IMG/VR virus record: IMGVR_UViG_3300025108_000022
Location: 1 to 64,000 of that record
Length of the DNA stretch: 64,000 nt
Direction: 5' to 3' (one strand)
DNA from: a virus
In this document: piece after piece, positions 1-64,000 of the stretch
How positions within the stretch are numbered: position 1 is the stretch's first letter
How the letters are laid out: every line of letters starts with the position of its first letter
The notes under the pieces: model-generated
What the model saw: only the letters and a program-made list of their open reading frames with translations
What the model was told of the DNA's origin: nothing
The model's database searches: none
Made by a program: the position numbers and the translations under genes

Positions 1-1
1 T

Positions 2-373
2 GCCTGTCCCACCACCCGATGTCCAGTCAGCACCGTCGGGTTTCTCGGCATTCATAGCATCAAGGACGACAGCGGTTGTCGTGGTGTTGAGGGCAGTGGT
101 GGTGAGGCTGTATTGATAGCCAGCACAGTGGGCTTTGGCGAGGATAGCAAACAGCATTCGGAGCAGGGTGGTTTTGCCAGATCCTGCGACGGCTTCAATC
201 ACTGATGAAATCGGGTGGCCGGAGTGAATCATGGTGATTGCATACGACATGATGTCCGTTTGTTCCGGTGATGGTGGGTTTCCGTTGTGGTCTTCACTCG
301 GCATCCAATCACGCAGTGCGGCGTTTAGGGTTGGTTTAGCGGCTGGCTTCAATGTGGCGTTCTCTTCCGACAT
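2..373 (-). CDS. Superfamily 1 (UvrD/Rep-like) helicase, N-terminal part (truncated by window edge)
   Basis: Not in the ORF track. Manual translation from ATG at 373 gives MSEENATLK...PSPEQTDI (Q motif)...VIEAVAGSGKTTLL (Walker A). The frame is open to the window start. Confidence 0.8.
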   Translation of the reverse strand, partial: MSEENATLKPAAKPTLNAALRDWMPSEDHNGNPPSPEQTDIMSYAITMIHSGHPISSVIEAVAGSGKTTLLRMLFAILAKAHCAGYQYSLTTTALNTTTTAVVLDAMNAEKPDGADWTSGGGTG

Positions 374-393
374 GGCTCATCCACCCACTCCGG

Positions 394-405
394 CCTATAT
401 GAAGG
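394..405 (-). promoter_or_regulatory. Candidate archaeal TATA box for the helicase
   Basis: Minus strand reads CCTTCATATAGG about 25 nt upstream of ATG 373. Similar CCTTCAT elements occur at ~16742 and ~34496. Confidence 0.45.
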
Positions 406-475
406 CACGGCTCATACAGACCCGCAGTTCAACGGTTCGCAGGAGGGGCTTTTACAGCCACGATTTGACACCGCT

Positions 476-660
476 GGGGCACTTCCCTCACTATCCTCAC
501 TTTCTTCATTCATCAGTGCCCCCATAGGGCCATAGAGAGGCATAGAGAGAGGGGGAGAAGAAGAGAGAGAGAAGTGAAGAAAGTGATGAAAGTTCAACAC
601 ATGATACATGACATGACACATGGGACATGAGCATGAGTTCATGCACGGCACACATGACAC
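476..660. repeat. Non-coding inverted repeats, purine/pyrimidine tracts and CATG cluster
   Basis: GGGGCACT 476-483 pairs with AGTGCCCC 515-522. TCACTTTCTTCA 497-508 pairs with TGAAGAAAGTGA 575-586. There is a purine tract at 531-592 and eight CATG sites in 600-656. Confidence 0.7.
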
Positions 661-1080
661 TGAAACAGCAGGACACATCAATGTGCGACCAGCACACCGA
701 AAAGAACACCCTCACGACACCCTGCGTGGAGGCTCGGCGAGGCGGTTTTGTCGCACGGATCTGCTGTGTGGGTGGGTGGTGGTGTGTGATTTCATGCAAA
801 CACGCCGAATCACACACTCAAATGCACACCGAACGAAGGGTCGATCATGAGTGCGACAGCGAGCGACAACCAGCCAAAACAGGCTGAAATGGCCGTTTGA
901 CCCAGCCAACAGGCCAAAACAGCGTGTGAGTGGGCCACAGAACGCATGACAGCGAGCCTGTGCGACGGGAGGGCTGGGCGTGCGCCCAGCCAGCCCTATT
1001 GATGTGTGATACACCCAGCCAGCCCCAAACGATGCACTGCGAGCCATGTGTGATGCTGGGCGGGTGTGTGATTGGGGCGC

Positions 1081-1151
1081 AGGGAGCGAAAAAAAAACAC
1101 CCACCGGCTTGCTGGTGGGCACATTTTTTTTTTTTTTTGCTCGGCCTCCCT
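1081..1151. repeat. Long imperfect hairpin with A-tract and T-tract arms (possible bidirectional terminator or cis element)
   Basis: AGGGAG-CG-A9-CA-CCCACCGGC-TT-GCTGGTGGG-CACA-T15-GCTCGGC-CTCCCT. Confidence 0.65.
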
Positions 1152-1382
1152 AACCACAGACGCTACTCGGAAAAAAATTGAGAACTTTTTTTGTCAGTAT
1201 TGACAGGACTGACAACCCTCCGTAATTTTCATAACAAAACACACCTTGAGAGCAATTGGTTCACCACTACCTCACGGCATCCCACGCTACCTTCACAGCC
1301 TACCTCCGATTGGCGACGAATCGTGGTGAACCACCCCTCTTTGAGCGAAGTGTTTTTTTGTTTGGTGCTTTTACAGACGAAC

Positions 1383-2273
1383 ATGGCGGGTATTACCATT
1401 TTTGAGGTTGGCCCCCGTGATGGGATCCAAAACCTCAAGCATGAGGTAAAATCCGCCGAAAAAATTGAATTGGTGAAATTGCTTGAGGATGCTGGCCTCA
1501 AGGACATAGAAGTGACCTCATTCGTGAATCCGAAGCGAGTTCCCAATATGGCTGACGCCGAAGAGGTATTTACTGCTGTTAGGCTCAATACTTCATATAG
1601 TGTCAAACATTCAGTGTTAGTGCCCAACAAGCGTGGGATCGACCGTGCTAAGGCGGTTGGGGCGACCAATTTCAACATATTTTACTCTCCGAACAGTGAT
1701 TTTAACCGTGAGAACTACGGTTTGACACTGGAACAGATCATCGCAGGGTATGAAGAAGCCCTTGTGGGTGTTCCGACCTCCGATGTTCGGGTGTATATTT
1801 CAATGGCCTTTGGTGGTTGCATAGAGGAATTGTATGACGCAATTGAAACGGGCTTGCGATTCGGGGACAAAATCGTGTTATGCGACACTGACGGCACTGC
1901 ATCACCCTTTGACATCGCTCTTGCTCTTGACATCGCCCATGATTTGACACGAAACATAGCCATGCACCTCCATGTTGGTCGGCATCTATGGTTGAACATT
2001 GAAACCGCATACCTTCACGGTGTCCGAGAGTTTGACGCCAGCATCGGTGGATTGGGTGGTTGTCCGTTCGTGGCGAAGTCCGGTGCTAATTTGGCGACCG
2101 AAGACCTCGTTCAATGGGCGGAGGAAAGAAACATCCCCTGTGCCGTTTGTGCCGAAACACTGAAACCTGCTGTTGAACTGGCAAGCCGCATAAAGAACCC
2201 GACTTTGCGGATCGCGCTCACCAATAAGGTGCGAGAAACAAAGGGGCGGTTTATGCGGGCGGTGAAGAGATGA
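1383..2273 (+). CDS. hmgL: Hydroxymethylglutaryl-CoA lyase-like protein (DRE-TIM metallolyase), candidate auxiliary metabolic gene
   Basis: EVGPRDGIQN, IEVTSFVNPKRVPNMAD, LVPNKRG, HxH and GGLGGCPF..SGANLATED motifs. Start moved to ATG 1383. Confidence 0.88.
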   Translation: MAGITIFEVGPRDGIQNLKHEVKSAEKIELVKLLEDAGLKDIEVTSFVNPKRVPNMADAEEVFTAVRLNTSYSVKHSVLVPNKRGIDRAKAVGATNFNIFYSPNSDFNRENYGLTLEQIIAGYEEALVGVPTSDVRVYISMAFGGCIEELYDAIETGLRFGDKIVLCDTDGTASPFDIALALDIAHDLTRNIAMHLHVGRHLWLNIETAYLHGVREFDASIGGLGGCPFVAKSGANLATEDLVQWAEERNIPCAVCAETLKPAVELASRIKNPTLRIALTNKVRETKGRFMRAVKR

Positions 2274-2770
2274 GCGCATTTGACAGGGCATTCAATCTTC
2301 TAAAAACAGGTTTTGTTCCCTACGCCCATATTCCCGATGTGGTGGAAGCGATGCAGTATGACAACCAATTTTACCACATGGATTGGACTTCGTTTTACCC
2401 ACACTTTAACAATAACAAACACAAACCCGATAGAGCAACACCCACAGGTGAAACACGCCCTTCGCCTGTTATGACAAGAGGTGTGGCGGAAATTGTATGT
2501 GAAAGATGCGGCGAAAATCTAACGGATGGTTTAACGCATGAGCATTTAGATCAGCCACCTAAACGCCACCTTATACACGGAAAAGCCCCCGACGAGGACT
2601 ATGGAGATGAAGTGAACAGGTGGGAGAACAGACATCGTTGCCCCGACGGTGTATCGCCGTGGGATTTGTTCGTTGAGCAAGGTCGCTCTCAAGAAGGCCG
2701 AGCATTAGAAGACGCACAAGGTGATCAATACTGGCGTGAGATGGAGGGGGAAGGGGGTGACTACGAATGA
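2270..2770 (+). CDS. Tagged cargo protein 1, unknown function (CxxC)
   Basis: Begins MSAFDRAFNLLK. ATGA overlap with the upstream stop. Contains CERCG. Confidence 0.8.
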   Translation: MSAFDRAFNLLKTGFVPYAHIPDVVEAMQYDNQFYHMDWTSFYPHFNNNKHKPDRATPTGETRPSPVMTRGVAEIVCERCGENLTDGLTHEHLDQPPKRHLIHGKAPDEDYGDEVNRWENRHRCPDGVSPWDLFVEQGRSQEGRALEDAQGDQYWREMEGEGGDYE

Positions 2771-3723
2771 CCGCATTTGATCAAGCCTTCACCCTTCTCA
2801 AGATGCCCATTGACTGGGACACGGTGACTGAACCTGTTTGGACGCCCGGATGGAGGGCGCACGAAAACGATACAATGGACGGTGAGGCGTCAGCACAGTG
2901 GATTCACCCCGAAACCGGAGAACGCTACGATTTACGCATGGATAAGTGGATTCGCCACATTCTTAAACCAAACGAGGCTGACATTGAGGGAGCGAAACGC
3001 ATGTCCCCCTACATGCGAGAAAGCGGTGAATTGTCCGTGACTCAACCTATGAGCGAAGAAGAGGCCGACGCCCTCGCCGAAACGATGGACACCAGCCGTG
3101 AAGTGCTGGCCGAGTATGGAGATGATCAAGAAAAGGTGGGAGGGACAGCGTTCTTCAATGAAACAGATCCGTTTGGTCGGAATTGGGGACGACTAAGCGA
3201 TGATGAACGGTCAGTCCCCATGCCTATACTCCCAAGAGAATTGCACGGTCTTGGTTTAGGAACGGACATGTATGATTTATTGAACCATTGGGGTGTCAAA
3301 TTGAAGCCGGATGATAACCAAAGCAAACACGCAAGGAGGCTTTGGGCGAGGAATCAAGGGTATGACCGTGATATTGCCGACCAAATGGCGACAGGTATTT
3401 CGGCACAAACCGCCCCGTATCACTCCCTTCTCCGAGAAGCCGTGCGGCGTGTGCGTGAGAGTGGATTGCACCCCTCGTTTGACTTCGATCCTTCTTCACC
3501 GGCTTCAATTGTTGGTTTGCTTAGATTTTGGGAAACGCAGGGATATGATGAGGCAACCGAAATCAAGAACTGGTTGGACGGGGCAGTGGCTTCTAAGAAA
3601 CTCCCCCCACTAACTGACTCCCCACCGTGGATAGAAAGGGGTGGCGATACAAACAATTGGTATGAGAATTACGACAATATGAGGGGCGGCTGGACATGGA
3701 GGGGTCATAATGAACGCCTTTGA
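2767..3723 (+). CDS. Tagged cargo protein 2, GNAT-like acetyltransferase
   Basis: Begins MTAFDQAFTLLK. ILPRELHGLGLGTDMY resembles acetyl-CoA motif A and is followed by DNQSKHARRLW. Confidence 0.65.
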   Translation: MTAFDQAFTLLKMPIDWDTVTEPVWTPGWRAHENDTMDGEASAQWIHPETGERYDLRMDKWIRHILKPNEADIEGAKRMSPYMRESGELSVTQPMSEEEADALAETMDTSREVLAEYGDDQEKVGGTAFFNETDPFGRNWGRLSDDERSVPMPILPRELHGLGLGTDMYDLLNHWGVKLKPDDNQSKHARRLWARNQGYDRDIADQMATGISAQTAPYHSLLREAVRRVRESGLHPSFDFDPSSPASIVGLLRFWETQGYDEATEIKNWLDGAVASKKLPPLTDSPPWIERGGDTNNWYENYDNMRGGWTWRGHNERL

Positions 3724-4411
3724 CTCCGCCTTTGAACTCTTGAAGGCGCAACCTCGTTTTGCTTATCACGGCGGGCATGTTCCTGCTGGTGAACCCCTAA
3801 AGCCCTCCGAAATGGGCGACCACCAACACGCACTCATCAGCACCATGCCTCACAACGAAATACTCGGTCGTGAACACGGTGTGTTCGGGATCCCCATTGG
3901 GTCTTCTAAATTGCCTGTTTCGCAGTTAAGGGACTTCACTGGCATGACGAGAGGCGGAATAGGGCACAACATCATTGATTTGAAGCCTTACATGGATGAA
4001 ACAACCGCTGGCAACATGAAGGTGGCTGACGGTATGGGCAATTTTTATCAAGGGCTTGAAGAAGCAAACCCCGATTTTGAAACACCATACAGTGACGAAT
4101 GGATGCAGGAATTGAAGGACATTATCGCAAGAAAATATGAGGACTTCAATATGCCTTTGAGCGAATGGCAAGGAAAATTGATTGGCGAAAATCAAATTGA
4201 CACTACTATGCGTGACCCTTACTACAACGCAATTCACCTCCAAACACCCGACTGGAATGAACTGACTCTTGAAATACCGGCTGATATGCCGGAGATGAAC
4301 CATGAAACGATTACTCACAGGCAAATAGATCCCGAAGATGTGTTGCCAATGCGTGGCAACAGCATGAGGAACATAAAGCAGTGGATGGCTGAAAGGATGC
4401 GTGATTCATAA
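3710..4411 (+). CDS. Tagged cargo protein 3, possible ADP-ribosyltransferase-like fold
   Basis: Begins MNAFDSAFELLK. Has AYHGG at the N-terminus and ETIT..QIDPEDV near the C-terminus. The fold call is weak. Confidence 0.45.
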   Translation: MNAFDSAFELLKAQPRFAYHGGHVPAGEPLKPSEMGDHQHALISTMPHNEILGREHGVFGIPIGSSKLPVSQLRDFTGMTRGGIGHNIIDLKPYMDETTAGNMKVADGMGNFYQGLEEANPDFETPYSDEWMQELKDIIARKYEDFNMPLSEWQGKLIGENQIDTTMRDPYYNAIHLQTPDWNELTLEIPADMPEMNHETITHRQIDPEDVLPMRGNSMRNIKQWMAERMRDS

Positions 4412-5244
4412 TGACCGCCTTTGACGCCGCATTCTCCATGCTCAAAATAGACGAGGGCATGTGGGAGGAAATCTATGCCCCTCTCTTTGAGGTGTTGGGA
4501 GGGAGAGGTCAAAACCCCCACCGAAAGGCTGGAACGAACTCTCCGCTTGACTTTATGCTGACGAGCGATCTGCCCGAAGAAAGACACTGGCAATTGCAGG
4601 AACCCGACGACTCCGAATACATTGAGAGATTGATGCAAAGTATTCTTGAAGATGGATATATGGGTCGTGATTCTTCACATTGGCGGTGGAGGGACGACAC
4701 ACCCGAACAAGGCCGTGCAAGATACGACGCAAACAAAAGAGGGGAAACGACTGTCGGGAATGTAGCAATCCCAAACATTGGATTTGACAGGCAGGGGTGG
4801 GTCATTGGAGAAGGAAACCACCGAACAGCCGCTTTGCGACGATTAGGCGCACCTTACATTCCCACCTATGCTTCTTCTAATTCTTGGGGGCGCAAAAGCC
4901 AACACCCATATTCCGCCGAATTGCCTATGGGCGAGGACTTGAAGCGATGGATGGGTGCGGATATGAGCGATGAGGATTACCTTAACCACTCCGAAGGTTA
5001 TGGGATTGGGGCAAATGTGGGTCGCCGAGGGATGGGTATGCCGACCTCATTCTTGTTCGGTCAAGAATTGGTTCCCGGTATGGGGCGAATGGTTCCCGAT
5101 TTGCCCGATGGCTTAACTGCGGCTGACATGCCGCTTGCTGAAACAAGACGCTTTGATGGGCATTGGGGCAAAGCAAATGACCCCGAAGGACATTTTTATC
5201 AATTTCAAAACGATCCGAAGTGGAAGGTGGTTCACGATGAATGA
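4411..5244 (+). CDS. Tagged cargo protein 4, ParB/sulfiredoxin-like domain
   Basis: Begins MTAFDAAFSMLK. YIERLMQSILEDG...VIGEGNHRTAALRRLGAPYIP contains the GxHR motif. Confidence 0.75.
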   Translation: MTAFDAAFSMLKIDEGMWEEIYAPLFEVLGGRGQNPHRKAGTNSPLDFMLTSDLPEERHWQLQEPDDSEYIERLMQSILEDGYMGRDSSHWRWRDDTPEQGRARYDANKRGETTVGNVAIPNIGFDRQGWVIGEGNHRTAALRRLGAPYIPTYASSNSWGRKSQHPYSAELPMGEDLKRWMGADMSDEDYLNHSEGYGIGANVGRRGMGMPTSFLFGQELVPGMGRMVPDLPDGLTAADMPLAETRRFDGHWGKANDPEGHFYQFQNDPKWKVVHDE

Positions 5245-5722
5245 CGCCTTTGACACCGCTTGGGAATTGGTGAAAGCACCAATACGAGGAACACAGGACA
5301 AATACTACGATCAAGCCATGCAAGAAGGCGTGATACCTGCAAGGCAGGTTGAAAAGGATCGTAAAGGGGTTTGGGCGAGCGATTCTATGGCTACGGCTCT
5401 TGCTTATGCTCTCGGTGCGGCAAAACCCGATGAAGCCCCCTTAGTCCATTATTTACCACGAAACATAGAAGGCGTTGGTGATTATGACGAATATACGGGT
5501 TATGGTTATTATCCGTTTGATATTCCCGCCGAACATTCACAGGAGATATGGAGAGGGCAACCCTATGCGGATTGGGAAAAGGAAATGAATGACAAGTATT
5601 ATGCCGCTATGGATGCTGACGATTTACCTTTGCCTAAACAACCAACAAGGCATAGATGGAGAGCCGCTATGACCCCATTAGCAAATGAAGCACTTGAGAG
5701 GTGGAATAATGACCGCCTTTGA
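5237..5722 (+). CDS. Tagged cargo protein 5, ART-like domain
   Basis: Likely start is ATG 5237 (MNDAFDTAWELVK). IRGT....AMQEGVIP..GVWASDSMATALAYA matches an ART-like pattern. Confidence 0.55.
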   Translation: MNDAFDTAWELVKAPIRGTQDKYYDQAMQEGVIPARQVEKDRKGVWASDSMATALAYALGAAKPDEAPLVHYLPRNIEGVGDYDEYTGYGYYPFDIPAEHSQEIWRGQPYADWEKEMNDKYYAAMDADDLPLPKQPTRHRWRAAMTPLANEALERWNNDRL

Positions 5723-6989
5723 CCGAGCATGGGAACTCACCAAAGCGTTCCCAAACATGGAATACTGGCACGGGACAACAGCCGACGCCGCCCGACAAAT
5801 CCTTGATGAAGGGCTTGAGGCTTGGTCGTTTGGCGCAGACGACCCCGATGATCCGGAAATGTATTCGCTTGACCGAATGGAAGCCCGAAATGAAGCACCG
5901 GCCATGCTTGCCTTTGACACCACACCCGAACACACTATCCACGATCCAAAAGAACAAGGTTATGACATTGGTTCGGAATATGGGCATTGGTTGGTTGAAG
6001 AACCCGTTTCGCCCGAAAATGTTCGGTTGTTTGCGATGGGGAGCAAGGACATGGACGGGGATGAATGGATTCGGTTTTTGGATATGCTAAGGGCCGCTGA
6101 CAGACTTTCTTATCGCTATCCCGACATGGATGAGGCTTACGCTAACCGTGCTGTGCAAAAGGCATGGGAACTCATCAAGGCTCCGTGGGACATTGACCCT
6201 GCCCCAAATCACGATTATGGTTATGAGGCGGGCAAATTGGGCGAAGTCGCAGGGCCGTTATATTCCGGTGGTGACAGAATACACGACGAGTTCACATACT
6301 GGACACCGGACAAAGAGAAAGCGTTGGCGTATGCCCTCTTTGGTTCGGCTATCCCAACATCCCAAAGCCAAAGATTCGTCACCGAAGGCGTTCCCATGCG
6401 AGAAACATACCCAGCAATCAAGGTCGCACCCGACCCCGGTGTGGATGAACACGGGCGGAATGCCTCGTTTGTCACAGAAGACCCGCAATCAAAGGACTAC
6501 ATTCAAGACCAACAAGAAGGCATGGACGCCGAGTTCATGGATGAAGGCGAATTGTTGGACTGGATTTCTTCGCTAATTCCGGATCCCATGAGTGAAAAAC
6601 CAAATTATGATGTTGAAGCACGGGGTGGGAACCGTATTCCCGGTTTGCCACTTTTGGGGACATCAGCGAAACGACATGGCCGAGAAGCCATTATAGATCA
6701 CATGGAGATGGCCTTAAACAGACTACAACGAGGGGCTTCGGGGCATGTCGCCCTGCCCGATGAACTGTTGCCGCATCTTTCAACCAGTCGTAGTGATAAC
6801 CTCCATGATTTGTCTTTGGATGAAATGGAACAAATGTGGCGAGAGGACTTGTTTGAAGAGTGGGAAAAGAACTACATTCGTTTGAATAAGCGTGGGCATT
6901 GGTTTAATGCCATCCACTTAAACGGCTTAGACCCCGAATGGGATGCCAACAGGGACATGGGTGTTCAATTGCACGAACGGGGGGGTTGA
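5709..6989 (+). CDS. Tagged cargo protein 6, two tandem ART-like domains separated by an internal tag copy
   Basis: Start ATG 5709 (MTAFDRAWELTK). Domain 1: YWHGTTADAARQILDEGL...VEEPVSPENV (Tpt1/KptA-like). Internal AVQKAWELIKA. Domain 2: LYSGG..YWTPDKEKALAYA. Confidence 0.6.
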   Translation: MTAFDRAWELTKAFPNMEYWHGTTADAARQILDEGLEAWSFGADDPDDPEMYSLDRMEARNEAPAMLAFDTTPEHTIHDPKEQGYDIGSEYGHWLVEEPVSPENVRLFAMGSKDMDGDEWIRFLDMLRAADRLSYRYPDMDEAYANRAVQKAWELIKAPWDIDPAPNHDYGYEAGKLGEVAGPLYSGGDRIHDEFTYWTPDKEKALAYALFGSAIPTSQSQRFVTEGVPMRETYPAIKVAPDPGVDEHGRNASFVTEDPQSKDYIQDQQEGMDAEFMDEGELLDWISSLIPDPMSEKPNYDVEARGGNRIPGLPLLGTSAKRHGREAIIDHMEMALNRLQRGASGHVALPDELLPHLSTSRSDNLHDLSLDEMEQMWREDLFEEWEKNYIRLNKRGHWFNAIHLNGLDPEWDANRDMGVQLHERGG

Positions 6990-7104
6990 ACATGGAAGGC
7001 GACTCGTTGGGTATGTTGTTGCTAAAAGGGCTGGGAGCCATGCTCTTAATCCCAATCCTTATCATTTTACTCCCCTTAGCGTGGCTGTATTCGGTGGTGA
7101 TGGA

Positions 7105-7851
7105 GTGACGAGCAACAGTTCCTTTGAACGAGCGTTTTCACTGCTGAAAATGCCCTTTGTTCCCGGTTCAGTGCGCCCTTTGGAGGGCGAGTTCATGGAG
7201 GGCGACGACGACCACGCACCAGCGCAAAAGTTCGTAGGCGACTTCTATGACCCCATAGACGACCGAACTCTCCCTATCAACATTGAACCAGCAAGGGATT
7301 GGATAGGAGAAGACAACCCCTCGCACGGCTTTGGGCGCAAACACAAGCGCATGGATCGTATGGACGCCGCTGTCATTCCTATGGACATGATTGACGAAGA
7401 CCGTGAAAGTGAAATGCAGTTCGGTATGCCTCAAAAGAACCCTTTTGCCGCTATCATTGACAATTTGATTGAACGGGTTTATGTTCCCAGTGATTTGCGA
7501 AGAAGGGAAATGGGGCAGGGGCTTTTGGACGCCTTATTGGAATACCGAACCAATTTCGCAAATAGAGGGCGAATGAAACCGTCCCGTGAAAACACAGGCG
7601 ACATGCTTGGGCTTTTAGCAAGTCGTGGTTTATTTCCCCGTGGTTTAGCACGAATACCCAAAGAACAGAATTGGAATGACCCCGACACACAATACATGCA
7701 CAGCGAGTGGCCGGACAGTGCCCATTGGCAAAACGCCGAAGACGCCAATTTTCCCAACAAAGTTCCTAAACATAGGTGGGAAAAACGATGGAACGAGGCA
7801 GGAAAGCAATACGCAAGAGATCAAGAAGAAATGTGGGGTGATGGGCCGTGA
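7105..7851 (+). CDS. Tagged cargo protein 7, GNAT-like (probable paralog of 2767..3723)
   Basis: GTG 7105 follows a GGTGGTGA SD. SSFERAFSLLKMP tag. VYVPSDLRRREMGQGLLDAL resembles motif A. Confidence 0.65.
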   Translation: MTSNSSFERAFSLLKMPFVPGSVRPLEGEFMEGDDDHAPAQKFVGDFYDPIDDRTLPINIEPARDWIGEDNPSHGFGRKHKRMDRMDAAVIPMDMIDEDRESEMQFGMPQKNPFAAIIDNLIERVYVPSDLRRREMGQGLLDALLEYRTNFANRGRMKPSRENTGDMLGLLASRGLFPRGLARIPKEQNWNDPDTQYMHSEWPDSAHWQNAEDANFPNKVPKHRWEKRWNEAGKQYARDQEEMWGDGP

Positions 7852-8030
7852 GCGCATTCGATCAAGCCTTCGCTTTGCTCAAAAGACAGGAATGTCAGTC
7901 TTGTGATGCACCAACAGAAGAGGAATGTTCCGTTTGTGGTTGGTCTGTGTGTGAACCCGATGGTTCTTGTTCGCACCATAACGATGAGGGCGAGATTGTT
8001 TGCGACGACTGTTTAGAGGGTGATGATTGA
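7848..8030 (+). CDS. Tagged cargo protein 8, small Cys-rich zinc-finger-like protein
   Basis: MSAFDQAFALLK followed by CQSC, CSVC, C..C and CDDC. Confidence 0.75.
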   Translation: MSAFDQAFALLKRQECQSCDAPTEEECSVCGWSVCEPDGSCSHHNDEGEIVCDDCLEGDD

Positions 8031-9412
8031 TGGCCGCATTTGACCGAGCCTTCGCTTTGCTCAAAGAAAGCGCAAGTAAATGGGAATACCGACAAAACCC
8101 CCACGACGAACCCGGTGGCTTCGGTGTCCAAGACTGGGAACTTAACCCAAATAATATGCCCGATGATGGAACGGGTGTCGCTCGTTTGTTCCCAAACCGT
8201 TGGCTGTATTTGCCGGATGGGGAGGAAATGCCCAACCAATACAAAGCCCATTCATACTCAAGAGTTCAACCTTCTCTTGGCCGCAAAACCCAAGCCATGT
8301 TGGCTGATGGTGGATCTTTGCCGGACAATTTTGATGAAGAGGCAATTCAATACCTAAGCAGGGTTGGTTCGCACGAATCCATGCACCAAGCCCTGCACGG
8401 TGTAAAACCGGAGATGGTTCACCAACCAATCATAGGGCACGAAGCAGGGGCGGTTATGGGCGAGTTCAAGGATTGGGGCGACATAAGAGAAAGGATGCGG
8501 TGGCTGAAAAGCCACCCACGCATTGGCGAATCCTCACAACGCCAAATACAAGAGGTGTTGGACGCTTTGGTTGACAAGAACCCCGAAGAACAGGCGCAAA
8601 TAATGGGGCACAGGGCAAGGGGCAACGCTATGAACCAAATGTCAATGCAAACAGAACTTGAGCGACTTCAAGCGGCTGAAAAAGAACTTGAAGCCGAAAT
8701 AGACGAGGTTGAGCGTGAGATATACCGACCAAAAAGAACGACTCAAAGTTTTTTTGACTACAACGATAATTGGGATGCCGAACAAGAAAAGCAAGAAAAG
8801 CAAGAAAGGCTCCGTGAAGTGTATAGACGATACCAAGAGATAGGGGGTCAAATCATGGACATTGAAAGAAAAATCATCAAAGCACCCCTGTATTATCCCG
8901 ATGAGGACTGGGGTGATATGGACGACCCCGACTACGCTGGCCCCACCGAAGGCGGTGCATCGGCACGGGAAAAAGAGAACTTTCCCGATTACATGGAGGA
9001 TCTGATGGCACCAGCAGGGTTCTCCGATGTTTCGTGGCAATCCGAGGACGGAATGGCGAGAGGTGTGGCTCAATTGAACTTTGACACAGGGCAGGTGAAT
9101 GTTCACCACTTTGAGGTCGCAACCCCTGTGAGGGACAGTGGGCTTGGTGAATCATACCTCCGTGAAATGATTCAAGAGATTGAAGCGGATATGATGGGCC
9201 AAGTTGTCCATGACGGACAATTTCATGCCCATGCTACAAAGGTTGAACCCGAAAAAGCGGGCTTTTGGGACAAAATGGTTGACCGAGGTGCTATACACAG
9301 TGCTTCGTCACGAACGAACCCCCGTGTCACCCAAGACGGCAAATACTTCGCTCCTAAGATCAGCAGTGATAAATTAGAGCCGTGGGATTGGTTGGGCGAA
9401 GACGACATTTAG
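8030..9412 (+). CDS. Tagged cargo protein 9: HExxH metallopeptidase-like domain, coiled coil and GNAT domain
   Basis: MAAFDRAFALLK. SHESMHQALH plus downstream HEAG. Internal KIIKAP. HFEVATPVRDSGLGESYL...AGFWDKM. Confidence 0.65.
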   Translation: MAAFDRAFALLKESASKWEYRQNPHDEPGGFGVQDWELNPNNMPDDGTGVARLFPNRWLYLPDGEEMPNQYKAHSYSRVQPSLGRKTQAMLADGGSLPDNFDEEAIQYLSRVGSHESMHQALHGVKPEMVHQPIIGHEAGAVMGEFKDWGDIRERMRWLKSHPRIGESSQRQIQEVLDALVDKNPEEQAQIMGHRARGNAMNQMSMQTELERLQAAEKELEAEIDEVEREIYRPKRTTQSFFDYNDNWDAEQEKQEKQERLREVYRRYQEIGGQIMDIERKIIKAPLYYPDEDWGDMDDPDYAGPTEGGASAREKENFPDYMEDLMAPAGFSDVSWQSEDGMARGVAQLNFDTGQVNVHHFEVATPVRDSGLGESYLREMIQEIEADMMGQVVHDGQFHAHATKVEPEKAGFWDKMVDRGAIHSASSRTNPRVTQDGKYFAPKISSDKLEPWDWLGEDDI

Positions 9413-9414
9413 CG

Positions 9415-10986
9415 TTATCGTGGGCCAGCCTTGCGTGATGAAATCACATCATCAATGCGGAGAATCATGGTCGCTGTTTCAACAGCCGACTTCAATGCCT
9501 GTGCCACAACACGCTTTGGCTCATATACACCGGCTTCACCCATGTGCATGACGCCACCAGCCAATACATTGACACCGTGATGATGGTTTCCTTCGGCATG
9601 TGCCTTGCGTAGTGCCATCATTTCATCAACAGGGTCAAGACCGCCGTTTTCAGCAAGTGTTCGTGGAATGACCTCAAGTGCCTGTGAGAAAGCCTCCAAA
9701 GCCATGCGGTCACGACCACCGATAGTGAGAGCGTGATTAGCGAGATCCCTGCTTAGAGAAGCATAGATTGACCCGCCACCAGTGAGAACTTCGCCGTCTT
9801 CATAGGCAACAGCCACTACACCGACCGCATCGTCAAATGCTCGTTCAATTTCTTCAACGAATGGTGCTGTGCCGCCTCGCAGAAGCAAGGTGACAGCCGA
9901 AGAGTTCGGTGTGGAGAAGAAAGACATTGGCAATTCGCCCACTTTCTTTTCCGTGAGGCTTTCACAGGAACCAAGAGCCTCTTCAATATCCTCAAGGTTG
10001 TTGATGATGCCCGCACCCGTAGCACGGGAAAGTGCCTCCATGTCGGAACGCTTGACCTTTTCAAGCCCAAAGACGCCAGCCTTTGACAAATAATGCTTGG
10101 CGAGGTCGTCAATTCCCTTTTGACAAACGACAACGGTTGCACCGCTGTCAACAATTGCTTTGACAAGTTCACGGATGTAGCCTTCTTCTTGCTCTAAGAA
10201 AGCAGTGATTTGGCTCGGATCAGTGATTTGAATGTTGGCGTCCATTTCAGTGGACTTCACTTCAAGGGGGAAATCAATGAGAAGCACTTTTCCGTTGGAA
10301 ATGCCCGCTGGCATCCCGCTGTGCGCTCGCTCTTTATCAACGATAATGCCGCTGATGAGTTCGCTGTCATGTGCGTCGCCACCAATAGCCTTCACCACAT
10401 TGATTTGAGTTAGATCAACAGCCCCGTTTTGGGCAAGTGCCTCCACTGTATCAACGCAAATACCACCGAGGTGGTCTTTGATTGAAGCAGATGATTTGCC
10501 AGTGAGTGCTGTGGTTGCGATAGCAAGTAAGCGATCTTCGGTTTTTTCGGCATAAGCGTCCAATTTACCTGCTATGAACTGCCCTCCTTCACGGAATGCC
10601 GAACAAATCGTGGTCGGGTGGATGTTTTGGGTGATGAGTTCTTCGGACTTCTTGAGAAGTTCGCCGGAAAGAACAACCGCACTGGTTGTCCCATCGTAGC
10701 ATTCTTGCTCTTGAGTCTTTGCGACTTCAATAATCATCTTCGCCGCAGGGTGATCGATGTCCATTTCACCGAGGATGGTTGCTCCGTCGTTGGTGATGAT
10801 AACATCGCCACCTTCGTCAACGAGCATTTTGTCCATGCCTTTCGGGCCGAGAGTGCTTCGCACTGCGTCAGCGACCGCTTTTGCGGCGGCGATGTTGTTT
10901 GACTGTGCCACTCGTCCGTGGCTTCGCTCGGTTCCTTCTTTGAGAATGAAGATTGGTTGCTGTCCGTTTGGCATCATGTTGCTCAA
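9415..10986 (-). CDS. ths: Group II chaperonin (thermosome subunit)
   Basis: [53 protein letters not shown] and ILRIDDVI motifs. The start may be ATG 10977. Confidence 0.96.
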
Positions 10987-11107
10987 TCACTGCTCATCAT
11001 CAATGGCTTATCAATGTTGTGAGGCTTAACAGCCTTAACATAAAAAAGAACGGGTTCGGGATGCTTTCATCGGCAGTTATTTGAAACCCGCTTTACATAG
11101 CGCACCC

Positions 11108-12598
11108 ATGCCGAGTATGGGAGGACGACCTTCGCCGCCCAACGGCGGGCCTCGGATTGGGTTATACCCCGACGCCCAACCTCCAAACGAATACGGTGAA
11201 ATTGAAGTTCCCGAAGAAGTTCAAATGGAGGACGGTGACTCATGTTGCGACGATGCAAAGGAAAAATTGGCACAGTCTTGGAGTGATAAAAACAATTTTT
11301 CACCCAGTCAATACCAACAATTGAGAAGCCAATTAGATTCAATGGACTGTGGTGAGTTCCGAATGATGTTGGAAACGATACCGGGCACAGGGCCGGGGAC
11401 TGACATGGCTAACCATGAAAGCAACATTAACCGCGATCAGAACATTTTAGACGAATGGGACGAATGTGCCAGCCGAACAAGCATGGGGATGAAATATGCC
11501 TCGGCAGATCCGTTTGAGGCCGCATGGGACATCATGCAAAAGCAAATCGGGCGTGAGGACTTTACCTATCGGATGGCCGTTCAACCCCACTTGATGTCAA
11601 ACAAGTTCGGCAACATGCCTCCCGAATTGGGATTGAGAACCACTGGTAAATTGCCAATCAAAGAAGCCATCCGGCACCTTGAGAACTCTCAAAGCATTGA
11701 GGACTTCGCACGCACGAAGGGTTGGGAAAGTGCCGAAGATGTTGGATTGAAATTGGAGGACTTTGACGATGAAGATCAGTTCTATGAAGCCCAAGCCGAA
11801 ATGGGCGTTGGCTATGACCCACTAGATCACTTGGCGGGCGAATATCAGTATTTCCGCCCTTATCACGCTAAAGACATAGCAAGAAGACCGGATGGAGGCA
11901 TTACAGATGCAGAAATCCTGCGTGTCAATATGGAGGGGATGGGGCACCCCAACGAGTATAGAGAAGCATTCCCAGCGGTGGCAAGGGACACTATGCTTGA
12001 AGGACTTGACTCAAGGCTTGAGGCAGGTGCGACAAAAGCACCAGTGTCCACTGGCTCAATAAGTGCGATGGGACAAGGCCCGATGATCGATGTCAACCCT
12101 GCGTTTGCAGGAATGGGGCTGGGATATTCAACCCTCGCATCCCTCTTAGAAAACACTGGGAGGCTTCAAGAAAATTACATGAGTGCTGGGGGTCTTGCTA
12201 CATTACAAGGTCTTGGTCGCAAATTGGATGAGGCGGGGATTGGGCACAACATGAGTATATCACCTATGGCCCAAAGGCCCGTGATGAATGCCCAGCAACA
12301 ATTGAACAATTGGCAAGAAAGCAACGCTCGCTATCCCCATCAAGGAACCGCTGAAATGTCAATAGACGACGGAACGCAATTGACACATCAAGGGACACCG
12401 GACAAATTAGGCTACATTACACATTCAATCAATCAGCAATTGGACAATGAACGGCCCTCAACGATTCAAGAATTGAAAGCCATGCTTGAAGCGTCAAAGC
12501 GGCGACGGGGAATCATGGGGGGTATGCCGCCGTCAATGAACAGGTTCCCTCCATTCTCGGCACCTTCGTGGCAAGAACGCATATCGTGGGGTGAATGA
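11108..12598 (+). CDS. Cargo protein 10: Cys-containing N-domain, internal tag and C-terminal GNAT-like domain
   Basis: Internal DPFEAAWDIMQK at ~11507. IDVNPAFAGMGLGYSTL resembles motif A. Confidence 0.6.
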   Translation: MPSMGGRPSPPNGGPRIGLYPDAQPPNEYGEIEVPEEVQMEDGDSCCDDAKEKLAQSWSDKNNFSPSQYQQLRSQLDSMDCGEFRMMLETIPGTGPGTDMANHESNINRDQNILDEWDECASRTSMGMKYASADPFEAAWDIMQKQIGREDFTYRMAVQPHLMSNKFGNMPPELGLRTTGKLPIKEAIRHLENSQSIEDFARTKGWESAEDVGLKLEDFDDEDQFYEAQAEMGVGYDPLDHLAGEYQYFRPYHAKDIARRPDGGITDAEILRVNMEGMGHPNEYREAFPAVARDTMLEGLDSRLEAGATKAPVSTGSISAMGQGPMIDVNPAFAGMGLGYSTLASLLENTGRLQENYMSAGGLATLQGLGRKLDEAGIGHNMSISPMAQRPVMNAQQQLNNWQESNARYPHQGTAEMSIDDGTQLTHQGTPDKLGYITHSINQQLDNERPSTIQELKAMLEASKRRRGIMGGMPPSMNRFPPFSAPSWQERISWGE

Positions 12599-13075
12599 AT
12601 GAGCGCAATTGATGTGGGTTTCAGTCTGTTGAAAAACGACGATTTAGACGACATACCCGCTGAAAACAAAGGCGGGGATTGTTATTACAATTCATTCAAT
12701 TACATGTGCGCCAATCCCAATCACACACTTGTTCATGCCCAAGTGACCCCACTCATGGGGCCGCTGGCTGGTCGCCCTTACGGGCACGCATTCACCACTT
12801 TCATGGGTGAAGACGGCAGGAAGATGGTTCACGACCCCAGTGCCGATGGAGGCAAAGGAATGACAATACCTGCCGATGTCTATTATGGGATAGGGCAAAT
12901 CGGTGCCCCAAACATGATTGAATACAGCCATGAAGAAATGTTGCGCCAAATCCAAGACACCATGCACGCAGGGCCGTGGGATCCAATGACTGAACAATGG
13001 ATGCACAGTTCCGACGAAGACCGTCAAAAAAAGCGTGAGATGGATGGCGAATTGCTTGACGATGGTGAGGAATGA
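12599..13075 (+). CDS. Tagged cargo protein 11, transglutaminase/papain-like Cys-His-Asp protein
   Basis: MSAIDVGFSLLK. GDCYYNS...GHAF...VHDPS gives the triad in the expected order. Confidence 0.6.
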   Translation: MSAIDVGFSLLKNDDLDDIPAENKGGDCYYNSFNYMCANPNHTLVHAQVTPLMGPLAGRPYGHAFTTFMGEDGRKMVHDPSADGGKGMTIPADVYYGIGQIGAPNMIEYSHEEMLRQIQDTMHAGPWDPMTEQWMHSSDEDRQKKREMDGELLDDGEE

Positions 13076-14163
13076 TGGTTGAGCCTTTTGACATCGCAGG
13101 TTTGAAAGCCAATCCCGACTGGATGCGAGGTAAAGCAATACCCGGTTATGTCAAACACCCCGGAAACAAAAACAAACCTCACTACAACACTCTTGGTCGG
13201 TATGCCGCCCAACAAGCAGGAACCACAGGTATTCAAGACCCTGCAAGCGGGCCGGGTGGCTTCATTCAAGGTATTTTGCCCGAAGGGACGAGCCAAATGA
13301 ACGAATGGGATGTCGGCCTCCATAACTTGACACAACAAGTGAAGCAGGGTGGGTTCACTGTCCCATTTGACGAAGGGCCGATGGATAAACAGCGTTGGAT
13401 GGACGACATACGAGGAACCACCATATCGCAAATCAATTTGGGGAACTTGCCAAATCAAGGTTCACTGAACAACACTCTCCATCGTTTGCGACAAGGCTTG
13501 GACTGGAATGACATGACTCCCGAAGAAAAAGTGGCTTTTGCGAGGATTTACTACAAAAACAAGAAAACTGGTCGGCAAGGAGGCATAAGAGCCGGAACTG
13601 GCTACAACAACAACACTGCTGGTTCACTCCGTCCTTTCAATGTGGGACAGGTGGACGACCTATCACATTACGCCCCTTTGTTTGCTGACACTGAATTGAG
13701 GCAAGGTGATGCCACAGAAGCCTTACGAGAATGGGATGTGGACACCGACAAATTGTTGACTTCGGATCCGCCCTATGAAGGAGAACCTTCAACCTATTCG
13801 GGGAACTTTGCACTACAAGGCTATTTGCGAGAATTACAAGAACGCTTAGAAGAAGGACAGCCAATGATTGCCTTTGACAGTGCCGAAGTCGCTCCATTGT
13901 ATGCCGACATCGGACTTGAACCGCAAATTATGAATCGGCCCGACAACACAGCACCAACAGGGAAACACCGAGGAATAAAACCGGAAATGGTTGCTTTTGG
14001 GAACATTGAGGGCTTAGAACCTCTTGAACTCTTGAGTCGTTTCGGTCATAACAAATATGCACCCGATTCAAAGCAACAGTCCGAATTATTGGACTTTGAA
14101 CTCTCCGAACCCCAAAATGCCTTTGAACATGGGTGGGCTGTGCTGAAACAGGAGGAACACTGA
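13072..14163 (+). CDS. Dam-like (D12-class) amino-DNA methyltransferase homolog with a C-terminal tag copy
   Basis: KHPGNK (motif X-like), DPASGPGG (motif I-like) and SDPPY at 13765 followed by Y..NF. C-terminal NAFEHGWAVLK. Confidence 0.7.
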   Translation: MMVEPFDIAGLKANPDWMRGKAIPGYVKHPGNKNKPHYNTLGRYAAQQAGTTGIQDPASGPGGFIQGILPEGTSQMNEWDVGLHNLTQQVKQGGFTVPFDEGPMDKQRWMDDIRGTTISQINLGNLPNQGSLNNTLHRLRQGLDWNDMTPEEKVAFARIYYKNKKTGRQGGIRAGTGYNNNTAGSLRPFNVGQVDDLSHYAPLFADTELRQGDATEALREWDVDTDKLLTSDPPYEGEPSTYSGNFALQGYLRELQERLEEGQPMIAFDSAEVAPLYADIGLEPQIMNRPDNTAPTGKHRGIKPEMVAFGNIEGLEPLELLSRFGHNKYAPDSKQQSELLDFELSEPQNAFEHGWAVLKQEEH

Positions 14164-16205
14164 TGGCGGCACCTTTTGACTGGAAACGAACGAGGGCTGG
14201 TGAGAAACACATAGGTCTTGGGAATACCCCGAAGGACGACTCCATATCCACTTTCCGCAACATAAGTCAAGCCAGTCCCGGTCGTGATTTGCGTTTGCCT
14301 CCTGCACTACGCCCACTTCACTTCGATCAGTTCCCATCAGATCCAAAAGACCCAACACGAAGAGGGCCGGGTATGGTTGCAGTTCAAAGAAGATTGGTCG
14401 GCAGTGACGGCAAATCAAAAGGAAAACACAGTGTTGAAGCGGCGACTCAAGTTCCTTTACTTGACCCGATGGTGTCAATTGACAGGACAGCCCAACAAGA
14501 CGCTTGGCACGGAAACAAAGCATACAGGGGAGAAATACAAGGAACTCCGAGGGCACCGGGCAGGACGCTTCACGCACCCATCAGTGGCACTTTGCCAATA
14601 TCGGAGTCCCAACAATACCTCATGGGTGATGCTTTGCCCGAAGATGTTCACGATTATGATGTTGAACTTGATAACAACGGAAACGCAAGAGTCCTTGACG
14701 AAGAAGGACAGCAAGCGGATTTGGTGACATACCGCCCGTTCTTTTACGATTCGCAAGGCAATATCGTTTATCGGGACGACACTGCTGTGATGGAACCCGA
14801 AGATCATAAACAATTGGATATTCACCCCCTGTTTGGACGAAGAACAAAGACGCAAACCGAACACATGGGTCGCCCTCTCCCTCACCAAATTACAGGAACG
14901 GGCGACTTCGTTATGTTCCCAGCAGGGCCAGTCGGTGAAATGGCCGAACCTATACCCATCAGTCAAGGAACACGGTTTGCAGGAAACACTGGTGTCGTGA
15001 CCCCTCACGGCATGTATTTTCCTAAAAACATTGACTGGACGAATGTTCAACGAGCCGAAGGGCTGGCTGAACTTGGTGCTGTTCTCATTAAGGCAATTTC
15101 AAGCGATCCCGACGATTGGGAGAAAATGTATGATTGGGACACCAACCTCGGTGGCGGTTTTCCGTCAGCGAAAGAAAGTGGAACAAAAAGAACGGGCGGT
15201 GGCGGTTTTCAAGAGATTGCTGATTGGGTCGCCAACAATCCCGACCAAATGCGTGCGGCTATTGGAGGCCGTGGTGCAAAGGCGAGAAAGGTGGATTGGC
15301 CGTTAAAAGGTCGTCAAATCGCTGAATGGGACGACATAATGGAGGACGAAGGTGTCCCCGAAATTGACAGGCTGGATGAAGCCCTCAAAACACATTATGG
15401 GTATGGGAGAGCAAAAGCCATGCCCGGTCTTTCAATTCTTGACACTTCTCCACTTGCTTGCCCTTATTCAACACCGGAAGACCCGCTTAGTGCGTGCGGC
15501 AATTGTTATGCGTGCAAAAATCATTTCCTTTTCAACAATGCTCAAAACAACATGTGGGGCAGAACACGAATGTTGCATAATGACCCAATGCGCTTGGCTT
15601 CGGCTTACAAAGAGTCACTGTCCCCAATGTCGGCTCAATACAAAATGACAAGGAGAAGCCGACCACCCGTGAGAGGTAAAGTCAGTGGTGATTTGACACC
15701 GGGTGAATTGTCAATGCTTGCTGACATTATGGAACAACAACCTGATCATGACAAGCAAGACCTTTGGCTTGCTTCAAGGCAATATCCCACGATTAAGAAC
15801 TTCTTAGATGCAAGAGGATGGGATGATTGGAACCCCGATAATATCCGACTCCGCCTTTCAATGCCCGGAAAGAAAACACATAACGATTTGCCCGGTGGGG
15901 ATTTAATTTCGGAATTGCTCACCCATCCCAATGTCGTGCCCTCGTCTTATGACACCGTTGCTCCGGGCTATGTCATTTGCCCGAAAACCGAAAAAGGCAA
16001 CACACCGCAGTGCAATTCAAACATAGATCCATTAACGGGACAAAAGGGTTGCAGGGCTTGTTGGAGCGATAAGCCGGTTGTTTATGGGCACCATGACGGC
16101 AAGCCTTCAAGGGTATTTTCACCCGAAGAAAAAGCGATGGGTCAAATGGAGTCAAGCCACAATACCCCGACTAATACTCGTCGTTTGCCGATGTTTAGGG
16201 AATAG
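14163..16205 (+). CDS. Two-part protein with a C-terminal phage Gp88-like Cys-rich domain
   Basis: Start ATG 14163. Junction GAVLIKA. CP...SACGNCYA, VRGKVSGD, WLASR, PDNIRLRLS and CP...CRACW...VYGHH. Confidence 0.6.
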   Translation: MAAPFDWKRTRAGEKHIGLGNTPKDDSISTFRNISQASPGRDLRLPPALRPLHFDQFPSDPKDPTRRGPGMVAVQRRLVGSDGKSKGKHSVEAATQVPLLDPMVSIDRTAQQDAWHGNKAYRGEIQGTPRAPGRTLHAPISGTLPISESQQYLMGDALPEDVHDYDVELDNNGNARVLDEEGQQADLVTYRPFFYDSQGNIVYRDDTAVMEPEDHKQLDIHPLFGRRTKTQTEHMGRPLPHQITGTGDFVMFPAGPVGEMAEPIPISQGTRFAGNTGVVTPHGMYFPKNIDWTNVQRAEGLAELGAVLIKAISSDPDDWEKMYDWDTNLGGGFPSAKESGTKRTGGGGFQEIADWVANNPDQMRAAIGGRGAKARKVDWPLKGRQIAEWDDIMEDEGVPEIDRLDEALKTHYGYGRAKAMPGLSILDTSPLACPYSTPEDPLSACGNCYACKNHFLFNNAQNNMWGRTRMLHNDPMRLASAYKESLSPMSAQYKMTRRSRPPVRGKVSGDLTPGELSMLADIMEQQPDHDKQDLWLASRQYPTIKNFLDARGWDDWNPDNIRLRLSMPGKKTHNDLPGGDLISELLTHPNVVPSSYDTVAPGYVICPKTEKGNTPQCNSNIDPLTGQKGCRACWSDKPVVYGHHDGKPSRVFSPEEKAMGQMESSHNTPTNTRRLPMFRE

Positions 16206-16707
16206 GAGCCATTGGCATGTGGTTGGTGTGTGAAATCCCAGCGGCACCAGTCGGGCCGTTGTTTCCTTCACAGGTCTGCAATTGCTGAATCAAGGAATTG
16301 ACAAGGTATGCGGTTTCCGTGTTCCCCGACACATTGTTCGCCACAGCCCACTGATTCAACCATGATATGTCGCTGTCAAACAAACGCTGTGGGCGTGTGA
16401 TGTTCGCAATCAACAATTGATCGTCAATCCAAACCGCTTCGTCTTGAAGAATGCTTTCGGCACCATTCATCAAAGAAACCCATGCCGTAGTGCCTGTCGG
16501 TTGATTTGAGGCGGTTGCATAGAGTGGGTGGTTGAAATGCGCCAACACTGCGACAGCGGCCTTGAAATCAAAGTCAGCGGCCAAGTTCTCATCGGTGTGG
16601 CGTTGGATCCACGATGAAAGGAGAGGGGCACTATTTGGTGATGCGCTTACAATTCGGTTGTATGAACGCATGGCGGCGACGGCCTCCGGCATATTGGGGT
16701 TTGACAT
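16195..16707 (-). CDS. Hypothetical protein
   Basis: 170-aa ORF with ATTAAATA ~25 nt upstream on the minus strand. Confidence 0.7.
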   Translation of the reverse strand: MSNPNMPEAVAAMRSYNRIVSASPNSAPLLSSWIQRHTDENLAADFDFKAAVAVLAHFNHPLYATASNQPTGTTAWVSLMNGAESILQDEAVWIDDQLLIANITRPQRLFDSDISWLNQWAVANNVSGNTETAYLVNSLIQQLQTCEGNNGPTGAAGISHTNHMPMAPIP

Positions 16708-16728
16708 AGATAGCGGATAGCGTCGTCG

Positions 16729-16752
16729 TATTTAATCACAACCTTCATAGCC
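16729..16752. promoter_or_regulatory. Candidate divergent promoter pair
   Basis: ATTAAATA (minus, 16729-16736) and CCTTCATAG (plus, ~16742-16750) each lie ~25-30 nt from the divergent ATGs at 16707 and 16775. Confidence 0.45.
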
Positions 16753-16774
16753 TTGACAGGAGTGGGATTTACAC

Positions 16775-16918
16775 ATGAGCCGTCATGTGTCAGTCGTGAT
16801 GCCCGATGAATTGTTCGCTGAAATGGAAGCGGCAAGGGGCCGAGAATCAAAATCCTCATTCGTTTGCCACATATTGAAAGAGTTCTTCAAAAACCGACAA
16901 AAAGGAGATGATGAATAA
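16775..16918 (+). CDS. Ribbon-helix-helix (CopG/Arc-like) DNA-binding protein
   Basis: Not in the ORF track. MSRHVSVVMPDELFAEMEAARGRESKSSFVCHILKEFFKNRQKGDDE. TAATG overlap with the next gene. Confidence 0.8.
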   Translation: MSRHVSVVMPDELFAEMEAARGRESKSSFVCHILKEFFKNRQKGDDE

Positions 16919-17394
16919 TGCAACAGCCAATAGTGCCGCAACCACAACGAATACCACCGTGGGCAGGAGGGGACGACAATAACCGGATCGACATCAATTT
17001 GATAGCCATGCTTCTATGGCAATCACTTTTGACTGGGGTTTCAGTCACAGTGTCGCATTTGGACTGGTATTTGCCGGACGCTTCACCGGGTGAAATGGGA
17101 CTTCAATACGGTCTTATTGCATTCGGTTTCCTATGTGTCGCTATGGTTCTGTTTCATGTTGGGGGCATTCGTGACTCCCTTGCCCTTCGTGCCGAGTTCT
17201 CTCAAGAAGGACGCCATGACAAATGGCTCCGCAATCAACAAAGACTACAACAACGCCGCATGAGAAAGGACTACAACATGGCTCAAGAGGCTCAAATGTA
17301 TAAGCAACAGGCTTGGCAACAGGTCGATCCGAATCAGCAAACTTTCGGCTTACCGAACACCGAAGAATCCAATAACGACAAAAATAACGAATAG
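16918..17394 (+). CDS. Membrane protein (2 TM segments plus Gln/Arg-rich helical tail)
   Basis: Hydrophobic segments INLIAMLLWQSLLTGVSVTV and YGLIAFGFLCVAMVLFHVGG. Confidence 0.75.
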   Translation: MQQPIVPQPQRIPPWAGGDDNNRIDINLIAMLLWQSLLTGVSVTVSHLDWYLPDASPGEMGLQYGLIAFGFLCVAMVLFHVGGIRDSLALRAEFSQEGRHDKWLRNQQRLQQRRMRKDYNMAQEAQMYKQQAWQQVDPNQQTFGLPNTEESNNDKNNE

Positions 17395-17630
17395 TGTGGT
17401 GGGACATGATGTGGCCTTTCAATACCGCACAGGAAAGACAAGCGGAGGCCATGTCGGCTATTCTCGCTGAAAACGCATACGATAGAAGGATGGAGCGAGC
17501 CGCTTGGACTGTGAAATCCATACTTGCCTTTGTTGGGGGAATCGCTCTCACTTTCTTTGTTTTGCTGGGCTTGGATATTTGGCTTGAGATCAACCCGACT
17601 TCTGTTTGGAACTGGATTCGGGGGAAGTGA
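17394..17630 (+). CDS. Small single-pass membrane protein
   Basis: SILAFVGGIALTFFVLLGLDIW. Coupled to neighbouring genes. Confidence 0.7.
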   Translation: MWWDMMWPFNTAQERQAEAMSAILAENAYDRRMERAAWTVKSILAFVGGIALTFFVLLGLDIWLEINPTSVWNWIRGK

Positions 17631-17635
17631 GGTGA

Positions 17636-18364
17636 ATGGCAACATGGATGCTTGCTGGACACATATTGATGGGTTCGGCCCAATTAGCGGCCTATGTGTA
17701 TCGGCTGATTAGACCACATAAAATCGGCATATTCGGCCCATCGTTGGCTGGCAAAACCACCCTCGATCAATACTTGACAGTTCCGGGGGACATCGATCCG
17801 ATACCCGTTGAATTGAGAACCACGCATCCTGTGAAGAACGGTGCCTTTCAAACCCCCCACGCAACCAAAAAACAAGTGCGGTGGAAAGGGGAAAAGACAC
17901 CAATAATGACAGCCGACATCGGGGGACAATCCCAATACTGGAACCTGTGGGCCGAAGACATGATTGAGCGAAACACAAGCGTGGTTTTCTTTGTTGTTGA
18001 CGACCGTGTTGGTTGGTCGCAACCAGCCATGCAAGAAGCCGTTGCCGGTTTCAAATACCTCACCGATATTATCGTCAATCATAGGTTTCCCAGCACTTTC
18101 TCACGAAGCATGAAGAAAAAAGCAAAAAAATACAAACCAAAGGTCGTTTGCTTAGTTCTCAACAAAATGGATCTGTGGTGGACAAACGAGTCCCAGCAGA
18201 TGTGGGATATGGGTTTGCGTCGTCAACACCCGATGGTGATGCCTTTTCAAGAAGATATGCGGAGGCTTAGAAAATCCGCAGTGGCGACAAATGTTGAGGC
18301 TATGGCGGCTCAATACGGGCTGAATGTGGAGGGTGCCGTGATAAGGACACTTAACATGATTTAG
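17636..18364 (+). CDS. Arf/Sar-like small GTPase (Ras superfamily)
   Basis: G1 GPSLAGKTT, G3 DIGGQSQYWNLW, VFFVVD, G4 LNKMD and G5-like AMAA. Hydrophobic/amphipathic N-terminal extension. Confidence 0.88.
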   Translation: MATWMLAGHILMGSAQLAAYVYRLIRPHKIGIFGPSLAGKTTLDQYLTVPGDIDPIPVELRTTHPVKNGAFQTPHATKKQVRWKGEKTPIMTADIGGQSQYWNLWAEDMIERNTSVVFFVVDDRVGWSQPAMQEAVAGFKYLTDIIVNHRFPSTFSRSMKKKAKKYKPKVVCLVLNKMDLWWTNESQQMWDMGLRRQHPMVMPFQEDMRRLRKSAVATNVEAMAAQYGLNVEGAVIRTLNMI

Positions 18365-18417
18365 GCCGCAACCCTTTTCATGTTGTCAGTCCTCACAGGG
18401 TCAAGGGGGAGTTATGA

Positions 18418-19326
18418 GTGAGGTTCAACCCATTCGGCAACGGCGGCATTTCATTGAACGGTTTAACCGATGATGAATTGAAAATGCTGGCTGTTCAAAC
18501 AGGCGTTTCATACAACATGTTGAAAACCCAACAGCGGGCTGAAATGGCGAGTGCTGGATCGACTGGTGGAGTGGAGGGAGAATCCCTTATCCCAACAGTG
18601 GAACTTAAACTCGTCACCAACACCAAAAACCCACGAAAGGCTCGCAAAAAGAACATCAAGAAAATGCGTAAAGCCCTTCGTCCACCAAACTACAATTTGG
18701 GTCTTTTCAAGGTATATCGCTACAACGCCGCACATGAGTGCGCTTGCTGTGGTGTTGATGTGCGCCGTTTCCTTGAAGGCGACAACGCATACAATCACAT
18801 TGTTGATGAAAAGACAGGGTTGTCGTTGGCTGACATTTATTGGTTTGATGAAGACACTGGACAGGCACGAAAGCCTCTTGCCCGCACACACGGTGATCAC
18901 GGCGACGAAATGAACAGCACGCTTTGTCCAGCACATTTGCACATTTACCACACCTTGAGGTGTATGGTTGATGAACACGAATTAGCCGAAGAAGGATTTG
19001 GCAAAGTGGTCGCAAAAGGAACTCGTTTCTTGAAAGTTCCCGGTTTGAGCAAGTCGCAAAGTAAAAATCGTTCAACCCCCGAATCATTGGCGAAGTATGC
19101 ACAGTTCTTTCAAATGATTCAAAAAGACGCCCAATACTCAAAAGGAGTAGTCCTTAATCAGCACACCAACCCAATAACAGGGGTTGCGGATTTGGTGACA
19201 GTGACCTTTGATATGCGAGCCATGCAAATGGAACAAATGGCGCAACAACAATCTATGATGGGTGTTTCCCCTCAAGACATGCAAGGCACTATGGTGCCCC
19301 AAGAGCCGATGGTGGCGCAACAATAA
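18418..19326 (+). CDS. Hypothetical protein with putative Zn-binding residues
   Basis: HECACCG...LCPAHLH. Basic patch and Gln/Met-rich tail. Confidence 0.7.
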   Translation: MRFNPFGNGGISLNGLTDDELKMLAVQTGVSYNMLKTQQRAEMASAGSTGGVEGESLIPTVELKLVTNTKNPRKARKKNIKKMRKALRPPNYNLGLFKVYRYNAAHECACCGVDVRRFLEGDNAYNHIVDEKTGLSLADIYWFDEDTGQARKPLARTHGDHGDEMNSTLCPAHLHIYHTLRCMVDEHELAEEGFGKVVAKGTRFLKVPGLSKSQSKNRSTPESLAKYAQFFQMIQKDAQYSKGVVLNQHTNPITGVADLVTVTFDMRAMQMEQMAQQQSMMGVSPQDMQGTMVPQEPMVAQQ

Positions 19327-19339
19327 ACAGGTGAATAAT

Positions 19340-20005
19340 ATGGGACTTTTTGGATTTGGAGGAAATAAACCGGCAACGACACAACAATTCGGTGCCCCCT
19401 CTTTGGCCGCACAGCAAAACCAATTTGGTGGGATGCAAGGCTATGGGATGCAACAACCCCAGCAAATGGGTGCTATGGGAATGATGCAACAAGCACAGAA
19501 TCCCATGATGCAACAAGCCGCTTCAGATCCTATTCTCGCAACCTCTCAATTGTTGTCAATGTATGACCCAGTGTCAGCATTTATTGTCACCCAAAACCTC
19601 CCGCTAATGCTGGACTTGATTGGTGAAATCGTGCAATTGTCGCTCAAAGAGTTCTTCAACAATGTTCAATTCAGCGTTGATGAAGGCAAAATGAAATTAG
19701 ACACTGGTTCAATGCCTCAAACCCTCCAAACACTTTCGCCGGAAAACCTTGCTTTGACACTACAAAAGGCTCAAGGTGCCGCACAGAATGTGCTGAACCA
19801 AAACCAACAACAATTACAGATGTTCCTTGCGGCACACCAGCAAGGAATGATGATGAGCAACATGCAAGGGGCACAACAACCGGGATTCTTCGGAAGCCTT
19901 CTCGGAGGAATGATGGGCAACGCTGTTCAAAATCAAGGCGGTTTCGGAGCAACGATGGGGCAAGGCGTGAATATGGCCGCTAAGGCGGCACCATTAGGAC
20001 TGTGA
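19340..20005 (+). CDS. Gln/Met/Gly-rich low-complexity protein
   Basis: ATG 19340 follows GGTGA. A helical core is flanked by QMG-rich segments. Confidence 0.75.
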   Translation: MGLFGFGGNKPATTQQFGAPSLAAQQNQFGGMQGYGMQQPQQMGAMGMMQQAQNPMMQQAASDPILATSQLLSMYDPVSAFIVTQNLPLMLDLIGEIVQLSLKEFFNNVQFSVDEGKMKLDTGSMPQTLQTLSPENLALTLQKAQGAAQNVLNQNQQQLQMFLAAHQQGMMMSNMQGAQQPGFFGSLLGGMMGNAVQNQGGFGATMGQGVNMAAKAAPLGL

Positions 20006-20009
20006 TAAC

Positions 20010-20264
20010 ATGGGGAAGGAAGACGAACAAGCAATTAGCGGAGAGGTTTCGTGGTCGTCGGCCACGATTGATATTTTGAGTCCAAAGAAATTATTGGTGG
20101 AAAGTGCAACGATGATCTATATCATCGCCTTCATTCTTTTCTCCCTCGTCATTTTGGTTTGGAAAGGCCCAGCGTTGGGAACCAGCGCAGTGATGGCTAT
20201 GTTCTTCGGTTTGATTCTCACTGGCACTATCGCCATCCGTCAATACGCATCCTTTCGCTATTGA
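20010..20264 (+). CDS. Small 2-TM membrane protein (holin-like topology)
   Basis: MIYIIAFILFSLVILVW and AVMAMFFGLILTGTIAI. Confidence 0.7.
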   Translation: MGKEDEQAISGEVSWSSATIDILSPKKLLVESATMIYIIAFILFSLVILVWKGPALGTSAVMAMFFGLILTGTIAIRQYASFRY

Positions 20265-20304
20265 TGGGCGCAGGTATTCCGTCCCGCATTCACAGGCGTA
20301 TGAT

Positions 20305-20445
20305 GTGAAACCTCCCCCTCCCACAGTCGTTCAGCACAAATCACCGAAGTGTGCGGCTAAGAAAAAAGACGGTTCGCCGTGTAAAAACCGACCGATGCTT
20401 GATAGCGACTTTTGCGGTGTCCATCGCCGTAAGAATGAAAAGTGA
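20305..20445 (+). CDS. Small C3H zinc-finger-like ORF (start uncertain)
   Basis: Not in the track. PPPPTVVQHKSPKCAAKKKDGSPCKNRPMLDSDFCGVHRRKNEK. Confidence 0.6.
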   Translation: MKPPPPTVVQHKSPKCAAKKKDGSPCKNRPMLDSDFCGVHRRKNEK

Positions 20446-20472
20446 AATAAACTCGCCCGCTATCGGTAAAAT

Positions 20473-21183
20473 ATGACGGGGAGGCGTGTTCGCAGGAATT
20501 GTCCTTTTTGTCAAGACGACAGGCGTGATCAATGGGAACAACAAATCCGCATTGGATTGCTTGAACCCGCCGAATTAGATTTGACCCATGACTGGCCCGA
20601 AGGCACTGCACATCGCCACATGAGAAGGCATTCCGGCGAGTATCATAACAATAGCAATACAGAATGTCCTCTATGCACTCATCCCGAAAGAGCCAACATT
20701 GAACACGCTGTCCTTGAGCGTCTTGTCAGTATGGACGACATGGCGACTGAATTGGACATAAGCGAAGAGGCTCTTGCTCAACACATGGAAAATCACACTC
20801 AACCTATCATTCAACGACAGGTCAACATGGAGATTATGCCCGCCGCCATTGACAGCGCACGCACGGCCATGCAACAAAGTGAGCGAAACCTCCAACGACT
20901 TAATGGACTCTTTAACGACCACTTGGATCTGATGCAAGAGGAACGGATGGAGTCGGGGACACTTGACTACAAGGGATTAGACACCGCAGTAAAACTGCAC
21001 CGTGAAGTCCGTGATTCATTGACCGAGATTGGCGAGTGGCTGGAAAAGGCCGAGGCCGTTGGTGGCAACGAACAGGTCAGCGTCTTGACAGTCATACAAG
21101 CACACTTCTCCGAAAAGTCGCCCGAAGAGTGGCGAGTCATGCGTAAGGCGTTAGCCGAAGCGGGGGTGCTTGAAGATGGCTAA
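20473..21183 (+). CDS. Putative DNA-binding protein with two CxxC...HxxxH units plus coiled coil (terminase small subunit candidate)
   Basis: CPFC...HRHMRRH and CPLC...QHMENH. Helical C-terminus. Confidence 0.5.
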   Translation: MTGRRVRRNCPFCQDDRRDQWEQQIRIGLLEPAELDLTHDWPEGTAHRHMRRHSGEYHNNSNTECPLCTHPERANIEHAVLERLVSMDDMATELDISEEALAQHMENHTQPIIQRQVNMEIMPAAIDSARTAMQQSERNLQRLNGLFNDHLDLMQEERMESGTLDYKGLDTAVKLHREVRDSLTEIGEWLEKAEAVGGNEQVSVLTVIQAHFSEKSPEEWRVMRKALAEAGVLEDG

Positions 21184-21586
21184 TGAATGTGCAACGATGA
21201 ACTGTGAAGACAAATCCGACAAAGACGATTTCGCATACTGTGGACAAGGCAATTGTTCCTCATGCGGTGGTGGATGCGGTGATGATAATTGCTCAAAGTG
21301 CAACCGCCGTCCAAAATGGGGTTCTAAGAAGGCATCCATTGACCGAGCGTTCAGCACAGGTTGGTCTATCATCAAAGCAAAGACACCTCGCTTTTGTCCC
21401 ATGTGCATGTCTTCGGAATTAGAACTTGACACGAAAGAGGATAACCTGCGGGAATTGAAAGAGGGAAGAGGTTCATATCGCTTTGATAGAGATCCTGCTT
21501 ATTTGAGGCGTGAAGAACAAAAAATCATGCAAGGCCCGAATTATTGGGGCTATTGCTTGAATTGTGATCATGAGATGGAGGGTTAG
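21176..21586 (+). CDS. Cys-rich protein with internal tag
   Basis: CGQGNCSSCGGGCGDDNCSKC, then RAFSTGWSIIKAK, then CPMC...CLNC. Confidence 0.7.
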   Translation: MANECATMNCEDKSDKDDFAYCGQGNCSSCGGGCGDDNCSKCNRRPKWGSKKASIDRAFSTGWSIIKAKTPRFCPMCMSSELELDTKEDNLRELKEGRGSYRFDRDPAYLRREEQKIMQGPNYWGYCLNCDHEMEG

Positions 21587-21589
21587 TCA

Positions 21590-22012
21590 ATGGATGAAAG
21601 AGGCTATCAAACAATCCCAGCGTTGATGTTGAAGCACACCGAATACGCTGAACTATTGCACGGCAACAGCGACATTTTTACAATGTGTGAAGCACTGCAA
21701 ATGTGCGACGCACTTGAAGAAGTCGTCGGGGTGTGGAAAGAAGGTCTTGACGCATTTGGCCTCACATCCCAAGAGGATTGCTCAAGTGAAGCATTAGGCG
21801 CAATCATGCTCATGCGTATGGGCTTTCACGATCTCAAGAAGGCTTTGCCCGAAGTTCCCCGTGAAGAAGCCGACGAACTTTTGCGAGCCGTAGCAAGGGC
21901 GTTCCTGCCTTTGGCTCAATCATACTCCAAGACACCAATGTTGGCGCAGTGGTATATGGGACTCCCTATACTCGTTGCCGAAACATACAACCGCTTGAGG
22001 GGGCAACGATAA
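21590..22012 (+). CDS. Hypothetical helical protein
   Basis: 140-aa ORF with a GGAGGG SD, coupled to the next gene. Confidence 0.7.
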   Translation: MDERGYQTIPALMLKHTEYAELLHGNSDIFTMCEALQMCDALEEVVGVWKEGLDAFGLTSQEDCSSEALGAIMLMRMGFHDLKKALPEVPREEADELLRAVARAFLPLAQSYSKTPMLAQWYMGLPILVAETYNRLRGQR

Positions 22013-22500
22013 TGCAAGCAATAGGAAGAAACGCATTTTTAGCAGGACTTGAGTTCATCAAAGAAGATCCATGTTGGGACGGCTACGAGCAAGTCGGCAT
22101 GAAAAATAAGGGAGGGCGTGAAGTGCCGAACTGTGTCCCAGCGAGCAAGAAAATACCGGACAGCAAAAAGAAAAGTAAAGTGAAGAAGTCAATTTGCTCT
22201 TGTCCCGAATGCCACATGATGGCTAAGGCACTTCTCACCAAAGAAAGCGACAAACCCTTTCACGGCTACAATCCAAACAAACACAGCCGCAAAGGCGGAT
22301 TGAACGCTAAAGGCCGTGCAAAGGCCAAGCGTGAAGAAGGAGCAAACCTCAAACCACCAGTCACCGAAAAGAACCCGACTGGCAAAAAGAAGGCACGAAA
22401 GAAGTCCTTCTGTGCCCGTATGGGTGGTGTCAAAGGGCCGACCAGCAAAGGCGGCAAAAAGACACCAAAGGGTGCCGCACTTGATAGGTGGAATTGCTAA
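22012..22500 (+). CDS. Basic tagged protein with short phage modules (putative internal head protein)
   Basis: NAFLAGLEFIK tag. PCWDGYEQVGMK..GGREVPNCVP and KGGLNAKGR...RKKSFCARM are modules I recognise from marine phage proteins. Confidence 0.65.
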   Translation: MQAIGRNAFLAGLEFIKEDPCWDGYEQVGMKNKGGREVPNCVPASKKIPDSKKKSKVKKSICSCPECHMMAKALLTKESDKPFHGYNPNKHSRKGGLNAKGRAKAKREEGANLKPPVTEKNPTGKKKARKKSFCARMGGVKGPTSKGGKKTPKGAALDRWNC

Positions 22501-22865
22501 TGAAAGACGGTTGCTGTTGCGGTGCGACAAAATCTAAACCATGCGTTTGCATGAAGAAAGGCATAACAAAATGTTCAAGCAAAGAGCCGAAGTGCCCTTG
22601 CTACAAAGCGAAGGATTTGAAGAAGTCTTTTGATGCTGGTTGGTCTGTGGTGAAAATGAACCCACGCTTGCCAAAGGACGGTGCGCTTGACGGAGTTCTT
22701 TCAAGGAACCCCGACCCACCAACCATGCACGCAGGTATGCCGAGAGATCCCGATTTGTTGGCTCGCTTGAAGCGAATGCACGAAGCAAAAATGAAAGAGG
22801 AAGAGGAAAACACTGTTGACTTTGACCCCGAAACCGCCAAATACGGAATTAACAATTTAGAGTGA
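22500..22865 (+). CDS. Cys-rich protein with internal tag
   Basis: MKDGCCCG...CVC..C..CPC, then KSFDAGWSVVKM. Confidence 0.7.
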   Translation: MKDGCCCGATKSKPCVCMKKGITKCSSKEPKCPCYKAKDLKKSFDAGWSVVKMNPRLPKDGALDGVLSRNPDPPTMHAGMPRDPDLLARLKRMHEAKMKEEEENTVDFDPETAKYGINNLE

Positions 22866-22870
22866 TTATT

Positions 22871-24538
22871 ATGTCAATGGCAAACCCCCGTCGCAATCCC
22901 GGTGAAGAATCCTTGCGGGTTCAAGAGTTCACTGGCGGTTTTCGTGGGCGAGAAATGATGGGGGACTATGATGTCAACCCAAATGAAAACGCTGACGGTT
23001 TGTCCCACATCAGCCAATACGGTGCTGGCTCGCAAGAAACACGCGATCAAATGGATCCGGTGACACGCAAAAAGAAAGCCCTCAAAGAATTGGAGGGCGA
23101 CATCCCACACATTTCAATCCAACCCGAAGAAATGGCTGAAACTCTCAACGACACCCCAATGATGGCTGGTGAAAGCGCACTGCTTGAATCGGGCATGGGT
23201 GTTGATATGGGGCATAAAAACGGCTTGAGCATTTCAGCCGGTGCCAACGCTGGCCCTGTTCAGCGTGAAGGGCCGGGAATGATTTTTGGCCGAAGCAACG
23301 ACGCATTTGAAGACGCTTGGTCGTTGGTGAAGAACGGTGAAGATGAGGACTTACCTTCAAGAGAAGAAATGATTGGGGACATGGAAGACCAAAGAGCCGA
23401 AATGTTGCAGGATCAATACTCCGAGATGGACGAAGAAAAGAAGGGGAGAATGCAAGGATTCATGCTCTCCGACCTGTTTGAACTCAAAGATGTCGGTTTT
23501 GCTGGCACTTCAAAGGGCGGTTTTATGGAAGGCCAACCACCTATTACACCGGACTTGGCACCCGAAGCGGAAAGGCAAGCGATGGAGCAAATGCCTCATC
23601 CACTCGGAGGCTGGCCCGAAGGCTCGTTCAAATGGTTCGCTCCAACACCTATGGGCGAAGAACAAGAGTTCTCCGAAGACTTTCAAGAAAAACTCGCATC
23701 ATCCGACCCTCGGTTCGTTTCCGACATCGTAAAGGCAAAGCGCAAAAAGAAAGGGCGCAAATACGAAGAGGACGAGGAATCCGAAGAGGATGAAAAGAAA
23801 GCAAAAAAGAAAGGCAAGAGGGAACGAAAGCGCAAAATGAAGCGTGGCAAGAAAGAAGCCAGTCGTCAACCCGAAAGCAAATCAAAGCGTCGTGCCGCCG
23901 CCGCTGAACAAAACCTCACACGCCACACCAAGCGTCAAGCATTTGCTCCACGCCGTATGTTTAGTGGCAATCCACGGGCGAAAGACATGCCCCTCCGACT
24001 CCGAGATCCGGTTGCATATCAACGCAAATTAGCGGCTGAAAAGTTCCGTCGTGAAATGGGTTCACTCCCAACCGGACAATCCGCACACGCCGATACAAGA
24101 GGTATCACAGGAAAGGTGCAAACAATCGGTATGGGCGGAAAGGGAACAAAAATGCCTTCACAACCCTCATCCAGTAAAGGCACATCCTTCAAAAAGCCAA
24201 AAAATGCTGAAAGGGACGCCGCTTTGCTCCATGACCCACTGGGCGGGGACGCATTGAAAATGGATATTGAAAAGCGTCTTCAATCAAGGGCAACCGACAT
24301 CAGTGGCTTCACCCGAACCGAACTCCAATCCCTCAAGCGTGATTTGAAGAAACTCCTTGAAGCAGTTCAAAAATTGACAAAATCCACCCCCGAACTTGGT
24401 GCCGAAGCCAAAAGAGGGAATCAAGCAAGTGAGGAAAAAGCAAGTGCCCCGACCGGCCCGACTGAAAATCTAAAAGGTTGGAGATTTGACGACACCTCGC
24501 TTATGCCCGTGGCGTTTGCGGGGGCCAGCAAGCGATGA
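22871..24538 (+). CDS. Disordered protein with acidic and basic blocks and an internal tag (putative internal head/core protein)
   Basis: NDAFEDAWSLVKN, SDIVKAK and a Lys/Arg-rich block. Confidence 0.7.
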   Translation: MSMANPRRNPGEESLRVQEFTGGFRGREMMGDYDVNPNENADGLSHISQYGAGSQETRDQMDPVTRKKKALKELEGDIPHISIQPEEMAETLNDTPMMAGESALLESGMGVDMGHKNGLSISAGANAGPVQREGPGMIFGRSNDAFEDAWSLVKNGEDEDLPSREEMIGDMEDQRAEMLQDQYSEMDEEKKGRMQGFMLSDLFELKDVGFAGTSKGGFMEGQPPITPDLAPEAERQAMEQMPHPLGGWPEGSFKWFAPTPMGEEQEFSEDFQEKLASSDPRFVSDIVKAKRKKKGRKYEEDEESEEDEKKAKKKGKRERKRKMKRGKKEASRQPESKSKRRAAAAEQNLTRHTKRQAFAPRRMFSGNPRAKDMPLRLRDPVAYQRKLAAEKFRREMGSLPTGQSAHADTRGITGKVQTIGMGGKGTKMPSQPSSSKGTSFKKPKNAERDAALLHDPLGGDALKMDIEKRLQSRATDISGFTRTELQSLKRDLKKLLEAVQKLTKSTPELGAEAKRGNQASEEKASAPTGPTENLKGWRFDDTSLMPVAFAGASKR

Positions 24539-26562
24539 GCATTCTCCGCACACCGTGGTCTATTCTTGATCGATGCACCATAATTAACAAAGGTCTTGGG
24601 TTCTTTGACTTTAATGAACTCATCAACGGTTTGCTTGGAATGGTCGGCCCTAACGGCCAGTTAATGGGTTATCCAATGGCTATGGACGACATTACAGGCG
24701 AACATTTGACTGGCGTTGAAGCCGACGCTGTGTATGAAGCAATTTACAACGCCGACCCATCAGATCCGCAACACTTGACAATCCAAGAAGCCGCTTTAAT
24801 CCAAGCGGGGCCACAGGGCGATGAAGACACTTACAAAGCCGCACTGCAAAAAGCAATTGAAATCGGCAGTAAAACCATCAACCACGCCGTTGAAGTGCAA
24901 AATCACCTATGGGGACAAAAGCGTCAAGAAGCCTCCATGACAGGAAAAGGTCTTGACAAAATACCCGACGATTTACCACTGCCCTTCAAGACCGATATGG
25001 GGCGTGCGGTTTTAGATTCGCAGTGGCGTGAAGGGGTTTGGGGGCCACAGAAGAAAGAAACACCGTGGCAATTTGACGCATACGGTGTGCCTAAACTTCG
25101 GGTCGGAAACCGAGATCAAGAAAACTTTCAAAACGAATCATGGAACCGACCATATCACGAAGGACTCAAGTGGGTGCGTGAGCAATCGGGCCACACAGGC
25201 AATACAAGCAAAGTCATTAAACCCGGCAAAGTTCGGCCAAACGGCATTTACATTAACAATGAAGCATACAAGCATAGTATTGCTATGGTGAATGAAATGG
25301 CTCAACAGGCTCAAATGGGCGGCTATGAATTGACACCCGAAATGGTTCAAAACGCATGGTTGAATCACCCAGTGTTGAGCCAACACGCTCCCGAAAACAA
25401 AACCAACATCCAGCACCTCTATGGCATTCGCCGACGAGAAGCCGCACAGTCACCCGACACACCCGGCATTGTCGCCGACGCTGTGCCCGAAGGGCCGGAT
25501 GCCGCACAGCAAGCAATTGAGCAACAGCAAATGCCTCAATCCCCAATGGACGCATACAGCACATGGTTTGAAGATGGGTTCAAGAGCGAGAAGGGCGTGG
25601 ACTTGTATGCAAACTCATTTGCCAACAAGCGTGCTTACCTCCCTAAATTGCACCAATACTTGGGTGACAAATACAACATGGGCGACAATATGCCTTCAAT
25701 TGAAGAATTGGTTGCTCAAGGTTCCGGCAGGGCTGGGGCAGATCGTCTTGTCAGCGGTTTCATCAGTCACATTCAAAGAACCAATCCGGGCATTCAGCCA
25801 AACCAAAACAGGATGCAAGAACCTCAACAACCACAACCTCAACCCGAACCGCAACCTCAACAACCACCTCAACCCACAAACACAGGACAGCCACAGGGGC
25901 CGCAGGGACTTCGTGAAGCGATGGAGCGTCAAAAAGCAAGGAGAGCGCAAGCCCGTGAACCTCAACAACAGCCACAGCCACCAGCACCTCAACCCGAACC
26001 ACAGCCACCAGCACCCCCCGTCGTTCAGCCCCAACCACCAGCACCTCCTGTGCCACGCCAACAACCAGCACCACCAGTTCCTCGTCAGCAACCAGCACCA
26101 CCAGCAACAGTGGGACAAATACCCCCCAACATTCCCCCCGAACAACCTCCTTCTCGCCTAAATGCTTTTCAAGCGCAACCTGCTGGCTCTCAACGGCAGG
26201 ACGGCCCGCCACGATTTAGAGAGGGATGGAGAGGAATGGCTGATAAACTTGCATACCTCACTGGACGAGGTGCCGGACGCATGGGCAACATGTTCGGCAA
26301 AGAGGACATTGAATCCATGCTTGAAACCGTCCAATGTCAAATCGCTTTGCAGGATGATACCATCGCAAAGTCCGTCCCCCACACCCCTATGATTCAATCC
26401 AACGCAACGGATCTCGCCATGATGGCGGGCCAAATACAACGCCCAGTGTCCGATGTCGTCGCCATCCTCAATAGCAGGGGCGACTGGCGTGAGATGTCCA
26501 AATCAATGGACATCCCGTTGGATTGCATACAATTGGTGAAGGTGACTTTCAATGATCAGTAA
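24535..26562 (+). CDS. Hypothetical protein with Pro/Gln-rich region
   Basis: 675 aa. PQ repeats at ~25820-26150. Confidence 0.75.
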   Translation: MSILRTPWSILDRCTIINKGLGFFDFNELINGLLGMVGPNGQLMGYPMAMDDITGEHLTGVEADAVYEAIYNADPSDPQHLTIQEAALIQAGPQGDEDTYKAALQKAIEIGSKTINHAVEVQNHLWGQKRQEASMTGKGLDKIPDDLPLPFKTDMGRAVLDSQWREGVWGPQKKETPWQFDAYGVPKLRVGNRDQENFQNESWNRPYHEGLKWVREQSGHTGNTSKVIKPGKVRPNGIYINNEAYKHSIAMVNEMAQQAQMGGYELTPEMVQNAWLNHPVLSQHAPENKTNIQHLYGIRRREAAQSPDTPGIVADAVPEGPDAAQQAIEQQQMPQSPMDAYSTWFEDGFKSEKGVDLYANSFANKRAYLPKLHQYLGDKYNMGDNMPSIEELVAQGSGRAGADRLVSGFISHIQRTNPGIQPNQNRMQEPQQPQPQPEPQPQQPPQPTNTGQPQGPQGLREAMERQKARRAQAREPQQQPQPPAPQPEPQPPAPPVVQPQPPAPPVPRQQPAPPVPRQQPAPPATVGQIPPNIPPEQPPSRLNAFQAQPAGSQRQDGPPRFREGWRGMADKLAYLTGRGAGRMGNMFGKEDIESMLETVQCQIALQDDTIAKSVPHTPMIQSNATDLAMMAGQIQRPVSDVVAILNSRGDWREMSKSMDIPLDCIQLVKVTFNDQ

Positions 26563-27580
26563 GCGTGAGTTCAGTGCAGACAGAATGGCAAGAGCGAGAA
26601 TGCTTGCTGAAAGAGAGGCTTTTGAGAAAGGGGCAAAATGGGATGCCGCAAAAAGGGGAATGATGAATCCTATTCAAAGTGCAAAAGGGGTGGCGAACCG
26701 CCTCGGCGATGCCAACGAAAGACGAAAAGCAAGAGGCGAGTTCAACCAATTAGGAGCAACGGCTCAAGCATCATTCGGTGGAGATGCCGATGCTTATGCA
26801 AATCAAATCAGTGATAAACGCAGGAAAGGGAGAGAAACTGAACAATTGGACGCTATGAACGCTAAGGTCGGAAATCCACTACCAGCCGCCGCCGCACCAG
26901 CGGCAGGGGCACCAGCACCAGCGGCAGGGGCACCAGCACCAGCGGCAGGAGCCGCACCGGCAGGAGGCGCACCAGCACCAGCGGCAGGAGCCGCACCAGC
27001 AGGGGGCGCACCAGCAGGAGGCGCACCGGCAGGGGGCGCACCGGCAGGTGGAGCAGGAGCAGGAGCCGCACCAGCAGGTGGAGCAGGAGCAGGTGGAGCA
27101 GGAGCAGGTGGAGCAGGAGCCGCACCAGCACCAGCGGCAGGAGCCGCACCGGCAGGAGGCGCACCAGCGGCGGCACCAGCGGCGGCACCAGCGGCGGCAC
27201 CAGCGGCGGCACCAGCAAACAACATGCAACAAATGGCACAGAACATGGCGTTCGGTGCTGACGCTCAAGCAATTCAAGCCGGAAAAGGCGGCGAAAAGCA
27301 ATCGTGGATGAAAGACCGTTCATTTGGTGGAAAGGTTGCCGATGTATTGTCAATGGGATTAACAAGCGGTATGGGGTCAACAGGAATCATGGCTCGCAAC
27401 CAAGCCAACAAAAAGAACGAGGCGCAAACACAACGCTACAATCAAGCACAGAATAACATGCAACAACGCTTCATGGGCAACCAAGTGGCGAACCCAATGT
27501 TCGGCAAAGCCCAAAAATCCGCAGATCGTATTCACCGTTCAATTGAACATATTATGCTACGCAAACAAATGAGAAGGTGA
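26552..27580 (+). CDS. Ala/Gly/Pro-repeat protein
   Basis: 342 aa with a central (APAAG/APAGG)n region. Confidence 0.75.
   Translation: MISKREFSADRMARARMLAEREAFEKGAKWDAAKRGMMNPIQSAKGVANRLGDANERRKARGEFNQLGATAQASFGGDADAYANQISDKRRKGRETEQLDAMNAKVGNPLPAAAAPAAGAPAPAAGAPAPAAGAAPAGGAPAPAAGAAPAGGAPAGGAPAGGAPAGGAGAGAAPAGGAGAGGAGAGGAGAAPAPAAGAAPAGGAPAAAPAAAPAAAPAAAPANNMQQMAQNMAFGADAQAIQAGKGGEKQSWMKDRSFGGKVADVLSMGLTSGMGSTGIMARNQANKKNEAQTQRYNQAQNNMQQRFMGNQVANPMFGKAQKSADRIHRSIEHIMLRKQMRR
26880..27216 (+). repeat. Coding tandem repeats (GCACCAGCGGCAGG-type)
   Basis: Degenerate short tandem units encoding Ala/Gly/Pro. Confidence 0.9.
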
Positions 27581-27586
27581 TTTCAA

Positions 27587-29839
27587 ATGGATAGATACGA
27601 CGACATGCTACTCAAAGCCCGTGCTGAAATGCTGGGCAAAGAACCACTACGCAAAGCACCACCGCATGATGCACTTTTCTCGCATGTGTGGAACCATGTT
27701 GTCAAAGCACCCGCTGACGATCCATACGGTTTAATGCAAGGCTACCAAAACGAAAGAAACCAACAACGACAACAACAAGTGCAAGAGCGCACACAGTCTT
27801 CACCAGCACCAGCCGATCCGTTCGGTCAAATGAACGAGGGTGCATCGCTGGATGGGCCAACACAAGGCATGGGGGCTAATTTCCGTCAAGGGCGACAAGA
27901 AACCCGTGATCCAAACAAGACGGGAATGTTTGGCCGAGCCAAGCAAGGCATTGGCAATTTTATGAACAGATTCAAACGAACACCCTCCCAACAAACCGAA
28001 AGCACTCCACCTTCACTTCAAGAGGAACCAGCACCGGCTGACGAGCGTTCATTTATGGACACACCAAGAGCCGAACTCCCTCCGTCGTTTCGATCATGGA
28101 ACCGATATGGGAGCCGTGAAGAAGAGTTCCCAACAAGGGACTGGGTTCGCAATAACATGGATGCTGGCGGAAACGATTTAGCCGAATGGGAAAGAATGAA
28201 TGCCCTTCGGGAACAGCGAGAAGCCGAAACCCAACAAACTCAACAAGCCGAGCAAGGCAACGACCTCCGAGCCGCTACAAGGGACAAAATGACCCCATCA
28301 GCATGGCCGTCGCCTATGCAAGAAGCACAGGAGAGGAAACCTGCTGTTGACGCTGGCATGGACGCTATGCGTGAGCCAGTGGACAACGACTTCTATAACC
28401 GCTTTGCTGGTGTGGAGGAACAACCGATGAGGCAACCCCAATCCGAAGCCCCAGCACCAGTGGAGGAACAACGAGAGTTCAGTGATCCGTTCGGTCAAAT
28501 GAACGGATTAGAGGAACGAGAAGAACTGCCTCCCGACTTCAATACTGAAATTGAACCTCAACAAATGCTAATGACTGACCCTCCGTATATAGGGGGACAG
28601 GAGGAAATGACCGAAGAACGGCAAAATGAGGATGCACTTTCTTACAAGGAGAGGGCATCTAAGAATGCGGAGGAAAGAAACCCGGAAGCCCTTCAACGGT
28701 TGGAGGAATCGCAAATGCTAATGACTGACCCTCCGTATGTGGGGGAACAGGAAGACGAAAACCCCGATTGGATGAAGGGCATGGACGAAGAGGAATACAC
28801 CGATTGGGCACGGTCAATGAGAAATGAATATGGCGGGCAGGAGGAATCACCCCGTGCTACGACACGAACTGGGACAGAAATACCACGAAAGGCGTTGCCA
28901 GCACCAAAGGTGGCACCCGAAAACCGACAATTGCCCGAATCAACCGGAGAAAACAAACCCGGTGAAATGGCTGGCATCCCGTCCAAAGCACGCACAGGAT
29001 TCAATGAAGTCAACAACCGAAGCGAAGGCGACAAGGCCAAGCAAGATCCAAGAGCAAGAGGAAAAAATAACCGCTTGATGGAAACAAAGCGCAGGGAAAA
29101 ATTGCGAAACGAAAAATACAATGTCATGCCGGAGGAACAGCAAGAAAAAGCACCTCCAAAGAAGGCCGCACCAAAGAAGGCTAAGAAAAGCCCAGCCGCA
29201 AAGGCTGTGAAGAATACCGACAAAGGCAAAGAAGTCGCCGAAGCAAACAAGAAAGGCGCACTTGAAGGCACCGAAGAAATGCGAGAAGAAGCACCAAAGA
29301 AAGGTGCGGCAAAGGTGAAAGCAACAACCTCCAAAAAAGCACCTAAAATGGAAATTGGTGAAGGGGCTGAAAGGATTGAAGCCAAGCCAAAGAAGGGTGC
29401 GGCGAAGGTGAAGGCAACAACCTCCAAAGCCAAGCCAAAGGAAGGCTCGGCTCTCGCAAGGGTGAACTCACTTGACGAAAAGCGAAAGGCAGGGGAAAAC
29501 CCCAGCAAACCGTTCGCCAACAAAGCAAAGCCAGCACGCAAGCGCACCAAGAATCCAAAGAAAGCCGCTATTGAAGGACTGGGTGAAGCGGCGGCTCGTT
29601 CAAGAACACGACAGGCCGCAAAAGCAAAAAAAAACGAGCCAAGTGAAGAAAGCGCACCCGAAAAAGAATACGGTTTGAGTATCAGCGGCAGTGCATCCGA
29701 AAGCGACATCAGCGAAATTATGGAGGCCGCAAGAAACGGCAACAAGTCGGCTCAATCGGCGGTGTATAACAACGCCGCAACCTTAGAGGATATATTCAAA
29801 ATACCTGTTGACGACATACGAGAAGCGAGTGGCCGGTGA
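27587..29839 (+). CDS. Large disordered protein with acidic centre and Lys/Ala-rich C-terminal half
   Basis: DMLLKA and HDALFSHVWNHVVKA. Internal duplications DPFGQMN x2, QMLMTDPPY x2 and KKGAAKVKATTSK x2. Confidence 0.75.
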   Translation: MDRYDDMLLKARAEMLGKEPLRKAPPHDALFSHVWNHVVKAPADDPYGLMQGYQNERNQQRQQQVQERTQSSPAPADPFGQMNEGASLDGPTQGMGANFRQGRQETRDPNKTGMFGRAKQGIGNFMNRFKRTPSQQTESTPPSLQEEPAPADERSFMDTPRAELPPSFRSWNRYGSREEEFPTRDWVRNNMDAGGNDLAEWERMNALREQREAETQQTQQAEQGNDLRAATRDKMTPSAWPSPMQEAQERKPAVDAGMDAMREPVDNDFYNRFAGVEEQPMRQPQSEAPAPVEEQREFSDPFGQMNGLEEREELPPDFNTEIEPQQMLMTDPPYIGGQEEMTEERQNEDALSYKERASKNAEERNPEALQRLEESQMLMTDPPYVGEQEDENPDWMKGMDEEEYTDWARSMRNEYGGQEESPRATTRTGTEIPRKALPAPKVAPENRQLPESTGENKPGEMAGIPSKARTGFNEVNNRSEGDKAKQDPRARGKNNRLMETKRREKLRNEKYNVMPEEQQEKAPPKKAAPKKAKKSPAAKAVKNTDKGKEVAEANKKGALEGTEEMREEAPKKGAAKVKATTSKKAPKMEIGEGAERIEAKPKKGAAKVKATTSKAKPKEGSALARVNSLDEKRKAGENPSKPFANKAKPARKRTKNPKKAAIEGLGEAAARSRTRQAAKAKKNEPSEESAPEKEYGLSISGSASESDISEIMEAARNGNKSAQSAVYNNAATLEDIFKIPVDDIREASGR

Positions 29840-29844
29840 ACGCC

Positions 29845-31281
29845 ATGAGTGCCCCCGTAGCAGATATCGCCCGCCAAGTGGATTGGGAGATGGGACGCAG
29901 GGATTTCAAGTATTTTTTTGAAGACATTTGCGGAAAAGAAGAAAATTACATGGTCGCCGACTTTCACCAAGAATGGTTTGATATGAGCGAGAACCATAAC
30001 AAAACATGTGTTATCGCTTCTCGTGATCACGGAAAGTCTGTGTTTTATCGGGTGTATTTGTTATGGAAAATGGCTTACAACCCCGGCACAGAAGTATTAT
30101 TCTTTTCACACAGTCAACACCAGTCCATTGAACACATGGCGAAAATGAACGAATTGATTGAATCAATACCCACACTTCAACATTTGAAACCAAAGCGTGG
30201 GTGGGCGAAACAGAAGTTCAAGTTCACCAACAAATCCTCAATATCGGCTATGTCAGTCGGCAAAGCAGTTCGTGGTGCCCACCCCGACATTGTAGTGCTG
30301 GACGACATATTATCCAGTGAAGCGGCTACGCAATTGACGCATATTGCTTCATGGTTTTACACAGCCCTCCTGCCTGTTCTCCACCACACCGCACAGTTAT
30401 GTATCGTCGGAACTCCGTTTTCATACACTGATTTATACCAAGAACTCAAGGGCTTGAAAGGCTACAAAGTGGGCGAATACCCAGCAATAAGCGAAGAAAC
30501 AGGCCATCCACTTTGGCCCGAACGCTGGTCGCTTGAAGCACTACAACAACGCCGTGGTGAAATGACTTCAATTGCTTTCACCCGTGAATACCTGTGCAAA
30601 CCTATTGCCAGTGAATCAAGCCTATTCCCAGTGGACATGACTGATCCGTGTAAAGACGAAGACCATGCCTTTGTCTTTGACCCGTATGCGGGCGACTTTG
30701 ATGAGAATGTCAATTATTACATCGGGTGGGATCCTGCTATCAGCCCCGACCGAAAAGCCGACTACACTTGCATGTGCGTTTTGGCTATGGACGAAAACCG
30801 ACACAAACGGGTCGTTTGGATGCACCGAGAAAAGGGAATGGATTTCAGTTCTCAAATTGACAAAATCATTGAACTGAATGCTCGTTTCAACCCAGTCATT
30901 GTTGAACTTGAAACAAACAATTTCGCTCAAGCCTTTCATCAAGTCTTGAAAGAAATTAGTGATTTACCTATCAAACCATTCACCATGAGCCGCATGAGAA
31001 AAGAAGCGATTATGCACTCACTTCAATTGCACTTTGAACAGCGTCATTTGATTTTGCCCTACAAAGACGAAGGCAGGACAAGGCGCATGATGGACACCCT
31101 ACTCAATGAACTTTCAATGTTCACTATGTTGCCCAACGGGAAAATGGAGTCGCTGGGCAAGCACGACGACACAGTTATTGCCCTTGCACTCGCAGTTCAA
31201 GCGACAAAGGAATATAGGGACAACATCGTCGTCCTTGATGGGGCGGCATGGTCGCAACGCTTGGGGTGGAGTGAAGTATGA
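29845..31281 (+). CDS. terL: Terminase large subunit
   Basis: Walker A ASRDHGKS, Walker B IVVLDD, VGTP coupling motif, nuclease IGWDPA and HDDTVIALALA. GGTGA SD. Confidence 0.95.
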   Translation: MSAPVADIARQVDWEMGRRDFKYFFEDICGKEENYMVADFHQEWFDMSENHNKTCVIASRDHGKSVFYRVYLLWKMAYNPGTEVLFFSHSQHQSIEHMAKMNELIESIPTLQHLKPKRGWAKQKFKFTNKSSISAMSVGKAVRGAHPDIVVLDDILSSEAATQLTHIASWFYTALLPVLHHTAQLCIVGTPFSYTDLYQELKGLKGYKVGEYPAISEETGHPLWPERWSLEALQQRRGEMTSIAFTREYLCKPIASESSLFPVDMTDPCKDEDHAFVFDPYAGDFDENVNYYIGWDPAISPDRKADYTCMCVLAMDENRHKRVVWMHREKGMDFSSQIDKIIELNARFNPVIVELETNNFAQAFHQVLKEISDLPIKPFTMSRMRKEAIMHSLQLHFEQRHLILPYKDEGRTRRMMDTLLNELSMFTMLPNGKMESLGKHDDTVIALALAVQATKEYRDNIVVLDGAAWSQRLGWSEV

Positions 31282-32696
31282 CACGAATTATGTGGGATAG
31301 CGAAGTTCGTTCAATGGACGACGCCCTTATCAAATTAGCACCATTGTTAGCCGGAGCCGCCCGATTAGCGGCACCAGCCGCAAAAAAGTTAGCACCCATC
31401 GCCGCAAAGGAGGGTGCAAAAATGGCCGCACCAAAAATCATGGATGCGGCAAAGGGAAAAATCACCGGCCTTCTTGATCAGAAAAGGCAACAGGAACAGG
31501 AATTGGCTGAAACAGAACAGCAGATTGAAACCAATGAGCAAGAGCAAGAAGTGGAACAGCCGGAACAGCAACAACAACAAACCCCGCCGCCAACAGGACA
31601 ACCCATGCCACCTCAAGCGACCGCAGGTTCCGAGATAACAGGCATGAAGGGTGGCGACCAACCAAGCAACCCAACCGAACAACCCGGCACTACGGCCACA
31701 CCCGTCGTGGGAGTCAGCAAATCCTTCTTCAAAGATGAAATAGGAATGAGTGGTTCAGATCTAATTGACCTCTTTCAAAAAGCAGGTGAAACAGAAGCCA
31801 TACCGGCGGTTGTTGAATTGTTGCGGCAAGAGCAACATGCTGTGCTAAAATCATTTGACTGGTGGGACGAAAACGATTGGGGGCTTTTGGAACTACAAGA
31901 CAACGACTTCAACCTTCTCACCATTTATCCCGAACGATTGGAATATCAATTAAGGAAAACAGTGGCGGGTGTTAAAAAAGCCCAAAGCCAAGACGAATGC
32001 CGAACGATTTGGAAAGCGTGGCATGATAGATTGAATGCTGAAAACCGCTTGAGCCGCAGGGAAAGAAGTGTTCTCAAAGAATGTCTTAACACACTGCAAA
32101 AGCACGGTGACATGAATGCCGCAACCATCACCAGTTATGGTGTGGATGCGACCACTGCCGAAGTCGCTGGCCTCATCAAAACATACGGTCATTTGTATGA
32201 CATGAAGGTGGTGGGCAAGGGAACCAAATACGATGATCGAACACTCCATTATGGAGCCAACAAACCACCAGTATTCTTGAAGAGAATTGACTCGTTTATC
32301 GGGAATCTGTGGGAGGTTGGTGGTGAAATGTCCATAACAAAAAGCGGAATACCCCGTCTTACCCTACCGTTTAGCACAAAGCGTGCCGAAGATTACACCA
32401 ATGTTTTGAAGAAGGAATTGGGTGTGGAGAGTATTATGTGGGAGGGTCGCCAGTTCTTGATTGAAGGAGATCGAGCCGTTTATGAGGCGGCTAAAGTCGC
32501 ACTGCCGTATTTAGAAAAGCAATTTTCCGAAGCGGCCATTTTACTTTCAGCACTTGAAGGGAATGAAAACGCAGGTCGTATCATCGCCTTTAAGCAAGCA
32601 ATTCCCGAAGATCAAGTGTCAATGCTCAAAGCATGGAACACTTCAATTGACGGATTAGATGAATGGAAAGAGGTGATTGTCAATGACCGCCGATAA
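31278..32696 (+). CDS. Protein with disordered N-terminus, possible wHTH and degenerate LAGLIDADG-like C-terminal domain
   Basis: FIGNLWEVGGEMSI....PRLTL.....LKKELG....IEGDRAV....ALPYL. Confidence 0.5.
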   Translation: MTRIMWDSEVRSMDDALIKLAPLLAGAARLAAPAAKKLAPIAAKEGAKMAAPKIMDAAKGKITGLLDQKRQQEQELAETEQQIETNEQEQEVEQPEQQQQQTPPPTGQPMPPQATAGSEITGMKGGDQPSNPTEQPGTTATPVVGVSKSFFKDEIGMSGSDLIDLFQKAGETEAIPAVVELLRQEQHAVLKSFDWWDENDWGLLELQDNDFNLLTIYPERLEYQLRKTVAGVKKAQSQDECRTIWKAWHDRLNAENRLSRRERSVLKECLNTLQKHGDMNAATITSYGVDATTAEVAGLIKTYGHLYDMKVVGKGTKYDDRTLHYGANKPPVFLKRIDSFIGNLWEVGGEMSITKSGIPRLTLPFSTKRAEDYTNVLKKELGVESIMWEGRQFLIEGDRAVYEAAKVALPYLEKQFSEAAILLSALEGNENAGRIIAFKQAIPEDQVSMLKAWNTSIDGLDEWKEVIVNDRR

Positions 32697-34485
32697 GAAA
32701 CGCATTGACCGATTATTCGCCGCACTTGGTGTGGATATGGAACGCCATTCAACACCCACGCCCGAAATGCCTTTGTTTCAAAGCGGCGTTCAAGAACCAG
32801 CACTTTTGCAGGGAATCACTATCCCAGCCCTCTATGCGGCTTCTTTTGAATGTCTTGTCCTCCGTTCTATTCTTACACACCTCGCAACAGAATGTTTCCG
32901 CAAAGGCTGGGTTTGGAAACCAAAGTTCGTTTCAAAATGCCGAGAGTGCGAAGAGGAATACCAAAAAGAAGTGGACTCCTGTTTGAAGTGCGGTGGCGAA
33001 GTCCGACCGGCTGACAAAGCGCAATTGGATTATGCCGACGCTTTGTTGAACTCCGAGAACAGAATGGCTCAATCATTCCTTGAAGTTCTCCGTGAAATTG
33101 AAATGGATTTGAATATCGTTGACGATGCTTACATCATACTCACAAAAGAATACTTCGTGGATCCTACAACGGGCAAGCCGCAATTTTATCGCATCAAAGA
33201 AATAACCCGTGCTGACCCAATTTTCATGCGTATTGTCGCTGACAAGCGTGGTGTTCGTGGTGGCAAGCAATACACCAGCCTCCTTGACCGTTCATTCCGA
33301 ACAGGCAACAAGGACGAGAAGTGTCCTAAGACTGGGTTGCCAGTCGTGCCAGTTCATTACATCAACCTCGCTGGTGTGGGCGCAGGTCAAGTCTATACCG
33401 AAGGCGAAGTTATCCACATCAGCAAATGGTCGCCGTCTAAACTCTATGGTCGCTCTCCTGTCGCCACACTATGGCGTCAAGTGAACACACTCATTTCAAT
33501 GGACAATTATGTCTATTCTGCATATCAAAAGCGAAGAATGCCAAGAGGTGTTATGGTGATTAAATCGTCCAACCTTGAAACGGTGGAACGAACAGCACGA
33601 AACATACAGGAACACCTTGAGCGTGACCCGAACTACATTCCCACCGTTGGTGTTGAAACGGAGAGTGGTCGTGGTGGTCTTGAGTATGTCCGTATGATGG
33701 ACACACTTGAAGAACTCCAATACATTCCTATCAAAGACGACATACGACAGCGTATTTCATCATTCTTTGGTGTATCAAATGTCTTTATGAACGATGTTTC
33801 CGGCGGCGGATTGAACAATGAAGGTATGCAAATTGTTGTCACGAATCGTGCCCTTGCGGCCAGTCAAAACCTTTACAACAAGCGATTATTCCCGTTGTTG
33901 CTCCAAGCATTACAAATTGATGAATGGGAAATGTCCCTACACCCACACGAAGAAGAAGACGAAATCATGGTTATGCGTCGTGATGAAATGGCGATTCGCA
34001 ATATGCTTCAAATGAAGCAAGCGGGCTATGATGCCAAACTCCGTGACGATCAAGGCATCCTCCAATTCTCCTACAAAGAAGCACCACCTCCACCCCCACC
34101 TCCACCGGGCGCAACCAACGCCGCACCCGCACCACCGGACGGAGGCGGGCCGGTTCAAACCAGCAATTGGCTCTTACCTCCAACAATGGACGACATTTTG
34201 AAAAGAACAGAAGCAGATCCAGTTCATGGGCAGGAACCCATCCCCGAAGCCATGCGAACAACATACGGCACAGATTTGAAACCACTTCGGCGTGTTGGTT
34301 TATCACAGTTAGGACTCAAGAGTCGGCGCACCTCCGGCAAGGGCAAAAGCCCAACCGATGTGAAGCGGTTTGAAGGTGCCCACCACATGTCCTCAACCGA
34401 ACGAGATAGCAGGGACACTGCCCCTCAAGGAATTAAGAATGCGGAGGAACGCATTAAGAACTTAGACAGGCGGTTGGGACTATGA
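32683..34485 (+). CDS. Portal protein
   Basis: Position after terL. DLNIVDDAY, EVIH....SKLYGRSP and IRQRISSFFGVS. Zn-ribbon-like insertion CREC...CLKC. Confidence 0.85.
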   Translation: MTADKKRIDRLFAALGVDMERHSTPTPEMPLFQSGVQEPALLQGITIPALYAASFECLVLRSILTHLATECFRKGWVWKPKFVSKCRECEEEYQKEVDSCLKCGGEVRPADKAQLDYADALLNSENRMAQSFLEVLREIEMDLNIVDDAYIILTKEYFVDPTTGKPQFYRIKEITRADPIFMRIVADKRGVRGGKQYTSLLDRSFRTGNKDEKCPKTGLPVVPVHYINLAGVGAGQVYTEGEVIHISKWSPSKLYGRSPVATLWRQVNTLISMDNYVYSAYQKRRMPRGVMVIKSSNLETVERTARNIQEHLERDPNYIPTVGVETESGRGGLEYVRMMDTLEELQYIPIKDDIRQRISSFFGVSNVFMNDVSGGGLNNEGMQIVVTNRALAASQNLYNKRLFPLLLQALQIDEWEMSLHPHEEEDEIMVMRRDEMAIRNMLQMKQAGYDAKLRDDQGILQFSYKEAPPPPPPPPGATNAAPAPPDGGGPVQTSNWLLPPTMDDILKRTEADPVHGQEPIPEAMRTTYGTDLKPLRRVGLSQLGLKSRRTSGKGKSPTDVKRFEGAHHMSSTERDSRDTAPQGIKNAEERIKNLDRRLGL

Positions 34486-34534
34486 TTCTCCATAACCTTC
34501 ATTTAATGGGATAGCATGGGATGGTTTGGTTAAG

Positions 34535-34909
34535 ATGAACGAAGGCTTTCTTGATTTTGGAATAATCGCAAAAATGGATCCTATGGCACGCCGAGCAACG
34601 GCAAGTATGGAGGCCATGCAAAACGCAATCGCACACAACAATATGGACGATGTAGCAAAGCACATTGAACAGGCAAAAAACGCACTATCAATCCTTGAGC
34701 GCGATCTCAACCTCGCTAAGTCAATGAAAGCGACAGCCGCAATCACCAAGAGCGAAACTGAAATCATTCAAGGCACAGGACAAACTCTTGGGAATGTCGG
34801 ACGCCATCAAAACACCGTGAGCGATTACGACGGAACCGAAGGAGCAACAGTTCTCGGCGTTTCCCGATATGGTCGTTCTTCAACAATTTGGCGACCACAG
34901 CAGGAGTGA
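34535..34909 (+). CDS. Hypothetical head-module protein
   Basis: Helical ORF with IIAKM, LAKS and ITKS motifs. Confidence 0.65.
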   Translation: MNEGFLDFGIIAKMDPMARRATASMEAMQNAIAHNNMDDVAKHIEQAKNALSILERDLNLAKSMKATAAITKSETEIIQGTGQTLGNVGRHQNTVSDYDGTEGATVLGVSRYGRSSTIWRPQQE

Positions 34910-34914
34910 TCACA

Positions 34915-35505
34915 ATGTATCGTGGTTCACCGTCTATTGCCGACCGAATGCGAGTCTTGGATTTTGCCGCTTCGCTCCGCAAGGCTGACGACATGGACAG
35001 TGGTTCAAGCGGTCAAATGGTTTCAAACCCGATGCCAACAAGCCCTCCTTCTTCACCTATGAGTTCCCCGCCCGAAATGACTGGCGGCGGTGGCCCATCG
35101 CCCGAAGAAATGAGCGCACTCGTTTCAAGTGGCAAAGTGTATGGCAACAGCAAAGAAGCATTGGCTGATTTTGAAATGCGCCTCACCGAACTCGCAACCG
35201 ACATCACCGCACACATCGGGACTATCGGCCAATCCAAATACACAGACGATCTAGATGGCGACTCCGTTATGGGACACGCTTCTTCACTTATGGCTCTCCG
35301 AAGTCAAATAGAAGAAACACGAAACTTCGTTGAAGTCGTGCGACTCAAAGATGCTGGAATGGTGAACCACATGCCCGGAATGGGTATGCCGCCCGACATG
35401 AGCGCACCTCCTATGGGTGGACTACAAAACATGCCAGCACCCGGCCCAGCAGGTATGCCACCCGGTGGAATGCCTATGCCCGGCCCAATGATGGGAGGCA
35501 TGTGA
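34915..35505 (+). CDS. Hypothetical head-module protein (Met/Pro/Gly-rich tail)
   Basis: ATG 34915 follows GGAGTGA. Confidence 0.7.
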   Translation: MYRGSPSIADRMRVLDFAASLRKADDMDSGSSGQMVSNPMPTSPPSSPMSSPPEMTGGGGPSPEEMSALVSSGKVYGNSKEALADFEMRLTELATDITAHIGTIGQSKYTDDLDGDSVMGHASSLMALRSQIEETRNFVEVVRLKDAGMVNHMPGMGMPPDMSAPPMGGLQNMPAPGPAGMPPGGMPMPGPMMGGM

Positions 35506-35506
35506 T

Positions 35507-35857
35507 ATGAGCGACAATGCAGGTGAAGCAACCGCCGATTTGTTGAAAGAAATGGTCGGAGAACTCCGTCTATTGCGACAAAGGGTGGAACAATTAGAAA
35601 CCGAAAACGCAACGCTCTCCAAAGCAGTGGACGACCCCGAAACACTGATGAAAAAAGCAGGATGGCTCAAAGCCGTCACTCCGTTATCCGCCGAAGTCTA
35701 TGATCCTCTTAACCGTGAGGCTGGCGACGCACCAGCGTTTGTCAGTGGATTCGGAACTGAAATGCTCAACAAGGGAATGGATGAATTGAAAGAATGGCAA
35801 CAGATGGAAAACTCCATGCCGAGCCACACCACCCCTTCTTCAATAAAATACAGGTGA
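35507..35857 (+). CDS. Coiled-coil head-module protein
   Basis: LRLLRQRVEQLETENATLSKA. Confidence 0.7.
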   Translation: MSDNAGEATADLLKEMVGELRLLRQRVEQLETENATLSKAVDDPETLMKKAGWLKAVTPLSAEVYDPLNREAGDAPAFVSGFGTEMLNKGMDELKEWQQMENSMPSHTTPSSIKYR

Positions 35858-35862
35858 TTACA

Positions 35863-36951
35863 ATGCAACCACGATGGCACGAACCAAAAAATACAGCCGA
35901 AGGCGAACTACTACAACATGTGCTACAATTAGAGCAAATCGTCAAAATGCGAAAGAACATGAACTGCATGGGTTGTAAATCCGACGATTGCCCGTCTTGT
36001 TCTAAGAAAGCAAGCAAAGCAGGTCAAATTAAAGTCACGGACGCTGACAGACATAACAACAAGGTTTTCGCTGACATCATGGGTGACGGTGATGAAGACG
36101 CCGCACACAAGAACTATGAAGAAGCCAGTGAAATGGATCGCAAAGGTCAGTTCAAACCAAACCGTGGTGATGAAAAGAAACCGACCTTGAAAGGACGAGG
36201 CGGCATGTTATCCAATTTTGATTTCAGCAAGAATACCGGCAAGGGAGAGCCTATCGGTGCAGGAGGTCAAAGAATGACTCAAGAGGAAGCGATGGGTGGT
36301 GGCAAAAACGACCGCATGGGTCAGCCATATACCGTCGATCCGAAAGTTAGGAGTATGCACAGCAGAAAGCGATTTGATGATGGGTCAATAAGCCATACAG
36401 GAAGAGGTGGGCGTGGCTATACAAACGCTGGTAGTAAAATCACACGAACACCACGACCCGGTGTCGGACAACGCTCGGATTTCAGCACAGAAGGTGATGG
36501 GTCAAGTGTGCTTGAGCCTAAACCCGAATGGATGGTGGACAAAGGCGACATCACCTCACAGTTCCTTGCATCAAAAGGCGTTATCGTCAAGTATGAGCAA
36601 GAAGGCTCCGTTGAAAACGGCGTCCCTCAATTTATGGATCACAGCGGCGGAACACCGATTGAAGCAAGACCATATCAAACGAATGGGACATACCCGGACT
36701 TTAATGAGGTTGCACCCAAAAAATCATCCATCAGCGAAGTGGCTAAAATGCCAGCATACGCAAAGACGGGGTATGATGAAAAAGGCAGTTCAGTCCACAT
36801 GCACTTAACAAACGGAGGCGACCGCAAAGGCGGCAATTGGAACATCGCTCCAATTGAAGAAAGCCTCACGCAATTGAGAAAGGGATATGGAAACCCCGGA
36901 ATCATTGAGGAAATTGCCTCCCTTATGGAAAATGTCGCAAAGAACCTCTAA
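35863..36951 (+). CDS. Disordered head-module protein
   Basis: ATG 35863 follows GGTGA. CMGC..CPSC and several hydrophobic-x-K motifs. Confidence 0.7.
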   Translation: MQPRWHEPKNTAEGELLQHVLQLEQIVKMRKNMNCMGCKSDDCPSCSKKASKAGQIKVTDADRHNNKVFADIMGDGDEDAAHKNYEEASEMDRKGQFKPNRGDEKKPTLKGRGGMLSNFDFSKNTGKGEPIGAGGQRMTQEEAMGGGKNDRMGQPYTVDPKVRSMHSRKRFDDGSISHTGRGGRGYTNAGSKITRTPRPGVGQRSDFSTEGDGSSVLEPKPEWMVDKGDITSQFLASKGVIVKYEQEGSVENGVPQFMDHSGGTPIEARPYQTNGTYPDFNEVAPKKSSISEVAKMPAYAKTGYDEKGSSVHMHLTNGGDRKGGNWNIAPIEESLTQLRKGYGNPGIIEEIASLMENVAKNL

Positions 36952-36965
36952 TTGGAGGTTTAGGC

Positions 36966-39900
36966 ATGGATAGGCAAGAGTTCTTGAGAATACGCACCGA
37001 CACACTTCTGTCGTTGGTGTCAAACCATGAGGTCAGTCACGACCTGTATTTGAAAGCCTTCTCCGACTACTACGGGGATGAAACCTCAATTGAAAAAGAA
37101 GATCAGGCTATTCTCGGTATGCTTCCTATGACAGCACCACCTCAATATCACATGGAAAACATGGATAACCCGTCACCAGTCACCACACTCAACCTCCCCA
37201 GTGGTTATGAAGACTACATCGCAGGACAACGCAGGTTCGTAAAGACATACGCCCAAGACTGGCCTATGGCGAGTGAAAAGAACCGATTCGGAAAAAGACA
37301 CCCGTTGTCATACGATTTGCCAACCATGCCTTTACTTCACGGTGCGGAATGGGGCGAACCGGCTTTTGTCGATCACCTTTTGCATTTGATTGAAGAGGAT
37401 GAAGAAGGTCAATCGGTTATCAAATCCATGAAAGACGCTGAACGCATGGGCGTTATTCCCAAAGAATACGCAGGAATCGTCGGTCGCCCGACTGAAAGCC
37501 TTCACGACCTTTACATGACCGACCGCAGAACCCGTTTTGCTTATGCTGACGATGATGAATACATTGATGCAAAAAAGGAACAATGGGGTGGACGCAACAG
37601 TCGTCTTGGTTTGCTTTCATATTTATTCGGCCTTGAATGGCAATCCTCCGACCAGCGAGAGGCTTTTATGGACACTCTCAAAAAATTAGGCGGAACCGAA
37701 GGGCCAGCAGATCCTAATGCTCGCAAAGTTATGAATGACTTCACTGCCTCATCCGGCATTTCATGGGATAGGGCAAAACGCAATTGGTTTGAGCGTATTA
37801 TCCCCATAGCCCGTTGGTGGGAACGCCCATCGGACAGACACGGGCCAGTGTCAGCGGAGGACATACCCTCCGGGTTAAATCACATGAAATCGCCGTGGGT
37901 GAAGAATGCTGACATGGTTGACCCAAATGACAACATGATTGAACCGTCAGCAAATCACCATTGGTGGTTGCCGTTTCAACATTGGGGAGGGGTTGGGCGT
38001 GATGCACAGTCGCTTCAAACCATGTTGAGAGATTCATACCCAGCCGCTATGCAGGGATGGCTTGGTGATGAAATGATTGGTTTTCTCGCTGACCGACAGC
38101 ACCCATTGAATGACAGCGAAGACGCATACCACAGCAGTGGTTCATCATTTTTCCCTCAAACAGCAAATCACCCGATGATGGCTGGACACCCGCACCGTTC
38201 GGCAGTATCAACGGGGTGGGCGGCTGGTTCTGATCATCCGTATGTGCGTTCATTCCCACGCCGACGCTCTCTTTGGTCGTCTGTGTCAAACGGCGCACAT
38301 TTGCACCCGTCGGAAATAGAAGGCGGAGGCAAACGCATGATTATCCCATCGTATGCTTTTGCTACAAACCCGAACGGATTAGGACGAATCATTTCTTCTC
38401 ACACAGATCAAGGACAACCAAGAATTGGCCCTACACGGGAAAGGCACCCCGGTGACGAAGAATACCACACATTTCATAACGACCATTATGAAAAAAGTGA
38501 TGTTTTAATCGGCCAAATGATGCAAAAAATGGCTATGGAATTGATGGCTGAACACGGCCCTGCACTACTGCATGGGACAAAACCAAACGACATCACAGGA
38601 AACACGCTCGCCCGTGGAAACCTGCAACAATTGGCTAAAGCGGCCAACATGCAATTGATGAGAGGTGGAGGTTTGGATAAAATGACAACCTTCGCCCCAA
38701 TGGTTGCAGGGGGAGGACTTGCCACCCAAGAAGTGCCTCTTGGGCCAATCCATCCTCAATCACACGCTACAATTCCGCCAGTGTATTTGACAGGCGATAA
38801 AGACGCTTGGGGACATAAAATGCCAGCGACCCTCGCATTTAATTGGGACAGGGAAAACAATAGCACACGGTTTGAGGTAAAGGACAAGCCGTTTGAAACT
38901 CTTCAACGCACCGTCCATGAAGGCCATGTGGGAATGGTTCACCCTACACATGCAGATCACGCATTGAAACCAAAGGTCAATTCAATTCCGGCTCTTGAAG
39001 TCACTGATGAAATGGGCGCACCTCCTATTCTAAATGGCGACATTTTCAAAGCCGACGATTATGAACCAACGGGAGTGTTTGAGAAAGTCATTGTCCCAGC
39101 ACATACTGTTTATGATTTTAGTTCAATAGACGACTTGAGAGGATTCACTGGTGATTGGGTCGTTCAAAAGAAACCCGAAGGAAAGCGTGTATTCATCCAA
39201 AAGAAAGGCGGCCATATCAAAGCCAGCAACGGAAAGGGCAGGGATGTGTCTTTGCCGAAGAAGGTCAAAGAAGGCATACGCAAACAAGAAGGAGATTGCA
39301 CTTTTGACGGTGTTTTGAAAGACGGCAAGTTCCGAGCCATCGATCTGTTGGTGCATAAGGGCGACGACATTCACATGGAAAAATTAGAAGACAGGCTCAC
39401 CATCCTTCGCACACTTTACGAAACTGACGAAGGCGTTTCATTCCCAATGCCAGCCGACTGTAAGTTCAGTGACCGTGAAGGTTTGCGGTCAAACATGGAC
39501 GCACTTGGCGGAGAACTATGGCTTCGTGACTCCACCTCCACCTTTATGAAAGGAAAAGAAGCACACCATAAATGGGTTCACTACGCACCGGACGGAGATG
39601 GTGTCAAGAAAATGTATGGGCCGTTCCCATCGGTTTCTATTCGCAACAACCGAATGGTGCTTGAATACCCCGGACACCCTGCACCGTTGGTGGTGAAGGG
39701 TGAGTGGGATGGGGAAGGTTTTGACTATCAAGGATTTGAGAAAGGTTCACGGCCACTATTGATTCACGCTGAAAGGCAAATGAATGTGTGGGGGCCAGTC
39801 GGTGTTCACTTGCTGAAATATGAAATTAGTGAAATTACACCATACCCACCATTCATCAAGACCGCTTCTTCAACGCTTTTCAAAGCCTCCTTATTGGACA

Positions 39901-40496
39901 CCGATGGAAAGGCGAATCCGGTTGAAGAGATACTGACTCACGCCCGACAACACTTGACGGGTGGTGACGAAGCACTGACCCCAGCCGAATTGAAGGCTAA
40001 TGTCAAAGGTTTGACCGATGAAATGCTCGATCAGTTCGGTGCCGAATATGGTTTAGAAGCCACTGAAAACGGAAAGTGGACTGTCAATCAAGCGATTGAC
40101 GACGATATGATGGGGGAAAAGGCCATCAGTTCACCAATAGCAAGGATAAGCGGCAGTGTTCAAGGTGGTGGCTGGGCTGGTATGATGGACGCTTATACGG
40201 CTCCAAGAGGGCCAACCGAATTACTTGACGACGAGGCAACGCCGTTTTTTGACCCAATGCAACCGGATGATGCCCAATTAGAGGGAATGCCACAGCACAT
40301 CAAGATCCAAACAACAGACGGGGAGGGGGAAGAGATTGATGGGGATTTAACCCTTGAAGGCAACACTGCGACCCTGCGTTTCCCTCAAAAAACAGAACAA
40401 GAAGTCAAGGATGAGCAAGAAATTAAGGTGCCTATGGAGGATTCGGAGGGGGACGGAATGATGCCTCCCGAACCCCCTGCCGCCCCTATCGCTTAA
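36966..40496 (+). CDS. Large head-module protein containing an ATP-dependent DNA ligase-like nucleotidyltransferase domain
   Basis: WVVQKKPEGKRVFI (motif I-like), TFDGVL (III), FRAIDLL (IIIa), LEDRLTIL, LWLRDSTS (IV) and KWV at ~39050-39620. Confidence 0.7.
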   Translation: MDRQEFLRIRTDTLLSLVSNHEVSHDLYLKAFSDYYGDETSIEKEDQAILGMLPMTAPPQYHMENMDNPSPVTTLNLPSGYEDYIAGQRRFVKTYAQDWPMASEKNRFGKRHPLSYDLPTMPLLHGAEWGEPAFVDHLLHLIEEDEEGQSVIKSMKDAERMGVIPKEYAGIVGRPTESLHDLYMTDRRTRFAYADDDEYIDAKKEQWGGRNSRLGLLSYLFGLEWQSSDQREAFMDTLKKLGGTEGPADPNARKVMNDFTASSGISWDRAKRNWFERIIPIARWWERPSDRHGPVSAEDIPSGLNHMKSPWVKNADMVDPNDNMIEPSANHHWWLPFQHWGGVGRDAQSLQTMLRDSYPAAMQGWLGDEMIGFLADRQHPLNDSEDAYHSSGSSFFPQTANHPMMAGHPHRSAVSTGWAAGSDHPYVRSFPRRRSLWSSVSNGAHLHPSEIEGGGKRMIIPSYAFATNPNGLGRIISSHTDQGQPRIGPTRERHPGDEEYHTFHNDHYEKSDVLIGQMMQKMAMELMAEHGPALLHGTKPNDITGNTLARGNLQQLAKAANMQLMRGGGLDKMTTFAPMVAGGGLATQEVPLGPIHPQSHATIPPVYLTGDKDAWGHKMPATLAFNWDRENNSTRFEVKDKPFETLQRTVHEGHVGMVHPTHADHALKPKVNSIPALEVTDEMGAPPILNGDIFKADDYEPTGVFEKVIVPAHTVYDFSSIDDLRGFTGDWVVQKKPEGKRVFIQKKGGHIKASNGKGRDVSLPKKVKEGIRKQEGDCTFDGVLKDGKFRAIDLLVHKGDDIHMEKLEDRLTILRTLYETDEGVSFPMPADCKFSDREGLRSNMDALGGELWLRDSTSTFMKGKEAHHKWVHYAPDGDGVKKMYGPFPSVSIRNNRMVLEYPGHPAPLVVKGEWDGEGFDYQGFEKGSRPLLIHAERQMNVWGPVGVHLLKYEISEITPYPPFIKTASSTLFKASLLDTDGKANPVEEILTHARQHLTGGDEALTPAELKANVKGLTDEMLDQFGAEYGLEATENGKWTVNQAIDDDMMGEKAISSPIARISGSVQGGGWAGMMDAYTAPRGPTELLDDEATPFFDPMQPDDAQLEGMPQHIKIQTTDGEGEEIDGDLTLEGNTATLRFPQKTEQEVKDEQEIKVPMEDSEGDGMMPPEPPAAPIA

Positions 40497-40523
40497 ATAC
40501 CATGACATAAAATGGGTGAGATA

Positions 40524-41840
40524 ATGGCGACCACTGCAACATGGACAGCGACCGGAGCAGACTTCATTTTGAAGTCAGCAACCGGAAACGATCTTGTTAT
40601 TGCTGGCTACGCTTCTGTTGACATGGTTGATAAGCAGGGAGATAGAATCCCTGTGTCGGCTCTCAAGAAGGCATTCAACGGCTTTATGGCCGACCCAGCA
40701 TACCGAAATGTGCAATTAGCGCACAGTGGTATTCAAGTGGGAGAAGTTCTTTCAAATTATACTGACAGTGAAGGCCGAGTATGGAAATCCACTGTTGATG
40801 ATCACGGACTGTTTGTCGTGTGCAAGATCCGCAACGACATTGAAAAGGCCCGTGAAGTCCAAAAGCAAGTTCGCAGTGGCGAACTGCGAGCATTCTCCAT
40901 TGGGGGCCAAGCGTTGTTCCGTGTTAGCAAGACTACACCGGAACACGGCACCCACCGTGAAATCACGGACATGGAATTGCATGAAATTACTTTGTGCAAA
41001 AAAGGAATAAACCCCGAAAGCACATACACCCTACTGAAAATGGACGATGATAACATGAGCAACGAAGCAGAAACCCTAACCGAAATCCGTGACGCTTTGT
41101 CACGAATCAACAAGCAAATTGAACAACCAACATACGAAGAACCAGTATATGCTGATGATTCGTTGGCTAAGGAAGAAGAAGCCGCAGTGGCTTACATTGA
41201 CTCTCTTGAAAAGTTCGCACACCAGCAAGGCGTGAACCTTGACGGCCTACGAGATCACTTTGGACTCGGCAAGGCTTACATGGTCGGCGTTGATGGAGAG
41301 CATGGATTCGGACACCGAGGACAAGGCGACCTTTACGGAAGTGGAGAAGACGCAACCCTCGCTACTGCACCAAAACTCCCAAATGCAAAATCCAACAAGT
41401 ATGTCATTAAGCAAAATGGCGTGCCGAACATGAAAATGAATGCACCGTCCGGTGGCCGAAATGTCATCAAAGGCGGATTGGATCTTTCCCCTGCCTCCCT
41501 TGAGCGTGGCTACGGTGCTTACTCCGCAATTCGTGATGAAGAAGCGGTCAAAGCACTTGTTGAGAAAGAATGGCACGACCGCTATGAAGCGGAAACCCAA
41601 TCAGCCCTCAACATGCAAAAGGCCACTGATTACTCCGGCCAAATTGAGATGTTGAAGCAAGAAATCGCATCCCTACGCAACGAAACCTCCACCATAGCGA
41701 AATCCGCAGTGCCAGTTCCGGCACAGTCGGACATTCGTGTTCCGACCCATGAAGAGTTCATGGCTCTTGGAGATGGCTTGGACGGATGGCGTGCGCTTGA
41801 AGAACTCGGACAGCGTGCCCTTCATGGAGCAAACTTTTGA
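40524..41840 (+). CDS. Prohead protease (HK97-type) fused to a scaffold-like C-terminal region
   Basis: IAGYASVDMVDKQGD, His in QLAHS and Ser in AFSIGG, ELHEITL...GINP. Helical tail. GGTGA SD. Confidence 0.92.
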   Translation: MATTATWTATGADFILKSATGNDLVIAGYASVDMVDKQGDRIPVSALKKAFNGFMADPAYRNVQLAHSGIQVGEVLSNYTDSEGRVWKSTVDDHGLFVVCKIRNDIEKAREVQKQVRSGELRAFSIGGQALFRVSKTTPEHGTHREITDMELHEITLCKKGINPESTYTLLKMDDDNMSNEAETLTEIRDALSRINKQIEQPTYEEPVYADDSLAKEEEAAVAYIDSLEKFAHQQGVNLDGLRDHFGLGKAYMVGVDGEHGFGHRGQGDLYGSGEDATLATAPKLPNAKSNKYVIKQNGVPNMKMNAPSGGRNVIKGGLDLSPASLERGYGAYSAIRDEEAVKALVEKEWHDRYEAETQSALNMQKATDYSGQIEMLKQEIASLRNETSTIAKSAVPVPAQSDIRVPTHEEFMALGDGLDGWRALEELGQRALHGANF

Positions 41841-41854
41841 AAGGAGATGATTAG

Positions 41855-43021
41855 ATGAGTGGAAGCACAGGATATATTCGCACAATTGAAGACATGGAAC
41901 GACTCTATTACGGAGCCGGAACAGGACAAAACGCATGGGCATACGCTGGAACCGACCTTTTGAAGTCGGACTCCCCGCTAATGTCCTCAACCGGCGGAAC
42001 ATACCAAGCGATCTTCGGTCGTAAAGTATGGTCGCAATTGAACCAAGAGTTCAACGCATTCTCCATCCTCCCTAAGAAACCGTGGGAGAAGAGTGGATGG
42101 CGTGTCACCACAGCAAAGCCGGACTTCGGAAAAGGCGGCGGTGTGGCTGAAAACGCAACCCTACCGGAAACCACCAAGCCGACCTTTGAGCATGTTTCAA
42201 CCAAGCCAAAGACGGTTGCACACTCCTTTGACCTCTCCGAAACAGCCATGTTCTTGGCTGACAAGGATGATGGACTGGGCGATGCACGGGCTGTTATCAA
42301 AATGGAAATGGCAAAGCACCACACAGAACACATCAACAAGATGCTTCTTCAAGATGTCAACACTGTTGCTGGAAACGACTTTGAGTCCCTTGACAGAATC
42401 ACTTCTTCGTCTTTCGTTGAAAGCACAGGCTTCGGCGACATTGACGCAATCAGCAATCACAACATTTACAACCTCACCCGAAACGGTGCTGGGGCTGGAT
42501 CTCAACAGTGGTATGACGCTCAAGTGGACGCAGGTGCAAACAACGGAACTGACCGTGCTTTGACCCTCAACATTCTTGACGGAATGTTCCGACAGATTTG
42601 GGAAGCAGGAGGTCAGCCAAAGGTTATCCTCACTGGCTACGACACTCTTGAAACCATTCAGCAATTGCTCCAACCTCAACAACGATTCGTTGAGATGAAG
42701 CGTGTCGTCCCCGGCGTCAATGGCGTTAAGGGTGTTCCGGGCATTCAAGGTGGATTCATGGTCGCAACCTACAACGGTGTCCCAATCATCCCATCTAAGG
42801 ATGTTCACAAGGGCACTGGCGGTTCTTCTCGCCTTTACTTCTTGGACACAGACTACTTGTGGTTCACCACTGCAAAGCCAACACTCTATCACGAATCGGG
42901 AATTGAAACCGGAGATCCTTTCGGTATCAACAGGCTCGGACAAATGGGAATGTTTCACACAATGGGTGAACTCATCGCATCTTTCTTCAAGGCAAGCGGA
43001 AAAATCCGTGACCTATCGTGA
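41855..43021 (+). CDS. Major capsid protein (HK97 fold expected)
   Basis: 388 aa directly after the protease. GGVAENATLPET, ATYNGVPIIPS and LYFLDTDYL motifs. Confidence 0.88.
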   Translation: MSGSTGYIRTIEDMERLYYGAGTGQNAWAYAGTDLLKSDSPLMSSTGGTYQAIFGRKVWSQLNQEFNAFSILPKKPWEKSGWRVTTAKPDFGKGGGVAENATLPETTKPTFEHVSTKPKTVAHSFDLSETAMFLADKDDGLGDARAVIKMEMAKHHTEHINKMLLQDVNTVAGNDFESLDRITSSSFVESTGFGDIDAISNHNIYNLTRNGAGAGSQQWYDAQVDAGANNGTDRALTLNILDGMFRQIWEAGGQPKVILTGYDTLETIQQLLQPQQRFVEMKRVVPGVNGVKGVPGIQGGFMVATYNGVPIIPSKDVHKGTGGSSRLYFLDTDYLWFTTAKPTLYHESGIETGDPFGINRLGQMGMFHTMGELIASFFKASGKIRDLS

Positions 43022-43054
43022 TACAAAAAATGAAAAATATGGAGATGATTTGAT

Positions 43055-43462
43055 ATGGCAAATACGAATGTAAAAGGAACCCCGACCGCACTACTTGACA
43101 CCCGCCTTTGGGCTGGTAGTCCAACAGACAGCACAGCATGGCTACAATCCCCAATCGGCTCAAACGAGGCTGTTGGGACAATGAGCATGGCTGTCATTGA
43201 ACTTGTTGCTGACGATGGCGATGCCGCCACCGCCTATGACATCACAGGCAGTGGTAATGCAAGCATCATCAACCCAGTGATTGGAACTGAATTGATTGCT
43301 GTTATGAGCATCATTTCAAGTGCCGAGGAAGATGGAACAGCAGGAGCCGCTTCGGCGATCCCTGTCGCTGGAAACTTGTCAAGCCCAACAGCAATCAAGT
43401 TCACTGGTGCAGGAGCCAACGGAAAGGACACGACTTACCGAATCGCCTTCTTATACCGTTGA
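43055..43462 (+). CDS. Putative virion protein (decoration candidate)
   Basis: Beta-rich small ORF after the MCP. Confidence 0.55.
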   Translation: MANTNVKGTPTALLDTRLWAGSPTDSTAWLQSPIGSNEAVGTMSMAVIELVADDGDAATAYDITGSGNASIINPVIGTELIAVMSIISSAEEDGTAGAASAIPVAGNLSSPTAIKFTGAGANGKDTTYRIAFLYR

Positions 43463-43483
43463 GTCGGTTAGGAGGGATTTAGC

Positions 43484-43927
43484 GTGGCAATACTACAATA
43501 TGTTGGCGACAGGCCGTATGTTGAGTTCAAGGTTGGACAAAAGACATTCGGCTTCGCAAGAGGCACAGAACGAAGTGATGTTCCCAAAGAACTTCTTGAG
43601 CGTTTCAAGGGCGACAATTTCCCACAGTGGAAAGTCATTGGCGGCGAAGAAAAGAAGTCCGAGGAAAAGACCAAGAAAATGGTTGAAGTGATCGAAGCCC
43701 CCGCTGTGGTTGAAGAAACACCAGCACCGGCACCAAAGACAGTCGCCACTGACGAGGACAAGACCGAGCAGATGGCTGACGCTATCATTCCGCCTTTTGA
43801 CACTACATGGACAAGAGCCAAAATGGTTGACTGGATGAAGTCGCAGGGTGAAAGCGTATCAAAGGCTGACACCAAAGCAATTCTCACTGAAAGGGCACAT
43901 GCACTCACCTCAAAGGGTGATGAGTGA
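43484..43927 (+). CDS. Hypothetical protein with C-terminal SAP/HeH-like helical motif
   Basis: WTRAKMVDWMKSQGESVSKADTKAILTER. Confidence 0.55.
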   Translation: MAILQYVGDRPYVEFKVGQKTFGFARGTERSDVPKELLERFKGDNFPQWKVIGGEEKKSEEKTKKMVEVIEAPAVVEETPAPAPKTVATDEDKTEQMADAIIPPFDTTWTRAKMVDWMKSQGESVSKADTKAILTERAHALTSKGDE

Positions 43928-44502
43928 TGCCTCAAAGCGACCTCACCATATTTGACGGCGAAGCCCGTTATGCAGGTCGCACCCGTGTCAATCGCATGGT
44001 CTATGAGTTCACTCAAGCGGATCTAAGCGGCCAAACAGCCGTCACCTCCGATTCTTTCGGGTTGAACGGCGAAGTTCACCAAATTATTCTTGATGTTTCG
44101 GGATCAAAATTGACAACCAACGGCAACACACAGACGACACATGGCTCAATGGCTTTAGTTATGGACATCACTACTGTTTCCGGTGCTATGATAACACCGT
44201 TTTCACCAATCACCAGTCTTGACTTCACCAATAAAACACCCGGACGCTTTTATCAATTTCAAACCAATGAAGGTGCGGCTATGGGCACACAGGAACACGC
44301 CTTGACAGTCCGACCCGGACTATCGGGACACGACACCCCTGCGGCACCGAGAACACCCATCGTGAACGGCACACCGACAGCGATTAACAAGAACCAACCG
44401 TGGACTGGACGAGTATGTGGCAATTACAACATCATGCTTGGTTCGGCAACCGCTTGGGCGGCTGATACCGACACAATCCGTGTTATCATCATCTATTCAT
44501 AA
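43927..44502 (+). CDS. Putative virion structural protein
   Basis: Thr-rich beta-type ORF in the structural cluster. Confidence 0.55.
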   Translation: MPQSDLTIFDGEARYAGRTRVNRMVYEFTQADLSGQTAVTSDSFGLNGEVHQIILDVSGSKLTTNGNTQTTHGSMALVMDITTVSGAMITPFSPITSLDFTNKTPGRFYQFQTNEGAAMGTQEHALTVRPGLSGHDTPAAPRTPIVNGTPTAINKNQPWTGRVCGNYNIMLGSATAWAADTDTIRVIIIYS

Positions 44503-44518
44503 GGAATCCTTTTAACAA

Positions 44519-44917
44519 ATGACTTACACCCAAGAGATGAGCAACATGGCATTGACAATTACACGAAGCAAGCGAAACTCCATTGACGGATCACGAATCA
44601 CAGCATTCCGAACCGTAGCCTTTGACAATCCATACCCTGCTGGCGGCGAACCTTTTGATGCCTCCGCTGAATGTGGCCTCAAAAGCGTTGAAGAAGTCCG
44701 AATCGGTGCAGGTTTGCCCGCAGGTTTCACAGTGCGATACGACTACGCCACCAAAAAACTCCAATTGTTCGGTGAATCCACCGAAGCATCGGGCGATGCC
44801 GTCAATCCCGGCACCAACCCAGCCGCCGAAACTCGCCCTCTTGCCGAGTTCGCAGACACTTTTGACGCAAGCGGCATTGACGCACTTGAACTTATTATCA
44901 AAGGCACACGGTCTTGA
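44519..44917 (+). CDS. Putative virion structural protein (start may be 44537 or 44546)
   Basis: FDNPYPAGGE...YDYATKKLQLF. Confidence 0.55.
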   Translation: MTYTQEMSNMALTITRSKRNSIDGSRITAFRTVAFDNPYPAGGEPFDASAECGLKSVEEVRIGAGLPAGFTVRYDYATKKLQLFGESTEASGDAVNPGTNPAAETRPLAEFADTFDASGIDALELIIKGTRS

Positions 44918-44940
44918 AGTCGCCGTTGGGGTGATTTCAA

Positions 44941-45273
44941 ATGCCAAGAATGGAAATTGAAGACATTGATCTCGGAGAGGTCATGGACATTGAGCGACGC
45001 CGCCAAGTCCGAATGGCCGAAATCAAACACGCATCCCGTTCATCCGTCCAAGAGGACGACAGCCCCTTTTCCGATGAAAACATGCGATACGCTACTAAAA
45101 AGCGTGTGCAAATGAGGAAAAGTGAACGAAAAGACATTCAAAACATTGGTTCGGGGACTCGTTGCACCACATGTGGTTGTTTGCACTTTTGCTGGGCACC
45201 CAAATGCGGTGCTTGCGGAAGTCCTATGACCTTCAACCTCGGCCATCATAGCATGGGCCGGAGGGTTATTTGA
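44941..45273 (+). CDS. Zinc-ribbon protein
   Basis: RCTTCG...KCGACG. Confidence 0.7.
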   Translation: MPRMEIEDIDLGEVMDIERRRQVRMAEIKHASRSSVQEDDSPFSDENMRYATKKRVQMRKSERKDIQNIGSGTRCTTCGCLHFCWAPKCGACGSPMTFNLGHHSMGRRVI

Positions 45274-45274
45274 A

Positions 45275-46891
45275 ATGCCCCGTGCTTTTTCACCCGGCCA
45301 TCGTCCCGATGCGCCACTTTATCCCGACGAATTAACCTACACCACCATTGAGAAAGTGGCCGATTACCTACAATTGCCTTTGCCCGATCCAGTATCACTG
45401 GCTGGCGACAGTGTGATTGCTACAAATGACATCAAGTTCCCAATAACTGGTGCCGATTATCGCAGGTGGGGGTATTCCGCAGGTGAAAAAATAGTGGTTT
45501 ATGACGACGCCAACGCTATGGGCATTGAGTTCGTCATAGGGAGCATTGAGTCGGTTGGTTCAAACGGTCATATTTATTTGGTCGCACCAAAAGGAACCAG
45601 CCCATCATTCACCACAGCCAACAAAGCACAGGTTCAACATCAGTCGGCCATCACGAACAGCAAAGAACGAGGCATCAAAAAGAGCCATGTTGAAAACTTG
45701 ATTCGCCAACGGCAAGACTACATTGACAAGGTGACACGCCACGCATGGCGACCACGCCTTGTCGCCGAAGAGTATGTTAATTTCACCACATTCAAACCAT
45801 TCCGAAGACGATACTACACCGATTATGTGGGTGCTGTTTTCGTTAAGCGGGGTGCTATTCAGCGCATCCTCAAACTGGGTGCTTGGCAAGGGGACTATTA
45901 CAGGGAGATGGCTGGGGCAAGGGTGTCCTTTAGGGTGTCCGACCACATCGCCCTATCGGGTCAATCCATTTTGCTGTGTCCCGGTGCTAACGGTGTTGCC
46001 ACACTAACCGAAGGCGACGACGCACAGACCAAGTGGAGATCTGACTTCGATCACAAATCAACCGCCGAAAACATAGGTGCCCTCGTCAATAAAGACCCAG
46101 CGTTTAACAAATCCGCTGTTCCTATTGGCACACTCACAGTGGAGTCAGCAGACTCCGCCAATGTCACCCTCAATGTGCATGAAGAGTTCTTGGCTTTGTC
46201 CAACAGCGACACTGGCGACGGGGTTGTTGAAATCAGTTCAATGCGTAGCACCGAAGGCGGTGAAAACGCAACAATCGCCATCACCCACGAATCGGCTGTG
46301 TCGTTTAACACAAGCCTCTCATCTTTGGTGTCAAGCACCGTTGCGTCAATAACCAATTCACCCGCCACATCGTTCGTGCTAAACGACGGAACCACCTTCG
46401 TTGAAGGGCATGGGTTGGTGTATATCACCAGCGGCACTACGAACAGGGTGGCTCTTTGCACACGAAATGAGAACACATTCACCATAGTCGCTGATCAATT
46501 GAACGACTTTGACGGCCAATTGCAGGTCGGCGATACTGTCAAACAGATCCGATTCAAAAACGACATCACCGATGAAGAACGCCAAAAGTCTTGGTGGTCT
46601 ATTGAAGAAAACGGAATGATTTTGTTTAACAACGAATACCCATTCTTTGAGAACCACTCCATCCGATGCTCCTACATTTACGGCGAACGGTATGTGGAGG
46701 GTTCAATCCATGAGGCTTGCACTAAACTGGTTGTTATGGATATTCTCATGTCCGACGATTATTCGGTGATGTTCCCCGAAGGAACTCAAAGCATTGATTT
46801 GAACACAAAACACCAAAAATTAGAGGCCGAAGTCGCCAAATTGTTGGTGCCGTTTCAAGAGTCTATTGTCGTGGCGGGAATGGGTGGTTAA
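45275..46891 (+). CDS. Putative head-tail adaptor/neck protein with insertions
   Basis: YTTIEKVADYL, QDYIDKVTRHAW and YIYGE...IHEACTKLV are adaptor-like ends. Position fits. Confidence 0.6.
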   Translation: MPRAFSPGHRPDAPLYPDELTYTTIEKVADYLQLPLPDPVSLAGDSVIATNDIKFPITGADYRRWGYSAGEKIVVYDDANAMGIEFVIGSIESVGSNGHIYLVAPKGTSPSFTTANKAQVQHQSAITNSKERGIKKSHVENLIRQRQDYIDKVTRHAWRPRLVAEEYVNFTTFKPFRRRYYTDYVGAVFVKRGAIQRILKLGAWQGDYYREMAGARVSFRVSDHIALSGQSILLCPGANGVATLTEGDDAQTKWRSDFDHKSTAENIGALVNKDPAFNKSAVPIGTLTVESADSANVTLNVHEEFLALSNSDTGDGVVEISSMRSTEGGENATIAITHESAVSFNTSLSSLVSSTVASITNSPATSFVLNDGTTFVEGHGLVYITSGTTNRVALCTRNENTFTIVADQLNDFDGQLQVGDTVKQIRFKNDITDEERQKSWWSIEENGMILFNNEYPFFENHSIRCSYIYGERYVEGSIHEACTKLVVMDILMSDDYSVMFPEGTQSIDLNTKHQKLEAEVAKLLVPFQESIVVAGMGG

Positions 46892-46892
46892 G

Positions 46893-47150
46893 GTGGAAGA
46901 AATGCTTGCGTTCCTTGAAAAACACCTCAAGAACACCGAAGATCTTCTTGCCGCTATGAAGATACAACAAGCCGCCGAACCAGCGCATTTAGAAAAATTG
47001 GAGATTTACGAGCGTGAAACACAGGACACCGATGAGCCAGTGAGTGAAGAGGATGTCAACATTGTCATGCAAGCGCATAAAGCCGCAAGCCCCTTCGCCT
47101 TAGATGTAGCGGTGGCTCACGCCAAAATGTTGGAGGGGATGCAAAAATGA
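46893..47150 (+). CDS. Hypothetical protein
   Basis: Short helical ORF coupled to the next gene. Confidence 0.55.
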   Translation: MEEMLAFLEKHLKNTEDLLAAMKIQQAAEPAHLEKLEIYERETQDTDEPVSEEDVNIVMQAHKAASPFALDVAVAHAKMLEGMQK

Positions 47151-47578
47151 CAGACGCAATTGAAGCCATTCGTGACATCATAGACAGCAATTGGTCTATT
47201 TCACCAAAACCGTCTATTTTGGACATCGCTACATTGGATGCTGGCGAAGGAAAGCGCACTCGGTTGCAGGATCACGACATCATTCGGATTTTTGAAACAG
47301 CACATAACGAAGCACAGCCCGAATTGGCTTTTGACTTTGTAAATGAACACATCAACCTCACCATTGACATACGCACTGTGAAGAATCGGGAACGCCTAAG
47401 CGCACTCCGAGATGAAGTCCGGCGCATACTACATTTGGTGAGAAAGGGCGATAATAACACATTTGATAGGGTAATCTTCAAAACCCGCACCGACTTGTCC
47501 GACCGGAGCAAGAGGTTGTTCCGCTATACAATGCAAGCCGAATGTGTGATTTTCGCCCAACCACTACCAACCCTATGA
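47147..47578 (+). CDS. Putative tail terminator/completion protein
   Basis: 143 aa directly before the tail tube. LTIDIRT...LRDEVRRIL pattern. Confidence 0.55.
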   Translation: MTDAIEAIRDIIDSNWSISPKPSILDIATLDAGEGKRTRLQDHDIIRIFETAHNEAQPELAFDFVNEHINLTIDIRTVKNRERLSALRDEVRRILHLVRKGDNNTFDRVIFKTRTDLSDRSKRLFRYTMQAECVIFAQPLPTL

Positions 47579-47589
47579 GATGATGAAAA

Positions 47590-49830
47590 ATGGCTGTAAA
47601 TCAAGTATTCAAGGGCGACATTGTTGAAGTGTCGTTCGGAAAAGAAACCGGACTGTATGGGCAAGGAACGAATGTCACTTCGGGGACTGGTGCTACTGCT
47701 GGTTGGAATACAGTGACCGCTGGCAACAACACCACCATTAGCCTCGGAGCAGGAATGTATTGGGTTGGCTTGAATGCGGCGGGAAACGCACCTCACGCCC
47801 TTATTCCCGACGGAATGCTCACAGGCGCAACGCTTAGGATTTATTCATCGGGAAGCAACACCAATTTCAACGCAGATCACTATCCTACGACCAAGCGCAC
47901 CTACTACATCACCAAAAACAGTGGAAACACAATCACTATCACCCCTGCGTTGGCAACAACAGCCGACACAACCGCAGACACAGCCGACTACTTCATCATT
48001 GACGCCAACCGTGTCCCAACACATGACCCGGCTATGGGTGAAAACGATCAACGGGTATTAACCGACCAATTCATCGGTCTTCTCAATTCATTCACACTCC
48101 CCGAACCCGAAGTGGAGATTCGCAAACAACACATCGTCGGTATGGGCCGTGATGTGAACATTTTGACCTCCGGCAAAGAAACTCTTGCTGGCGGTTCTTT
48201 TGATGTCAACGCCCACACCCTCCGCTACTGGAAATATGCACTTGGGGGTCATACAGCACGAAGCAGGGGAGAGTTCTCAAGTATCACCGGAGCAAACACC
48301 GTATTGACTGACTTGCCTCTTAACATCAAAGACGGTGCAACAGCCGCTTATGCGGCACAGGATGTCGGAGGTGCCGCAATAGATGTGAGCATCACAGCCA
48401 CCGTCGGTGCAAATGGCTTAACTGGCCTTACGGGCACTGCTGGCACAGAAGTATTCGTTGGTGCGCTTTCAGTGGCCGACCTTGACGCTGGTGAAATCAC
48501 CCTCACCAATAACGCAAGTGTGAGCCACGAATCAGCACCCGTAGCAGGGCTATTCAAGGTTCTTTCAGCCGACGGAAACGATGTTTTGCTTGGCTATTAT
48601 ACCGCAGGTGGCGGGGCATCAGCCACACTTACAGGCTGTGCTGATATTGATACGGGGGCATTAGCAAGGGCGAAAGCCGCCAATGTTCCGATTTACCTTC
48701 TTGCTGGCATCACAGGCAACATCACTTGCGGTGATTTGCGAGTCAATGTCGGAGCAACAAACGCCGCCAAGTTCACAATCGGCGACTACATTCAGATCTT
48801 TGACAAGGACACAGTGGTTATACCCGGTGCCGATGTCACCGCACCAACAGTCAACAGGCACGAAATCCGTCGTGTTATCGCTATCGGAACCGCCAACGGT
48901 GGTGACGCTGGGCAATTGTATGTTGAAGAGGCTTTTATGTTCGATCACATCGCCGCTTCATGTGGCGTTGAAAGGCTACAATACACATACAGCGACAATG
49001 AATACAGAAGAGGAAGCCCTGCGCTTTTATCCACTGGTGAACTCAAATATGGTGTTGAACACACTTTCTTTGGTTATTCGCATGTTCCTACATTCGCTGT
49101 TGAACAATCATTCCGTTCTTCGGATTCAACACCGGGAGCCAATCAATTGCTTCGTGTTTTCAGTGGTTGTAAAATGGGCGACTTGAACCTTGCCGCTGAC
49201 AGCGAAGGGGAATTGAAACTAAGTGGATCCTTTGAATCCACACGCATGTTCAAAGACACTGCCTCAAAGTTCATCACACCACACCGAATGTTTGAGAATA
49301 CTGCTAATACTCAAATTAAGCGAAGAGTGTCGGGTATTGCAGTGAACGGCGAAAAGCCATATCTGTTTCAGCACATGCAATTCAGTGCCTTCGGTGCTTC
49401 GGTGCTTCGTGCCAAAACAGTGGACATAACAATCGCAAACACCAATACAGCCCAATTTTACATTCGTGGCTCAAGTCAAACACACCTTGACGGAGATCAG
49501 GTTCAACAAGCGGCAACGCAGTTCGCATCGGAAATAACCGAAGCCGCCCGTGAATACACTTTCAAGTTCTCCGCACTTGTTGAGGATGATCGCTGGTTTG
49601 AACAATTGCGAACACGCAAGCACCACATTAACTCAAACGATTGCACGCTGACTTTGACAAAATCCGGCGCACATGCCACTCGCCAAAACGCAACAATCAC
49701 ACTTGAAGACTATACAGTCACGAAGGCCGAACATCCGGTGCCGGATGATAAAGGGCCAGTCACAGCGACCGTGGAGTTCGCTGTTCGCCACTTGAAGGTG
49801 GCCGAAACTTCTCCATACTTCGTCGTTTGA
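47590..49830 (+). CDS. Major tail tube protein with inserted domains
   Basis: VSFGKET, PTFAVEQS, LRVFSGCKMGDLNL and REYTFKF. Followed by chaperone and tape measure genes. Confidence 0.7.
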   Translation: MAVNQVFKGDIVEVSFGKETGLYGQGTNVTSGTGATAGWNTVTAGNNTTISLGAGMYWVGLNAAGNAPHALIPDGMLTGATLRIYSSGSNTNFNADHYPTTKRTYYITKNSGNTITITPALATTADTTADTADYFIIDANRVPTHDPAMGENDQRVLTDQFIGLLNSFTLPEPEVEIRKQHIVGMGRDVNILTSGKETLAGGSFDVNAHTLRYWKYALGGHTARSRGEFSSITGANTVLTDLPLNIKDGATAAYAAQDVGGAAIDVSITATVGANGLTGLTGTAGTEVFVGALSVADLDAGEITLTNNASVSHESAPVAGLFKVLSADGNDVLLGYYTAGGGASATLTGCADIDTGALARAKAANVPIYLLAGITGNITCGDLRVNVGATNAAKFTIGDYIQIFDKDTVVIPGADVTAPTVNRHEIRRVIAIGTANGGDAGQLYVEEAFMFDHIAASCGVERLQYTYSDNEYRRGSPALLSTGELKYGVEHTFFGYSHVPTFAVEQSFRSSDSTPGANQLLRVFSGCKMGDLNLAADSEGELKLSGSFESTRMFKDTASKFITPHRMFENTANTQIKRRVSGIAVNGEKPYLFQHMQFSAFGASVLRAKTVDITIANTNTAQFYIRGSSQTHLDGDQVQQAATQFASEITEAAREYTFKFSALVEDDRWFEQLRTRKHHINSNDCTLTLTKSGAHATRQNATITLEDYTVTKAEHPVPDDKGPVTATVEFAVRHLKVAETSPYFVV

Positions 49831-49872
49831 CGAGGACAAGGTATATTAACAACAATGAGAAGGGTGAGAACA

Positions 49873-50229
49873 ATGGTAAGACTGACAGGATATGTGAACA
49901 TCGCAGGGCGACGAGAATACTTGAATTGGACAATAGAAGGAACAAGCATCATTGAAGGTGCTGGCCTGTCCAGTGGAGAAATCGTTGTCCATGCTGACGC
50001 TCCTGTCGCTTCACCCGCCCCTGCAACACCAGCAACACCGGAATTGGCCCCAGCGGAGCCGACATCATACGACGACATGAACAAGACCGAATTACAGGTC
50101 TTGTGTAGTCAGCGTGAACTGTCAACCGCAGGAACCAAAGCCGACTTGATTGCTCGTTTGAACGAAGGCGATGAAGCCGAACCAGCAACCGAAGGTGAAA
50201 CAGATGGCGGAGAAAGCGATAGCGAGTGA
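49873..50229 (+). CDS. SAP-domain protein
   Basis: YDDMNKTELQVLCSQRELSTAGTKADLIARL. GGTGA SD. Confidence 0.8.
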   Translation: MVRLTGYVNIAGRREYLNWTIEGTSIIEGAGLSSGEIVVHADAPVASPAPATPATPELAPAEPTSYDDMNKTELQVLCSQRELSTAGTKADLIARLNEGDEAEPATEGETDGGESDSE

Positions 50230-50569
50230 TTTAATCACAGGCACAGATGCAGAAGAAACGAGAGTGGAAACACCATACGGGGAAATGACCCTTTGGATCC
50301 GCCCTCTTTCTTGGGTTGATCGGCAAAAAGCACTGACGAAGTTCGTGTCCTTGTCGGCTGACGGGGACGGAAATATGGCTCCGAAAATTGACTTCGGGGG
50401 CTACTGGAAGTTCGTTCTCACGACCTGCATTGAGCGCACAGAACCCGCACTCACGACAAAGCAATTGCTGAACATTCGCCCCGAAGTCGGTGCCGCAATA
50501 CAGGCTGTATTGCCTTCATTTGAGGATTTGATGGCCGGTATGGCCGGTGCAAGCGGCCCTTTGGAATAA
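50204..50569 (+). CDS. Tail assembly chaperone (gpG-like)
   Basis: Lies between tube and tape measure. Ends at a slippery site. Confidence 0.7.
   Translation: MAEKAIASDLITGTDAEETRVETPYGEMTLWIRPLSWVDRQKALTKFVSLSADGDGNMAPKIDFGGYWKFVLTTCIERTEPALTTKQLLNIRPEVGAAIQAVLPSFEDLMAGMAGASGPLE
50557..50563 (+). other. Programmed -1 frameshift slippery site C CCT TTG
   Basis: X XXY YYZ heptamer just before the stop. The -1 frame is open and continuous with ORF 50593..50898. Confidence 0.75.
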
Positions 50570-50592
50570 CCCTTGATGATGTCCGTTCATTT

Positions 50593-50898
50593 ATGAAATG
50601 GGATGGAGAGGGCGAACTGCCGATTGACGATTACAAAATACCAGTTATTGCTGGCAACATGCCCACCTTTTTTCTCGGACATTTTTTCAAGTGTGCCCCT
50701 TCTTCATGGGATCACTTGCCACCCGAAAGAGTCGTTTTAGACTACTTCACATTGTCGGCATATAAGGAGATGGAGGCCGAACAGATGGAACAATTGAAGC
50801 GTGAGAACACCGTCGGTGCAAACAAGGGGCGGTCAGTTCGCACTACAAGTGACTCCGACTTCTTTGAGCGAATGAATGCAAAACTGGGGAGTGAGTGA
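50593..50898 (+). CDS. Tail assembly chaperone extension (gpT-like, probably made as a frameshift fusion)
   Basis: In the -1 frame relative to the upstream chaperone, with no stop between 50557 and 50593. Confidence 0.7.
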   Translation: MKWDGEGELPIDDYKIPVIAGNMPTFFLGHFFKCAPSSWDHLPPERVVLDYFTLSAYKEMEAEQMEQLKRENTVGANKGRSVRTTSDSDFFERMNAKLGSE

Positions 50899-50900
50899 AT

Positions 50901-52469
50901 ATGGGAGCAGTAAAGAAACTCGATCTGGAGTTCGCTGATGGTGTGTCCACCCTTGAAGCATACAGGGACGCACTGGCTATTCTCCCCGATAAAACCCGTG
51001 TTCTTTTGAAGGTCTTTGGGCCTTTAATGTCCACCTATTTGAAGGTGGATTTAGCACTTCAAAGCCTCAACAAAACCTTCGGGGATTCGTCAAAACCAAT
51101 TGAAGAACTTGGCGACACTATGGAGGAAAGTGGCGACAAAGTGGAAAAAAGTGGAGGTGCTATGGGCAAGGCGGTGAGCGTTCTCAACGCCCCTTTTGTA
51201 GCACTTGGTGGCACTCTCAAACTGGTCGGAAGCATGTTCAAAAGCCTGTTGTTGGGACTATTGCCCCTCATGGGCGTCGTCATGGCCGTCACGGGTATTG
51301 TCATGTTATTTGTCGCCGCCTTTGACGCTGGCGGAGGGAAACTGAAACAATGGCTGGCTGATTTGCCGATTATCGGGGGGATGATGGCTACAATTGAAGC
51401 GGCGATCCAAGCGGTCAAGGACATTTGGGAAACACTGAAAGCCAACCTCACTTTGCCCGAAGGGACTGACAGCGAATCATTCTTCACAGGCATTATTGAC
51501 GGGATCACGATGGTTTATGAGATATTTCAAGGCTACTGGATGATGATTATTGAACTCATCAGTGCATACATCACTGCACTGGCCGAGTCGGGGCTTCTCC
51601 AAGCCATTATTGATGCAATCGTTTCCGTTTATGATTCTTTCATGGAGGCTTGGGACATGATCATGGGTGCCTTTGGCGACGGGGGAGTGCAGAACTTCTT
51701 TGATATGGTCGTCGGCTTGTTTCAATATACAATGGACTTTTTGGTGAGTTCGGGCATATTTGCATTCATTGGTGACATTATTCAATTGGTTGGTGAAATC
51801 ATCGGCACAGTGGTGTTCCTTGCGGCGGTCATTATTCGCATCGTCGTTGAAATTGTCAAGTTCGTCTATCCGTATGTCGCACCATACTACAAAATGCTGA
51901 TTGCCGCATTCGGCATGATCCTCACCGTCGTCATGGGTGTTGTTCGCACTATTATGAAACTCGTCAGTGCCTTCGTCGCACTGCTTCGTGGCGACTTTGA
52001 CAAAGTGGGTGAAATCCTATACTCAATCAAGGACATTTGGGTTGATGTGTTGGACGGAGTGATAGGCTTTTTCAAAGGTTTCATCAACAACCTCATTGAT
52101 TTCGCCAGCCCTGCTTTGAAACTCATAAACAAGGTCATAGGTGCCTTTAACGCCATCAATCCATTCGGTGAAATACCGGAAATTGACATTGGTGGCCTCA
52201 AACTCGCAAAGGGTGGCGTAGTCAGTGGGCCAAAGTCCGGCTATCCAGCCGAACTACACGGCACAGAAGCCGTAGTCCCACTGCCCGACGGGCGCACTAT
52301 CCCAGTCACCATGCAAGGTGGGGGCGGAATGGGTGGAGAAACGACAATCAACATCAATGTCAGCGGCGCAAGCGGCGACCCTCGCAAGATAGCACGAATG
52401 GTGGGTGATGAAGTCGGGCGTTTGTTCAAAAGCCGTTCACGCACTGGTGGTTTCAGCAGGGGGGTATGA
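50901..52469 (+). CDS. Tape measure protein
   Basis: Amphipathic and hydrophobic helical repeats with periodic W/F. C-terminal LAKGGVVSGP...ELHGTEAVVPL and TININVSG. Confidence 0.85.
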   Translation: MGAVKKLDLEFADGVSTLEAYRDALAILPDKTRVLLKVFGPLMSTYLKVDLALQSLNKTFGDSSKPIEELGDTMEESGDKVEKSGGAMGKAVSVLNAPFVALGGTLKLVGSMFKSLLLGLLPLMGVVMAVTGIVMLFVAAFDAGGGKLKQWLADLPIIGGMMATIEAAIQAVKDIWETLKANLTLPEGTDSESFFTGIIDGITMVYEIFQGYWMMIIELISAYITALAESGLLQAIIDAIVSVYDSFMEAWDMIMGAFGDGGVQNFFDMVVGLFQYTMDFLVSSGIFAFIGDIIQLVGEIIGTVVFLAAVIIRIVVEIVKFVYPYVAPYYKMLIAAFGMILTVVMGVVRTIMKLVSAFVALLRGDFDKVGEILYSIKDIWVDVLDGVIGFFKGFINNLIDFASPALKLINKVIGAFNAINPFGEIPEIDIGGLKLAKGGVVSGPKSGYPAELHGTEAVVPLPDGRTIPVTMQGGGGMGGETTININVSGASGDPRKIARMVGDEVGRLFKSRSRTGGFSRGV

Positions 52470-52472
52470 CGG

Positions 52473-53723
52473 GTGCCGAAAATACAATTGATTCGCAAAG
52501 ACGGGCAAGTCATTGAACTTGATGCAACCGATATAGGCATGTCAGTGACCCGTGGTGTTTCTGTTTGGCCGATACCGATTATCGCCACCCGTGCCGCATT
52601 AGATCTCAACGCAAACATGCTCGCTATCACCATTAACGGTGTGATCACTGACGACACTTCAAGCACAGGCGATAACGGAGCATCCTGCGTTTTGGATTTG
52701 TCAAGACCCACTGCGGTCTGTCTTTCTTGGCATGAGCAATTGAGAAACGAATACGGTGCTTATGTTCTCAAAGATGTGTTGCATGGAAAGGAAATCATGT
52801 TTAGCACAGCGGGGCAAATGAGCGCAGGGCTTGGAGAAAAAACTGTTTTGCGTTTTGACAAAGCGAGCAATTTTTCAAGCAGTGTCGCAACCGAGTCCGT
52901 CGTTCGTGTTGACTTGTCGGGAACAGTGAACCACACGGGCCATGTGGCTACGGCAATAAAAACAGCCTTAGATGGAGGCACTGTCAAAGTCGGAGGTGCA
53001 AACACCGCAATAAGTTCACTCTTAACCACCACTCTTTCGCTCGGTGAGCAATCCGAATTAAGCGCAAATAAACAAGGGATAGGTGCGGCTGTCAACGAAA
53101 AGGTCACGATAGCAAACCTAACGACAGGAAAGGCAGGGAACTTGCCTCTTGTCAAGCGTGGTGCCATGCCCTTCTCAACAACGGCTGACTGGTCGCACTC
53201 ATTCTTCACTTCGGCATTTACAGGTGGTGTGGACGGTTCACGCAAAAGCAAGGGGGACAAGGTGCAAGACCTCCTTAACATGACAATGAATGCAAATGTC
53301 GGTGGTTTTATGGTTTCACCTCAAGCACTGACTGGTGATCTTGTTGAAATGCCGGACTCACTATCGTCTTTTGACACATCAAAATTGCTTGGAATCAGTG
53401 AATCTTCGTCTATTCGCAAATACATTGTCGGTCTTCGCATACCGTATGAATCAATGGTGACGGCAGGGGTCAGTGGTGAGGTATTGCGCCAATTCATCAT
53501 TCCTTCGGGGCCGGGAACAGATTACCCGTCCGAAGAAAATACAGAACCATTCGATCCGACCAACACAGAAGGCGGAGAAATCACAAGACCCAACCCGTTT
53601 TTCCGACAAAAGGTTGCTATTCCGGGTGTAGTTCAAACATTTCAACCTGCATATCAAGCAGGTGATTCGGTTTGGACTTATTCGCTCGGTTTTGCCGCAG
53701 TGGAACAATTGATTGGGGTTTGA
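52473..53723 (+). CDS. Putative distal tail/hub protein
   Basis: Directly follows the tape measure. Beta-rich termini around an insertion. Confidence 0.55.
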   Translation: MPKIQLIRKDGQVIELDATDIGMSVTRGVSVWPIPIIATRAALDLNANMLAITINGVITDDTSSTGDNGASCVLDLSRPTAVCLSWHEQLRNEYGAYVLKDVLHGKEIMFSTAGQMSAGLGEKTVLRFDKASNFSSSVATESVVRVDLSGTVNHTGHVATAIKTALDGGTVKVGGANTAISSLLTTTLSLGEQSELSANKQGIGAAVNEKVTIANLTTGKAGNLPLVKRGAMPFSTTADWSHSFFTSAFTGGVDGSRKSKGDKVQDLLNMTMNANVGGFMVSPQALTGDLVEMPDSLSSFDTSKLLGISESSSIRKYIVGLRIPYESMVTAGVSGEVLRQFIIPSGPGTDYPSEENTEPFDPTNTEGGEITRPNPFFRQKVAIPGVVQTFQPAYQAGDSVWTYSLGFAAVEQLIGV

Positions 53724-53728
53724 TATTC

Positions 53729-56620
53729 ATGCCGATCAAAAAACTGCATTCACAGGCCATTCGTTTTAATGGTTTCACTGACGGTATTGTTGTCCCTACG
53801 GGTGCATTCCGAGAATCGGGTGTGGATTTGTATGCCGCATCGCACACTGAAAAAACAGGATCAACCAACAAAGTTCCCTCATATAATAGCGACGACCCCA
53901 AAATAGGGAGGCGACACATACCCAACGAAGGGAACGGTCTAAACAACATAATTGGCCCATTCACCATAGAAGCCTTTGTCATACCCGATAAAGGAGGCAT
54001 AATCGTTTCAAAGGAAAATTGCTACACATTGGAGATAGGGAGTCCACTTGCGCCTAAATCCGCTGTGTTCACCGTGTTCACCCGAAGCACTTCGGGTGCT
54101 AAAGACGCTGTGAATGTAGCCACTTCTTTCAATTTTCCCACTTTGAATAACCCATACAGCATATTATTGACGGATGAAGGTTTTGAAGAAGGTGTTTATC
54201 AATTCAACCCAATTGAAGATGGTGAACAAGGGCACAAGCCCCATGATTTAGATTTGCCTTTACAGCCATTGTTGTATTTGAACGCACAGTTCACTGGAAA
54301 GGACTTGCGACTTTACATCAATGGAGATTTGGTGGCAAAGTCGGACTTTGGTGGAGAGGAAAGAACAATTCAAGCGAGTTCTTCTGATCTGTTCATAGGC
54401 GGGCGAGGGGGAGAGTTCCGAGGTGTCATTGAAAGTGTTCGGATTAGCAGGGGTGTTGTAGCACCGAAACTCCAACCATTTACTAAACAAGACAACACTA
54501 TGGGGCTATGGGATTTTGAAGATGAAGACGACACCCCCAACCTGTTTTTCGCTAACCATAAGAGTCCGGCACAGGCTGATTATAGCGGGAGAGATGGAGT
54601 CGGCCAAAGTGACGGGAAAATGTCGCACCCAATGGTGTGCGTCGGTTATGATTTCACTAATGTTGCCGTCAGCGGCAATATAACCACCCCCTTGTCATTG
54701 ACAACGGGCTACGACTACGCTACTTTCAAAATCCGTGATTTTGGGGGAACCAAGCCCAGTGCTTTGGAAATGCTCGCTTCTCATATCCTATCCATACCGA
54801 TTGACGACTTGCCTCTCCAATCATGGTGGAACAATGGGACTGGTGTGCTTGACATCGGGGCACATGTCACTAAAGCACGCTATCATGCTGATGGGTTGCC
54901 AGTGTCAAACTTAAACGCAATCGTCAATGCCAGCGGCACAGATCCGAACACAGGGGTGCCGGTATCAGCATACGACTATGAGGATTTGGCACAAGACCCC
55001 GCAGGTGGTGTCAGTCTTGACCCTATGGCGAACCCAATAGAACGAATCCGCATAATTGCTCTTGACTTCAACGCACACGCAATAGTCGTGCAAAACTCAA
55101 TGCTCAAGAACGAAGATGGAGTGGCCGATGCAAAAAGTCAAGGGTTCATTTTCGCACACCCCGATAATACGCCCATTTGGTTCACTCTCGGAAACGGGGA
55201 CTTATTGATCGATTTAGGCAACGACTTGCGCCCAGCAGGACAAATGACAAGGGCGAGGTTCACTCAAGGCCAACGATTCAAGGACAAATCGGGTTTTGGG
55301 AATGCGGCATACTTTGTCAACACCCATTCAAGGAACACAAACGAAATGAAAAACCGCCTTCAAAACATCGGTGGTTTAACACAAAACACCGACTATCCGC
55401 CAATGACGCCTTCATTGTTGCTTTGGCTTGATGCCGACGATCCGGCCACTATGTTGAGGGGCGATATGCAACCCCTCATGGCGGTGACTGACAACAGCAA
55501 TTACCCAGTGTGGTGGAAAAGTAAAGCCCCAGCGGCACCGGATTATCATTTTTATGGCGGAAGCATGGTTGGAAACGCATGGCGTTGGATTAAAAACAAC
55601 CCAAAGGTGAACAGTCGTGGTGGCCTCCAAGCCGCCGGAATAGCCGAGCAGGTCGGTGTCACTGAAATTGACCCCGGACTGGAACAAGCGGGTGAAATAA
55701 ATACAAACCTCATACCACTTACACCCACCACCACTGAAAAATCCATGTGGGTCAACGGAGAGGGTGCATTCAATCAGCCGGGGAGAGTTCCCGGTTTTGA
55801 TAGTGCGAACGGGCCAGCACCAACACCTTTCGCTGTCGTTCATAATACGGAAATTGGTGGTGTTGCGACCAACAATGGCGATTTCACATTCTATTATGTT
55901 ATTACACCGCAATATGAGTCCGGCGTCTTGCATTTGTTGAAAAATGTGGCAAACACACCCGACTTTCAATTGGACAACGGAAGTGGTGTCCCATCCATAG
56001 CGTATTCAAACATCACAGCCGCACTTCACCAAGACGGAAAGCCGACAGCAGGACAACCCTGTTTAGTCGCCATCACTGTCAACGGCACTGAAAATGGCCT
56101 TTACAAAATGTGGGCGAAAGGTTCGGGTGCTGGGGCAACCCACAGTCAAGCGTTAAGCGGAACACCAAATGCCGACCTTTCGTTTTTAGATGCCACCACT
56201 GGGACAGCGGGTTTAGAATTGTTTGGTTTCTTAACGCACACACCAGCCAGTGGCGGCGGCGGTGGCGGCGGCGGTGGCGGCGGTGGCGGGGAACCCGACC
56301 CCGAACCACCCGAAGAACCCGAAGAACCCGAACCCGGAGAGATTGGCGGAGAACCCGGATTTGGCGGAGAAGACCCCTTCAACCCCACCGAACCCGGATT
56401 TGGCGGAGAAGACCCCCCGAAAGCAGACCCCTTTGACCCCTTCAACCCCCCCGGAGGTGGCGGCGGAGGCGGCGGTGCCCCTTTTGTCCCCGAATCAAAT
56501 ACCGCCACTGCTACCGCACCGCCGGGTTTCATAGTTCACGAAGTATTGATTTATGCTGGTTATCACGGCACTTCTATGAACGATGTGCGACAGTATGTTG
56601 AAGACAAATGGGGGATCTGA
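53729..56620 (+). CDS. Tail protein with LamG/concanavalin-like domains
   Basis: FTIEAFV, LRLYINGDLV, LFIGG..GEFRGVIESVRIS, LWDFED and LLLWLDADD. Gly/Pro/Glu insert near the C-terminus. Confidence 0.75.
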   Translation: MPIKKLHSQAIRFNGFTDGIVVPTGAFRESGVDLYAASHTEKTGSTNKVPSYNSDDPKIGRRHIPNEGNGLNNIIGPFTIEAFVIPDKGGIIVSKENCYTLEIGSPLAPKSAVFTVFTRSTSGAKDAVNVATSFNFPTLNNPYSILLTDEGFEEGVYQFNPIEDGEQGHKPHDLDLPLQPLLYLNAQFTGKDLRLYINGDLVAKSDFGGEERTIQASSSDLFIGGRGGEFRGVIESVRISRGVVAPKLQPFTKQDNTMGLWDFEDEDDTPNLFFANHKSPAQADYSGRDGVGQSDGKMSHPMVCVGYDFTNVAVSGNITTPLSLTTGYDYATFKIRDFGGTKPSALEMLASHILSIPIDDLPLQSWWNNGTGVLDIGAHVTKARYHADGLPVSNLNAIVNASGTDPNTGVPVSAYDYEDLAQDPAGGVSLDPMANPIERIRIIALDFNAHAIVVQNSMLKNEDGVADAKSQGFIFAHPDNTPIWFTLGNGDLLIDLGNDLRPAGQMTRARFTQGQRFKDKSGFGNAAYFVNTHSRNTNEMKNRLQNIGGLTQNTDYPPMTPSLLLWLDADDPATMLRGDMQPLMAVTDNSNYPVWWKSKAPAAPDYHFYGGSMVGNAWRWIKNNPKVNSRGGLQAAGIAEQVGVTEIDPGLEQAGEINTNLIPLTPTTTEKSMWVNGEGAFNQPGRVPGFDSANGPAPTPFAVVHNTEIGGVATNNGDFTFYYVITPQYESGVLHLLKNVANTPDFQLDNGSGVPSIAYSNITAALHQDGKPTAGQPCLVAITVNGTENGLYKMWAKGSGAGATHSQALSGTPNADLSFLDATTGTAGLELFGFLTHTPASGGGGGGGGGGGGGEPDPEPPEEPEEPEPGEIGGEPGFGGEDPFNPTEPGFGGEDPPKADPFDPFNPPGGGGGGGGAPFVPESNTATATAPPGFIVHEVLIYAGYHGTSMNDVRQYVEDKWGI
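56249..56480 (+). repeat. Poly-Gly-flanked Pro/Glu repeat insert
   Basis: (GGC/GGT)n tracts. 27-nt direct repeat GAACCCGGATTTGGCGGAGAAGACCCC at 56351 and 56390. Confidence 0.85.
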
Positions 56621-56622
56621 AT

Positions 56623-59600
56623 ATGCCCGAAGAGGACAATTACCCCAACCCAAGTCTTGGACTGGGCGAAGAAGCCATTAACGGAATTGACAAAGAGCCA
56701 GTGAACCATTTCGCAGGGTGTTCGGGTGTCACTTCGTATAATCGTGTGAAAGGGCACTTTTTCCTTGCGAGTTTGCCTCAACCACAGGATGAAACCATAA
56801 CAAGGACTGTTCAAGGACTCGCTGATCGATTTGAAACCACTCACGAAGACCCTTCGGTGGCGTCAATTGTGTCAATGAACGCCAATGTTCAAATCACTGA
56901 AACCGTATATCAAGGTGAAGTATTGAATGTCATTGACAAAAGCAATATGGCTACATTGACTCAATCGTTAAGCCCGAACCATAAGCAATCCGCCATCGTG
57001 GTGCAAGGCGGCTACGGCTACAATAACAACCTTGCACATGCTTCATCAACAGCCGACTCCATTATCGCAATCGGCCTTGACGACATACGCCCCTTTGCGC
57101 TGAAAGGACTTGATGTTGAACACACTGCGTTATTTGACGCAACCAACCCAACCAAACCAACCAACCAAGAATATGTCCGGCATTTGACCCCGGAAAAAGA
57201 ATCAAGGGTCGCTTCAATAGAAATCCCTTTGGCGTTGCGACAACAGGGATTACCACCAAGAGTTTTGGTGCATTATAGTGCTATTGATCTGACCGGAGAA
57301 GTCGTTGCCGCATGGAAAGGAGATACGAGAGCAGGTATTACTATTCTTAATCAAACATACAATTACAAGAACGCTTTAGCAAACCTTGACAATACCCATA
57401 ACGACCTCAAAGGCATTGACGGTATGGATAAAAAAGGGTGGCTTGTCGTTGAAAAAACAGTCCCCGACTCCAACATGGTTTATCCCGATACTTCGCTTCC
57501 TAATGCCGCACCCACATTCCGCACACTCGCCAATTGGCTGAAAGAGCCGTTCACAGCGGCTCAAAAAGCAAGCGGGGCGCAAACGGCATGGGATTCGCTG
57601 ACAGTGACGGCACCGGGCGGTATTGTTTCGGTGCCAGCGGGAGGGGCAAATCGTTCACTGCAAGATCACTCAATGAGAGTGAATCCAACCGGAGGGGAAA
57701 CACATTCACCTTTCATCAATCTTGAAAATTGCGCTCACACTTTGGTTCAAAACGGTGCCTTATCACCATCACCCGGCATTTCAAAAAGTATTGACAATGG
57801 CTACGGCATACCCGTTGCACAGCACGGAACACGGAGTCCTATGTCAAAGAGTGAAGGTGTGTATCACACCTTTTCAGTTTTGGCTGGCGGGGGAGCCGAC
57901 AAAACCAATGCCACTTCAATTCAAGCACTTGGTATCACTTCATCGGCGGCGACATTTGAGCAGTATGAAATCATTGACAATAAAACCGAAAATGACAGGC
58001 AATTGCTTCTTGTCCAGCCGAAAAACAAGAGCAGGACAGGTGTGTTGGGTGATATTGGATTGACGAATGATATTGAAAAACATACTTGTAAAATTGAACT
58101 CGTTTCTATGCGTGGGCGTGTTGAAGAAATCGCCCCTAACAGCGACAGTGAAGGCGGCGGAGGCGTTGTTATTCGTGGTCGCTCACAAATGATGGATGTT
58201 TCAGATCGTGTCGCTGAAAGGGATTTTAGCCTTGCTGAAGGATTTGCTTTGAAGGAGATTGGCGACCTCGGCTCTCCTACGGTCAGCCTCACTATGGGCG
58301 GATTGGGGCAGGGTGGCATTGACATCGCCCCGACCCGAACTGAACACTCTTTCTTGCCAGTATGGAAAGACAAGGTGATTGGCTCAAACAACCCGTCTGT
58401 GCGGAATGATCGACAAACCTCCACCTATTATGCTTCAACCCGTGCGCTGGTTGAATTGCCACTATTCCCATCAATGTTTTATGATGTTGAGCAACGGCTT
58501 GCTGATAGTGAAAGTAAGCGTAGTCCCCTGCCCTCAACCAAGTCCACTGAATTGATAATTGACGCTACAATGACAGCCAAAAATCGTCCCCAAATGAAGG
58601 ACTACGAGAACCGAAACGCCATTGATTGGGGCATGAAGAATGTCGTTTCGTCGTTAAAGGTCAATGATGCTGATTTGGTTTCGGGGAAAACATGGATCCG
58701 AGCCATGCGTGAGAGTTCAGCGACATTCACCCGCCCCGACGACAATGCCGATGACAAAGCGTGCATTTTGGGCGGGAGTGGAGGCAACAGCGCATTCTTA
58801 TATTCGGGTTCATACATTTCAGTGGATAGTGTGTTGCCGTTCATATTGAATGAAGAAGGGGGATTCACTGGGACTTCAATAAACAACGCTTCGTCCACAT
58901 ACAACACTGCAACACAAGGGCAAGCCTTCTCCAATATGGGGTTTGTAGTCACCATTGGTGAGGGTATTATCAGTGAAAGGGGCATACGATTTCATATTCA
59001 CAGGGCGCAATTGATAAACGGTGAACACCGTCTGTATTTTGACGCATTTCACCACTTTGACGATGATGGGCTGACTTATACTGAACTCAAAAACATAATC
59101 ACGACTGGCTTGCCAGTGACTATGGGTTGCTGGCTCACTGACGCCCCCAATGCCTACGCTGGGACGGGCACTGCTGGAAACAACGCCACTTTCGCCGTCC
59201 TCAATGCCACAGCAAGCACCGACAACGCTACAATGGCGCAGAACTTCATTGAGCCGCTGGAAAAGACATTTGCACTTGGGCGAACCACCACAAACGGTGT
59301 GACCGTGCGTAGTGGAATACAAATTGACCCCAGCGATCCAACCGGCGCAACCATTCTTATTCACGACGGCCCGACGATGGAGGGCTTTACCTTTGATCCC
59401 GGAAATTATCTGTATGGTGCTGGGAGTATGCCTCTTGTCCCGCCAGTGGAATGTCGTTCCGGCCATTTGTCATTGAAAGGCAAGCGCAACGACAACACAT
59501 TGGACTGGGTTCGTCCTATGCGCCTTAATTTGGGCGACATAGGGGGTGCTGGTTCAGTCAGCAAGTTTGAAGAGGCTGTTGACGAACTCATCCGAAGAAT

Positions 59601-61710
59601 CAATCAAGCCGGACATCCCAAAGCCAAGAATAGCAACGGAGGGAGTGCCTTTAATCCACCTTCACTGTTCACCACAGACGCCGGAATATACACCGTCACT
59701 TCAACCGATACAGGTTCGCACATGGGCTATGTGAGAGCCTTTTTGGGACAACAGGTTGAGAGCCGAACTGGCGAAAAGGGTCTTTCAGTGGTTATCCACT
59801 GCACTGTTCCCGGTGCCACAGGTCGTGATTTTGCAGTATGGATCAACAACAATACCCCATATCCATATCGGCCTATCCAAGCCGTCGGTCATGGTGGGCT
59901 TGTAGCGTCCAATAGCCTTTCTTACCAAGCAAGTTCCTTTGCCGCACCACTGCCTTTGGGTATGGATGGAGAAACGCATGTCCCAATAACCACATTTCAA
60001 GGAGGTGTTCATGGAGCCGTGACTGACGCTGACGGGAACCTCCGTCAATATAGCGGAATAGGGCGAGAGTTTGCATTCAACACAGTCGCCCTGCCTCAAT
60101 TTGAAGATGGCGACCTTATACCCGATTATGACCCCGAAGCCCAACCGACTCTCATGGTTCAGCGTAAAGCACTGGACATAATATACAGAATCAACCGGAA
60201 AATAAGCCGACAGAACAAGGGATTGATTTTGGTTGACGACAAACACTTAGGTGAGTTTGATGCAGTGGTTTCCGGCCCCGACAACATTTCAAACAGCAAA
60301 GTTTCGGGGGTTGGATCTTGTATGGGGCTGTTCAATTGCCAACCACTGGATAAGACGCTCGGCAAAAAATGGAAAGAATTGTTTTATGACAGCAGTGGCA
60401 AATTGAAAGAGGTGCCAATCAAATTGCTGAACCCGTTGATTGACGCAAACGCCATTCTATTCTTCGGTGGAGGGCACACTGGCGTCACCTTTGATGTCAG
60501 CGACGGCACAGACAACGATTACAGCGACTTTTACACTCACCATTATGCAAAGGGGCCGACTGGGTATAGTGGTTTTCAAAACCTACAAGAAGTGCAAACA
60601 TCGGCGGCTGTGCTTGATTTCACCAAATTGAAGAACGCTGATACGGTGAACGAGAACACATATCGTGGACTCCATCACAGCAAATCCATTGTTGAAACGG
60701 GTGTCGTGCCAGCGGAGGGATTATTGGATAAAGAAACAGATGGTTGCCTTTGGTATGTCCGAATGAACGAACCTGCGTTGTATGCTGATCATGGCGCAAG
60801 CGGCAAGGAATTGGCTCTTGACGCAATACACGGTGTGAAATTAAAGGCGTTTGGCGACTTTGCGAATCAAGCACTTTTGGCGGGGCCAGCAACAGGAGAT
60901 CCCGAATCAAAGGGCATTGACTTTCACGGGCACAGTGATGCAGGACTCATTTCACTTCATAAAATTGAAACATTAACCAACCCCGGTGGCCTCCCCACAG
61001 TCGCCTCGCTTGTGCCGCTGAAAAGCAACATGTTCGGTGCTTTTGGCTCATACGATGCCGCAAACGACGGGGCATATTCATTCTCATTCTTTTTCAATTC
61101 CGGCGACGCTACGGGGGGTGCTTGGAGTGGTGTTCACTATGGCAACGGCCCTGTGGTTCACGGTATTGACAGCACGACACGGGGATTCGGTGTTTCAGTC
61201 AATTCAAAACAGGGGAACTCAAATAGCGTTATGGACTTCTCAATAACGACATTCGTTCATACCGACATTGGGAACGGTAGCGTCACATATCAAATCACCA
61301 GCGATGTTCAAGCAAACCAACCAAAAGATGCTTGGTATCATGTAGTGGTGTCAAGGGCGTCGGGTGCCTCACAGCCACTAATTTACATTAACGGAATTGC
61401 AGTGAATGGGACAGGGGCGTCATTCATTAACCAAGTCGCTCTTTCATCGGCACCACACCTTCCTTTGGGCGTCGGTGTGGGATCTGCTTTGGGTGGTGGA
61501 TATTACGGAAAAGCAAACAATATGTTGACTATTGGTGCCGGTTTGTTGCCGTGGACACCACCTACAAATTATCACCACGGAAAGAACGACCCAGCCTCCG
61601 CAAATGCGCCTGTTTATTTCAACGGTGCCCTAAGTGAAATCGCTATGTGGAATAAGGCACTCACACCCACCGAAGTCGCAACACTCTATAATGCGAGAAC
61701 CGTGTGGTGA
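56623..61710 (+). CDS. Very large tail/adhesin protein with C-terminal LamG domain
   Basis: ~1695 aa. WYHVVV, IYINGIAV and YFNGALSEIAMWNKALTPTEVATLY. Confidence 0.75.
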   Translation: MPEEDNYPNPSLGLGEEAINGIDKEPVNHFAGCSGVTSYNRVKGHFFLASLPQPQDETITRTVQGLADRFETTHEDPSVASIVSMNANVQITETVYQGEVLNVIDKSNMATLTQSLSPNHKQSAIVVQGGYGYNNNLAHASSTADSIIAIGLDDIRPFALKGLDVEHTALFDATNPTKPTNQEYVRHLTPEKESRVASIEIPLALRQQGLPPRVLVHYSAIDLTGEVVAAWKGDTRAGITILNQTYNYKNALANLDNTHNDLKGIDGMDKKGWLVVEKTVPDSNMVYPDTSLPNAAPTFRTLANWLKEPFTAAQKASGAQTAWDSLTVTAPGGIVSVPAGGANRSLQDHSMRVNPTGGETHSPFINLENCAHTLVQNGALSPSPGISKSIDNGYGIPVAQHGTRSPMSKSEGVYHTFSVLAGGGADKTNATSIQALGITSSAATFEQYEIIDNKTENDRQLLLVQPKNKSRTGVLGDIGLTNDIEKHTCKIELVSMRGRVEEIAPNSDSEGGGGVVIRGRSQMMDVSDRVAERDFSLAEGFALKEIGDLGSPTVSLTMGGLGQGGIDIAPTRTEHSFLPVWKDKVIGSNNPSVRNDRQTSTYYASTRALVELPLFPSMFYDVEQRLADSESKRSPLPSTKSTELIIDATMTAKNRPQMKDYENRNAIDWGMKNVVSSLKVNDADLVSGKTWIRAMRESSATFTRPDDNADDKACILGGSGGNSAFLYSGSYISVDSVLPFILNEEGGFTGTSINNASSTYNTATQGQAFSNMGFVVTIGEGIISERGIRFHIHRAQLINGEHRLYFDAFHHFDDDGLTYTELKNIITTGLPVTMGCWLTDAPNAYAGTGTAGNNATFAVLNATASTDNATMAQNFIEPLEKTFALGRTTTNGVTVRSGIQIDPSDPTGATILIHDGPTMEGFTFDPGNYLYGAGSMPLVPPVECRSGHLSLKGKRNDNTLDWVRPMRLNLGDIGGAGSVSKFEEAVDELIRRINQAGHPKAKNSNGGSAFNPPSLFTTDAGIYTVTSTDTGSHMGYVRAFLGQQVESRTGEKGLSVVIHCTVPGATGRDFAVWINNNTPYPYRPIQAVGHGGLVASNSLSYQASSFAAPLPLGMDGETHVPITTFQGGVHGAVTDADGNLRQYSGIGREFAFNTVALPQFEDGDLIPDYDPEAQPTLMVQRKALDIIYRINRKISRQNKGLILVDDKHLGEFDAVVSGPDNISNSKVSGVGSCMGLFNCQPLDKTLGKKWKELFYDSSGKLKEVPIKLLNPLIDANAILFFGGGHTGVTFDVSDGTDNDYSDFYTHHYAKGPTGYSGFQNLQEVQTSAAVLDFTKLKNADTVNENTYRGLHHSKSIVETGVVPAEGLLDKETDGCLWYVRMNEPALYADHGASGKELALDAIHGVKLKAFGDFANQALLAGPATGDPESKGIDFHGHSDAGLISLHKIETLTNPGGLPTVASLVPLKSNMFGAFGSYDAANDGAYSFSFFFNSGDATGGAWSGVHYGNGPVVHGIDSTTRGFGVSVNSKQGNSNSVMDFSITTFVHTDIGNGSVTYQITSDVQANQPKDAWYHVVVSRASGASQPLIYINGIAVNGTGASFINQVALSSAPHLPLGVGVGSALGGGYYGKANNMLTIGAGLLPWTPPTNYHHGKNDPASANAPVYFNGALSEIAMWNKALTPTEVATLYNARTVW

Positions 61711-61714
61711 TAAC

Positions 61715-64000
61715 ATGGCGGAGGTGCTGTCCTATGCGAAGCGGGAATATCCCGCCGCCTTGACTCCTATTGGTTCCGACAATGGAACCCCTGCGAGTGG
61801 GTATTTCAGCCTTCACTTTACCTATCCCGATACGGCCTATGAAGACCCTACATCCATGACTTTCGCAAAGGATGGAGTCAACCAATTGGGAATCAATTAC
61901 ATGATCAGAACCCCGCTGGCTGGTGATGCAACCAACGCCGCATCAATTGACAGTCCGGGTGAGGATGCACGCAACGGAACAAACACTGTTGTCATTGACC
62001 TCAAACGAGCCGCCGAAGCACACGCCGCATCAATCGCCGCAGGGGCAGTTATGCCCGCCAAAACCTTTGATTTGGGCACAGAAGAAGCGGCACGACTCAT
62101 CGCCGCTACAATCAATTCAACACGCAACCGTCAAATCGGCGCACACTCTAATTCTCGTTATTTGCGGGCACGATATGTGAAAATGAGTGGGAGCAAGCAA
62201 TACGGTGGTTGGTATTCAACAACACTTGGCCGTGGTCGGCTTTTGGGCTTTGAGAACGGACAGCGAATTGGGAGTGGAACGACATATTTGAAGCCAAACG
62301 GCAATTTTGCGACGAACCTGCATGAAATAAACACAAATGTTGGGGTCGGTGGCTATCTCTTGCCCAATGAACACCTATACACCACCGACAACCGATATAT
62401 TGGACAGATCCTTGAAATCAGTGGCACTCGCATTCGGTTCTATGAACCAATCAAGGTGAACTTGACGGCTACCGATAGATTGAGAGGCGGCTGGCTACGC
62501 CTGTTGCAGTTTGGAACCACGACTAAGAGAAACACAGTAGCCGAGCAGTTTAACCATAACATCATGCCGACCGACATGCCAAAGCGTGGCACTATTGTCG
62601 GCAATCCAAACACGACACTCCAAGACAGTGCCAGTGCCCCTGTCAGCAATTACACCTTAACCTATGACGGCTGGGAAATTGTCAATGATAACGAAGTTCA
62701 ATTCAACATCACCAAAGTGGAGTCAACGAGTGCGGTAAAGGACATCACCGACTCCATTGTCACAGACCCCACCCAACCTACATGGTTCGTGAACAACGAC
62801 ACAGAAGAACAACACACGGTTGTTGTTTCGTGGGAAATAGATGCCCCGACTGGTGGCGGCTATTGGGGCACGGCCAACGGTGGCCCTGTCGTTCAAGGAC
62901 TCGGTGCCTCCCTCCCTGTTTGGTATTTGACGGCCAAACCAATGGACGGCGGGAACATGGGCTTGCCAGCCGCAAACGCTGATTCACGGGGTGCCAGCCC
63001 TTCAACACATACGACAGGACATGGGTATAGCCGGTTCTCCATTGAAGGACTTAATTCATGCTCACTGCCCGACATGCCGCCACCCGACAAGCCGTTTAAC
63101 GGCCCAGTGGTCGCAGGTTCAACCGAAGCCGATCCGTTTCAGTGGACTGGACTAAACGACGCTTTGAATGCACACCAAGAGGACAACCTGTTAATCACTA
63201 AAAACGAGTTCGGAACTCAAATGGACGACGGAGGGCCGTTTCAAACCAATTGTATGGTTTCAACAAACGCTACACTCACCGGAGGAACCACGGTTAAAGC
63301 CCTCACACCAGCGACTAAGATTTCAGCCCATTTCAACGACGGTGATGTCATTTATGCCCCCGACGGGACTCCTTTAGGAACAATTGCCGAAGGGGGCGTC
63401 GCCGAAACCACCAGCACAGAACTGACTGTCATTGGCCCTAAAAATGTTGACAGTGGGGTGCGTGTTGATCATGGTTTTGGGCACACATTGAACGGCGATC
63501 CACCGCTTGGTGGAAACCGTTGCTACAACGCCTTCTTTTACTATGCGTGGGCACATGCAATCAATTCGTTAAGCACTTTGCGAACAGGGGGAGCCGCACC
63601 GAACTCCTATTATGAACCCGGAGATGAAATCACCGACAAATCCGACAATTTGATTGGCACAGTCCCTATTTGTCGGACTGTCAAGCGTCAAGCACCGGGG
63701 GCGGGCGGAATTGTTGGTTCTCTTGTGCATATTGCCGACGGAAACGATTTGTTTTCGGACGCAAACAGGGACATAAAATCCTTCACCGTTGACACCAACG
63801 ACCCGAACTTGATTTATCATGTTGGTGAAAAATTGTATGCCGAGGATATTTATTACAAAACCACGGTGACGACGCAACCCACACCAGCGGGCGAACTGTT
63901 GCTTGCTATTGCCGGAGGTGATCCGACATCAGCCGGATATGACGGAACACGAATTAAACCACACGATAGGATTTACCTAAAAACCGTCGGGAATAGCATG
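61715..64000 (+). CDS. Large tail-associated protein (truncated by window end)
   Basis: Not in the track because it has no stop. ATG 61715 follows GGTGA (MAEVLSYAKREYPAA...). The frame reads open at both ends checked. Confidence 0.75.
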   Translation, partial: MAEVLSYAKREYPAALTPIGSDNGTPASGYFSLHFTYPDTAYEDPTSMTFAKDGVNQLGINYMIRTPLAGDATNAASIDSPGEDARNGTNTVVIDLKRAAEAHAASIAAGAVMPAKTFDLGTEEAARLIAATINSTRNRQIGAHSNSRYLRARYVKMSGSKQYGGWYSTTLGRGRLLGFENGQRIGSGTTYLKPNGNFATNLHEINTNVGVGGYLLPNEHLYTTDNRYIGQILEISGTRIRFYEPIKVNLTATDRLRGGWLRLLQFGTTTKRNTVAEQFNHNIMPTDMPKRGTIVGNPNTTLQDSASAPVSNYTLTYDGWEIVNDNEVQFNITKVESTSAVKDITDSIVTDPTQPTWFVNNDTEEQHTVVVSWEIDAPTGGGYWGTANGGPVVQGLGASLPVWYLTAKPMDGGNMGLPAANADSRGASPSTHTTGHGYSRFSIEGLNSCSLPDMPPPDKPFNGPVVAGSTEADPFQWTGLNDALNAHQEDNLLITKNEFGTQMDDGGPFQTNCMVSTNATLTGGTTVKALTPATKISAHFNDGDVIYAPDGTPLGTIAEGGVAETTSTELTVIGPKNVDSGVRVDHGFGHTLNGDPPLGGNRCYNAFFYYAWAHAINSLSTLRTGGAAPNSYYEPGDEITDKSDNLIGTVPICRTVKRQAPGAGGIVGSLVHIADGNDLFSDANRDIKSFTVDTNDPNLIYHVGEKLYAEDIYYKTTVTTQPTPAGELLLAIAGGDPTSAGYDGTRIKPHDRIYLKTVGNSM

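Follow-up and report, generated by a model that had tools for sequence, protein, structure and literature searches.

Restriction-type words purged from a magrovirus genome survive where they overlap GATC

Restriction-site avoidance in phage genomes was reportedly described by Sharp in 1986, and Rocha et al. are said to have treated restriction-site avoidance in 2001. Avoidance of such sites, in the form of short palindromes, is documented in the genomes of phages and archaeal viruses (Rusinov et al. 2018, PMC6286503). Among haloarchaeal tailed viruses, whether GATC occurs depends on whether a Dam gene is encoded by the virus (Liu et al. 2021, PMC8651126); the archaeal tailed-virus Dams (M.phiCh1-I; PMC8651126) share with the T4 and P1 Dams the feature that GATC is present where a viral GATC methylase is encoded and lacking where it is not. 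Shielding of overlapping restriction words has not been described for the M.phiCh1-I, T4, and P1 Dam systems, and our literature searches found no earlier description of avoidance that is conditional on overlap, which is not proof that none exists. Overlapping dam methylation blocks TaqI, ClaI, BspHI, BspEI, NruI, XbaI, Hpy188I, and BclI in vitro according to vendor tables, and restriction enzymes blocked in this way were reportedly compiled by McClelland, Nelson and Raschke in 1994. PvuI (CGATCG) tolerates dam m6A and is blocked by methylation of the GATC cytosine. In vendor lists, CGCG and CTAG never overlap the dam-methylated base.

We analyzed a 64-kb stretch of viral DNA (50% GC), referred to here as the window. 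Judging by its gene content, the window belongs to the ~100-kb genome of a group A-like member of the order Magrovirales, the tailed viruses (magroviruses) of marine Poseidoniales archaea. It combines a Caudoviricetes morphogenesis module with a thermosome, a giant LamG-like protein, and a carboxyltransferase-type gene, features that are described for magroviruses (PMC11706807). Genes on the plus strand encode the terminase large subunit (TerL; 29836..31281), the portal protein (32677..34485), the prohead protease and major capsid protein (40512..43021), and giant LamG-like proteins (56608..64000), the second of which continues past the window end and, in a contig with 94% identity, extends over 2926 aa or more. 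A profile match at 1191..2273 (plus strand) marks an HMGL-like (pyruvate carboxyltransferase-type) gene, which is reported in group A magroviruses (PMC11706807). The minus-strand gene at 9415..10986 encodes a group II chaperonin (thermosome; Cpn60_TCP1, 542 bits), an archaeal-virus marker that adjoins a variable methylase slot by synteny; looking this thermosome up in genomes for the host returned only distant matches (37 to 50%). In exact-word scans at the window end, the matching contigs were only 85 to 94% identical, and in these the 6.4 kb past the window end is a single giant ORF with no methylases. TerL served as the query for collecting 53 related loci, and relatives of the window virus, which come from marine metagenomes, are 86 to 101 kb long with 81 to 95% completeness. 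PolB lies outside the window and was seen in one relative, G006.

Short words were counted against a second-order Markov model of the window. About 60 of them, all of restriction type, are purged across positions 1..64000, with residual copies only where a base pair is shared with GATC. AGCT (0 versus 182 expected), ACGT (0 versus 156), and GTAC (0 versus 67) are gone entirely, and CGCG (4 versus 178), CTAG (2 versus 60), and TCGA (28 versus 243) nearly so, whereas GATC itself is not purged (177 versus 201). The original prediction that AGCT, GTAC, ACGT, CCWGG, and GAATTC are absent was borne out, as all five count 0 where the model expects 25 to 180 of each. The purged set consists of 6 four-mers, about 12 five-mer pairs (GGWCC, GCWGC, CTCAG, GAGAC, CAGAG, CAACT, GTAAC, and GTAGA among the five-mers), and ~41 six-mers, and is wider than was first seen; of the 64 possible palindromes of six bases, the window lacks 51. 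Random sequences generated from the Markov-2 model (n = 5) contained zero purged words. Other metagenomes also yielded independent contigs (TerL identity, 96 to 100%) with the identical purge, which is therefore not an assembly artefact; the virus occurs in no fewer than nine marine studies.

The words were removed through synonymous codon choice. Alanine is never encoded by GCT after NNA codons (0/394, versus 356/1146 elsewhere), nor arginine by CGT in that position (0/270), and tyrosine after NNG is always TAT (77/77). The routing of codon pairs around these words that had been proposed for Asp-Val, Glu-Phe, and Pro-Glu was also found by count: aspartate preceding valine is GAT in 40/40 cases, glutamate preceding phenylalanine is GAG in 28/28, and proline preceding GAN is CCC or CCG in 144/145. 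As in known restriction-site avoidance, type II recognition words are depleted by synonymous changes and in a lineage-specific manner. The window differs in that the purge is far more extensive, with ~60 words at or near zero, in that the purged set shifts between viruses with 93% TerL identity, and in that the depletion is conditional, copies that overlap GATC occurring at the expected frequency.

Every residual copy of TCGA (28/28), CGCG (4/4), CTAG (2/2), TCATGA (3/3), and YCWGR (21/21) shares bases with GATC, and no copy without overlap exists, as had been claimed; all coordinates in the original prediction were likewise correct. Two words can survive on one GATC, as at TCGATCATGA (841..850), which holds TCGA and TCATGA, and at CGCGATCAGA (11432..11441), where CGCG overlaps by 1 bp and TCAGA by 2 bp. 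CGCG has one base pair in common with GATC in GATCGCG (2210..2216) and is also found in CGCGATC at 23042..23048 and 34700..34706. CTAG has one base pair in common with GATC in CTAGATC (11822..11828), and in GATCTAGA (35248..35255) both CTAG and TCTAGA overlap GATC. Sites sharing 2 to 3 bp with GATC occur as often as expected, and for 2-bp overlaps the relief is complete (57 observed versus 46 to 49 expected). No purged word was found in the window at 0 to 2 bp from GATC without a shared base, where ~9 were expected per distance. CGATCG, though it contains GATC, is absent (0 versus 13 expected). An explanation by chance, an assembly artefact, or a flank preference common to restriction enzymes would need no modification; nothing was found in its favor, and we give it a negligible probability. 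The chance of finding all copies in overlap is 1e-29 for TCGA, 2.5e-7 for CGCG, and 5e-4 for CTAG; the random controls lack purged words; independent metagenomes and lineages follow the rule as well; and more than 10 unrelated recognition words would need one common flank preference. By far the best reading of the pattern is the one originally proposed, in which a modified GATC protects the sites that overlap it.

We consider it probable that the virus purges ~60 words and shields the sites that overlap GATC with a mark on GATC, most likely m6A from its own candidate methylase, DamL. The first step is the nearly complete removal of restriction-type words described above. GATC would then receive a small protective mark, most likely N6-methyladenine written by DamL, which would put a methyl group inside any site sharing 2 to 3 bp with GATC. 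There the mark may block the enzymes for TCGA, ATCGAT, TCATGA, TCCGGA, TCTAGA, TCWGA/YCWGR, and TGATCA, so that these copies would no longer be selected against and would become as frequent as expected. Words for which no overlap with GATC is possible, and those with enzymes that tolerate the mark (CGATCG, CCWGG, CTCAG, and CAGAG), would stay purged. For 2- to 3-bp overlaps, the comparison with in vitro dam blocking comes out exactly as predicted: the relieved words (TCGA, ATCGAT, TCATGA, TCCGGA, TCGCGA, TCTAGA, TCNGA-type, and TGATCA) match the dam-blocked list and the unrelieved CGATCG matches the list of those not blocked. Unlike blocking in vitro, the effect seen here is an evolutionary footprint in an uncultured virus and extends to CGCG and CTAG. 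Ordinary G-m6A-TC is most likely the explanation for most of the pattern.

The size of the mark can be approached through words that contain the whole of GATC. Across relief lineages, CGATCG is purged (0 versus 13, 1 versus 13, 0 versus 9, and 0 versus 7 expected). TGATCA in G007 and AGATCT in G010 are purged as well despite the GATC inside them. The corresponding enzymes would therefore still cut at a marked GATC, as expected of a mark no larger than a methyl group. A bulky or non-methyl modification of GATC (7-deazaguanine, phosphorothioate, or hypermodified adenine) would account for protection at the neighboring base pair in CGCGATC and CTAGATC, and the relative G006 carries a gene with a PAPS-reductase domain (DndC-like fold) next to its DNA polymerase. 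However, the remaining relief lineages lack this gene, words that lie directly against GATC gain no relief, and a phosphorothioate at GpA lies off the bond that is cut in TCGA or CTAG, so that a modification of this type appears highly improbable. The search for methylase, dpdA, or dnd genes that had been suggested at the outset yielded the putative D12-class methylase DamL in the window. TGT/DpdA was found in none of 18 related contigs, of which four are >90% complete. No DndE was found in the relatives either, a result that carries no weight because the DndE search had no positive control.

DamL, the candidate writer of the GATC mark, is encoded by the plus-strand ORF at 13072..14163 (363 aa) and is predicted to be a divergent DNA methyltransferase of the D12 class (Dam family, Dam fold). 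It is the sole methylase-like ORF found in the window among ORFs of ≥150 aa and eight shorter plus-strand ORFs (116 to 143 aa). Unlike the M.phiCh1-I, T4, and P1 Dams, it is too divergent for sequence searches, which gave no match in Pfam (E of 0.01 or better), PHROGs, or the PDB (phmmer and family profile); DamL is thus placed only through structure and transitive homology. Its AF2 model (pLDDT, 81) contains a SAM-methylase fold and a Dam-type DNA-binding domain, and Foldseek returned EcoDam, DpnM, and T4Dam as top matches (E = 7e-8). By VIA, the model aligned with EcoDam over 234/251 residues and both domains (Z = 19.3; rmsd, 3.0 Å), followed by Mcbe1, T4Dam, and DpnM (Z = 16.7 to 17.5; T4Dam and DpnM, 16.7), whereas generic or unrelated methylases reached at most 12.4. 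Motif IV is present as DPPY at residues 232 to 235 (SDPPY, 231 to 235), and an alignment of the DamL family (16 homologues) showed D232, P234, and Y235 to be invariant and P233 to be ≥90% conserved. P57-x-x-G60-P-G-G-F is conserved after the strand at 53 to 56, and N77-E78 lies at the strand at 74 to 78; these correspond to SAM motif I and its acidic residue by position only. DamL homologues in G012, G014, and G018 score above the curated cut-off of PF02086, and the DamL family profile matched a PF02086-positive ORF with an E of 3e-18 (BLASTP E, 5e-7). DamL is most likely the writer of G-m6A-TC in viral DNA, and this would give a candidate function to a protein family left hypothetical by standard annotation. 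About one-third of the viral genome lies outside the window, and in relatives with 91% TerL identity that part encodes additional methylases (a PF01555 and a canonical D12), so that the mark could be written by a different enzyme. In other lineages, in a departure from the M.phiCh1-I, T4, and P1 systems, the slot of DamL holds a C5-methylase or a canonical D12 gene.

The relatives include what may be a natural knock-out. G001/G002 have no D12 or DamL match; their syntenic slot, flanked by gp88 and the thermosome, is occupied by a C5-methylase, and GATC occurs 0 times in their 106 kb (~290 expected), as would be expected if the viral gene makes GATC safe. GATC is kept in every contig that covers the slot and carries a D12 or DamL gene, which resembles the association of GATC with viral Dam genes in the described systems. 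Relief also recurs elsewhere, for TCGA in G011 (18 versus 16.5 expected), for ATCGAT in G006 (8 versus 5.3) and G007 (4 versus 3.7), and for TCCGGA and TCGCGA in G012. In G009 (ATCGAT, 0 versus 7.0 expected), G010 (TCGA, 1 versus 13.6), and G014, a DamL homologue is present and relief is absent; either these lineages face different enzymes or their GATC is unmarked. Such homologues in no-relief lineages are compatible with a host Dam methylase, rather than DamL, marking viral GATC while DamL has another specificity or role. Most of the marine archaeal MAGs that have been examined by SMRT do carry methylated GATC (PMC8919816), and of 151 genomes sampled from the host order, to which a Thalassarchaeum MAG belongs, 23 have D12 genes. 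This share, though, is only 15% of the sampled host genomes, the sole viral lineage without a D12 gene has purged GATC completely, and the structures closest to DamL over both domains include the GATC enzymes EcoDam, T4Dam, and DpnM. We thus regard marking by the host as improbable.

The overlaps of a single base pair do not follow from this scheme. In the window, CGCG (4 versus 4.1 to 4.7 expected) and CTAG (2 versus 1.1 to 1.5) occur at 1-bp overlap with GATC, and overall this relief recurs at 22 independent sites (11 CGCG and 11 CTAG). CCWGG (0 versus 21 expected at GATC overlap), CACTG, CTCAG, CCGG, and CAGAG are not relieved at 1-bp overlap. In CGCGATC and CTAGATC the m6A would lie outside CGCG and CTAG, so the relief there is not explained by m6A alone, and no 4-bp cutter is known for which a methyl group beyond the recognition site prevents cutting. 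The original prediction that the mark may not be simple m6A may accordingly hold for CGCG and CTAG only; for most of the pattern it gives way to the Dam-fold writer candidate, the fit of 2- to 3-bp sites to the dam table, and the purge of CGATCG. One alternative, put forward in that prediction, is a mark on the G:C pair of GATC, such as GAT-m4C made by a viral beta-class N6_N4 methylase, alone or with m6A. It is the only reading that places the mark inside both CGCG and CTAG, at the first C on which their own methylases usually act (m4CTAG in Haloferax), and the mark would fall at position 2 of YCWGR, a Dcm-type position, but at position 1 of the unrelieved CCWGG. PF01555 genes are found in the relief lineages with long contigs (G007, G008, G011, and G012) and not in the near-complete no-relief lineages G009 and G005. 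Against it, CGATCG is purged in relief lineages even though PvuI-type enzymes are blocked by methylation of that cytosine, the 1-bp relief is only partial when pooled (CGCG, 6 versus 18 expected; CTAG, 9 versus 15), no C5-methylase (PF00145) was found in G006, G007, G008, or G011, and a PF01555 gene is missing both from the window and from the 33 kb that lie upstream of it in G006. PF01555 was moreover dropped as a relief-linked family, since G010 and G016 carry it without relief and the GATC-free G002 has one as well. A G:C-pair mark therefore seems unlikely.

With m6A from DamL as the preferred source of the 2- to 3-bp relief, the enzymes for CGCG and CTAG might sense a methyl group on the neighboring base pair, adjacent to the outer cytosine, which is probably the base protected by their own methylases. 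We propose, tentatively, that the 1-bp relief reports something not yet described: either GATC of magroviruses bears a second mark (on cytosine or guanine), or there is a class of archaeal enzymes that cut CGCG and CTAG but are stopped by N6-methyladenine on the base pair just outside their site. If so, dozens of restriction specificities in uncultured Poseidoniales, together with their methyl-sensitivities, could be read from viral genomes and their lineage-specific purge lists. Poseidoniales are among the most abundant archaea of the surface ocean and have no culture or genetic system. Sequence alone may in this way indicate the words that are forbidden to an uncultured virus as well as the motifs that are given chemical protection in its DNA, and the conditional-relief rule offers testable predictions for long-read methylomes and a simple search for shield motifs in other viral genomes.

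The expectation that the pattern would read out host restriction specificities holds in part. In the same 151 host-order genomes, RE_MjaI (CTAG) was found in 1 and DpnII-family and RE_TaqI enzymes in 0, a result too slight to count for or against, as profiles cover restriction enzymes poorly and MAGs lose accessory genes. By SMRT, marks on AGCT, CGCG, and GTAC, in addition to GATC, have been reported in Poseidoniia/Euryarchaeota MAGs (PMC8919816). What the purge does read out is a pressure from restriction that is not the same in closely related viral lineages: purged word sets vary among the relatives and differ even at 93% TerL identity, and such differences between near-identical magroviruses suggest that restriction specificities change quickly among Poseidoniales.

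Across the whole window (64,000 bases, 49.6% G+C), we found 0 copies each of AGCT, ACGT, GTAC, CCWGG, and GAATTC, as the original prediction had claimed from a scan by eye; for AGCT, ACGT, and GTAC, a second-order Markov model of the window gave expectations of 182, 156, and 67, respectively. TCGA was present in 28 copies (243 expected), CGCG in 4 (178 expected), CTAG in 2 (60 expected), TCATGA in 3, and YCWGR in 21, and 58 of these 58 residual copies overlapped one of the 177 GATC sites in the window. Under a first-order model, the expected GATC-overlapping share is 9% for TCGA and 2% for CGCG or CTAG, and the probability that every copy would overlap GATC is 1e-29 for TCGA, 2.5e-7 for CGCG, and 5e-4 for CTAG. 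Split by GATC overlap, the counts show that these five words survive only on GATC; the initial observation was correct, down to the individual positions named, and is highly significant.

When the counts were limited to copies free of any GATC contact, the purge was far broader than first reported. About forty 6-mers, twelve pairs of 5-mers, and six 4-mers stood at zero (a few at one) versus 10 to 240 expected, and random sequences from a Markov-2 model with matching composition yielded 0 purged words. The purged 5-mers were GGWCC, GCWGC, four YCWGR pairs, CTCAG, GAGAC, CAGAG, CAACT, GTAAC, and GTAGA. Many purged nonpalindromic words (e.g., GTCTC, CTCAG, CAGAG, GCAATG, CACGAG, CCGCTC, and CTGGAG) are known type IIS or type III sites. 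Among six-base palindromes, 51 of 64 were missing from the window; of the 13 present, 3 contain GATC, and TCATGA, TCCGGA, TCTAGA, and ATCGAT were kept only on a GATC. CAATTG, which was enriched (73 versus 42 expected), and ACATGT (11) were the only common ones, both free of GATC. Every RAATTY word was missing, so AATT was kept mainly as CAATTG.

Synonymous codon choice is the route of the purge. The routing originally described for Asp-Val, Glu-Phe, and Pro-Glu pairs was borne out in the window: Asp preceding Val was GAT in 40/40 cases, Glu preceding Phe was GAG in 28/28, and Pro preceding GAN was CCC or CCG in 144/145. Tyr following NNG was TAT in 77/77 cases, CGT made up 0/270 of the Arg codons following NNA, and GCT, which made up 31% of Ala codons following NNB, made up 0/394 of those following NNA.

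Word counts in related contigs revealed that every lineage has a purge list of its own. AGCT was missing or nearly so in all lineages (a single copy each in contigs G014 and L045), and GTAC, ACGT, CTAG, CGCG, TCGA, CCGG, and GATC varied between them. TCGA, for example, had 208 copies in G006, the closest long relative (terminase 93% identical), versus 28 in the window. Contigs from other samples that are 96 to 100% identical carried a purge identical to that of the window, which therefore is not an assembly artifact. CGATCG was purged from the window (0 versus 13 expected), though GATC itself is tolerated, and from nearly all lineages (G006, G007, G009, G010, G011, G014, G015, and G016). TGATCA was purged in G007 only (0 versus 37), and AGATCT in G010 and G012.

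The GATC modification that the original prediction supposed has a candidate writer inside the window, the 363-aa protein of ORF 13072-14163 (+), which we call DamL. This protein had no match in Pfam, PHROG, or PDB sequences. It contains LLTSDPPY, and D232, P234, and Y235 are kept in an alignment of 16 DamL homologues. An AlphaFold2 model of DamL (pLDDT 81) aligned to Escherichia coli Dam over 234/251 residues (Z 19.3; rmsd 3.0 Å); the next structures were Mcbe1, T4 Dam, and DpnM (Z 16.7 to 17.5), and generic methylases followed from 12.4. DamL homologues of three relatives passed the PF02086 cutoff, and window DamL matched a PF02086-positive ORF by BLASTP (E 5e-7). By modeled fold and sequence, DamL is predicted to be a divergent D12-class methylase and is a candidate writer enzyme of the GATC shield. 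One DamL homologue (G013:47530-48600) has an in-frame TGA; in the G010/G013 lineage, GATC is down to 0.4 of expectation and TCGA relief, i.e., retention of the word where it shares base pairs with GATC, is absent.

DamL sits in a slot flanked by the thermosome and a gp88-like gene (window 11081-16205; G001:48917-53056; G005:28720-31493; G006:16498-22929) whose content varies among relatives. The DamL alleles of the window and G006 are just 36% identical, versus 93% for terminase; the G005 slot holds both a C5-methylase and a canonical D12 gene; and in G001, which is GATC-free, a C5-methylase takes the place of DamL. The slot is a methylase swap site. G001 and G002, two half-genome contigs of one lineage (106 kb combined), have no D12 or DamL match in those 106 kb and 0 GATC versus ~290 expected, whereas GATC stands at 0.4 to 0.9 of expectation in all slot-covering contigs with a D12-type gene. 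G001/G002 is a natural control lineage for the GATC-centered shield, which is supported and has a candidate writer in the window. The same either/or of GATC and a viral Dam gene has been reported for haloarchaeal tailed viruses (PMC8651126).

The reach of relief around GATC was short. Relief was full in the window for words overlapping GATC by 2 bp (57 purged-word copies versus 46 to 49 expected), and purged words abutting GATC with no shared base had 0 copies versus ~9 expected at each distance of 0, 1, and 2. For overlap by the outer G:C pair only, CGCGATC (4 versus 4.1 to 4.7) and CTAGATC (2 versus 1.1 to 1.5) were relieved, whereas all other such words combined had 3 copies versus 15 to 18 expected. 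Pooled over twelve genomes, relief was absent for CCWGG (0 versus 21), CACTG (0 versus 19), CTCAG (0 versus 14), CCGG (0 versus 14), and CAGAG (0 versus 11) and partial for CTAG (9 versus 15) and CGCG (6 versus 18); surviving copies lay at 11 distinct genomic places for CGCG and 11 for CTAG. By word counts, relief at 2- to 3-bp overlaps was seen again in G006, G007, G011, and G012 and was not seen in G009, G005, G010, G014, G015, and G016.

The relieved words were TCGA, ATCGAT, TCATGA, TCCGGA, TCGCGA, TCTAGA, TCWGA, and TGATCA, all eight of which vendor tables list as sites that overlapping dam methylation blocks. PvuI cuts dam-methylated DNA and fails on DNA methylated at the GATC cytosine of CGATCG. 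The purge of TGATCA in G007 and of AGATCT in G010 implies that the mark does not stop every enzyme from cutting, which argues for a small group. This speaks against the deazaguanine originally offered as an option, as does the lack of a TGT/DpdA gene in 18 relatives; no C5-methylase was found in relief lineages. With the relief pattern, the CGATCG purge, the absent gene families, and the Dam fold predicted for DamL all considered, the mark is most economically read as m6A. The one real anomaly is that m6A at GATC would put no methyl inside CGCG or CTAG. Enzymes cutting these words may be sensitive to a methyl group one base pair outside their site, beside the outer cytosine usually protected by the cognate methylases, and the weaker pooled relief of CGCG and CTAG fits. 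Alternatively, the G:C pair may bear a second mark, e.g., m4C from a PF01555 methylase; relatives carry such methylases, outside the region that the window covers. The original preference for a mark other than m6A finds no support in most of the pattern and may hold only for CGCG and CTAG. The m6A mechanism would join site avoidance, viral Dam methylation, and overlap blocking, each of them already known. New are the evolutionary footprint that the three leave together, the breadth of the magrovirus purge and its turnover, and the recognition of DamL. A PAPS-reductase-domain gene was seen in G006 (G006:58102-59061, the same as L073:18102-19061), directly after a family B DNA polymerase and followed by a PD-(D/E)XK nuclease; a search of 17 other related contigs turned up none.

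On the host side, SMRT data have shown GATC methylated in most marine archaeal MAGs, with AGCT, CGCG, and GTAC marks also found in Poseidoniia or Euryarchaeota MAGs (PMC8919816). In 151 genomes sampled from the order to which a Thalassarchaeum MAG belongs, a D12 gene above the cutoff was present in 23, an MjaI-type (CTAG) endonuclease in 1, and a DpnII- or TaqI-family gene in 0. The single MjaI-family (CTAG) homologue, which has one internal TGA, lies in a Thalassarchaeum MAG (G022:C20:9130-9600).

The window encodes a tailed-virus morphogenesis module of terminase (29836-31281), portal (32677-34485), prohead protease (40512-41840), and capsid protein (41855-43021). A group II chaperonin (9415-10986; 542 bits) lies elsewhere in the window, as do giant LamG-like proteins and an HMGL-like gene of the carboxyltransferase type. 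These features are the ones described for the group A magroviruses of Poseidoniales (PMC11706807). The last ORF (61634-64000) belongs to the giant LamG-like proteins known from magroviruses and goes on for at least 2,926 aa in a 94% identical contig (L130:4041-12818). A search with terminase brought in 53 related IMG/VR contigs (75 to 100% identity; up to 101 kb), and the sequence occurs in marine metagenomes of many studies. Immediately upstream of terminase, a disordered-looking, Lys/Glu/Ala-rich protein of 750 aa (27587-29839, +) carries two near-identical QMLMTDPPY(I/V)G-QE copies ~50 residues apart; their TDPPY string is as in methylase motif IV, yet the protein has no methylase fold or family match.

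What the first reader, a model, noticed from the sequence alone, without database searches (positions are those of the whole stretch)
2270..16205. Polymorphic cargo array: unrelated effector-like enzymes sharing a 12-aa AFDxA[FW]xLLK tag (candidate capsid-targeting, protease-cleaved leader)
SEEN: eight consecutive, largely unrelated ORFs start with near-identical peptides: MSAFDRAFNLLK (2270), MTAFDQAFTLLK (2767), MNAFDSAFELLK (3710), MTAFDAAFSMLK (4411), MNDAFDTAWELVK (5237), MTAFDRAWELTK (5709), SSFERAFSLLK (7105) and MSAFDQAFALLK (7848). Two more follow: MAAFDRAFALLK (8030) and MSAIDVGFSLLK (12599). The peptide also occurs internally between domains (AVQKAWELIK ~6150, DPFEAAWDIMQK ~11507) and C-terminally (NAFEHGWAVLK ~14115). 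Similarity mostly stops at the Lys. KNOWN: T4 internal proteins carry a ~10-aa capsid-targeting sequence that the prohead protease removes. Phage polyvalent proteins combine GNAT, ART, ParB, metallopeptidase, papain-like and methylase domains. INFERENCE: this is a modular system that loads variable host-takeover or anti-defence enzymes into an archaeal virus head and frees them by cleavage after Lys, in effect a polyvalent protein split into swappable tagged units.
Basis: partly seen in the sequence, partly recalled or inferred. Interest (0 to 1): 0.95.

Follow-up and report, generated by a model that had tools for sequence, protein, structure and literature searches.

The report
Shared address tag on magrovirus proteins
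In this marine archaeal tailed virus (a magrovirus), about sixteen mostly unrelated proteins carry the same 10-12-residue helical peptide ending in Lys, probably a label that loads swappable enzymes into the virus head and marks a protease cut, though neither loading nor cutting has been shown.

Summary
A peptide A-F-[DE]-x-[AG]-[FW]-x-h-h-K occurs 14 times at high score in the window. All copies are on the + strand, against 0.01 matches expected by chance. Ten copies start ORFs, four lie inside ORFs or at a C-terminus, and two weaker copies follow. Conservation is at the protein level, not the DNA level.

Relatives carry 8-13 tags per array. I collected 130 tags; 119 of them have a cargo long enough to compare, and these fall into 61 BLAST clusters. 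The 14 window cargos all fall in different clusters. In two near-complete relatives the tags sit only in the block upstream of the terminase, never in the replication module and almost never in the tail genes.

Two cargo folds were tested: an ADP-ribosyltransferase fold (Tpt1/DarT-like) and a ParB/sulfiredoxin fold. GNAT is weakly supported. HExxH, DPPY and papain-like readings rest on motifs only.

The capsid protein and the S78 protease-scaffold protein have invariant h-h-K sites at propeptide and domain boundaries. This fits cleavage after the tag's Lys.

Best reading, about 45%: a dock-and-cut tag for virion cargo, working like the phage T4 capsid-targeting sequence. Packaging and cleavage are untested, and the one co-fold job gave no answer.

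This scan has already found the same tag in at least seven other magrovirus windows. No paper in the held library describes it.

The parts
2270..2770 (+). Tagged ORF, 166 aa, starts MSAFDRAFNLLK; cargo of unknown fold
   Evidence: ortholog in L082; no Pfam or PHROG hit
2767..3723 (+). Tagged ORF, 318 aa, starts MTAFDQAFTLLK; cargo unknown
3710..4411 (+). Tagged ORF, 233 aa, starts MNAFDSAFELLK; an FAYHGG motif follows the tag, possibly a distant ART-like domain
   Evidence: the profile match to the ART family covers only the tag plus the YHG region
4411..5244 (+). Tagged ORF, 277 aa, starts MTAFDAAFSMLK; ParB/sulfiredoxin-fold cargo with an invariant EGNHR motif
   Evidence: All 42 aligned homologs down to 29% identity carry the tag. 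AF2 model has pLDDT 86.9, with the tag a detached low-confidence helix at residues 3-11. Top Foldseek hits are Srx, ParB, Noc, KorB and SbnI, all with weak E-values.
5237..5722 (+). Tagged ORF, 161 aa, starts MNDAFDTAWELVK; cargo is a singleton
5709..6989 (+). Tagged two-module ORF, 426 aa. Tag, then ART-fold domain (YWHGT), then junction tag AVQKAWELIKAP at 6150-6185, then a second domain. The second domain is a separate tagged ORF in L081.
   Evidence: Alignment A1. ART evidence: profile against PDB hits Tpt1/KptA at E 5.6e-4, also DarT, diphtheria toxin and exotoxin A. AF2 model has pLDDT 62. In VIA-align the top rows are almost all ART fold, with Tpt1 Z 6.1 and DarT Z 5.4.
7105..7851 (+). 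Tagged ORF with a GTG start, MTSNSSFERAFSLLK; cargo unknown
   Evidence: ortholog in L082
7848..8030 (+). Tagged 60-aa Cys-rich (zinc-ribbon-like) ORF with a GTG start, SAFDQAFALLK
8030..9412 (+). Tagged two-module ORF, 460 aa. Tag, then HExxH module, then coiled coil, then degenerate junction tag IMDIERKIIKAP at 8852-8887, then GNAT-like module. Each module is a separate tagged ORF in relatives.
   Evidence: Alignment A6. GNAT evidence is weak: PDB profile E 0.03 to acetyltransferases and Pfam GNAT hits at E about 1e-3 in one relative. HExxH rests on the motif only.
9415..10986 (-). Thermosome subunit (group II chaperonin), embedded in the array on the opposite strand; untagged
   Evidence: Pfam Cpn60_TCP1 at E 1e-162. 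It is not next to the array in relative G005.
11081..12598 (+). 505-aa ORF with an internal tag ADPFEAAWDIMQK at 11504-11542
   Evidence: the internal position is conserved in L081, L083 and G001
12599..13075 (+). Tagged ORF, 158 aa, starts MSAIDVGFSLLK; conserved Cys and His residues, so the papain-like reading is not tested
   Evidence: alignment A10
13072..14163 (+). 363-aa ORF with a C-terminal tag NAFEHGWAVLK at 14113-14148, four residues before the stop; conserved DPPY motif, so methylase-like by motif only
   Evidence: The C-terminal position is conserved in five relatives (A11). No Pfam or PDB match.
14163..16205 (+). Untagged 680-aa ORF that closes the array; GP88 family (PF17338)
   Evidence: Pfam E 6.6e-6; syntenic in G001 and G005
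21170..21586 (+). Cys-rich 138-aa ORF with a weaker internal tag RAFSTGWSIIK at 21347-21379
   Evidence: 6.2 and 8.9 bits; homologous SNDRAFRTGWSVVK copies in L087, L088, G001 and G005
22488..22865 (+). Cys-rich 125-aa ORF with an internal tag KSFDAGWSVVK at 22623-22655
22862..24538 (+). 558-aa ORF: acidic N-terminal part, tag NDAFEDAWSLVK at 23297-23332, then a long Lys/Arg-rich disordered part
   Evidence: conserved in L087, L088 and G001
40512..41840 (+). S78 prohead protease fused to a scaffold-like C-terminal half. Invariant h-h-K sites at K21 (DFILK|S), K176 (YTLLK|M, at the protease/scaffold junction), K300 (YVIK) and K320 (NVIK).
   Evidence: Pfam Peptidase_S78 at E 2.6e-9; 23- and 18-sequence alignments
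41855..43021 (+). HK97-fold major capsid protein with invariant DLLK37 followed by [AS]D[SA]P; candidate propeptide cleavage site, Lys codon at 41963-41965
   Evidence: Pfam SU10_MCP and Phage_capsid; alignment A3 of 21 homologs at 64-96% identity

Best explanation
The peptide is a short amphipathic docking helix. Its hydrophobic face is F, A, W/F, L and L, and it ends in an invariant Lys, often followed by Met-Pro or Ala-Pro. It marks a large and fast-changing set of accessory proteins encoded just upstream of the head genes.

Proposed mechanism:
1. The helix binds one common partner inside the assembling procapsid, so tagged proteins are co-assembled as internal cargo.
2. The S78 prohead protease cuts after the h-h-K. 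The same protease appears to trim the capsid protein, itself and its scaffold at h-h-K sites. The cut frees N-terminally tagged cargos from the tag and splits two-module fusions at their junction tags.
3. The cargo leaves the head with the DNA and acts early in the host. It includes ART-fold, ParB/Srx-fold and GNAT-like enzymes, zinc-ribbon proteins and basic disordered proteins.

Shown here: the tag itself, its protein-level selection, its constancy against variable cargo, its restriction to the pre-terminase block, the modular fusions, two cargo folds, and the invariant h-h-K sites in head proteins.

Inferred: the docking partner, encapsidation, cleavage after Lys, and delivery into the host.
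For: - The motif is far above chance and strand-specific.
- It is selected as a peptide, with synonymous codons varying.
- Of 130 tags in the window, 14 loci and 2 near-complete genomes, 96 are N-terminal, 24 internal and 10 C-terminal.
- 119 cargos fall into 61 BLAST clusters.
- 12 of the 13 + strand genes between 2270 and 16205 carry a tag.
- In G001 (99.9 kb) and G005 (107 kb) the tags lie on one strand in the block from the HMGL-like gene to the terminase. None lies in the replication module. A 78-kb fragment that holds the capsid gene but no chaperonin gene has no strict match.
- Junction tags: each half of 5709-6989 and of 8030-9412 is a separate tagged ORF in relatives. All four junction copies seen keep h-h-K-[AS]-P, while the AFD part decays in three of them.
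- The capsid protein has invariant DLLK37 followed by [AS]D[SA]P across 21 homologs.
- The protease-scaffold protein has invariant h-h-K at its N-terminal peptide, at the protease/scaffold junction and twice inside an otherwise variable linker.
- In both AF2 models the tag is a separate, low-confidence helix followed by a break at the Lys.
- Cargo folds match classes known from injected phage proteins: ART, ParB/Srx and, weakly, GNAT. T4 Alt and polyvalent proteins are the published parallels (PMC5512222).
Against: - There is no direct evidence that any tagged protein is in virions or is cleaved.
- The receptor for the helix is unknown.
- C-terminal tags would lose only 1-5 residues on cleavage, so cleavage cannot be the universal purpose.
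- h-h-K is a common tripeptide. Its invariance in the capsid and scaffold proteins could have structural reasons.
- The tag HMM finds no tag-like stretch in the capsid protein or the scaffold, so only the h-h-K end is shared.
- Some 15-20 cargo species per genome would need room in a head that already holds about 100 kb of DNA.
- Most cargos have no recognisable function.
Confidence: 0.45

Rival explanations
1. The tag is a docking helix for a common partner outside the capsid. Candidates are a host factor, the viral thermosome or another viral hub. Tagged proteins would act in the infected cell and never be packaged.
For: The tag works at N-terminal, internal and C-terminal positions, like a generic short linear motif. 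Its F-x-x-x-W-x-x-L spacing is that of classical groove-binding helices (from my own knowledge, not a tool result). A thermosome gene sits inside the array in this window. Nothing here shows encapsidation.
Against: The thermosome is about 16 kb from the array in G005. Chaperonins are not known to use sequence tags. The tagged genes are co-oriented with, and directly upstream of, the head genes. The invariant terminal Lys matches the invariant h-h-K sites of the capsid and protease-scaffold proteins.
Confidence: 0.27
2. The tag is a cleavable propeptide that keeps potentially toxic enzymes inactive or unfolded until a viral protease removes it. It would be a zymogen-type control with no addressing role.
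For: There is an invariant Lys at the end of the tag and h-h-K sites in the protease's presumed substrates. The cargo domain begins directly after the Lys in the ParB/Srx family. ART-fold cargos could be toxic.
Against: A 10-residue detached helix is unlikely to inhibit dozens of unrelated folds. C-terminal tags cannot act this way. Zinc-ribbon and disordered basic proteins also carry the tag.
Confidence: 0.12
3. The repeat is a nucleic-acid feature. It would be either a recombination site for swapping gene cassettes or a translation-start enhancer, and the peptide would be a by-product.
For: The tags sit at gene starts in a tightly packed operon. Gene content differs between relatives. Other first-stage notes on this genome describe junction repeats (unchecked).
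Against: Third-codon positions are only 40% identical and Leu and Ala codons vary freely. Flanking DNA is at background identity. Internal and C-terminal copies are far from any start codon.
Confidence: 0.03
4. The tagged ORFs are one diverged paralogous family, and the tag is simply its best-conserved part.
For: Several cargos share more than the tag, for example the K-M-P-Y-H-G-T ART-like group of 14 members.
Against: There are 61 BLAST clusters. Two tested cargos have different folds, ART and ParB/Srx. Cargo lengths range from 30 to 580 residues. The tag appears at either end of proteins.
Confidence: 0.01

Closest known systems
Capsid targeting sequence (CTS) of phage T4 internal proteins IPI-III and Alt
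   Same: A peptide of about 10 residues sits at the N-terminus of unrelated proteins. In T4 it directs them into the prohead core and is removed by the prohead protease. T4 Alt is an ADP-ribosyltransferase injected with the DNA (PMC5512222, PMC9026906, PMC3012670). Here the largest cargo family has an ART fold.
   Different: The sequences do not resemble each other. T4 gp21 cuts after Glu (per the T4 literature and my own knowledge), whereas here the implied site follows Lys and the protease is of the S78 (HK97) type. T4 has a handful of such proteins. Here there are about 16 per genome and at least 61 cargo clusters across relatives. The tag also occurs internally and at C-termini. The host is an archaeon. 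Function is untested here.
Polyvalent proteins of phages and conjugative elements (Iyer et al. 2017, PMC5512222)
   Same: Combinations of ART, ParB, GNAT, zincin-peptidase and methylase domains are encoded next to portal-terminase packaging genes and are proposed to be packaged and processed. Two window ORFs (5709-6989 and 8030-9412) are two-domain fusions of this kind.
   Different: Here most domains are separate small genes, each with its own tag, rather than 2-15 domains in one polypeptide. A shared junction and leader peptide is not a described feature of polyvalent proteins. Only the ART and ParB folds were verified here.
Encapsulin cargo-loading peptides
   Same: A short peptide on unrelated cargo enzymes docks them to the inner face of an HK97-fold shell. 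It can sit at either terminus (PMC7355545, PMC8049743).
   Different: Encapsulins are cellular compartments without DNA, portal or maturation protease, and their peptides are not cleaved. The sequences do not resemble each other. Binding of this tag to the capsid protein is not shown.
Propeptides of giant-phage head and ejection proteins (SPN3US, phiKZ)
   Same: Many internal head proteins are trimmed by the prohead protease at a short consensus, and some have propeptides of only 20-24 residues (PMC10052503).
   Different: The consensus there is A-x-E, the propeptides are not one shared sequence, and the protease belongs to a different family.

Membership tests
T4-type capsid targeting sequence | One short peptide shared at the N-terminus of otherwise unrelated proteins of one virus | tested here: met
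   10 N-terminal copies in the window and 96 of 130 overall. The 14 window cargos fall in 14 clusters.
T4-type capsid targeting sequence | The peptide is sufficient to load a protein into the prohead | not testable with these tools
   Needs an experiment.
T4-type capsid targeting sequence | The peptide is removed by the prohead protease at its consensus site | tested here: inconclusive
   Indirect only. The tag's terminal Lys is 94% conserved, and there are invariant h-h-K sites in the capsid protein and the S78 protease-scaffold protein. No cleavage data exist.
T4-type capsid targeting sequence | Sequence relationship to the T4 CTS and a gp21-type protease | not tested
   No T4 sequence was compared here. 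The protease here matches Pfam S78 (HK97 type), not the T4 type.
Polyvalent proteins (Iyer 2017) | 2-15 effector domains in one polypeptide | tested here: not met
   Most cargos are single-domain ORFs. Only 5709-6989 and 8030-9412 are two-module fusions.
Polyvalent proteins (Iyer 2017) | Domain repertoire of ART, ParB, GNAT, zincin peptidase and methylase | tested here: inconclusive
   ART fold supported. ParB/Srx fold supported. GNAT weak. One relative's cargo hits the D12 methylase family at E 1.2e-6. HExxH, DPPY and Cys/His readings for window ORFs are motif-only.
Polyvalent proteins (Iyer 2017) | Encoded in the context of portal-terminase packaging genes | tested here: met
   The array lies on the same strand as, and upstream of, the terminase (29836), portal (32677), protease (40512) and capsid (41855) genes. 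The synteny holds in G001 and G005.
ADP-ribosyltransferase superfamily (cargo of 5709 and the K-M-P-Y-H-G-T group) | ART fold with the N-terminal H-G-[ST] NAD-binding motif | tested here: met
   His and Thr are invariant in 12 sequences. The profile hits Tpt1/KptA at E 5.6e-4, then DarT, diphtheria toxin and exotoxin A. VIA-align gives Tpt1 Z 6.1 (rmsd 3.5, 96 aligned) and DarT Z 5.4, and nearly all of the top 36 rows are ART fold. The model is only pLDDT 62.
ADP-ribosyltransferase superfamily (cargo of 5709 and the K-M-P-Y-H-G-T group) | Complete catalytic triad (H-Y-E or R-S-E) and enzymatic activity | not tested
   Later catalytic residues were not mapped. Activity needs an assay.
ParB/sulfiredoxin superfamily (cargo of 4411) | ParB/Srx fold with the conserved G-x-x-R / D-G-x-H-R-like motif | tested here: met
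   Invariant E-G-x-H-R in 43 sequences. The model has pLDDT 86.9. Foldseek's top rows are Srx, ParB, Noc, SbnI and KorB, but with E-values of 0.2-4.
Encapsulin cargo-loading peptide | The peptide binds the inner face of the HK97-fold shell protein | not testable with these tools
   No structure or binding data exist for this tag and the capsid protein. It needs a binding or co-assembly experiment.

The most novel reading that the evidence does not exclude
Magroviruses use a position-independent 'dock here, cut here' peptide code. It would load about 15-20 interchangeable proteins per genome into the capsid, drawn from a pool of at least 60 cargo families that includes ART, ParB/Srx and GNAT-like enzymes. 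It would release them by prohead-protease cleavage. This would be a virion-borne effector delivery system in archaeal viruses, with the modular logic of polymorphic toxins and of polyvalent proteins split into tagged units.
Probability: 0.4. Interest if true: 0.9.

Novelty: new variant of a known kind. Interest (0 to 1): 0.8.

Why it matters
Magroviruses are among the most abundant archaeal viruses of the surface ocean and have no cultured host (PMC5434244). How they take over the cell is therefore unknown.

A shared tag would pick out, from sequence alone, the proteins the virus probably carries into the cell. These are candidates for host take-over and anti-defence functions. The tag also gives a way to find such proteins in any related genome.

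It would extend capsid-targeting and propeptide logic from T4-like and giant phages to archaeal viruses, on a much larger and more modular scale. A 10-residue loading-and-release tag for HK97-type capsids could also be useful for packaging foreign proteins.

Tried and rejected
- Co-fold of the tag-bearing N-terminus with the capsid protein and the protease-scaffold protein. The verdict was 'no answer', with score 0.00 and the controls not run. This is no evidence either way.
- Pfam and PHROGs on all window cargos and neighbours. No cargo matched; of the neighbours, only the untagged GP88-like ORF, the thermosome and the HMGL-like gene matched clearly.
- Single-sequence PDB searches for 4411, 8030 and 13072 found nothing useful. 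The profile of the DPPY family found no methylase, so the methylase label stays motif-only.
- Foldseek on both models gave no hit with E at or below 0.001. I used the homogeneity of the top rows and the VIA-align list instead.
The tag HMM finds nothing in 40512-41840, and the conserved tail LDGWRALEEL is in a different register. This is not supported for this virus.
- Thermosome adjacency as a clue. It is not conserved in G005.
- A test of whether tags occur without a chaperonin gene. The five extra records were fragments that lack both the chaperonin gene and, on the strict pattern, the tag array, so the test was uninformative.
- blastn of the packaging genes against the phage collection found no match.
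- No whole genome is held for this window. The tagged Dam methylase and protamine-like protein reported beyond the window's end could therefore not be checked. Only a weak hit (5.8 bits) lies beyond the 64-kb mark in G001, at about 75.8 kb.
- Literature: two magrovirus papers do not mention the motif. No paper combines 'capsid targeting' with 'archaeal virus'.
- I recall that HK97 gp4 cuts its capsid protein after Lys103, but I could not confirm this in the library.

Full report
**What the window is.** The window comes from a tailed archaeal virus of the magrovirus type.
- It encodes a thermosome subunit at 9415-10986 on the minus strand (Pfam E 1e-162).
- On the + strand it encodes a large terminase (29836), a portal (32677), an S78 prohead protease fused to a scaffold-like half (40512) and an HK97-fold capsid protein (41855).
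- Hundreds of IMG/VR contigs encode capsid proteins 77-99% identical to this one.
- Thermosome-bearing magroviruses are group A in Philosof et al. 2017 (PMC5434244).
- No whole genome is held for the window.

- A six-frame regex for the motif gives 14 hits, all on the + strand.
- An HMM of these scores them 16.7-21.7 bits. The next hits are 21347 (6.2 bits, 8.9 with a broader HMM) and 6162 (2.3 bits). The best minus-strand noise is about 6 bits.
- A degenerate DNA pattern matches 11 times against 0.01 expected from shuffles.
- Ten copies begin ORFs, directly after Met plus one residue and behind a Shine-Dalgarno-like GGAGG/GGTGA. Two of these use GTG starts, at 7105 and 7848.
- Copies at 11504, 22623 and 23297 are internal, and the copy at 14113 is four residues from a stop.
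- Twelve of the thirteen + strand genes between 2270 and 16205 carry the tag.
- Identity by codon position in the tag is 0.65, 0.76 and 0.40, Leu and Ala codons vary freely, and flanking DNA is at about 0.3 identity. Selection therefore acts on the peptide, not on a DNA repeat.

**Constant tag, variable cargo.**
- Loci around thermosome homologs (59-89% identical) hold 8-13 tags each, always on the strand opposite the thermosome.
- Across the window, 14 loci and two near-complete relatives I collected 130 tags of at least 8 bits. Of these, 96 are N-terminal, 24 internal and 10 C-terminal.
- The consensus is A84 F96 [D60 E26] x [A85 G12] [W82 F17] x [LIV] [LVI] K94, where the numbers are percentages. 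Met or Ala usually follows, then Pro in 31% of cases.
- The 119 cargos of at least 30 residues form 61 BLAST clusters, and the 14 window cargos fall in 14 different clusters.
- All 42 aligned homologs of ORF 4411, down to 29% identity, carry the tag.

**Where the tags lie.** I fetched two relatives in full: G001 (99.9 kb, 94% complete) and G005 (107 kb, 100% complete).
- A strict DNA pattern hits one strand only, and the reversed control pattern gives zero hits.
- The HMM places all strong tags in one block, in this order: the HMGL-like gene, the array, the GP88-like gene, the GTPase operon, Cys-rich and disordered proteins, then the terminase.
- None lies in the replication module. One 9.6-bit hit lies in the tail module of G005.
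- In G005 the thermosome lies about 16 kb from the array, so its position inside the window's array is not a conserved feature.

**Modularity.**
- ORF 5709-6989 is an ART-like module plus a second module, joined by AVQKAWELIKAP. In L081 the second module is a separate ORF that starts MTAFDRAWALLKAP.
- ORF 8030-9412 is an HExxH module plus a GNAT-like module, joined by IMDIERKIIKAP. In relatives both modules are separate tagged ORFs.
- Four junction copies were seen. All keep h-h-K-[AS]-P, while the A-F-D part is lost in two and changed in a third. With only four cases this is anecdotal. It suggests the tag has two parts, a docking half and a cut-site half.

**Cargo identity.** HMM libraries are almost silent. 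Over 108 cargos only a D12 methylase (one member, E 1.2e-6), GNAT, PARP and zinc ribbons appear.
- ART fold. The largest family follows the tag with P-Y-H-G-T. Its profile hits Tpt1/KptA (E 5.6e-4), DarT, diphtheria toxin and exotoxin A. Its AF2 model has pLDDT 62. A Foldseek-independent search gives Tpt1 at Z 6.1 and DarT at Z 5.4, and nearly all of the top 36 rows are ART fold. Language-model neighbours include DUF4433 (which I take to be the DarT family, from my own knowledge), Tox-ART-HYD1 and PARP.
- ParB/Srx fold. ORF 4411 models at pLDDT 86.9. Its top Foldseek rows are sulfiredoxin, ParB, Noc, SbnI and KorB, with weak E-values. It has an invariant E-G-N-H-R.
- GNAT is weakly supported.
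- The HExxH, DPPY and Cys/His readings are motif-only.

In both models the tag is a separate low-confidence helix followed by a break at the Lys.

**A likely cut site.**
- In 21 capsid-protein homologs (64-96% identical), L36, K37, D39 and P41 are invariant, giving DLLK followed by [AS]D[SA]P.
- In 18-23 protease-scaffold homologs, h-h-K is invariant at four places:
  - K21 (DF[IL]LK|S), just before the protease domain;
  - K176 (Y[TS][LI]LK|M), exactly at the protease/scaffold junction;
  - K300 (YVIK), inside a linker that is otherwise variable;
  - K320 (NVIK), inside the same linker.
- Propeptide ends, a protease/scaffold junction and scaffold linkers are where prohead proteases cut in other systems. 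This is general knowledge of HK97-type assembly.
- The tag shares only this h-h-K end with these proteins.

**Interpretation.** The data fit a dock-and-cut tag for virion cargo, working like the T4 capsid-targeting sequence (PMC3012670, PMC9026906). Its cargo repertoire recalls polyvalent proteins (PMC5512222).
- C-terminal tags, conserved in at least three families, show that docking is the core function and that cleavage is conditional on position.
- Nothing here shows encapsidation, cleavage or delivery.
- The main rival is a docking motif for a partner outside the capsid.
- A DNA-level explanation and a single-family explanation are disfavoured.

**Novelty.** Two magrovirus papers do not mention the motif, and no paper in the library links capsid targeting to archaeal viruses. 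This scan has already noted and followed up the same tag in at least seven other magrovirus windows, with the same reading. Those are AI notes, not independent evidence. I class the finding as a new variant of a known kind. The principle is known from T4 and giant phages. The sequence, the Lys-type site, the scale, the freedom of position and the archaeal host are new.

Noticed in passing
window 1383-2273 (+): An HMGL-like TIM-barrel gene (hydroxymethylglutaryl-CoA lyase / pyruvate carboxylase type, Pfam E 1e-19) sits directly before the first tagged gene. It is untagged. It holds the same position in G005 but lies elsewhere and inverted in G001. It may be an auxiliary metabolic gene.
   Followed up: partly
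window 14163-16205 (+): An untagged 680-aa protein closes the array and matches Pfam GP88 (PF17338, E 6.6e-6). It is Cys-rich and syntenic in both full relatives. Its start overlaps the stop of the gene with the C-terminal tag, and that gene's last codons carry its ribosome-binding site.
   Followed up: partly
window 24535-29839 (+): Three large low-complexity proteins lie directly upstream of the terminase. They are Pro/Gln-rich (675 aa), Ala/Gly/Pro-rich (342 aa) and charged (750 aa). The last has an N-terminal tag-like LFSHVWNHVVKAP that falls below the HMM threshold. They could be internal head, core or DNA-condensing proteins.
   Followed up: no
window 21949-22500 (+): A basic 183-aa ORF has NAFLAGLEFIKE near a likely internal ATG start.
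   Followed up: partly
window 31278-32696 and 35507-35857 (+): Two head-module ORFs have N-terminal D-x-L-[IL]-K peptides (SMDDALIK|LAP and ATADLLK|EMV). These resemble the capsid and protease propeptide ends. The second is conserved in most relatives but changes to ELAK in some.
   Followed up: partly
window 17636-18364 (+): A small GTPase-like protein (weak Pfam MMR_HSR1 hit, E 5.5e-4, below the family cut-off) sits in a membrane-protein operon between the array and the Cys-rich tagged genes. It is conserved in G001 and G005 at 65% and 51% identity.
   Followed up: no
L056, L058, L060, L075, L076 at about 2200-4500 (6-8 kb upstream of the capsid gene): In relatives with capsid proteins about 80% identical to the window's, small tagged ORFs of 75-180 aa lie 6-8 kb upstream of the capsid gene. 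That is closer to the head genes than any tagged gene in the window. Their neighbours were not annotated.
   Followed up: partly

Follow-up and report, generated by a model that had tools for sequence, protein, structure and literature searches.

What does a small GTPase do in a tailed virus of archaea when its gene lies in a packed run of membrane-protein genes? The question arises from positions 16775 to 20445 of the window, a 64,000-nucleotide stretch of viral DNA, where a compact set of genes is encoded entirely on the plus strand, as are all features described below. The original prediction for this region was of an Arf/Sar-like GTPase within a membrane-protein operon led by an RHH regulator, and all open reading frames listed there are present. 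The window comes from a magrovirus-type tailed archaeal virus encoding TerL, portal, prohead protease, and a thermosome; thermosome genes mark the magrovirus groups A and D (PMC5434244). A related 106-kb contig with the cassette sits inside a Poseidoniales single-cell genome, and the host group is the Poseidoniales (Marine Group II), which are abundant ocean archaea. A description of the block was not found in the searchable literature.

Gene order and putative control elements

The cassette has replication and cargo genes on one side and, downstream, packaging and head genes on the other, all on the same strand. Its intergenic spacers measure -1 to 53 nt, and none of them contains an oligo-T run. 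Of 62 related viral contigs, 53 carry these proteins in an identical order, and the loci with only 36 to 39% GTPase identity keep the core order of TM, single-TM, GTPase, Cys/His, Q-rich, and multi-TM proteins followed by p236, which is far beyond chance. The GTPase gene is thus syntenic with the membrane genes in relatives, so the association on which the original prediction depended holds. In magrovirus-type Poseidoniales viruses, the block forms a conserved core cassette centred on a virus-specific GTPase.

The first gene, RHH47 (16775 to 16918), encodes a regulator-like protein of 47 residues, with orthologues in 52 of the 62 loci (33 to 79% identity). Upstream of it lies the promoter- or operator-like element P1 (16729 to 16767), composed of a TTTAATCAC box, the TATA-like CTTCATAG, and a direct repeat, TTGACA-GGAG-TGGGA, which stops 7 nt short of the ATG. 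Across loci, an element of this pattern stands at the same position upstream of RHH47 orthologues, from which we infer a role as promoter or operator. A regex motif matches the P1 site in 16 of 50 loci, compared to 1.1% of random 45-mers. The same motif matches in 15 of the 50 loci in the spacer between the GTPase gene and the gene for the Cys/His protein Zn302, where the window carries the element P2 (18372 to 18397) with the TATA-like CTTTTCATG and the direct repeat TTGTCA-GTCC-TCACA. The 50-locus scan gave no match before TM158, TM78, GTPase, QM222, p236, or p140. In locus L018, P1 and P2 match each other exactly across 23 nt. The presence of one element before both the RHH47 and Zn302 genes suggests that the cassette consists of two co-controlled transcription units, a division new in this analysis. 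However, P1/P2 pairs within one genome are not more similar than pairs between genomes, so the element may represent a shared promoter class instead of a specific operator.

In the RHH47 sequence, a short strand (HVSVVM) precedes two helices. The RHH label given to it originally found no backing, as searches against Pfam and PDB profiles returned no match and no RHH family, and the putative RHH fold is therefore read from the sequence pattern alone.

A divergent GTPase resembling the Arf family

The GTPase (17636 to 18364; 242 residues) is real and virus-encoded, and its predicted structure adopts a Ras-superfamily fold. The motifs quoted in the original prediction are all found, the full set being G1 GPSLAGKTT, switch I IPVELRTT, G3 DIGGQSQYWNLW, VFFVVD, G4 NKMD, and G5 AAQ. 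G1, DxxG, and NKxD are retained in all 62 viral loci. In 19 of the 62, the catalytic Gln following DxxG has given way to D, E, or H, so that GTP hydrolysis may be slow or require a partner.

The hydrophobic N-terminal helix that had been noted is confirmed as an uncharged stretch covering residues 2 to 22, with a mean Eisenberg hydrophobicity of 0.36. Kyte-Doolittle windows indicate no membrane segment in the protein, the 19-residue maximum at the N-terminus being about 1.1 to 1.4, below the usual transmembrane threshold. The helix is modelled at low confidence (pLDDT <50), and some clades carry Lys or Arg at positions 16 to 20, leaving the mode of membrane binding uncertain. A Lys-rich insert occupies residues 150 to 168, and the spacer between G4 and G5 exceeds the usual length.

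As originally proposed, the closest known family is Arf/Arl, including the Asgard Arf proteins; PDB profiles, Pfam counts, language-model features, and the tree all place the nearest cellular relatives there. The top profile match among solved structures is the Asgard GerdArfR1 (PDB ID 8OUN, E value of 5e-6), with an alignment extending over the N-terminal helix region, followed by Arl8 and Arl6. HMM scores reach 29 bits for Asgard Arf, compared to 15 to 19 bits against ArvA, the archaeal vesiculation GTPase, and the tree groups the viral family with Arf-positive proteins, apart from ArvA (SH-aLRT 93). The nearest nonviral Atlas clusters are Arf-family proteins. Pfam Arf is the family matched by most members (17 of 30), always below threshold; the window protein itself fails with 14.8 bits against a threshold of 22.3, whereas the farthest profile matches exceed that threshold. 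SRPRB matches 4 of the 30 members, with E values of 0.021 or worse. It ranks second among the Pfam families for two distant relatives, P0156 and P0173, and JGI names P0173 SR-beta. Alignment of the viral family with ArvA from Thermoplasmatota (hhalign probability of 95%, E value of 2.4e-8) covers 40 columns from G1 to switch I, where both share GIYGPxxxGKTTL ... IPxExR. Given the subthreshold Pfam scores and this ArvA-like region, we use "Arf-like" for the very divergent GTPase to describe resemblance, without implying family membership.

The comparison with the Arf family included eukaryotic Arf, Arl8, Arl6, and Sar1 and Asgard ArfR proteins such as GerdArfR1 (PDB IDs 8OUN and 8OUM) (bioRxiv 10.1101/2024.02.28.582541; PMC11914678). 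The viral protein shares the small Ras-superfamily G domain with NKxD, a G3 of the DxGGQxxxRxLW type (viral family consensus DIGGQxQFRNLW), and an N-terminal helix directly before beta-1, which the profile match pairs with the amphipathic helix of GerdArfR1. In contrast to Arf proteins, it is about 60 residues longer, with the Lys-rich insert before G4 and the long G4-G5 spacer, its helix is longer, more hydrophobic, and lacks Gly2, and the clade of the window has a Trp (YWNLW) in place of the conserved Arg. The variable catalytic Gln is a further difference, and the virus-encoded protein has no recognizable GAP, GEF, or coat. The membrane-anchored SRP receptor subunit SR-beta likewise has an Arf-like G domain behind an N-terminal hydrophobic stretch, but the cassette holds no SR-alpha-like partner, and the viral N-terminus is less hydrophobic than a transmembrane segment.

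The GTPase family is restricted to viruses: 83 matches were obtained in 1.84 billion representatives, and none in 40 other genomes of the host order.

Membrane proteins and soluble partners

Kyte-Doolittle windows reproduce the two, one, and two membrane segments assigned earlier to the three neighbouring membrane proteins, and the charged, conserved portions of these proteins are predicted to lie on the cytoplasmic side. TM158 (16918 to 17394; 158 residues; 53 loci) has hydrophobic segments at about residues 28 to 46 and 60 to 85, and its last 70 or so residues form a basic, Gln-rich tail with a conserved FG at its end. The connecting loop is acidic and free of Lys and Arg, whereas the tail contains 11 of them, a pattern consistent with both termini lying in the cytoplasm. 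The open reading frame of TM78 (17394 to 17630; 54 loci) opens at a GTG at 17394, but orthologues start with MWPF, placing the start at 17409 and giving a single-pass protein of 73 residues. It consists of a conserved soluble N-terminal helix, MWPFxTxQERQAEAMSxILAENAYER, in which W2, P3, F4, E9, R10, Q11, L19, A20, E21, N22, and Y24 are invariant, and one TM segment. TM84 (20010 to 20264; 84 residues; 53 loci) has two adjoining hydrophobic segments and the conserved end LVESATMI ... RQ(Y/F)A(S/A)FR; in divergent loci, a similar multi-TM protein of 77 to 89 residues takes its position.

Zn302 (18418 to 19326; 302 residues) is the best-conserved protein of the block, with a median identity of 65 to 75% compared to 47 to 65% for the GTPase. 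Residues C108, C110, C111, C170, H173, H175, and H178 are invariant (E-C-x-C-C-G ... C-P-A-H-L-H-I-x-H), and its tail is rich in Gln and Met. These Cys and His residues are the whole basis of the earlier zinc-binding label, which gained no homology support: no relatives were found in Pfam, PHROG, PDB profiles, or Atlas, and the 160 homologues are all unnamed marine-metagenome proteins. The AF2 model is unusable (pLDDT of 47). QM222 (19340 to 20005, in a frame opening at 19262; 221 residues; 57 loci) combines a conserved helical middle with low-complexity, FG-bearing ends. Gln, Met, Gly, and Asn make up 58% of residues 1 to 65 and 151 to 221 compared to 26% of the middle, and there are six FG dipeptides.

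The region originally outlined also contains a gene left unnamed there, coding for the Lys-rich Cys/His mini-protein Zn46 (20305 to 20445; 46 residues), with weak, subthreshold Pfam and PHROG matches. Being present in only 6 or 7 of the 62 loci, it is an accessory gene outside the conserved core. The right-hand neighbour p236 (20473 to 21183; 236 residues) occurs in 61 of the 62 loci, including the most divergent ones. Two CxxC pairs are present, the middle weakly resembles an HTH, and the C-terminal part is helical; profile signals for HTH, GerE, and DUF7367 are weak, and the protein is probably DNA-binding.

Possible functions at the host membrane

We tentatively propose, with a probability of roughly 0.45, that the cassette remodels or breaches the host membrane late in infection, with virus release as the likeliest purpose. 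The 47-residue protein would control both transcription units. With GTP bound, the GTPase would embed its N-terminal helix in the host membrane from the cytoplasmic side, assisted by the basic insert. There it could contact the conserved portions that the three membrane proteins would expose to the cytoplasm, and recruit or release Zn302 and QM222 as effector or scaffold. The outcome would be a GTP-switched change of the membrane. TerL lies about 9 kb away behind genes without known function, so "late" is a reading of gene position alone.

The cassette resembles phage lysis cassettes (holin, antiholin, endolysin, spanin) in its several small virus-specific proteins with one or two TM segments and charged ends, and, like lambda S-R-Rz at the head of the late operon, it lies upstream of packaging and head genes with its own control element. 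Unlike them, it shows no endolysin, other lytic enzyme, or known holin family in Pfam and PHROG searches, and its host has no peptidoglycan wall. We know of no GTPase in a lysis cassette.

A different use of the membrane, which we regard as unlikely though worth weighing, is an anchored platform on its inner face for replication, head assembly, or packaging, with the GTPase as assembly switch and the low-complexity proteins as scaffold or condensate. The location between replication/cargo and packaging/head genes would suit this, as would the apparently DNA-binding neighbour p236, a conservation equal to that of core genes, and the Gln/Met/Gly-rich, FG-bearing composition of QM222 and of the TM158 and Zn302 tails, which is suited to multivalent self-association. 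However, arguments from composition are weak, Pfam and PHROG give no link to scaffolding, portal, or terminase small-subunit families, and to our knowledge no prokaryotic tailed virus depends on a small GTPase to build a membrane platform. It is rather improbable that the GTPase replaces or supplies the archaeal vesiculation GTPase and drives outward budding instead of lysis, for decoy vesicles, export, or nonlytic spread. The precedent is the ArvA-ArvB-ArvC (OapABC) operon of Haloferax volcanii, in which ArvA drives vesicle formation with the Zn-ribbon partner ArvC (PMC10927574). ArvA is likewise a small GTPase of the archaeal world with an N-terminal helix and membrane action, its gene adjoins those of a Cys-rich and another small partner, and its G1 to switch I is clearly similar. 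ArvB/OapB was found in 0 of 41 genomes of the host order compared to 74 of 151 across the phylum, so the virus could supply a function that the host seems to lack. Against this, the similarity is confined to the 40 columns mentioned, the G3 motifs differ (DTPG in ArvA, DIGGQ..W in the virus), ArvA has a polar, basic helix (mean hydrophobicity of about 0), and the two families are separated in the tree. ArvA operons lack membrane-protein genes, no cassette protein matches OapB or DUF2072, and nonenveloped tailed virions have no evident need for budding.

Host takeover or superinfection exclusion, in which the membrane proteins and GTPase would alter transport, receptors, or the envelope and thereby keep out other viruses or redirect host physiology, appears quite improbable. 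Phage exclusion systems typically use small virus-specific membrane proteins, and a regulator-like gene with its own control element fits a separately timed programme, but such genes are usually variable accessories, whereas few parts of the genome are as well conserved across deep divergence as this block, and seven co-conserved genes, including two soluble orphans, exceed the usual need. Hardly credible is a role away from the membrane, such as the ribosome or translation control of Era and Der, with the membrane genes linked by inheritance only. The top single Pfam match of the window GTPase is indeed MMR_HSR1 (20.5 bits, threshold of 21.9), yet the PDB profile matches include Arf, Arl, and Rab chains and no Era, Der, or Obg type, and G3 with the following Trp is Arf-like. 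The hydrophobic helix and a linkage to membrane genes unbroken across deep divergence speak for a shared function.

The machinery by which head-tailed archaeal viruses leave the cell has been called completely uncharacterized (PMC10791045). Remodelling or breaching of the host membrane by this cassette could answer that question, and the cassette is a candidate route by which Poseidoniales viruses act on, or exit through, the membrane of their hosts.

Layout, conservation and control elements of the cassette

The cassette comprises eight plus-strand ORFs at positions 16775-20445, separated by spacers of -1 to 53 nt, none of which contains an oligo-T run. The order is RHH47 (16775-16918, 47 aa), TM158 (16918-17394, 158 aa), TM78 (ORF 17394-17630, 73 aa, with the orthologue start MWPF falling at 17409 in the window), the GTPase (17636-18364, 242 aa), the Cys/His protein Zn302 (18418-19326, 302 aa, with a GTG start that agrees with the orthologue starts), the Gln/Met/Gly-rich QM222 (19340-20005, 221 aa), TM84 (20010-20264, 84 aa), and Zn46 (20305-20445, 46 aa). 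Hydropathy windows indicate two membrane segments in TM158, one in TM78, and two in TM84, and none in the remaining cassette proteins. For RHH47, a strand-helix-helix pattern suggests the candidate label of an RHH regulator; the window protein has no Pfam match, one of 17 orthologues matches VAPB_antitox at an E value of 0.1, and the PDB profile search gave no match at E values up to 10.

We compared each window protein by tblastn and blastp with 62 related viral loci from IMG/VR. RHH47, TM158, TM78, Zn302, QM222, TM84, and the right-hand neighbour p236 are found at fixed offsets from the GTPase in 52 to 62 of the 62 loci. The association of the GTPase with the membrane genes, as proposed in the original prediction, is thus retained among relatives, and the gene order persists in the divergent loci that were mapped. 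In the eight most divergent loci (36 to 39% GTPase identity), the small membrane proteins are no longer recognizable by similarity; ORF maps of four of these loci give the order membrane protein, 80-aa single-pass protein, GTPase, Zn302, Q-rich protein, multi-TM protein of about 80 aa, and p236. Zn46, which is present in only 6 to 7 of the 62 loci, is accessory. In two loci, extra DNA separates the GTPase gene from that of the Cys/His protein, at the site of the control element P2 (18372-18397 in the window): about 820 bp in L045 (6748-7640) and an extra 76-aa ORF in L059 (6647-6877).

A short aromatic N-terminal motif is common to two different cassette proteins (orthologues in L052, L055, L057, and L059). 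MWPF opens TM78 (17409-17420), and the Gln-rich protein (19340-19360 in the window) of divergent clades opens with MVWPFSNN; in other clades, its N-terminus reads MGWFS or MGLFGF.

Across loci, the conserved sequence upstream of RHH47 (P1, 16729-16767) combines a TATA-like motif, TTCATA(G), with the direct repeat TGWCA-N4/5-TGRSA, which ends about 7 nt before the ATG. The 53-nt spacer upstream of Zn302 contains the same kind of element (P2). A regular expression for the repeat matches at P1 in 16 of 50 loci and at P2 in 15 of 50, compared with 1.1% of random 45-mers, and has no match upstream of TM158, TM78, the GTPase, QM222, p236, or p140. The copies of L018 match each other exactly over 23 nt. 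Since P1 and P2 from the same genome are not more alike than pairs taken across genomes, we read them as one shared putative promoter/operator class, rather than as genome-specific operators, that would split the cassette into two co-controlled units. A search of the window for further exact copies of P1, allowing up to 3 mismatches, found none. The non-coding stretch to the left of the HMGL-like gene contains TTGTCAGTATTGACAGGACTGACA (1191-1214), with three TGWCA half-sites in 9-bp phase after a T-run, and because the half-site is the same, this triple repeat may share a regulon with the cassette elements.

Motifs and family affinity of the viral GTPase

All GTPase motifs quoted in the original prediction were found in the window protein. 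In the alignment of 30 homologues (A1), the P-loop GxxxxGKTT, T62 of switch I, D94 and G97 (G3), N176, K177, and D179 (G4), and Q226 (G5) are invariant. Across the viral loci, GxxxxGKTT (G1), DxxG, and NKxD are kept in 62/62, and the G5 motif S/A-A/S-Q in 54/62. The residue following DxxG is Gln in 43 loci, Asp in 13, Glu in 3, and His in 3; as the catalytic Gln is replaced in 19 of the 62, GTP hydrolysis may be slow or partner-supplied in those clades. Over switch II and the interswitch, the family consensus DIGGQxQFRNLW fits the pattern DxGGQxxxRxxW, and the window sequence DIGGQSQYWNLW has Trp in place of Arg. A Lys-rich insert, SRSMKKKAKKYKPK, lies upstream of G4.

The AlphaFold2 model of the GTPase averages a pLDDT of 73, with confident prediction starting at about residue 100, and Foldseek places it among the Ras-superfamily small GTPases. 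Residues 2 to 25 are modelled as a helix with low pLDDT, a predicted counterpart to the amphipathic helix that characterizes the Arf N-terminus. Residues 2 to 22 are uncharged in the window protein; over these positions, the 30 members have a mean Eisenberg hydrophobicity of 0.36 and a moment of 0.26 (0.38 and 0.25 in the window). The Kyte-Doolittle 19-residue maximum of the N-terminus is 0.7 to 1.6 (mean 1.16), with a cut-off of 1.6, and some clades have Lys or Arg at positions 16 to 20. Given the uncharged N-terminus, the Kyte-Doolittle values under the cut-off, and the basic residues in some clades, a putative membrane-inserting helix fits better than a true anchor.

The family is isolated: a profile search of 1.84 billion representatives returned only 83 proteins at E values up to 0.001, and tblastn against 50,697 GenBank phage records gave no match. 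All Pfam matches of the window GTPase are below threshold, with MMR_HSR1 at 20.5 bits (threshold 21.9) and Arf (PF00025) at 14.8 bits and an E value of 0.021 (gathering threshold 22.3 bits). Arf is the Pfam family matched by most A1 members (17/30, best E value 1.4e-4). The best PDB match of the A1 profile is the Asgard Arf-family protein GerdArfR1 (PDB ID 8OUN, E value 5.3e-6), whose alignment begins within the N-terminal helix and pairs this helix with the helix region of GerdArfR1, followed by 8OUM, Arl10C/Arl8A/Arl8B, and Arl6; at E values up to 1, the matches include no chain of Era, Der, MglA, or SR-beta. The most distant full-length profile matches, P0156, P0169, and P0173, exceed the Pfam Arf threshold, and in the ESM Atlas the closest clusters outside viruses belong to the Arf family. 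An SR-beta identity was rejected, with SRPRB (PF09439) matching 4 of the 30 A1 members at an E value of 0.021 or worse and the Kyte-Doolittle maximum lying under the transmembrane cut-off.

Similarity to ArvA, the GTPase of the archaeal vesiculation operon ArvABC (OapABC), was assessed with a set drawn from Thermoplasmatota genomes via the OapB neighbour. The hhalign comparison gives a probability of 95%, but the alignment spans just 40 columns, running from G1 to switch I, and the HMM scores are 15 to 19 bits. The likeness is partial and does not extend over the full length: the G3 motif of ArvA is DTPG, whereas that of the viral GTPase is DIGGQ..W.

A quick maximum-likelihood tree separates the viral family, together with P0156 and P0173, from ArvA, Rab-like GTPases, KaiC-fused archaeal GTPases, and P0169 (SH-aLRT 93). 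The tree includes no eukaryotic references and is for that reason indicative only; searching with the Pfam Arf model had yielded no clean Arf reference set, as the model returned mostly KaiC-fused and Rab-like GTPases from the Thermoplasmatota genomes and also matched E. coli and other controls. The Arf/Sar likeness in the original prediction is borne out in part: the closest known relatives are Arf-family proteins, but the window protein scores under the Pfam Arf threshold. We read the viral GTPase as a putative new family, confined to viruses, that falls in the Arf-like region of the Ras superfamily and has a stretch resembling ArvA from G1 to switch I, rather than as a demonstrated member of the Arf family.

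The Thermoplasmatota loci L076-L086 encode proteins of ~390 aa with a KaiC/RecA-like N-terminal part and a C-terminal small-GTPase domain, which scores 55 to 63 bits with the Pfam Arf model.

Virus and host

Among the genes of the window are those for TerL, portal, prohead protease, and a thermosome (group II chaperonin); the tailed viruses of Marine Group II that encode a thermosome are those of magrovirus groups A and D (PMC5434244). The GTPase has homologues on marine contigs 90 to 108 kb long, many from Tara samples. Two further loci are L063 and L064, one of which is a 106-kb contig in a single-cell genome labelled Candidatus Poseidoniales (AG-422-I20), providing direct host evidence; the other, 8 kb long, was placed in a Parvibaculum MAG and is probably a mis-binned viral contig. 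The tailed-virus genes, the chaperonin, and the host link together point to a magrovirus-type virus of Poseidoniales (order Magrovirales). None of the magrovirus papers searched mentions a GTPase.

No homologue of the GTPase was found in 40 other Poseidoniales genomes. ArvB (OapB) was not found in any of the 41 Poseidoniales genomes searched (G001-G041), but across the wider phylum 74 of 151 genomes have it; the host order may be without the ArvABC vesiculation system.

The thermosome gene (9415-10986) is full-length (Cpn60_TCP1, E value 1.4e-162) and lies on the minus strand, opposite to its neighbours. The C-terminal part of a 690-aa protein (14133-16205) scores above the Pfam GP88 threshold (PF17338, 26.6 versus 24.4 bits). 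A 183-aa Lys-rich protein (21949-22500), which matches phrog_10346 of unknown function (E value 5e-20), is found in only 12 of the 62 related loci.

Partner proteins and proposed function

Of the proteins in the block, Zn302 shows the strongest conservation, with a median identity of 65 to 75% and invariant residues C108, C110, C111, C170, H173, H175, and H178 in the alignment. It has no relatives in Pfam, PHROGs, the PDB profile search, or the ESM Atlas, and a profile search of 5.8 billion proteins returned 160 homologues, all of them unnamed marine proteins and close relatives. The AlphaFold2 model (pLDDT 47) is too poor for a fold search. An HNH-like reading of the C...H-x-H-xx-H arrangement was dropped, as the alignment does not conserve the His and Asn expected to act in catalysis and no HNH family matches. 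The two ends of QM222 consist to 58% of Gln/Met/Gly/Asn, with six FG dipeptides, and the tails of TM158 and Zn302 are alike in composition. Charge counts, read with the positive-inside rule, suggest that the conserved soluble portions of TM158, TM78, and TM84 face the cytoplasm.

We considered several explanations for this set of genes. A holin-endolysin cassette was rejected: small TM proteins are present, but neither a lytic enzyme nor a holin family was found in Pfam or PHROGs. Vesicle budding like that of ArvA would agree with the shared G1 to switch I stretch, but the ArvA segment equivalent to residues 2 to 22 of the viral GTPase is polar, and no cassette protein matches ArvB (OapB, PF09846) or ArvC (DUF2072 Zn-ribbon) at E values up to 1. 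A host-supplied viral-type GTPase or ArvABC was likewise not found in the Poseidoniales genomes searched. The cassette might otherwise provide a membrane platform for assembly or replication, act in exclusion or host take-over, or employ its GTPase in a non-membrane role.

Over these rivals, the most likely reading is a GTP-switched complex that would sit on the inside of the host membrane and alter or breach it late in infection. We favor this complex because an Arf-like switch with a putative membrane-inserting helix is combined with three co-inherited membrane proteins with predicted cytoplasmic conserved parts and with two soluble orphans suited as effector or scaffold, and because the arrangement is deeply conserved; the late action is suggested by the position upstream of the packaging and head genes. 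Head-tailed archaeal viruses are moreover without any known egress system, the players in their release being called "completely uncharacterized" in a 2024 review (PMC10791045). The fuller proposal, that magroviruses encode a self-contained, GTP-timed membrane-breaching or -shaping machine built of an Arf-like switch whose helix inserts into the membrane, three membrane proteins acting as receptors or pore formers, and two orphans acting as effectors, is tentative, and we give it a probability of roughly 30%.

If true, head-tailed archaeal viruses would have their first known egress system, and the Arf-type membrane GTPases an independent branch that is carried by viruses and lies outside eukaryotes and Asgard archaea. 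The virus-specific Arf-like GTPase, with its fixed membrane-protein neighbours, is a concrete and clonable egress candidate. Magroviruses infect Marine Group II archaea and count among the ocean's most abundant viruses (PMC5434244), so how they are released matters for marine carbon turnover. A viral Arf-like GTPase would also broaden the known range of Arf-type membrane switches past eukaryotes and Asgard archaea, bearing on how such switches arose and spread.

Follow-up and report, generated by a model that had tools for sequence, protein, structure and literature searches.

A hydrophobic-x-lysine motif in the head proteins and cargo tags of a magrovirus, a marine archaeal tailed virus, is consistent with a head-maturation protease that cuts after lysine as in HK97

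The window analysed here (64,000 nucleotides of the IMG/VR virus record IMGVR_UViG_3300025108_000022) raises the question of what the same short hydrophobic-x-lysine (h-x-K) sequence is doing in a cargo array and in the proteins of the head. The full tags, every cargo tag included, end in this sequence, and the original prediction was that a Lys-specific prohead protease ties the cargo array to head maturation. That proposal is supported by the enrichment of the motif, the S78 family of the protease, a conserved site in the major capsid protein (MCP) and the avoidance of the motif in cargo. The pattern fits a lysine-cutting enzyme like that of HK97, and from the sequence we infer that cleavage takes place at this motif and that cargo docks by means of the tag. 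Such a lysine cut-site code would be a variant undescribed for magroviruses.

Cargo tags outside the array

Five full tags had been proposed outside the array, and all five were found on the plus strand in coding frame; the positions quoted for them are those at which the ORFs start and not those of the tags themselves. The tag AFSTGWSIIK, followed by A, lies at 21347-21376 (residues 60-69 of ORF 21170-21586) behind a Cys-rich leader, and AFLAGLEFIK, followed by E, lies at 22033-22062, near the N-terminus (residues 8-17) of a very basic protein whose ORF starts at 22012. The other three are, like the first, internal tags, namely SFDAGWSVVK at 22626-22655, followed by M and again preceded by a Cys-rich leader, AFEDAWSLVK at 23303-23332, followed by N and preceded by a 147-aa leader, and ALFSHVWNHVVK at 27671-27706, followed by A. 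When scored with a PSSM trained only on ten N-terminal array tags (null threshold 13.1, the 95% null maximum), the tags at 23303 (22.5) and 22626 (16.8) exceeded the null, the tag at 21347 was borderline and those at 22033 and 27671 were weak. Relatives nevertheless carry canonical tags at the homologous positions, such as DTAFSMAWDLTK, QAFDAAWELLK and GAFLVGWEFVK, the last being their version of the 22033 tag, and all five are therefore considered genuine and conserved. The 22626 tag is conserved in relatives with indels on either side, the 23303 tag is conserved in 21 homologous ORFs, and at the place equivalent to 27671 relatives present the canonical AFDxAWxLxK followed by a hypervariable stretch.

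A loose tag expression gave 16 matches, all of them in plus-strand coding frames; the five remaining frames gave no match. The statement that the tail genes lack a full tag was upheld, as no tail protein exceeded the PSSM null, the best score being 11.0 for AAFDAGGGKLK in the tape-measure protein, against the threshold of 13.1. The P1' position behind 64 full tags is loose (M 24, A 10, E 10 and G 5, among others). One tag, at 14119-14148, is C-terminal; cleaved at this site, the protein would lose four residues but keep its tag, which makes docking and cutting separable.

Enrichment in the head core and avoidance in cargo bodies

The motif [ILVFM]-x-K-[ASGMN] was fixed a priori and its expected counts were obtained from shuffled sequences. 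Ten head-core proteins contain 54 copies against 20.2 expected (z 7.9), and without TerL and portal the count was 49 against 16.6, a value reached in 0 of 1000 local 20-aa shuffles. No excess over shuffles was found in the tail proteins (27 vs 25.8 expected), in TerL and portal (5 vs 4.5) or in the cargo array (12 vs 10.7). The enrichment of head over tail and other proteins, and over shuffled sequences, on which the original prediction was to be judged, is thus strongly positive. A position scan of the head core located the signal in a hydrophobic residue at K-2 (z +6.8) and a small residue at K+1 (z +3.2), with positions +2, ±3 and ±4 unaffected and no further position notable, and R, E or Q as centre gave no comparable signal in the head core, so that the preference is Lys-specific. 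The excess is restricted to the coding frame, the other reading frames showing none, and it persists when only polar (z +5.8) or only charged residues (z +4.7) are shuffled, both of which hold all hydrophobic positions fixed. The proposed specificity, Lys at P1 with a hydrophobic P3, is upheld by the scan and the shuffles. In the pooled head core, motif Lys residues are more conserved than other Lys residues (0.62 vs 0.47, p 0.002), and the motif density is maintained in homologues with less than 55% identity. As to composition, the head-core proteins are rich in helix and the tail proteins in strand, and h-x-E, h-x-D and h-x-R slightly exceed expectation in several sets.

The opposite sign was found in the bodies of the cargo proteins. 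Tagged proteins of the array (2270-16205, plus strand) contain 12 h-x-K in their bodies against 20.5-21.4 expected, ORFs 11081 and 14133 contain 3 against 10.6, and the bodies of the five tagged head-module proteins contain 11 against 20.6, despite 10% Lys. Among 38 unrelated tagged cargo bodies from relatives, 21 copies were counted where 59-67 were expected (z -5.8 to -7.1), and the depletion was limited to K-2 (z -5.9), h-x-R, h-x-E and h-x-D exceeding expectation. This avoidance is a new result, absent from the original prediction and the mirror image of the head-core enrichment, and it supports a link between the cargo array and the putative head-maturation protease.

The halovirus HVTV-1 provided an independent replication, since its non-homologous head proteins gp113-118 contain 43 motifs against 24.8 expected. 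Its whole head module gave z +5.0, compared with -1.2 for the tail, and its non-structural ORFs were at expectation (103 vs 102). Several more distant relatives presented weak or absent excess upstream of the MCP (L088, z +1.0; L092, +1.2; a Methanofastidiosa virus, +0.3).

Protease, capsid protein and other head-core proteins

The product of 40512-41840 (plus strand) is assigned by sequence to the HK97-family S78 proteases, with the S78 domain at about residues 20-162 and a scaffold-like part fused at the C-terminus. It matched Pfam PF04586 with 37.9 bits (cut-off 21) and a PHROG of head maturation proteases with an E value of 1e-19; BLASTP against HK97 gp4 (E 5e-4) aligned Ser129 with HK97 Ser114 and aligned no His with HK97 His65, and Foldseek matched the protease model to T4 gp21 (5jbl) with probability 0.99. 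The protein contains 20 h-x-K against about 7 expected, a ratio kept in 61 homologues; the motif is densest in its scaffold part (about 2.7-fold), and 9/9 motif Lys residues are invariant compared with 7/18 other Lys residues. The site FILK21/S (40563-40574), near the N-terminus, lies behind a variable N-terminal stretch in a conserved G-x-D-F-[IL]-[LI]-K that resembles the MCP site. TLLK176/M (41028-41039), which sits where the protease domain ends and a variable acidic linker follows, is invariant in 39 non-redundant homologues and is placed by the model within the low-pLDDT stretch 147-184. The scaffold-part sites GLGK254/A, YVIK300/Q, NVIK320/G, NMQK370/A and TIAK397/S (41262-41702) have an invariant Lys and varying flanks, and the model puts them either within a disordered stretch (256-323) or where helices end.

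The MCP (41855-43021, plus strand; PHROG 24667 at E 6e-46) has the HK97 fold, its AF2 model (pLDDT 84.6) giving VIA Z values of 16-20 to the capsids of a cyanophage, Mic1, HK97 and T5 and of 15-16.5 to encapsulin shells. The candidate maturation cut, DLLK37/S, occupies 41954-41965, with the Lys codon at 41963 as originally stated, and would yield a mature protein beginning SDSPLM. Of 123 representatives of the family, 96 have K and 15 have R at P1, 100 have one of LIVFM at P3, 88 have A, S or T at P1', 95 have D at P2' and 85 have P at P4', which gives a consensus h-x-K/[AST]-D-x-P; the N-terminal region ahead of it is hypervariable and 16-108 aa long. In HVTV-1 the site is present as GMSK followed by ADNLL. 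K37 is predicted to lie in a disordered stretch (23-42) between the N-terminal helix and the HK97 fold, and the ranges of the VIA alignment, when extrapolated, put it at the equivalent of the HK97 cut. The total MCP count (6 vs 1.8 expected) is only partly explained by cutting, because the five sites inside the fold (K93, 149, 162, 319 and 379) cannot all be cut; these are not conserved, and the motif Lys residues of the MCP are less conserved than its other Lys residues.

The 1176-aa head protein (36966-40496) presents a modest excess (11 vs 4.7 expected), and its motif Lys residues are no better conserved than the others (0.39 vs 0.37). It nevertheless carries conserved junction sites at DIFK695/A (39039-39050), where GD[IL]xK/[AS]DDYEPTGVF is conserved behind a variable upstream part, and at HLLK951/Y (39807-39818) and TLFK973/A (39873-39884), which border a linker of hypervariable length. 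Its K153, K558 and K572, like the internal MCP sites, are not conserved, and not all listed sites carry meaning; the short forms listed in the original prediction all exist, but several are probably due to chance. Other head-core proteins rich in the motif were a 472-aa protein of unknown family (31278-32696; 8 sites vs 2.5 expected, p 0.002), a 385-aa protein (35794-36951; 7 vs 2.4, p 0.01) and two small ones. The small helical protein at 34526-34909 (4 vs 0.7) has a conserved, tag-like N-terminal leader, GFLDFGIIAK, followed by MDP, and its ratio of about 2.5 is kept in homologues with less than 55% identity, while the coiled-coil-like protein at 35507-35857 (3 vs 0.7 expected) has ADLLK14/E and TLSK39/AVDDP, both conserved, with a ratio of 2.2-2.8 kept in homologues. 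All of these genes are on the plus strand.

Interpretation and comparison with known systems

The reading that we consider probable is that the S78 protease cuts after h-x-Lys; it would break down the scaffold and trim off propeptides and tags but leave the cargo intact. The enzyme, fused to its own scaffold, would cut after a Lys with a hydrophobic residue two positions before it and would favour Ala, Ser, Met or Gly at P1', often followed by Asp or Glu and by Pro, and three classes of protein may have adapted to it. The scaffold part, the short propeptide of the MCP and five head-core proteins (two small helical ones and three larger ones) would be packed with sites and, being so packed, would be degraded or trimmed and able to leave the head. 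Cargo, in which the five very basic head-module proteins at 21170-29839 may be counted, would be docked in the prohead by an amphipathic helix of 10-12 residues (AFDxA[FW]xLLK) that ends in a site, and would survive because its bodies are purged of h-x-K. Tail proteins, portal and terminase would never meet the enzyme as substrates and would be neutral.

The cut in the MCP is the part of this scheme for which another account deserves some weight, and it is possible, if on the unlikely side, that scaffold is degraded and cargo trimmed while the MCP stays uncut and K37 owes its conservation to a structural role in the N-arm. An uncut MCP is found in many phages whose scaffold is separate, close relatives show high conservation over the entire N-terminus of the MCP, and Y19 is 97% conserved in the family, which gives residues 8-20 a role of their own. 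Against this, the linker before the site (21-34) is hypervariable and varies in length, the site is predicted to be disordered, D-h-h-K/[AS]-D is common to the MCP, protease and 1176-aa junction sites, and HVTV-1 has 67 additional N-terminal residues, full of h-x-K, ahead of the aligned site. It is improbable that the tag and the short h-x-K only bind scaffold, capsid interior or protease body with no cut at Lys, even if one tag is C-terminal, P1' after tags is loose, and encapsulins, whose shells neighbour this MCP (Z 15-16.5), load cargo through short peptides without a protease. A signature fixed at P3 and P1 but free at P2 is characteristic of protease subsites and not of a docking helix, the motif is enriched in those proteins that have to exit the head and has been purged from those that stay, the models locate the sites in disordered linkers, and the type enzyme of the family (HK97) cuts exactly this motif (PMC10275583).

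A different Lys-directed reader, such as a trypsin-like protease of the host or an enzyme that modifies Lys (for example a GNAT-like cargo protein), is considered very unlikely. Capsid maturation by a host protease has a precedent in phage 80alpha, as cited in PMC8569155, but here the virus's own S78 gene is directly upstream of the MCP gene, its scaffold part has the top motif density, HK97 gp4 shares the specificity and nothing indicates modification. Hardly to be credited is an artefact, by which Lys-rich helical head proteins would yield h-x-K through amphipathic periodicity or local composition. The contrast of helix-rich head core and strand-rich tail and the slight excess of h-x-E, h-x-D and h-x-R would favour it, but only K-2 and only Lys are affected, the signal outlasts the local shuffles and those with hydrophobic positions fixed, other reading frames show no excess, and cargo proteins encoded by the same genomes show the opposite sign.

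The proposed cleavage is closest to that of HK97, where the measured cut in the capsid protein gp5 is K103/S104 (PMC10275583), in the sequence TFNK/SLG, which fits h-x-K-[small]; the delta domain contains 6 h-x-K against 3.0 expected. A Lys-Ser capsid cut thus exists as the original prediction stated, but its attribution to large phages does not hold, HK97 being small. In phage phi12 the P1 residue is K or R (PMC8569155). The protease shares with HK97 gp4 the Pfam family S78 (MEROPS/Pfam), a pairwise similarity that is weak yet significant and that aligns the catalytic Ser, and a gene directly upstream of an HK97-fold MCP; the HK97 cut is in an unstructured stretch just ahead of the N-arm, as predicted here for K37. 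In HK97 the MCP itself supplies the scaffold as a delta domain of 103 residues, and neither cargo array nor shared tag exists; here the scaffold-like part is fused to the protease, the candidate propeptide has only 37 residues and the host is an archaeon.

In T4, as proposed here, a short N-terminal peptide common to unrelated proteins (IPI-III and Alt) ends in a site for the protease (gp21), the scaffold and core proteins gp22, gp67 and gp68 are riddled with sites and degraded, and the MCP loses an N-terminal piece. To our knowledge, avoidance of sites in cargo has not been reported for T4. The T4 motif, I/L-x-E (PMC12991175), also has a hydrophobic P3, but its P1 is Glu instead of Lys, the protease subfamily and host domain differ, and the tags of the present virus are also internal, behind leaders of 28-147 aa, with one C-terminal. 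In the phiKZ-like giant phages (SPN3US gp245, for example), many head proteins likewise have propeptides that contain the protease motif in several copies and are cut repeatedly (PMC10052503); their motif ends in Glu, unlike the one described here, with propeptides of 111-254 aa, T=27 capsids and bacterial hosts. Encapsulins also load unrelated enzymes into an HK97-fold shell through short peptides, but these are usually C-terminal and of other sequence, and protease, DNA and scaffold are absent. In P1, the MCP is cut after Glu120 and no short tag is common to many proteins, but large anti-restriction enzymes are sent into the head by an N-terminal signal, as in DarB, comparable to the tags described here, and the prohead protease Pro trims DarA and the MCP (PMC9024508, PMC12810830).

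Genome layout and affiliation of the virus

The + strand of the window carries a tailed-virus genome segment in three parts, namely a cargo array (2270-16205) whose products start with M-x-AFDxA[FW]xLLK, a head module and, after the MCP gene, the tail genes. The head module encodes the terminase TerL (29836-31281), the portal (32677-34485), an S78 protease with a long C-terminal extension (40512-41840) and the HK97-fold MCP (41855-43021), together with several proteins without family assignment and a protein of 1176 aa (36966-40496). A thermosome-like ORF was found on the - strand (9415-10986). The MCP, portal and protease are similar to those of the halovirus HVTV-1, with an MCP identity of 31%. 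A halovirus-like MCP, portal and protease combined with a virus-encoded thermosome have been described for the magroviruses of Marine Group II archaea (PMC5434244), and the window virus, which matches this pattern, is classed by its sequence as a magrovirus of Poseidoniales, in the group with thermosome. Neither that paper nor the other searchable magrovirus and halovirus papers mention tags or cleavage motifs. The TerL had no BLASTP match to the HVTV-1 TerL at E < 0.01, though portal, protease and MCP match, and the terminase may differ in origin from the rest of the head module. Judged by eye, ORF 1380-2273, which precedes the array, resembles a DRE-TIM enzyme of the HMG-CoA-lyase type and has GPRDGIQN close to the N-terminus.

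Distribution of the h-x-Lys motif in head, tail and cargo proteins

The motif [ILVFM]-x-K-[ASGMN] was counted against composition-preserving shuffles. Its predicted enrichment in head relative to tail proteins was confirmed, with 54 observed vs 20.2 expected (z 7.9) in the ten proteins of the head core, compared with 27 vs about 25.6 in the tail proteins; the cargo array held 12 vs about 10.8. When TerL and portal (5 vs 4.5) were set apart, the eight remaining head-core proteins reached 49 vs 16.6 under local 20-aa shuffles. By protein, it was strongest in the protease/scaffold (9 vs 2.1), the MCP (6 vs 1.8), the 1176-aa protein (11 vs 4.7) and ORFs 31278 (8 vs 2.5), 34526 (4 vs 0.7), 35507 (3 vs 0.7) and 35794 (7 vs 2.4). 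Within the head core it resided in a hydrophobic residue at K-2 (P3, z +6.8) and a small residue at K+1 (P1', z +3.2), with no signal at other positions around Lys and nothing comparable around R, E or Q. The enrichment was specific for Lys and was not seen with E, R, D or Q in place of K.

A motif acting at the DNA level was rejected on a reading-frame control, in which none of the other five frames showed the excess (z at most 2.2). The signal persisted with the hydrophobic positions frozen, when only polar (z +5.8) or only charged residues (z +4.7) were permuted. HK97-style crosslinking through Lys and modification of Lys were also considered, and no support was found for either.

In homologues below 55% identity, motif density was 2.2-2.8-fold in the small proteins and the protease, and 1.0 in the portal. 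Motif Lys were more conserved than other Lys in the pooled head core (0.62 vs 0.47, p 0.002), a difference not seen in the 1176-aa protein or the MCP. Replication in distant relatives was partial: three viral loci (L095, L096 and L083) gave z values of +2.3 to +3.0, with h-x-E also raised in L095 and L096, and the h-x-K excess was weak or null in three others (L088, L091 and L092) and in a Methanofastidiosa virus. All these "upstream" sets contain unrelated genes, and the comparison is not decisive; two queries with distant MCPs yielded no loci.

The opposite bias was found in the cargo. Counted outside the tags, the eleven tagged array proteins of the window have 12 h-x-K where about 21 would be expected; the figures are 3 vs 10.6 for two array ORFs untagged at the N-terminus, and 11 vs 20.6 for the bodies of the five tagged head-module proteins, despite about 10% Lys. 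For replication, 64 tagged ORFs, all on the array strand, were collected from 16 thermosome-anchored loci, and 38 dissimilar to the window cargo and to each other were retained (by a filter of 40% identity over 50 aa only). These 38 bodies contained 21 h-x-K vs 59.4 expected (z -5.8) and only two four-residue motifs vs 17.1. The depletion was restricted to K-2 (z -5.9) and strengthened under polar-only (z -6.7) and charged-only (z -7.1) shuffles; h-x-R, h-x-E, h-x-D and h-x-Q were at expectation or above. From these enrichment and avoidance counts, the P3/P1 pair is selected for in the head core, selected against in the cargo, and neutral in tail, portal and terminase.

Tags, protease and candidate cleavage sites

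The tag, a peptide of 10-12 residues of the AFDxA[FW]xLLK type, occurs in 16 copies in the window. The five full tags claimed outside the array are all in the sequence, at 21347, 22033, 22626, 23303 and 27671, as is every short form quoted; the original prediction had located the tags by ORF starts rather than by tag positions. Scored with a PSSM trained on ten array tags only, two of the five exceeded the null maximum, one was borderline and two were weak. In TerL-anchored loci from IMG/VR, which were used to find homologous tag positions, relatives carry canonical tags at the positions of the weak ones; examples are, for ORF 27587, DTAFSMAWDLTK and QAFDAAWELLK, and, for ORF 22012, GAFLVGWEFVK. 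All five internal tags sit where a variable leader meets a body that is either conserved or variable. For ORF 22862, translation from an internal start ahead of the tag was rejected, the Met not being conserved in relatives. The expected absence of full tags from the tail genes was borne out, no tail protein reaching the PSSM null threshold. The best tag-like match in a tail gene, AAFDAGGGKLK in the tape-measure (51318-51347), falls below that threshold and is probably a chance occurrence.

Every tag ends in [LIVM]-x-K, the motif that is enriched in the scaffold and present at a conserved MCP site. The tags may end in the motif read by the prohead protease that the virus itself encodes, an enzyme of inferred specificity. 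Among the 64 tags of relatives (loci L152-L167, with up to 11 tagged ORFs per locus), the residue after the tag Lys is Met in 24 and the following one Pro in 29, K/M-P (a slash marking the presumed cut) being the commonest ending.

At 21170-21586 and 22488-22865 the internal tags follow Cys-rich leaders, similar in appearance to zinc ribbons or metallothionein, and relatives gain or lose the whole Cys-rich module at that leader position. The tagged proteins at 22012-22500, 22862-24538 and 27587-29839 have 9-19% Lys and, like histone H1 tails, contain runs of KKxK and AKKA, yet h-x-K is avoided after the tag; they are candidates for DNA-binding internal head proteins. Between tagged basic proteins lie two long low-complexity proteins (24535-27580), one with a PQ-rich middle and the other with AAGAPAP runs.

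The protease gene (40512-41840) is directly upstream of the MCP gene. Its product matched PF04586 (Peptidase S78) over residues 23-177, with 37.9 bits vs a cut-off of 21, and a PHROG head maturation protease (E 1e-19). Foldseek against T4 gp21 (5jbl), bearing on the assemblin-like fold of that enzyme and of herpesvirus proteases, gave a probability of 0.99 but an E of 1e-2 and a TM of 0.44, with a model of mean pLDDT 61. By sequence, no homologue was found in the PDB for the MCP or for the protease, the latter searched also as a profile. Ser129 (FSIGG) is invariant and falls on Ser114 of HK97 gp4 in a weak alignment; His71 is invariant in an H-x4-VG context and is not paired with HK97 His65 by BLASTP. 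We take His65 and Ser114 to be the catalytic pair of HK97. A set of 39 non-redundant homologues, at 62-100% identity, shows no variation at the nine motif Lys or at K300, whereas only 7 of 18 other Lys are invariant. In the AF2 model, K176, K254, K300 and K320 fall within or next to disordered stretches, while helices end at K370 and K397. The enrichment, avoidance and conservation of the motif point indirectly to a protease that would cut capsid or scaffold after a basic residue.

The AF2 model of the MCP (pLDDT 84.6, pTM 0.83) shows the elements of the HK97 fold, which is assigned on this model (N-arm, E-loop, P domain with spine helix, and A domain). VIA gave Z values for residues 48-388 of 19.8 to 7f38, 17.9 to 6j3q and 16.6 to HK97 3qpr. 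The candidate maturation site is DLLK37/S. Since close relatives conserve the entire MCP N-terminus and are uninformative on K37, 123 family representatives from a full HMMER search were used. The K37 column holds K in 96 and R in 15, with K at the next position in most non-K sequences; P3 is LIVFM in 100/123 and P1' one of A, S and T in 88, while D occupies P2' in 95 and Pro occupies P4' in 85. The stretch 21-34 is hypervariable, and the length of the N-terminal part varies across the family between 16 and 108 residues. The model places a helix at 11-19, the site within a disordered stretch (23-42) and the HK97 fold from about residue 48, which aligns structurally with HK97 residue 119, so that by simple extrapolation HK97 Ser104 falls near residue 33. 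On this evidence the mature MCP is somewhat likely to begin at Ser38. The five other motif sites, all within the MCP fold, lack conservation and probably stay uncut.

Similar junctions occur in other head proteins. In the 1176-aa protein, GD[IL]xK695/[AS]DDYEPTGVF is conserved with a variable part upstream, and HLLK951 and TLFK973 are conserved on either side of a linker of hypervariable length; its remaining sites are not conserved. A longer pattern, D-h-h-K/[AS]-D, is common to the MCP, the protease N-terminus, ORF 35507 and the 1176-aa junction. The still longer W-x2-3-G-x-D-h-h-K is common to the N-termini of the protease (40545-40574, ATWTATGADFILK/S) and the MCP (41933-41965, NAWAYAGTDLLK/S), with a shorter form in ORF 35507 (ATADLLK/E) and the 1176-aa protein (GDIFK/ADD).

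Interpretation and comparison with known systems

The original prediction, that a Lys-specific prohead protease links the cargo array to head maturation, is supported on grounds that are statistical and comparative only. It is quite probable that the S78 protease cuts at h-x-Lys and that three protein classes have adapted to this. Whether the rule amounts to a proteome-wide sorting code in these abundant viruses of ocean archaea, in which motif density would mark disposable scaffold, and avoidance plus a tag would mark proteins that enter the Poseidoniales cell intact along with the DNA, is evenly balanced. If it does, each virion would inject a swappable set of ten or more enzymes together with very basic DNA-binding proteins, and for any uncultured virus that has an HK97-type protease the packaged proteins could be predicted from the contrast between enrichment and avoidance.

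In surface oceans, few archaeal viruses are as abundant as the magroviruses, of which, to our knowledge, none has been cultured. If the rule holds, the protease specificity, the likely mature MCP N-terminus and a list of disposable scaffold vs protected, packaged cargo would follow from sequence alone. The mirror-image statistics, enriched in scaffold and purged from cargo, would offer a cheap general test for a protein's presence inside the prohead, applicable to any virus with an HK97-type protease. As a practical warning, ordinary tryptic proteomics cannot see cuts after Lys.

The measured cut in the HK97 capsid protein falls between K103 and S104, where the chain is unstructured (PMC10275583). 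The sequence there, taken from the HK97 genome, is TFNK/SLG, and the delta domain holds 6 h-x-K vs 3.0 expected. In phage phi12, P1 is K or R (PMC8569155). Lys specificity with a hydrophobic P3 is thus the behaviour of the type enzyme of the S78 family. HVTV-1 (KC117377; loci L081 and L168) shares the head-specific h-x-K excess (head module z +5.0, tail z -1.2), with 43 vs 24.8 expected in the non-homologous gp113-118 but 103 vs 102 in non-structural ORFs, and its MCP has the aligned site GMSK/ADNLL after 67 extra N-terminal residues rich in h-x-K, but no AFDxAW-type tag was found in the 91 kb examined. Nearest in function are the I/L-x-E rule of T4 with its capsid-targeting sequences (PMC12991175, PMC9024508) and SPN3US with its multi-site propeptides (PMC10052503). 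As in the T4 system, a short peptide is common to otherwise unrelated proteins, here in the 16 copies of the window virus and in the 64 tagged ORFs of 16 related loci, 38 of them mutually dissimilar. New elements are the reach of the rule across the proteome, its connection with a cargo system that uses tags, and a host that is an archaeon; the logic of targeting sequence and protease known from T4 would extend to a virus of archaea that differs from it at P1.
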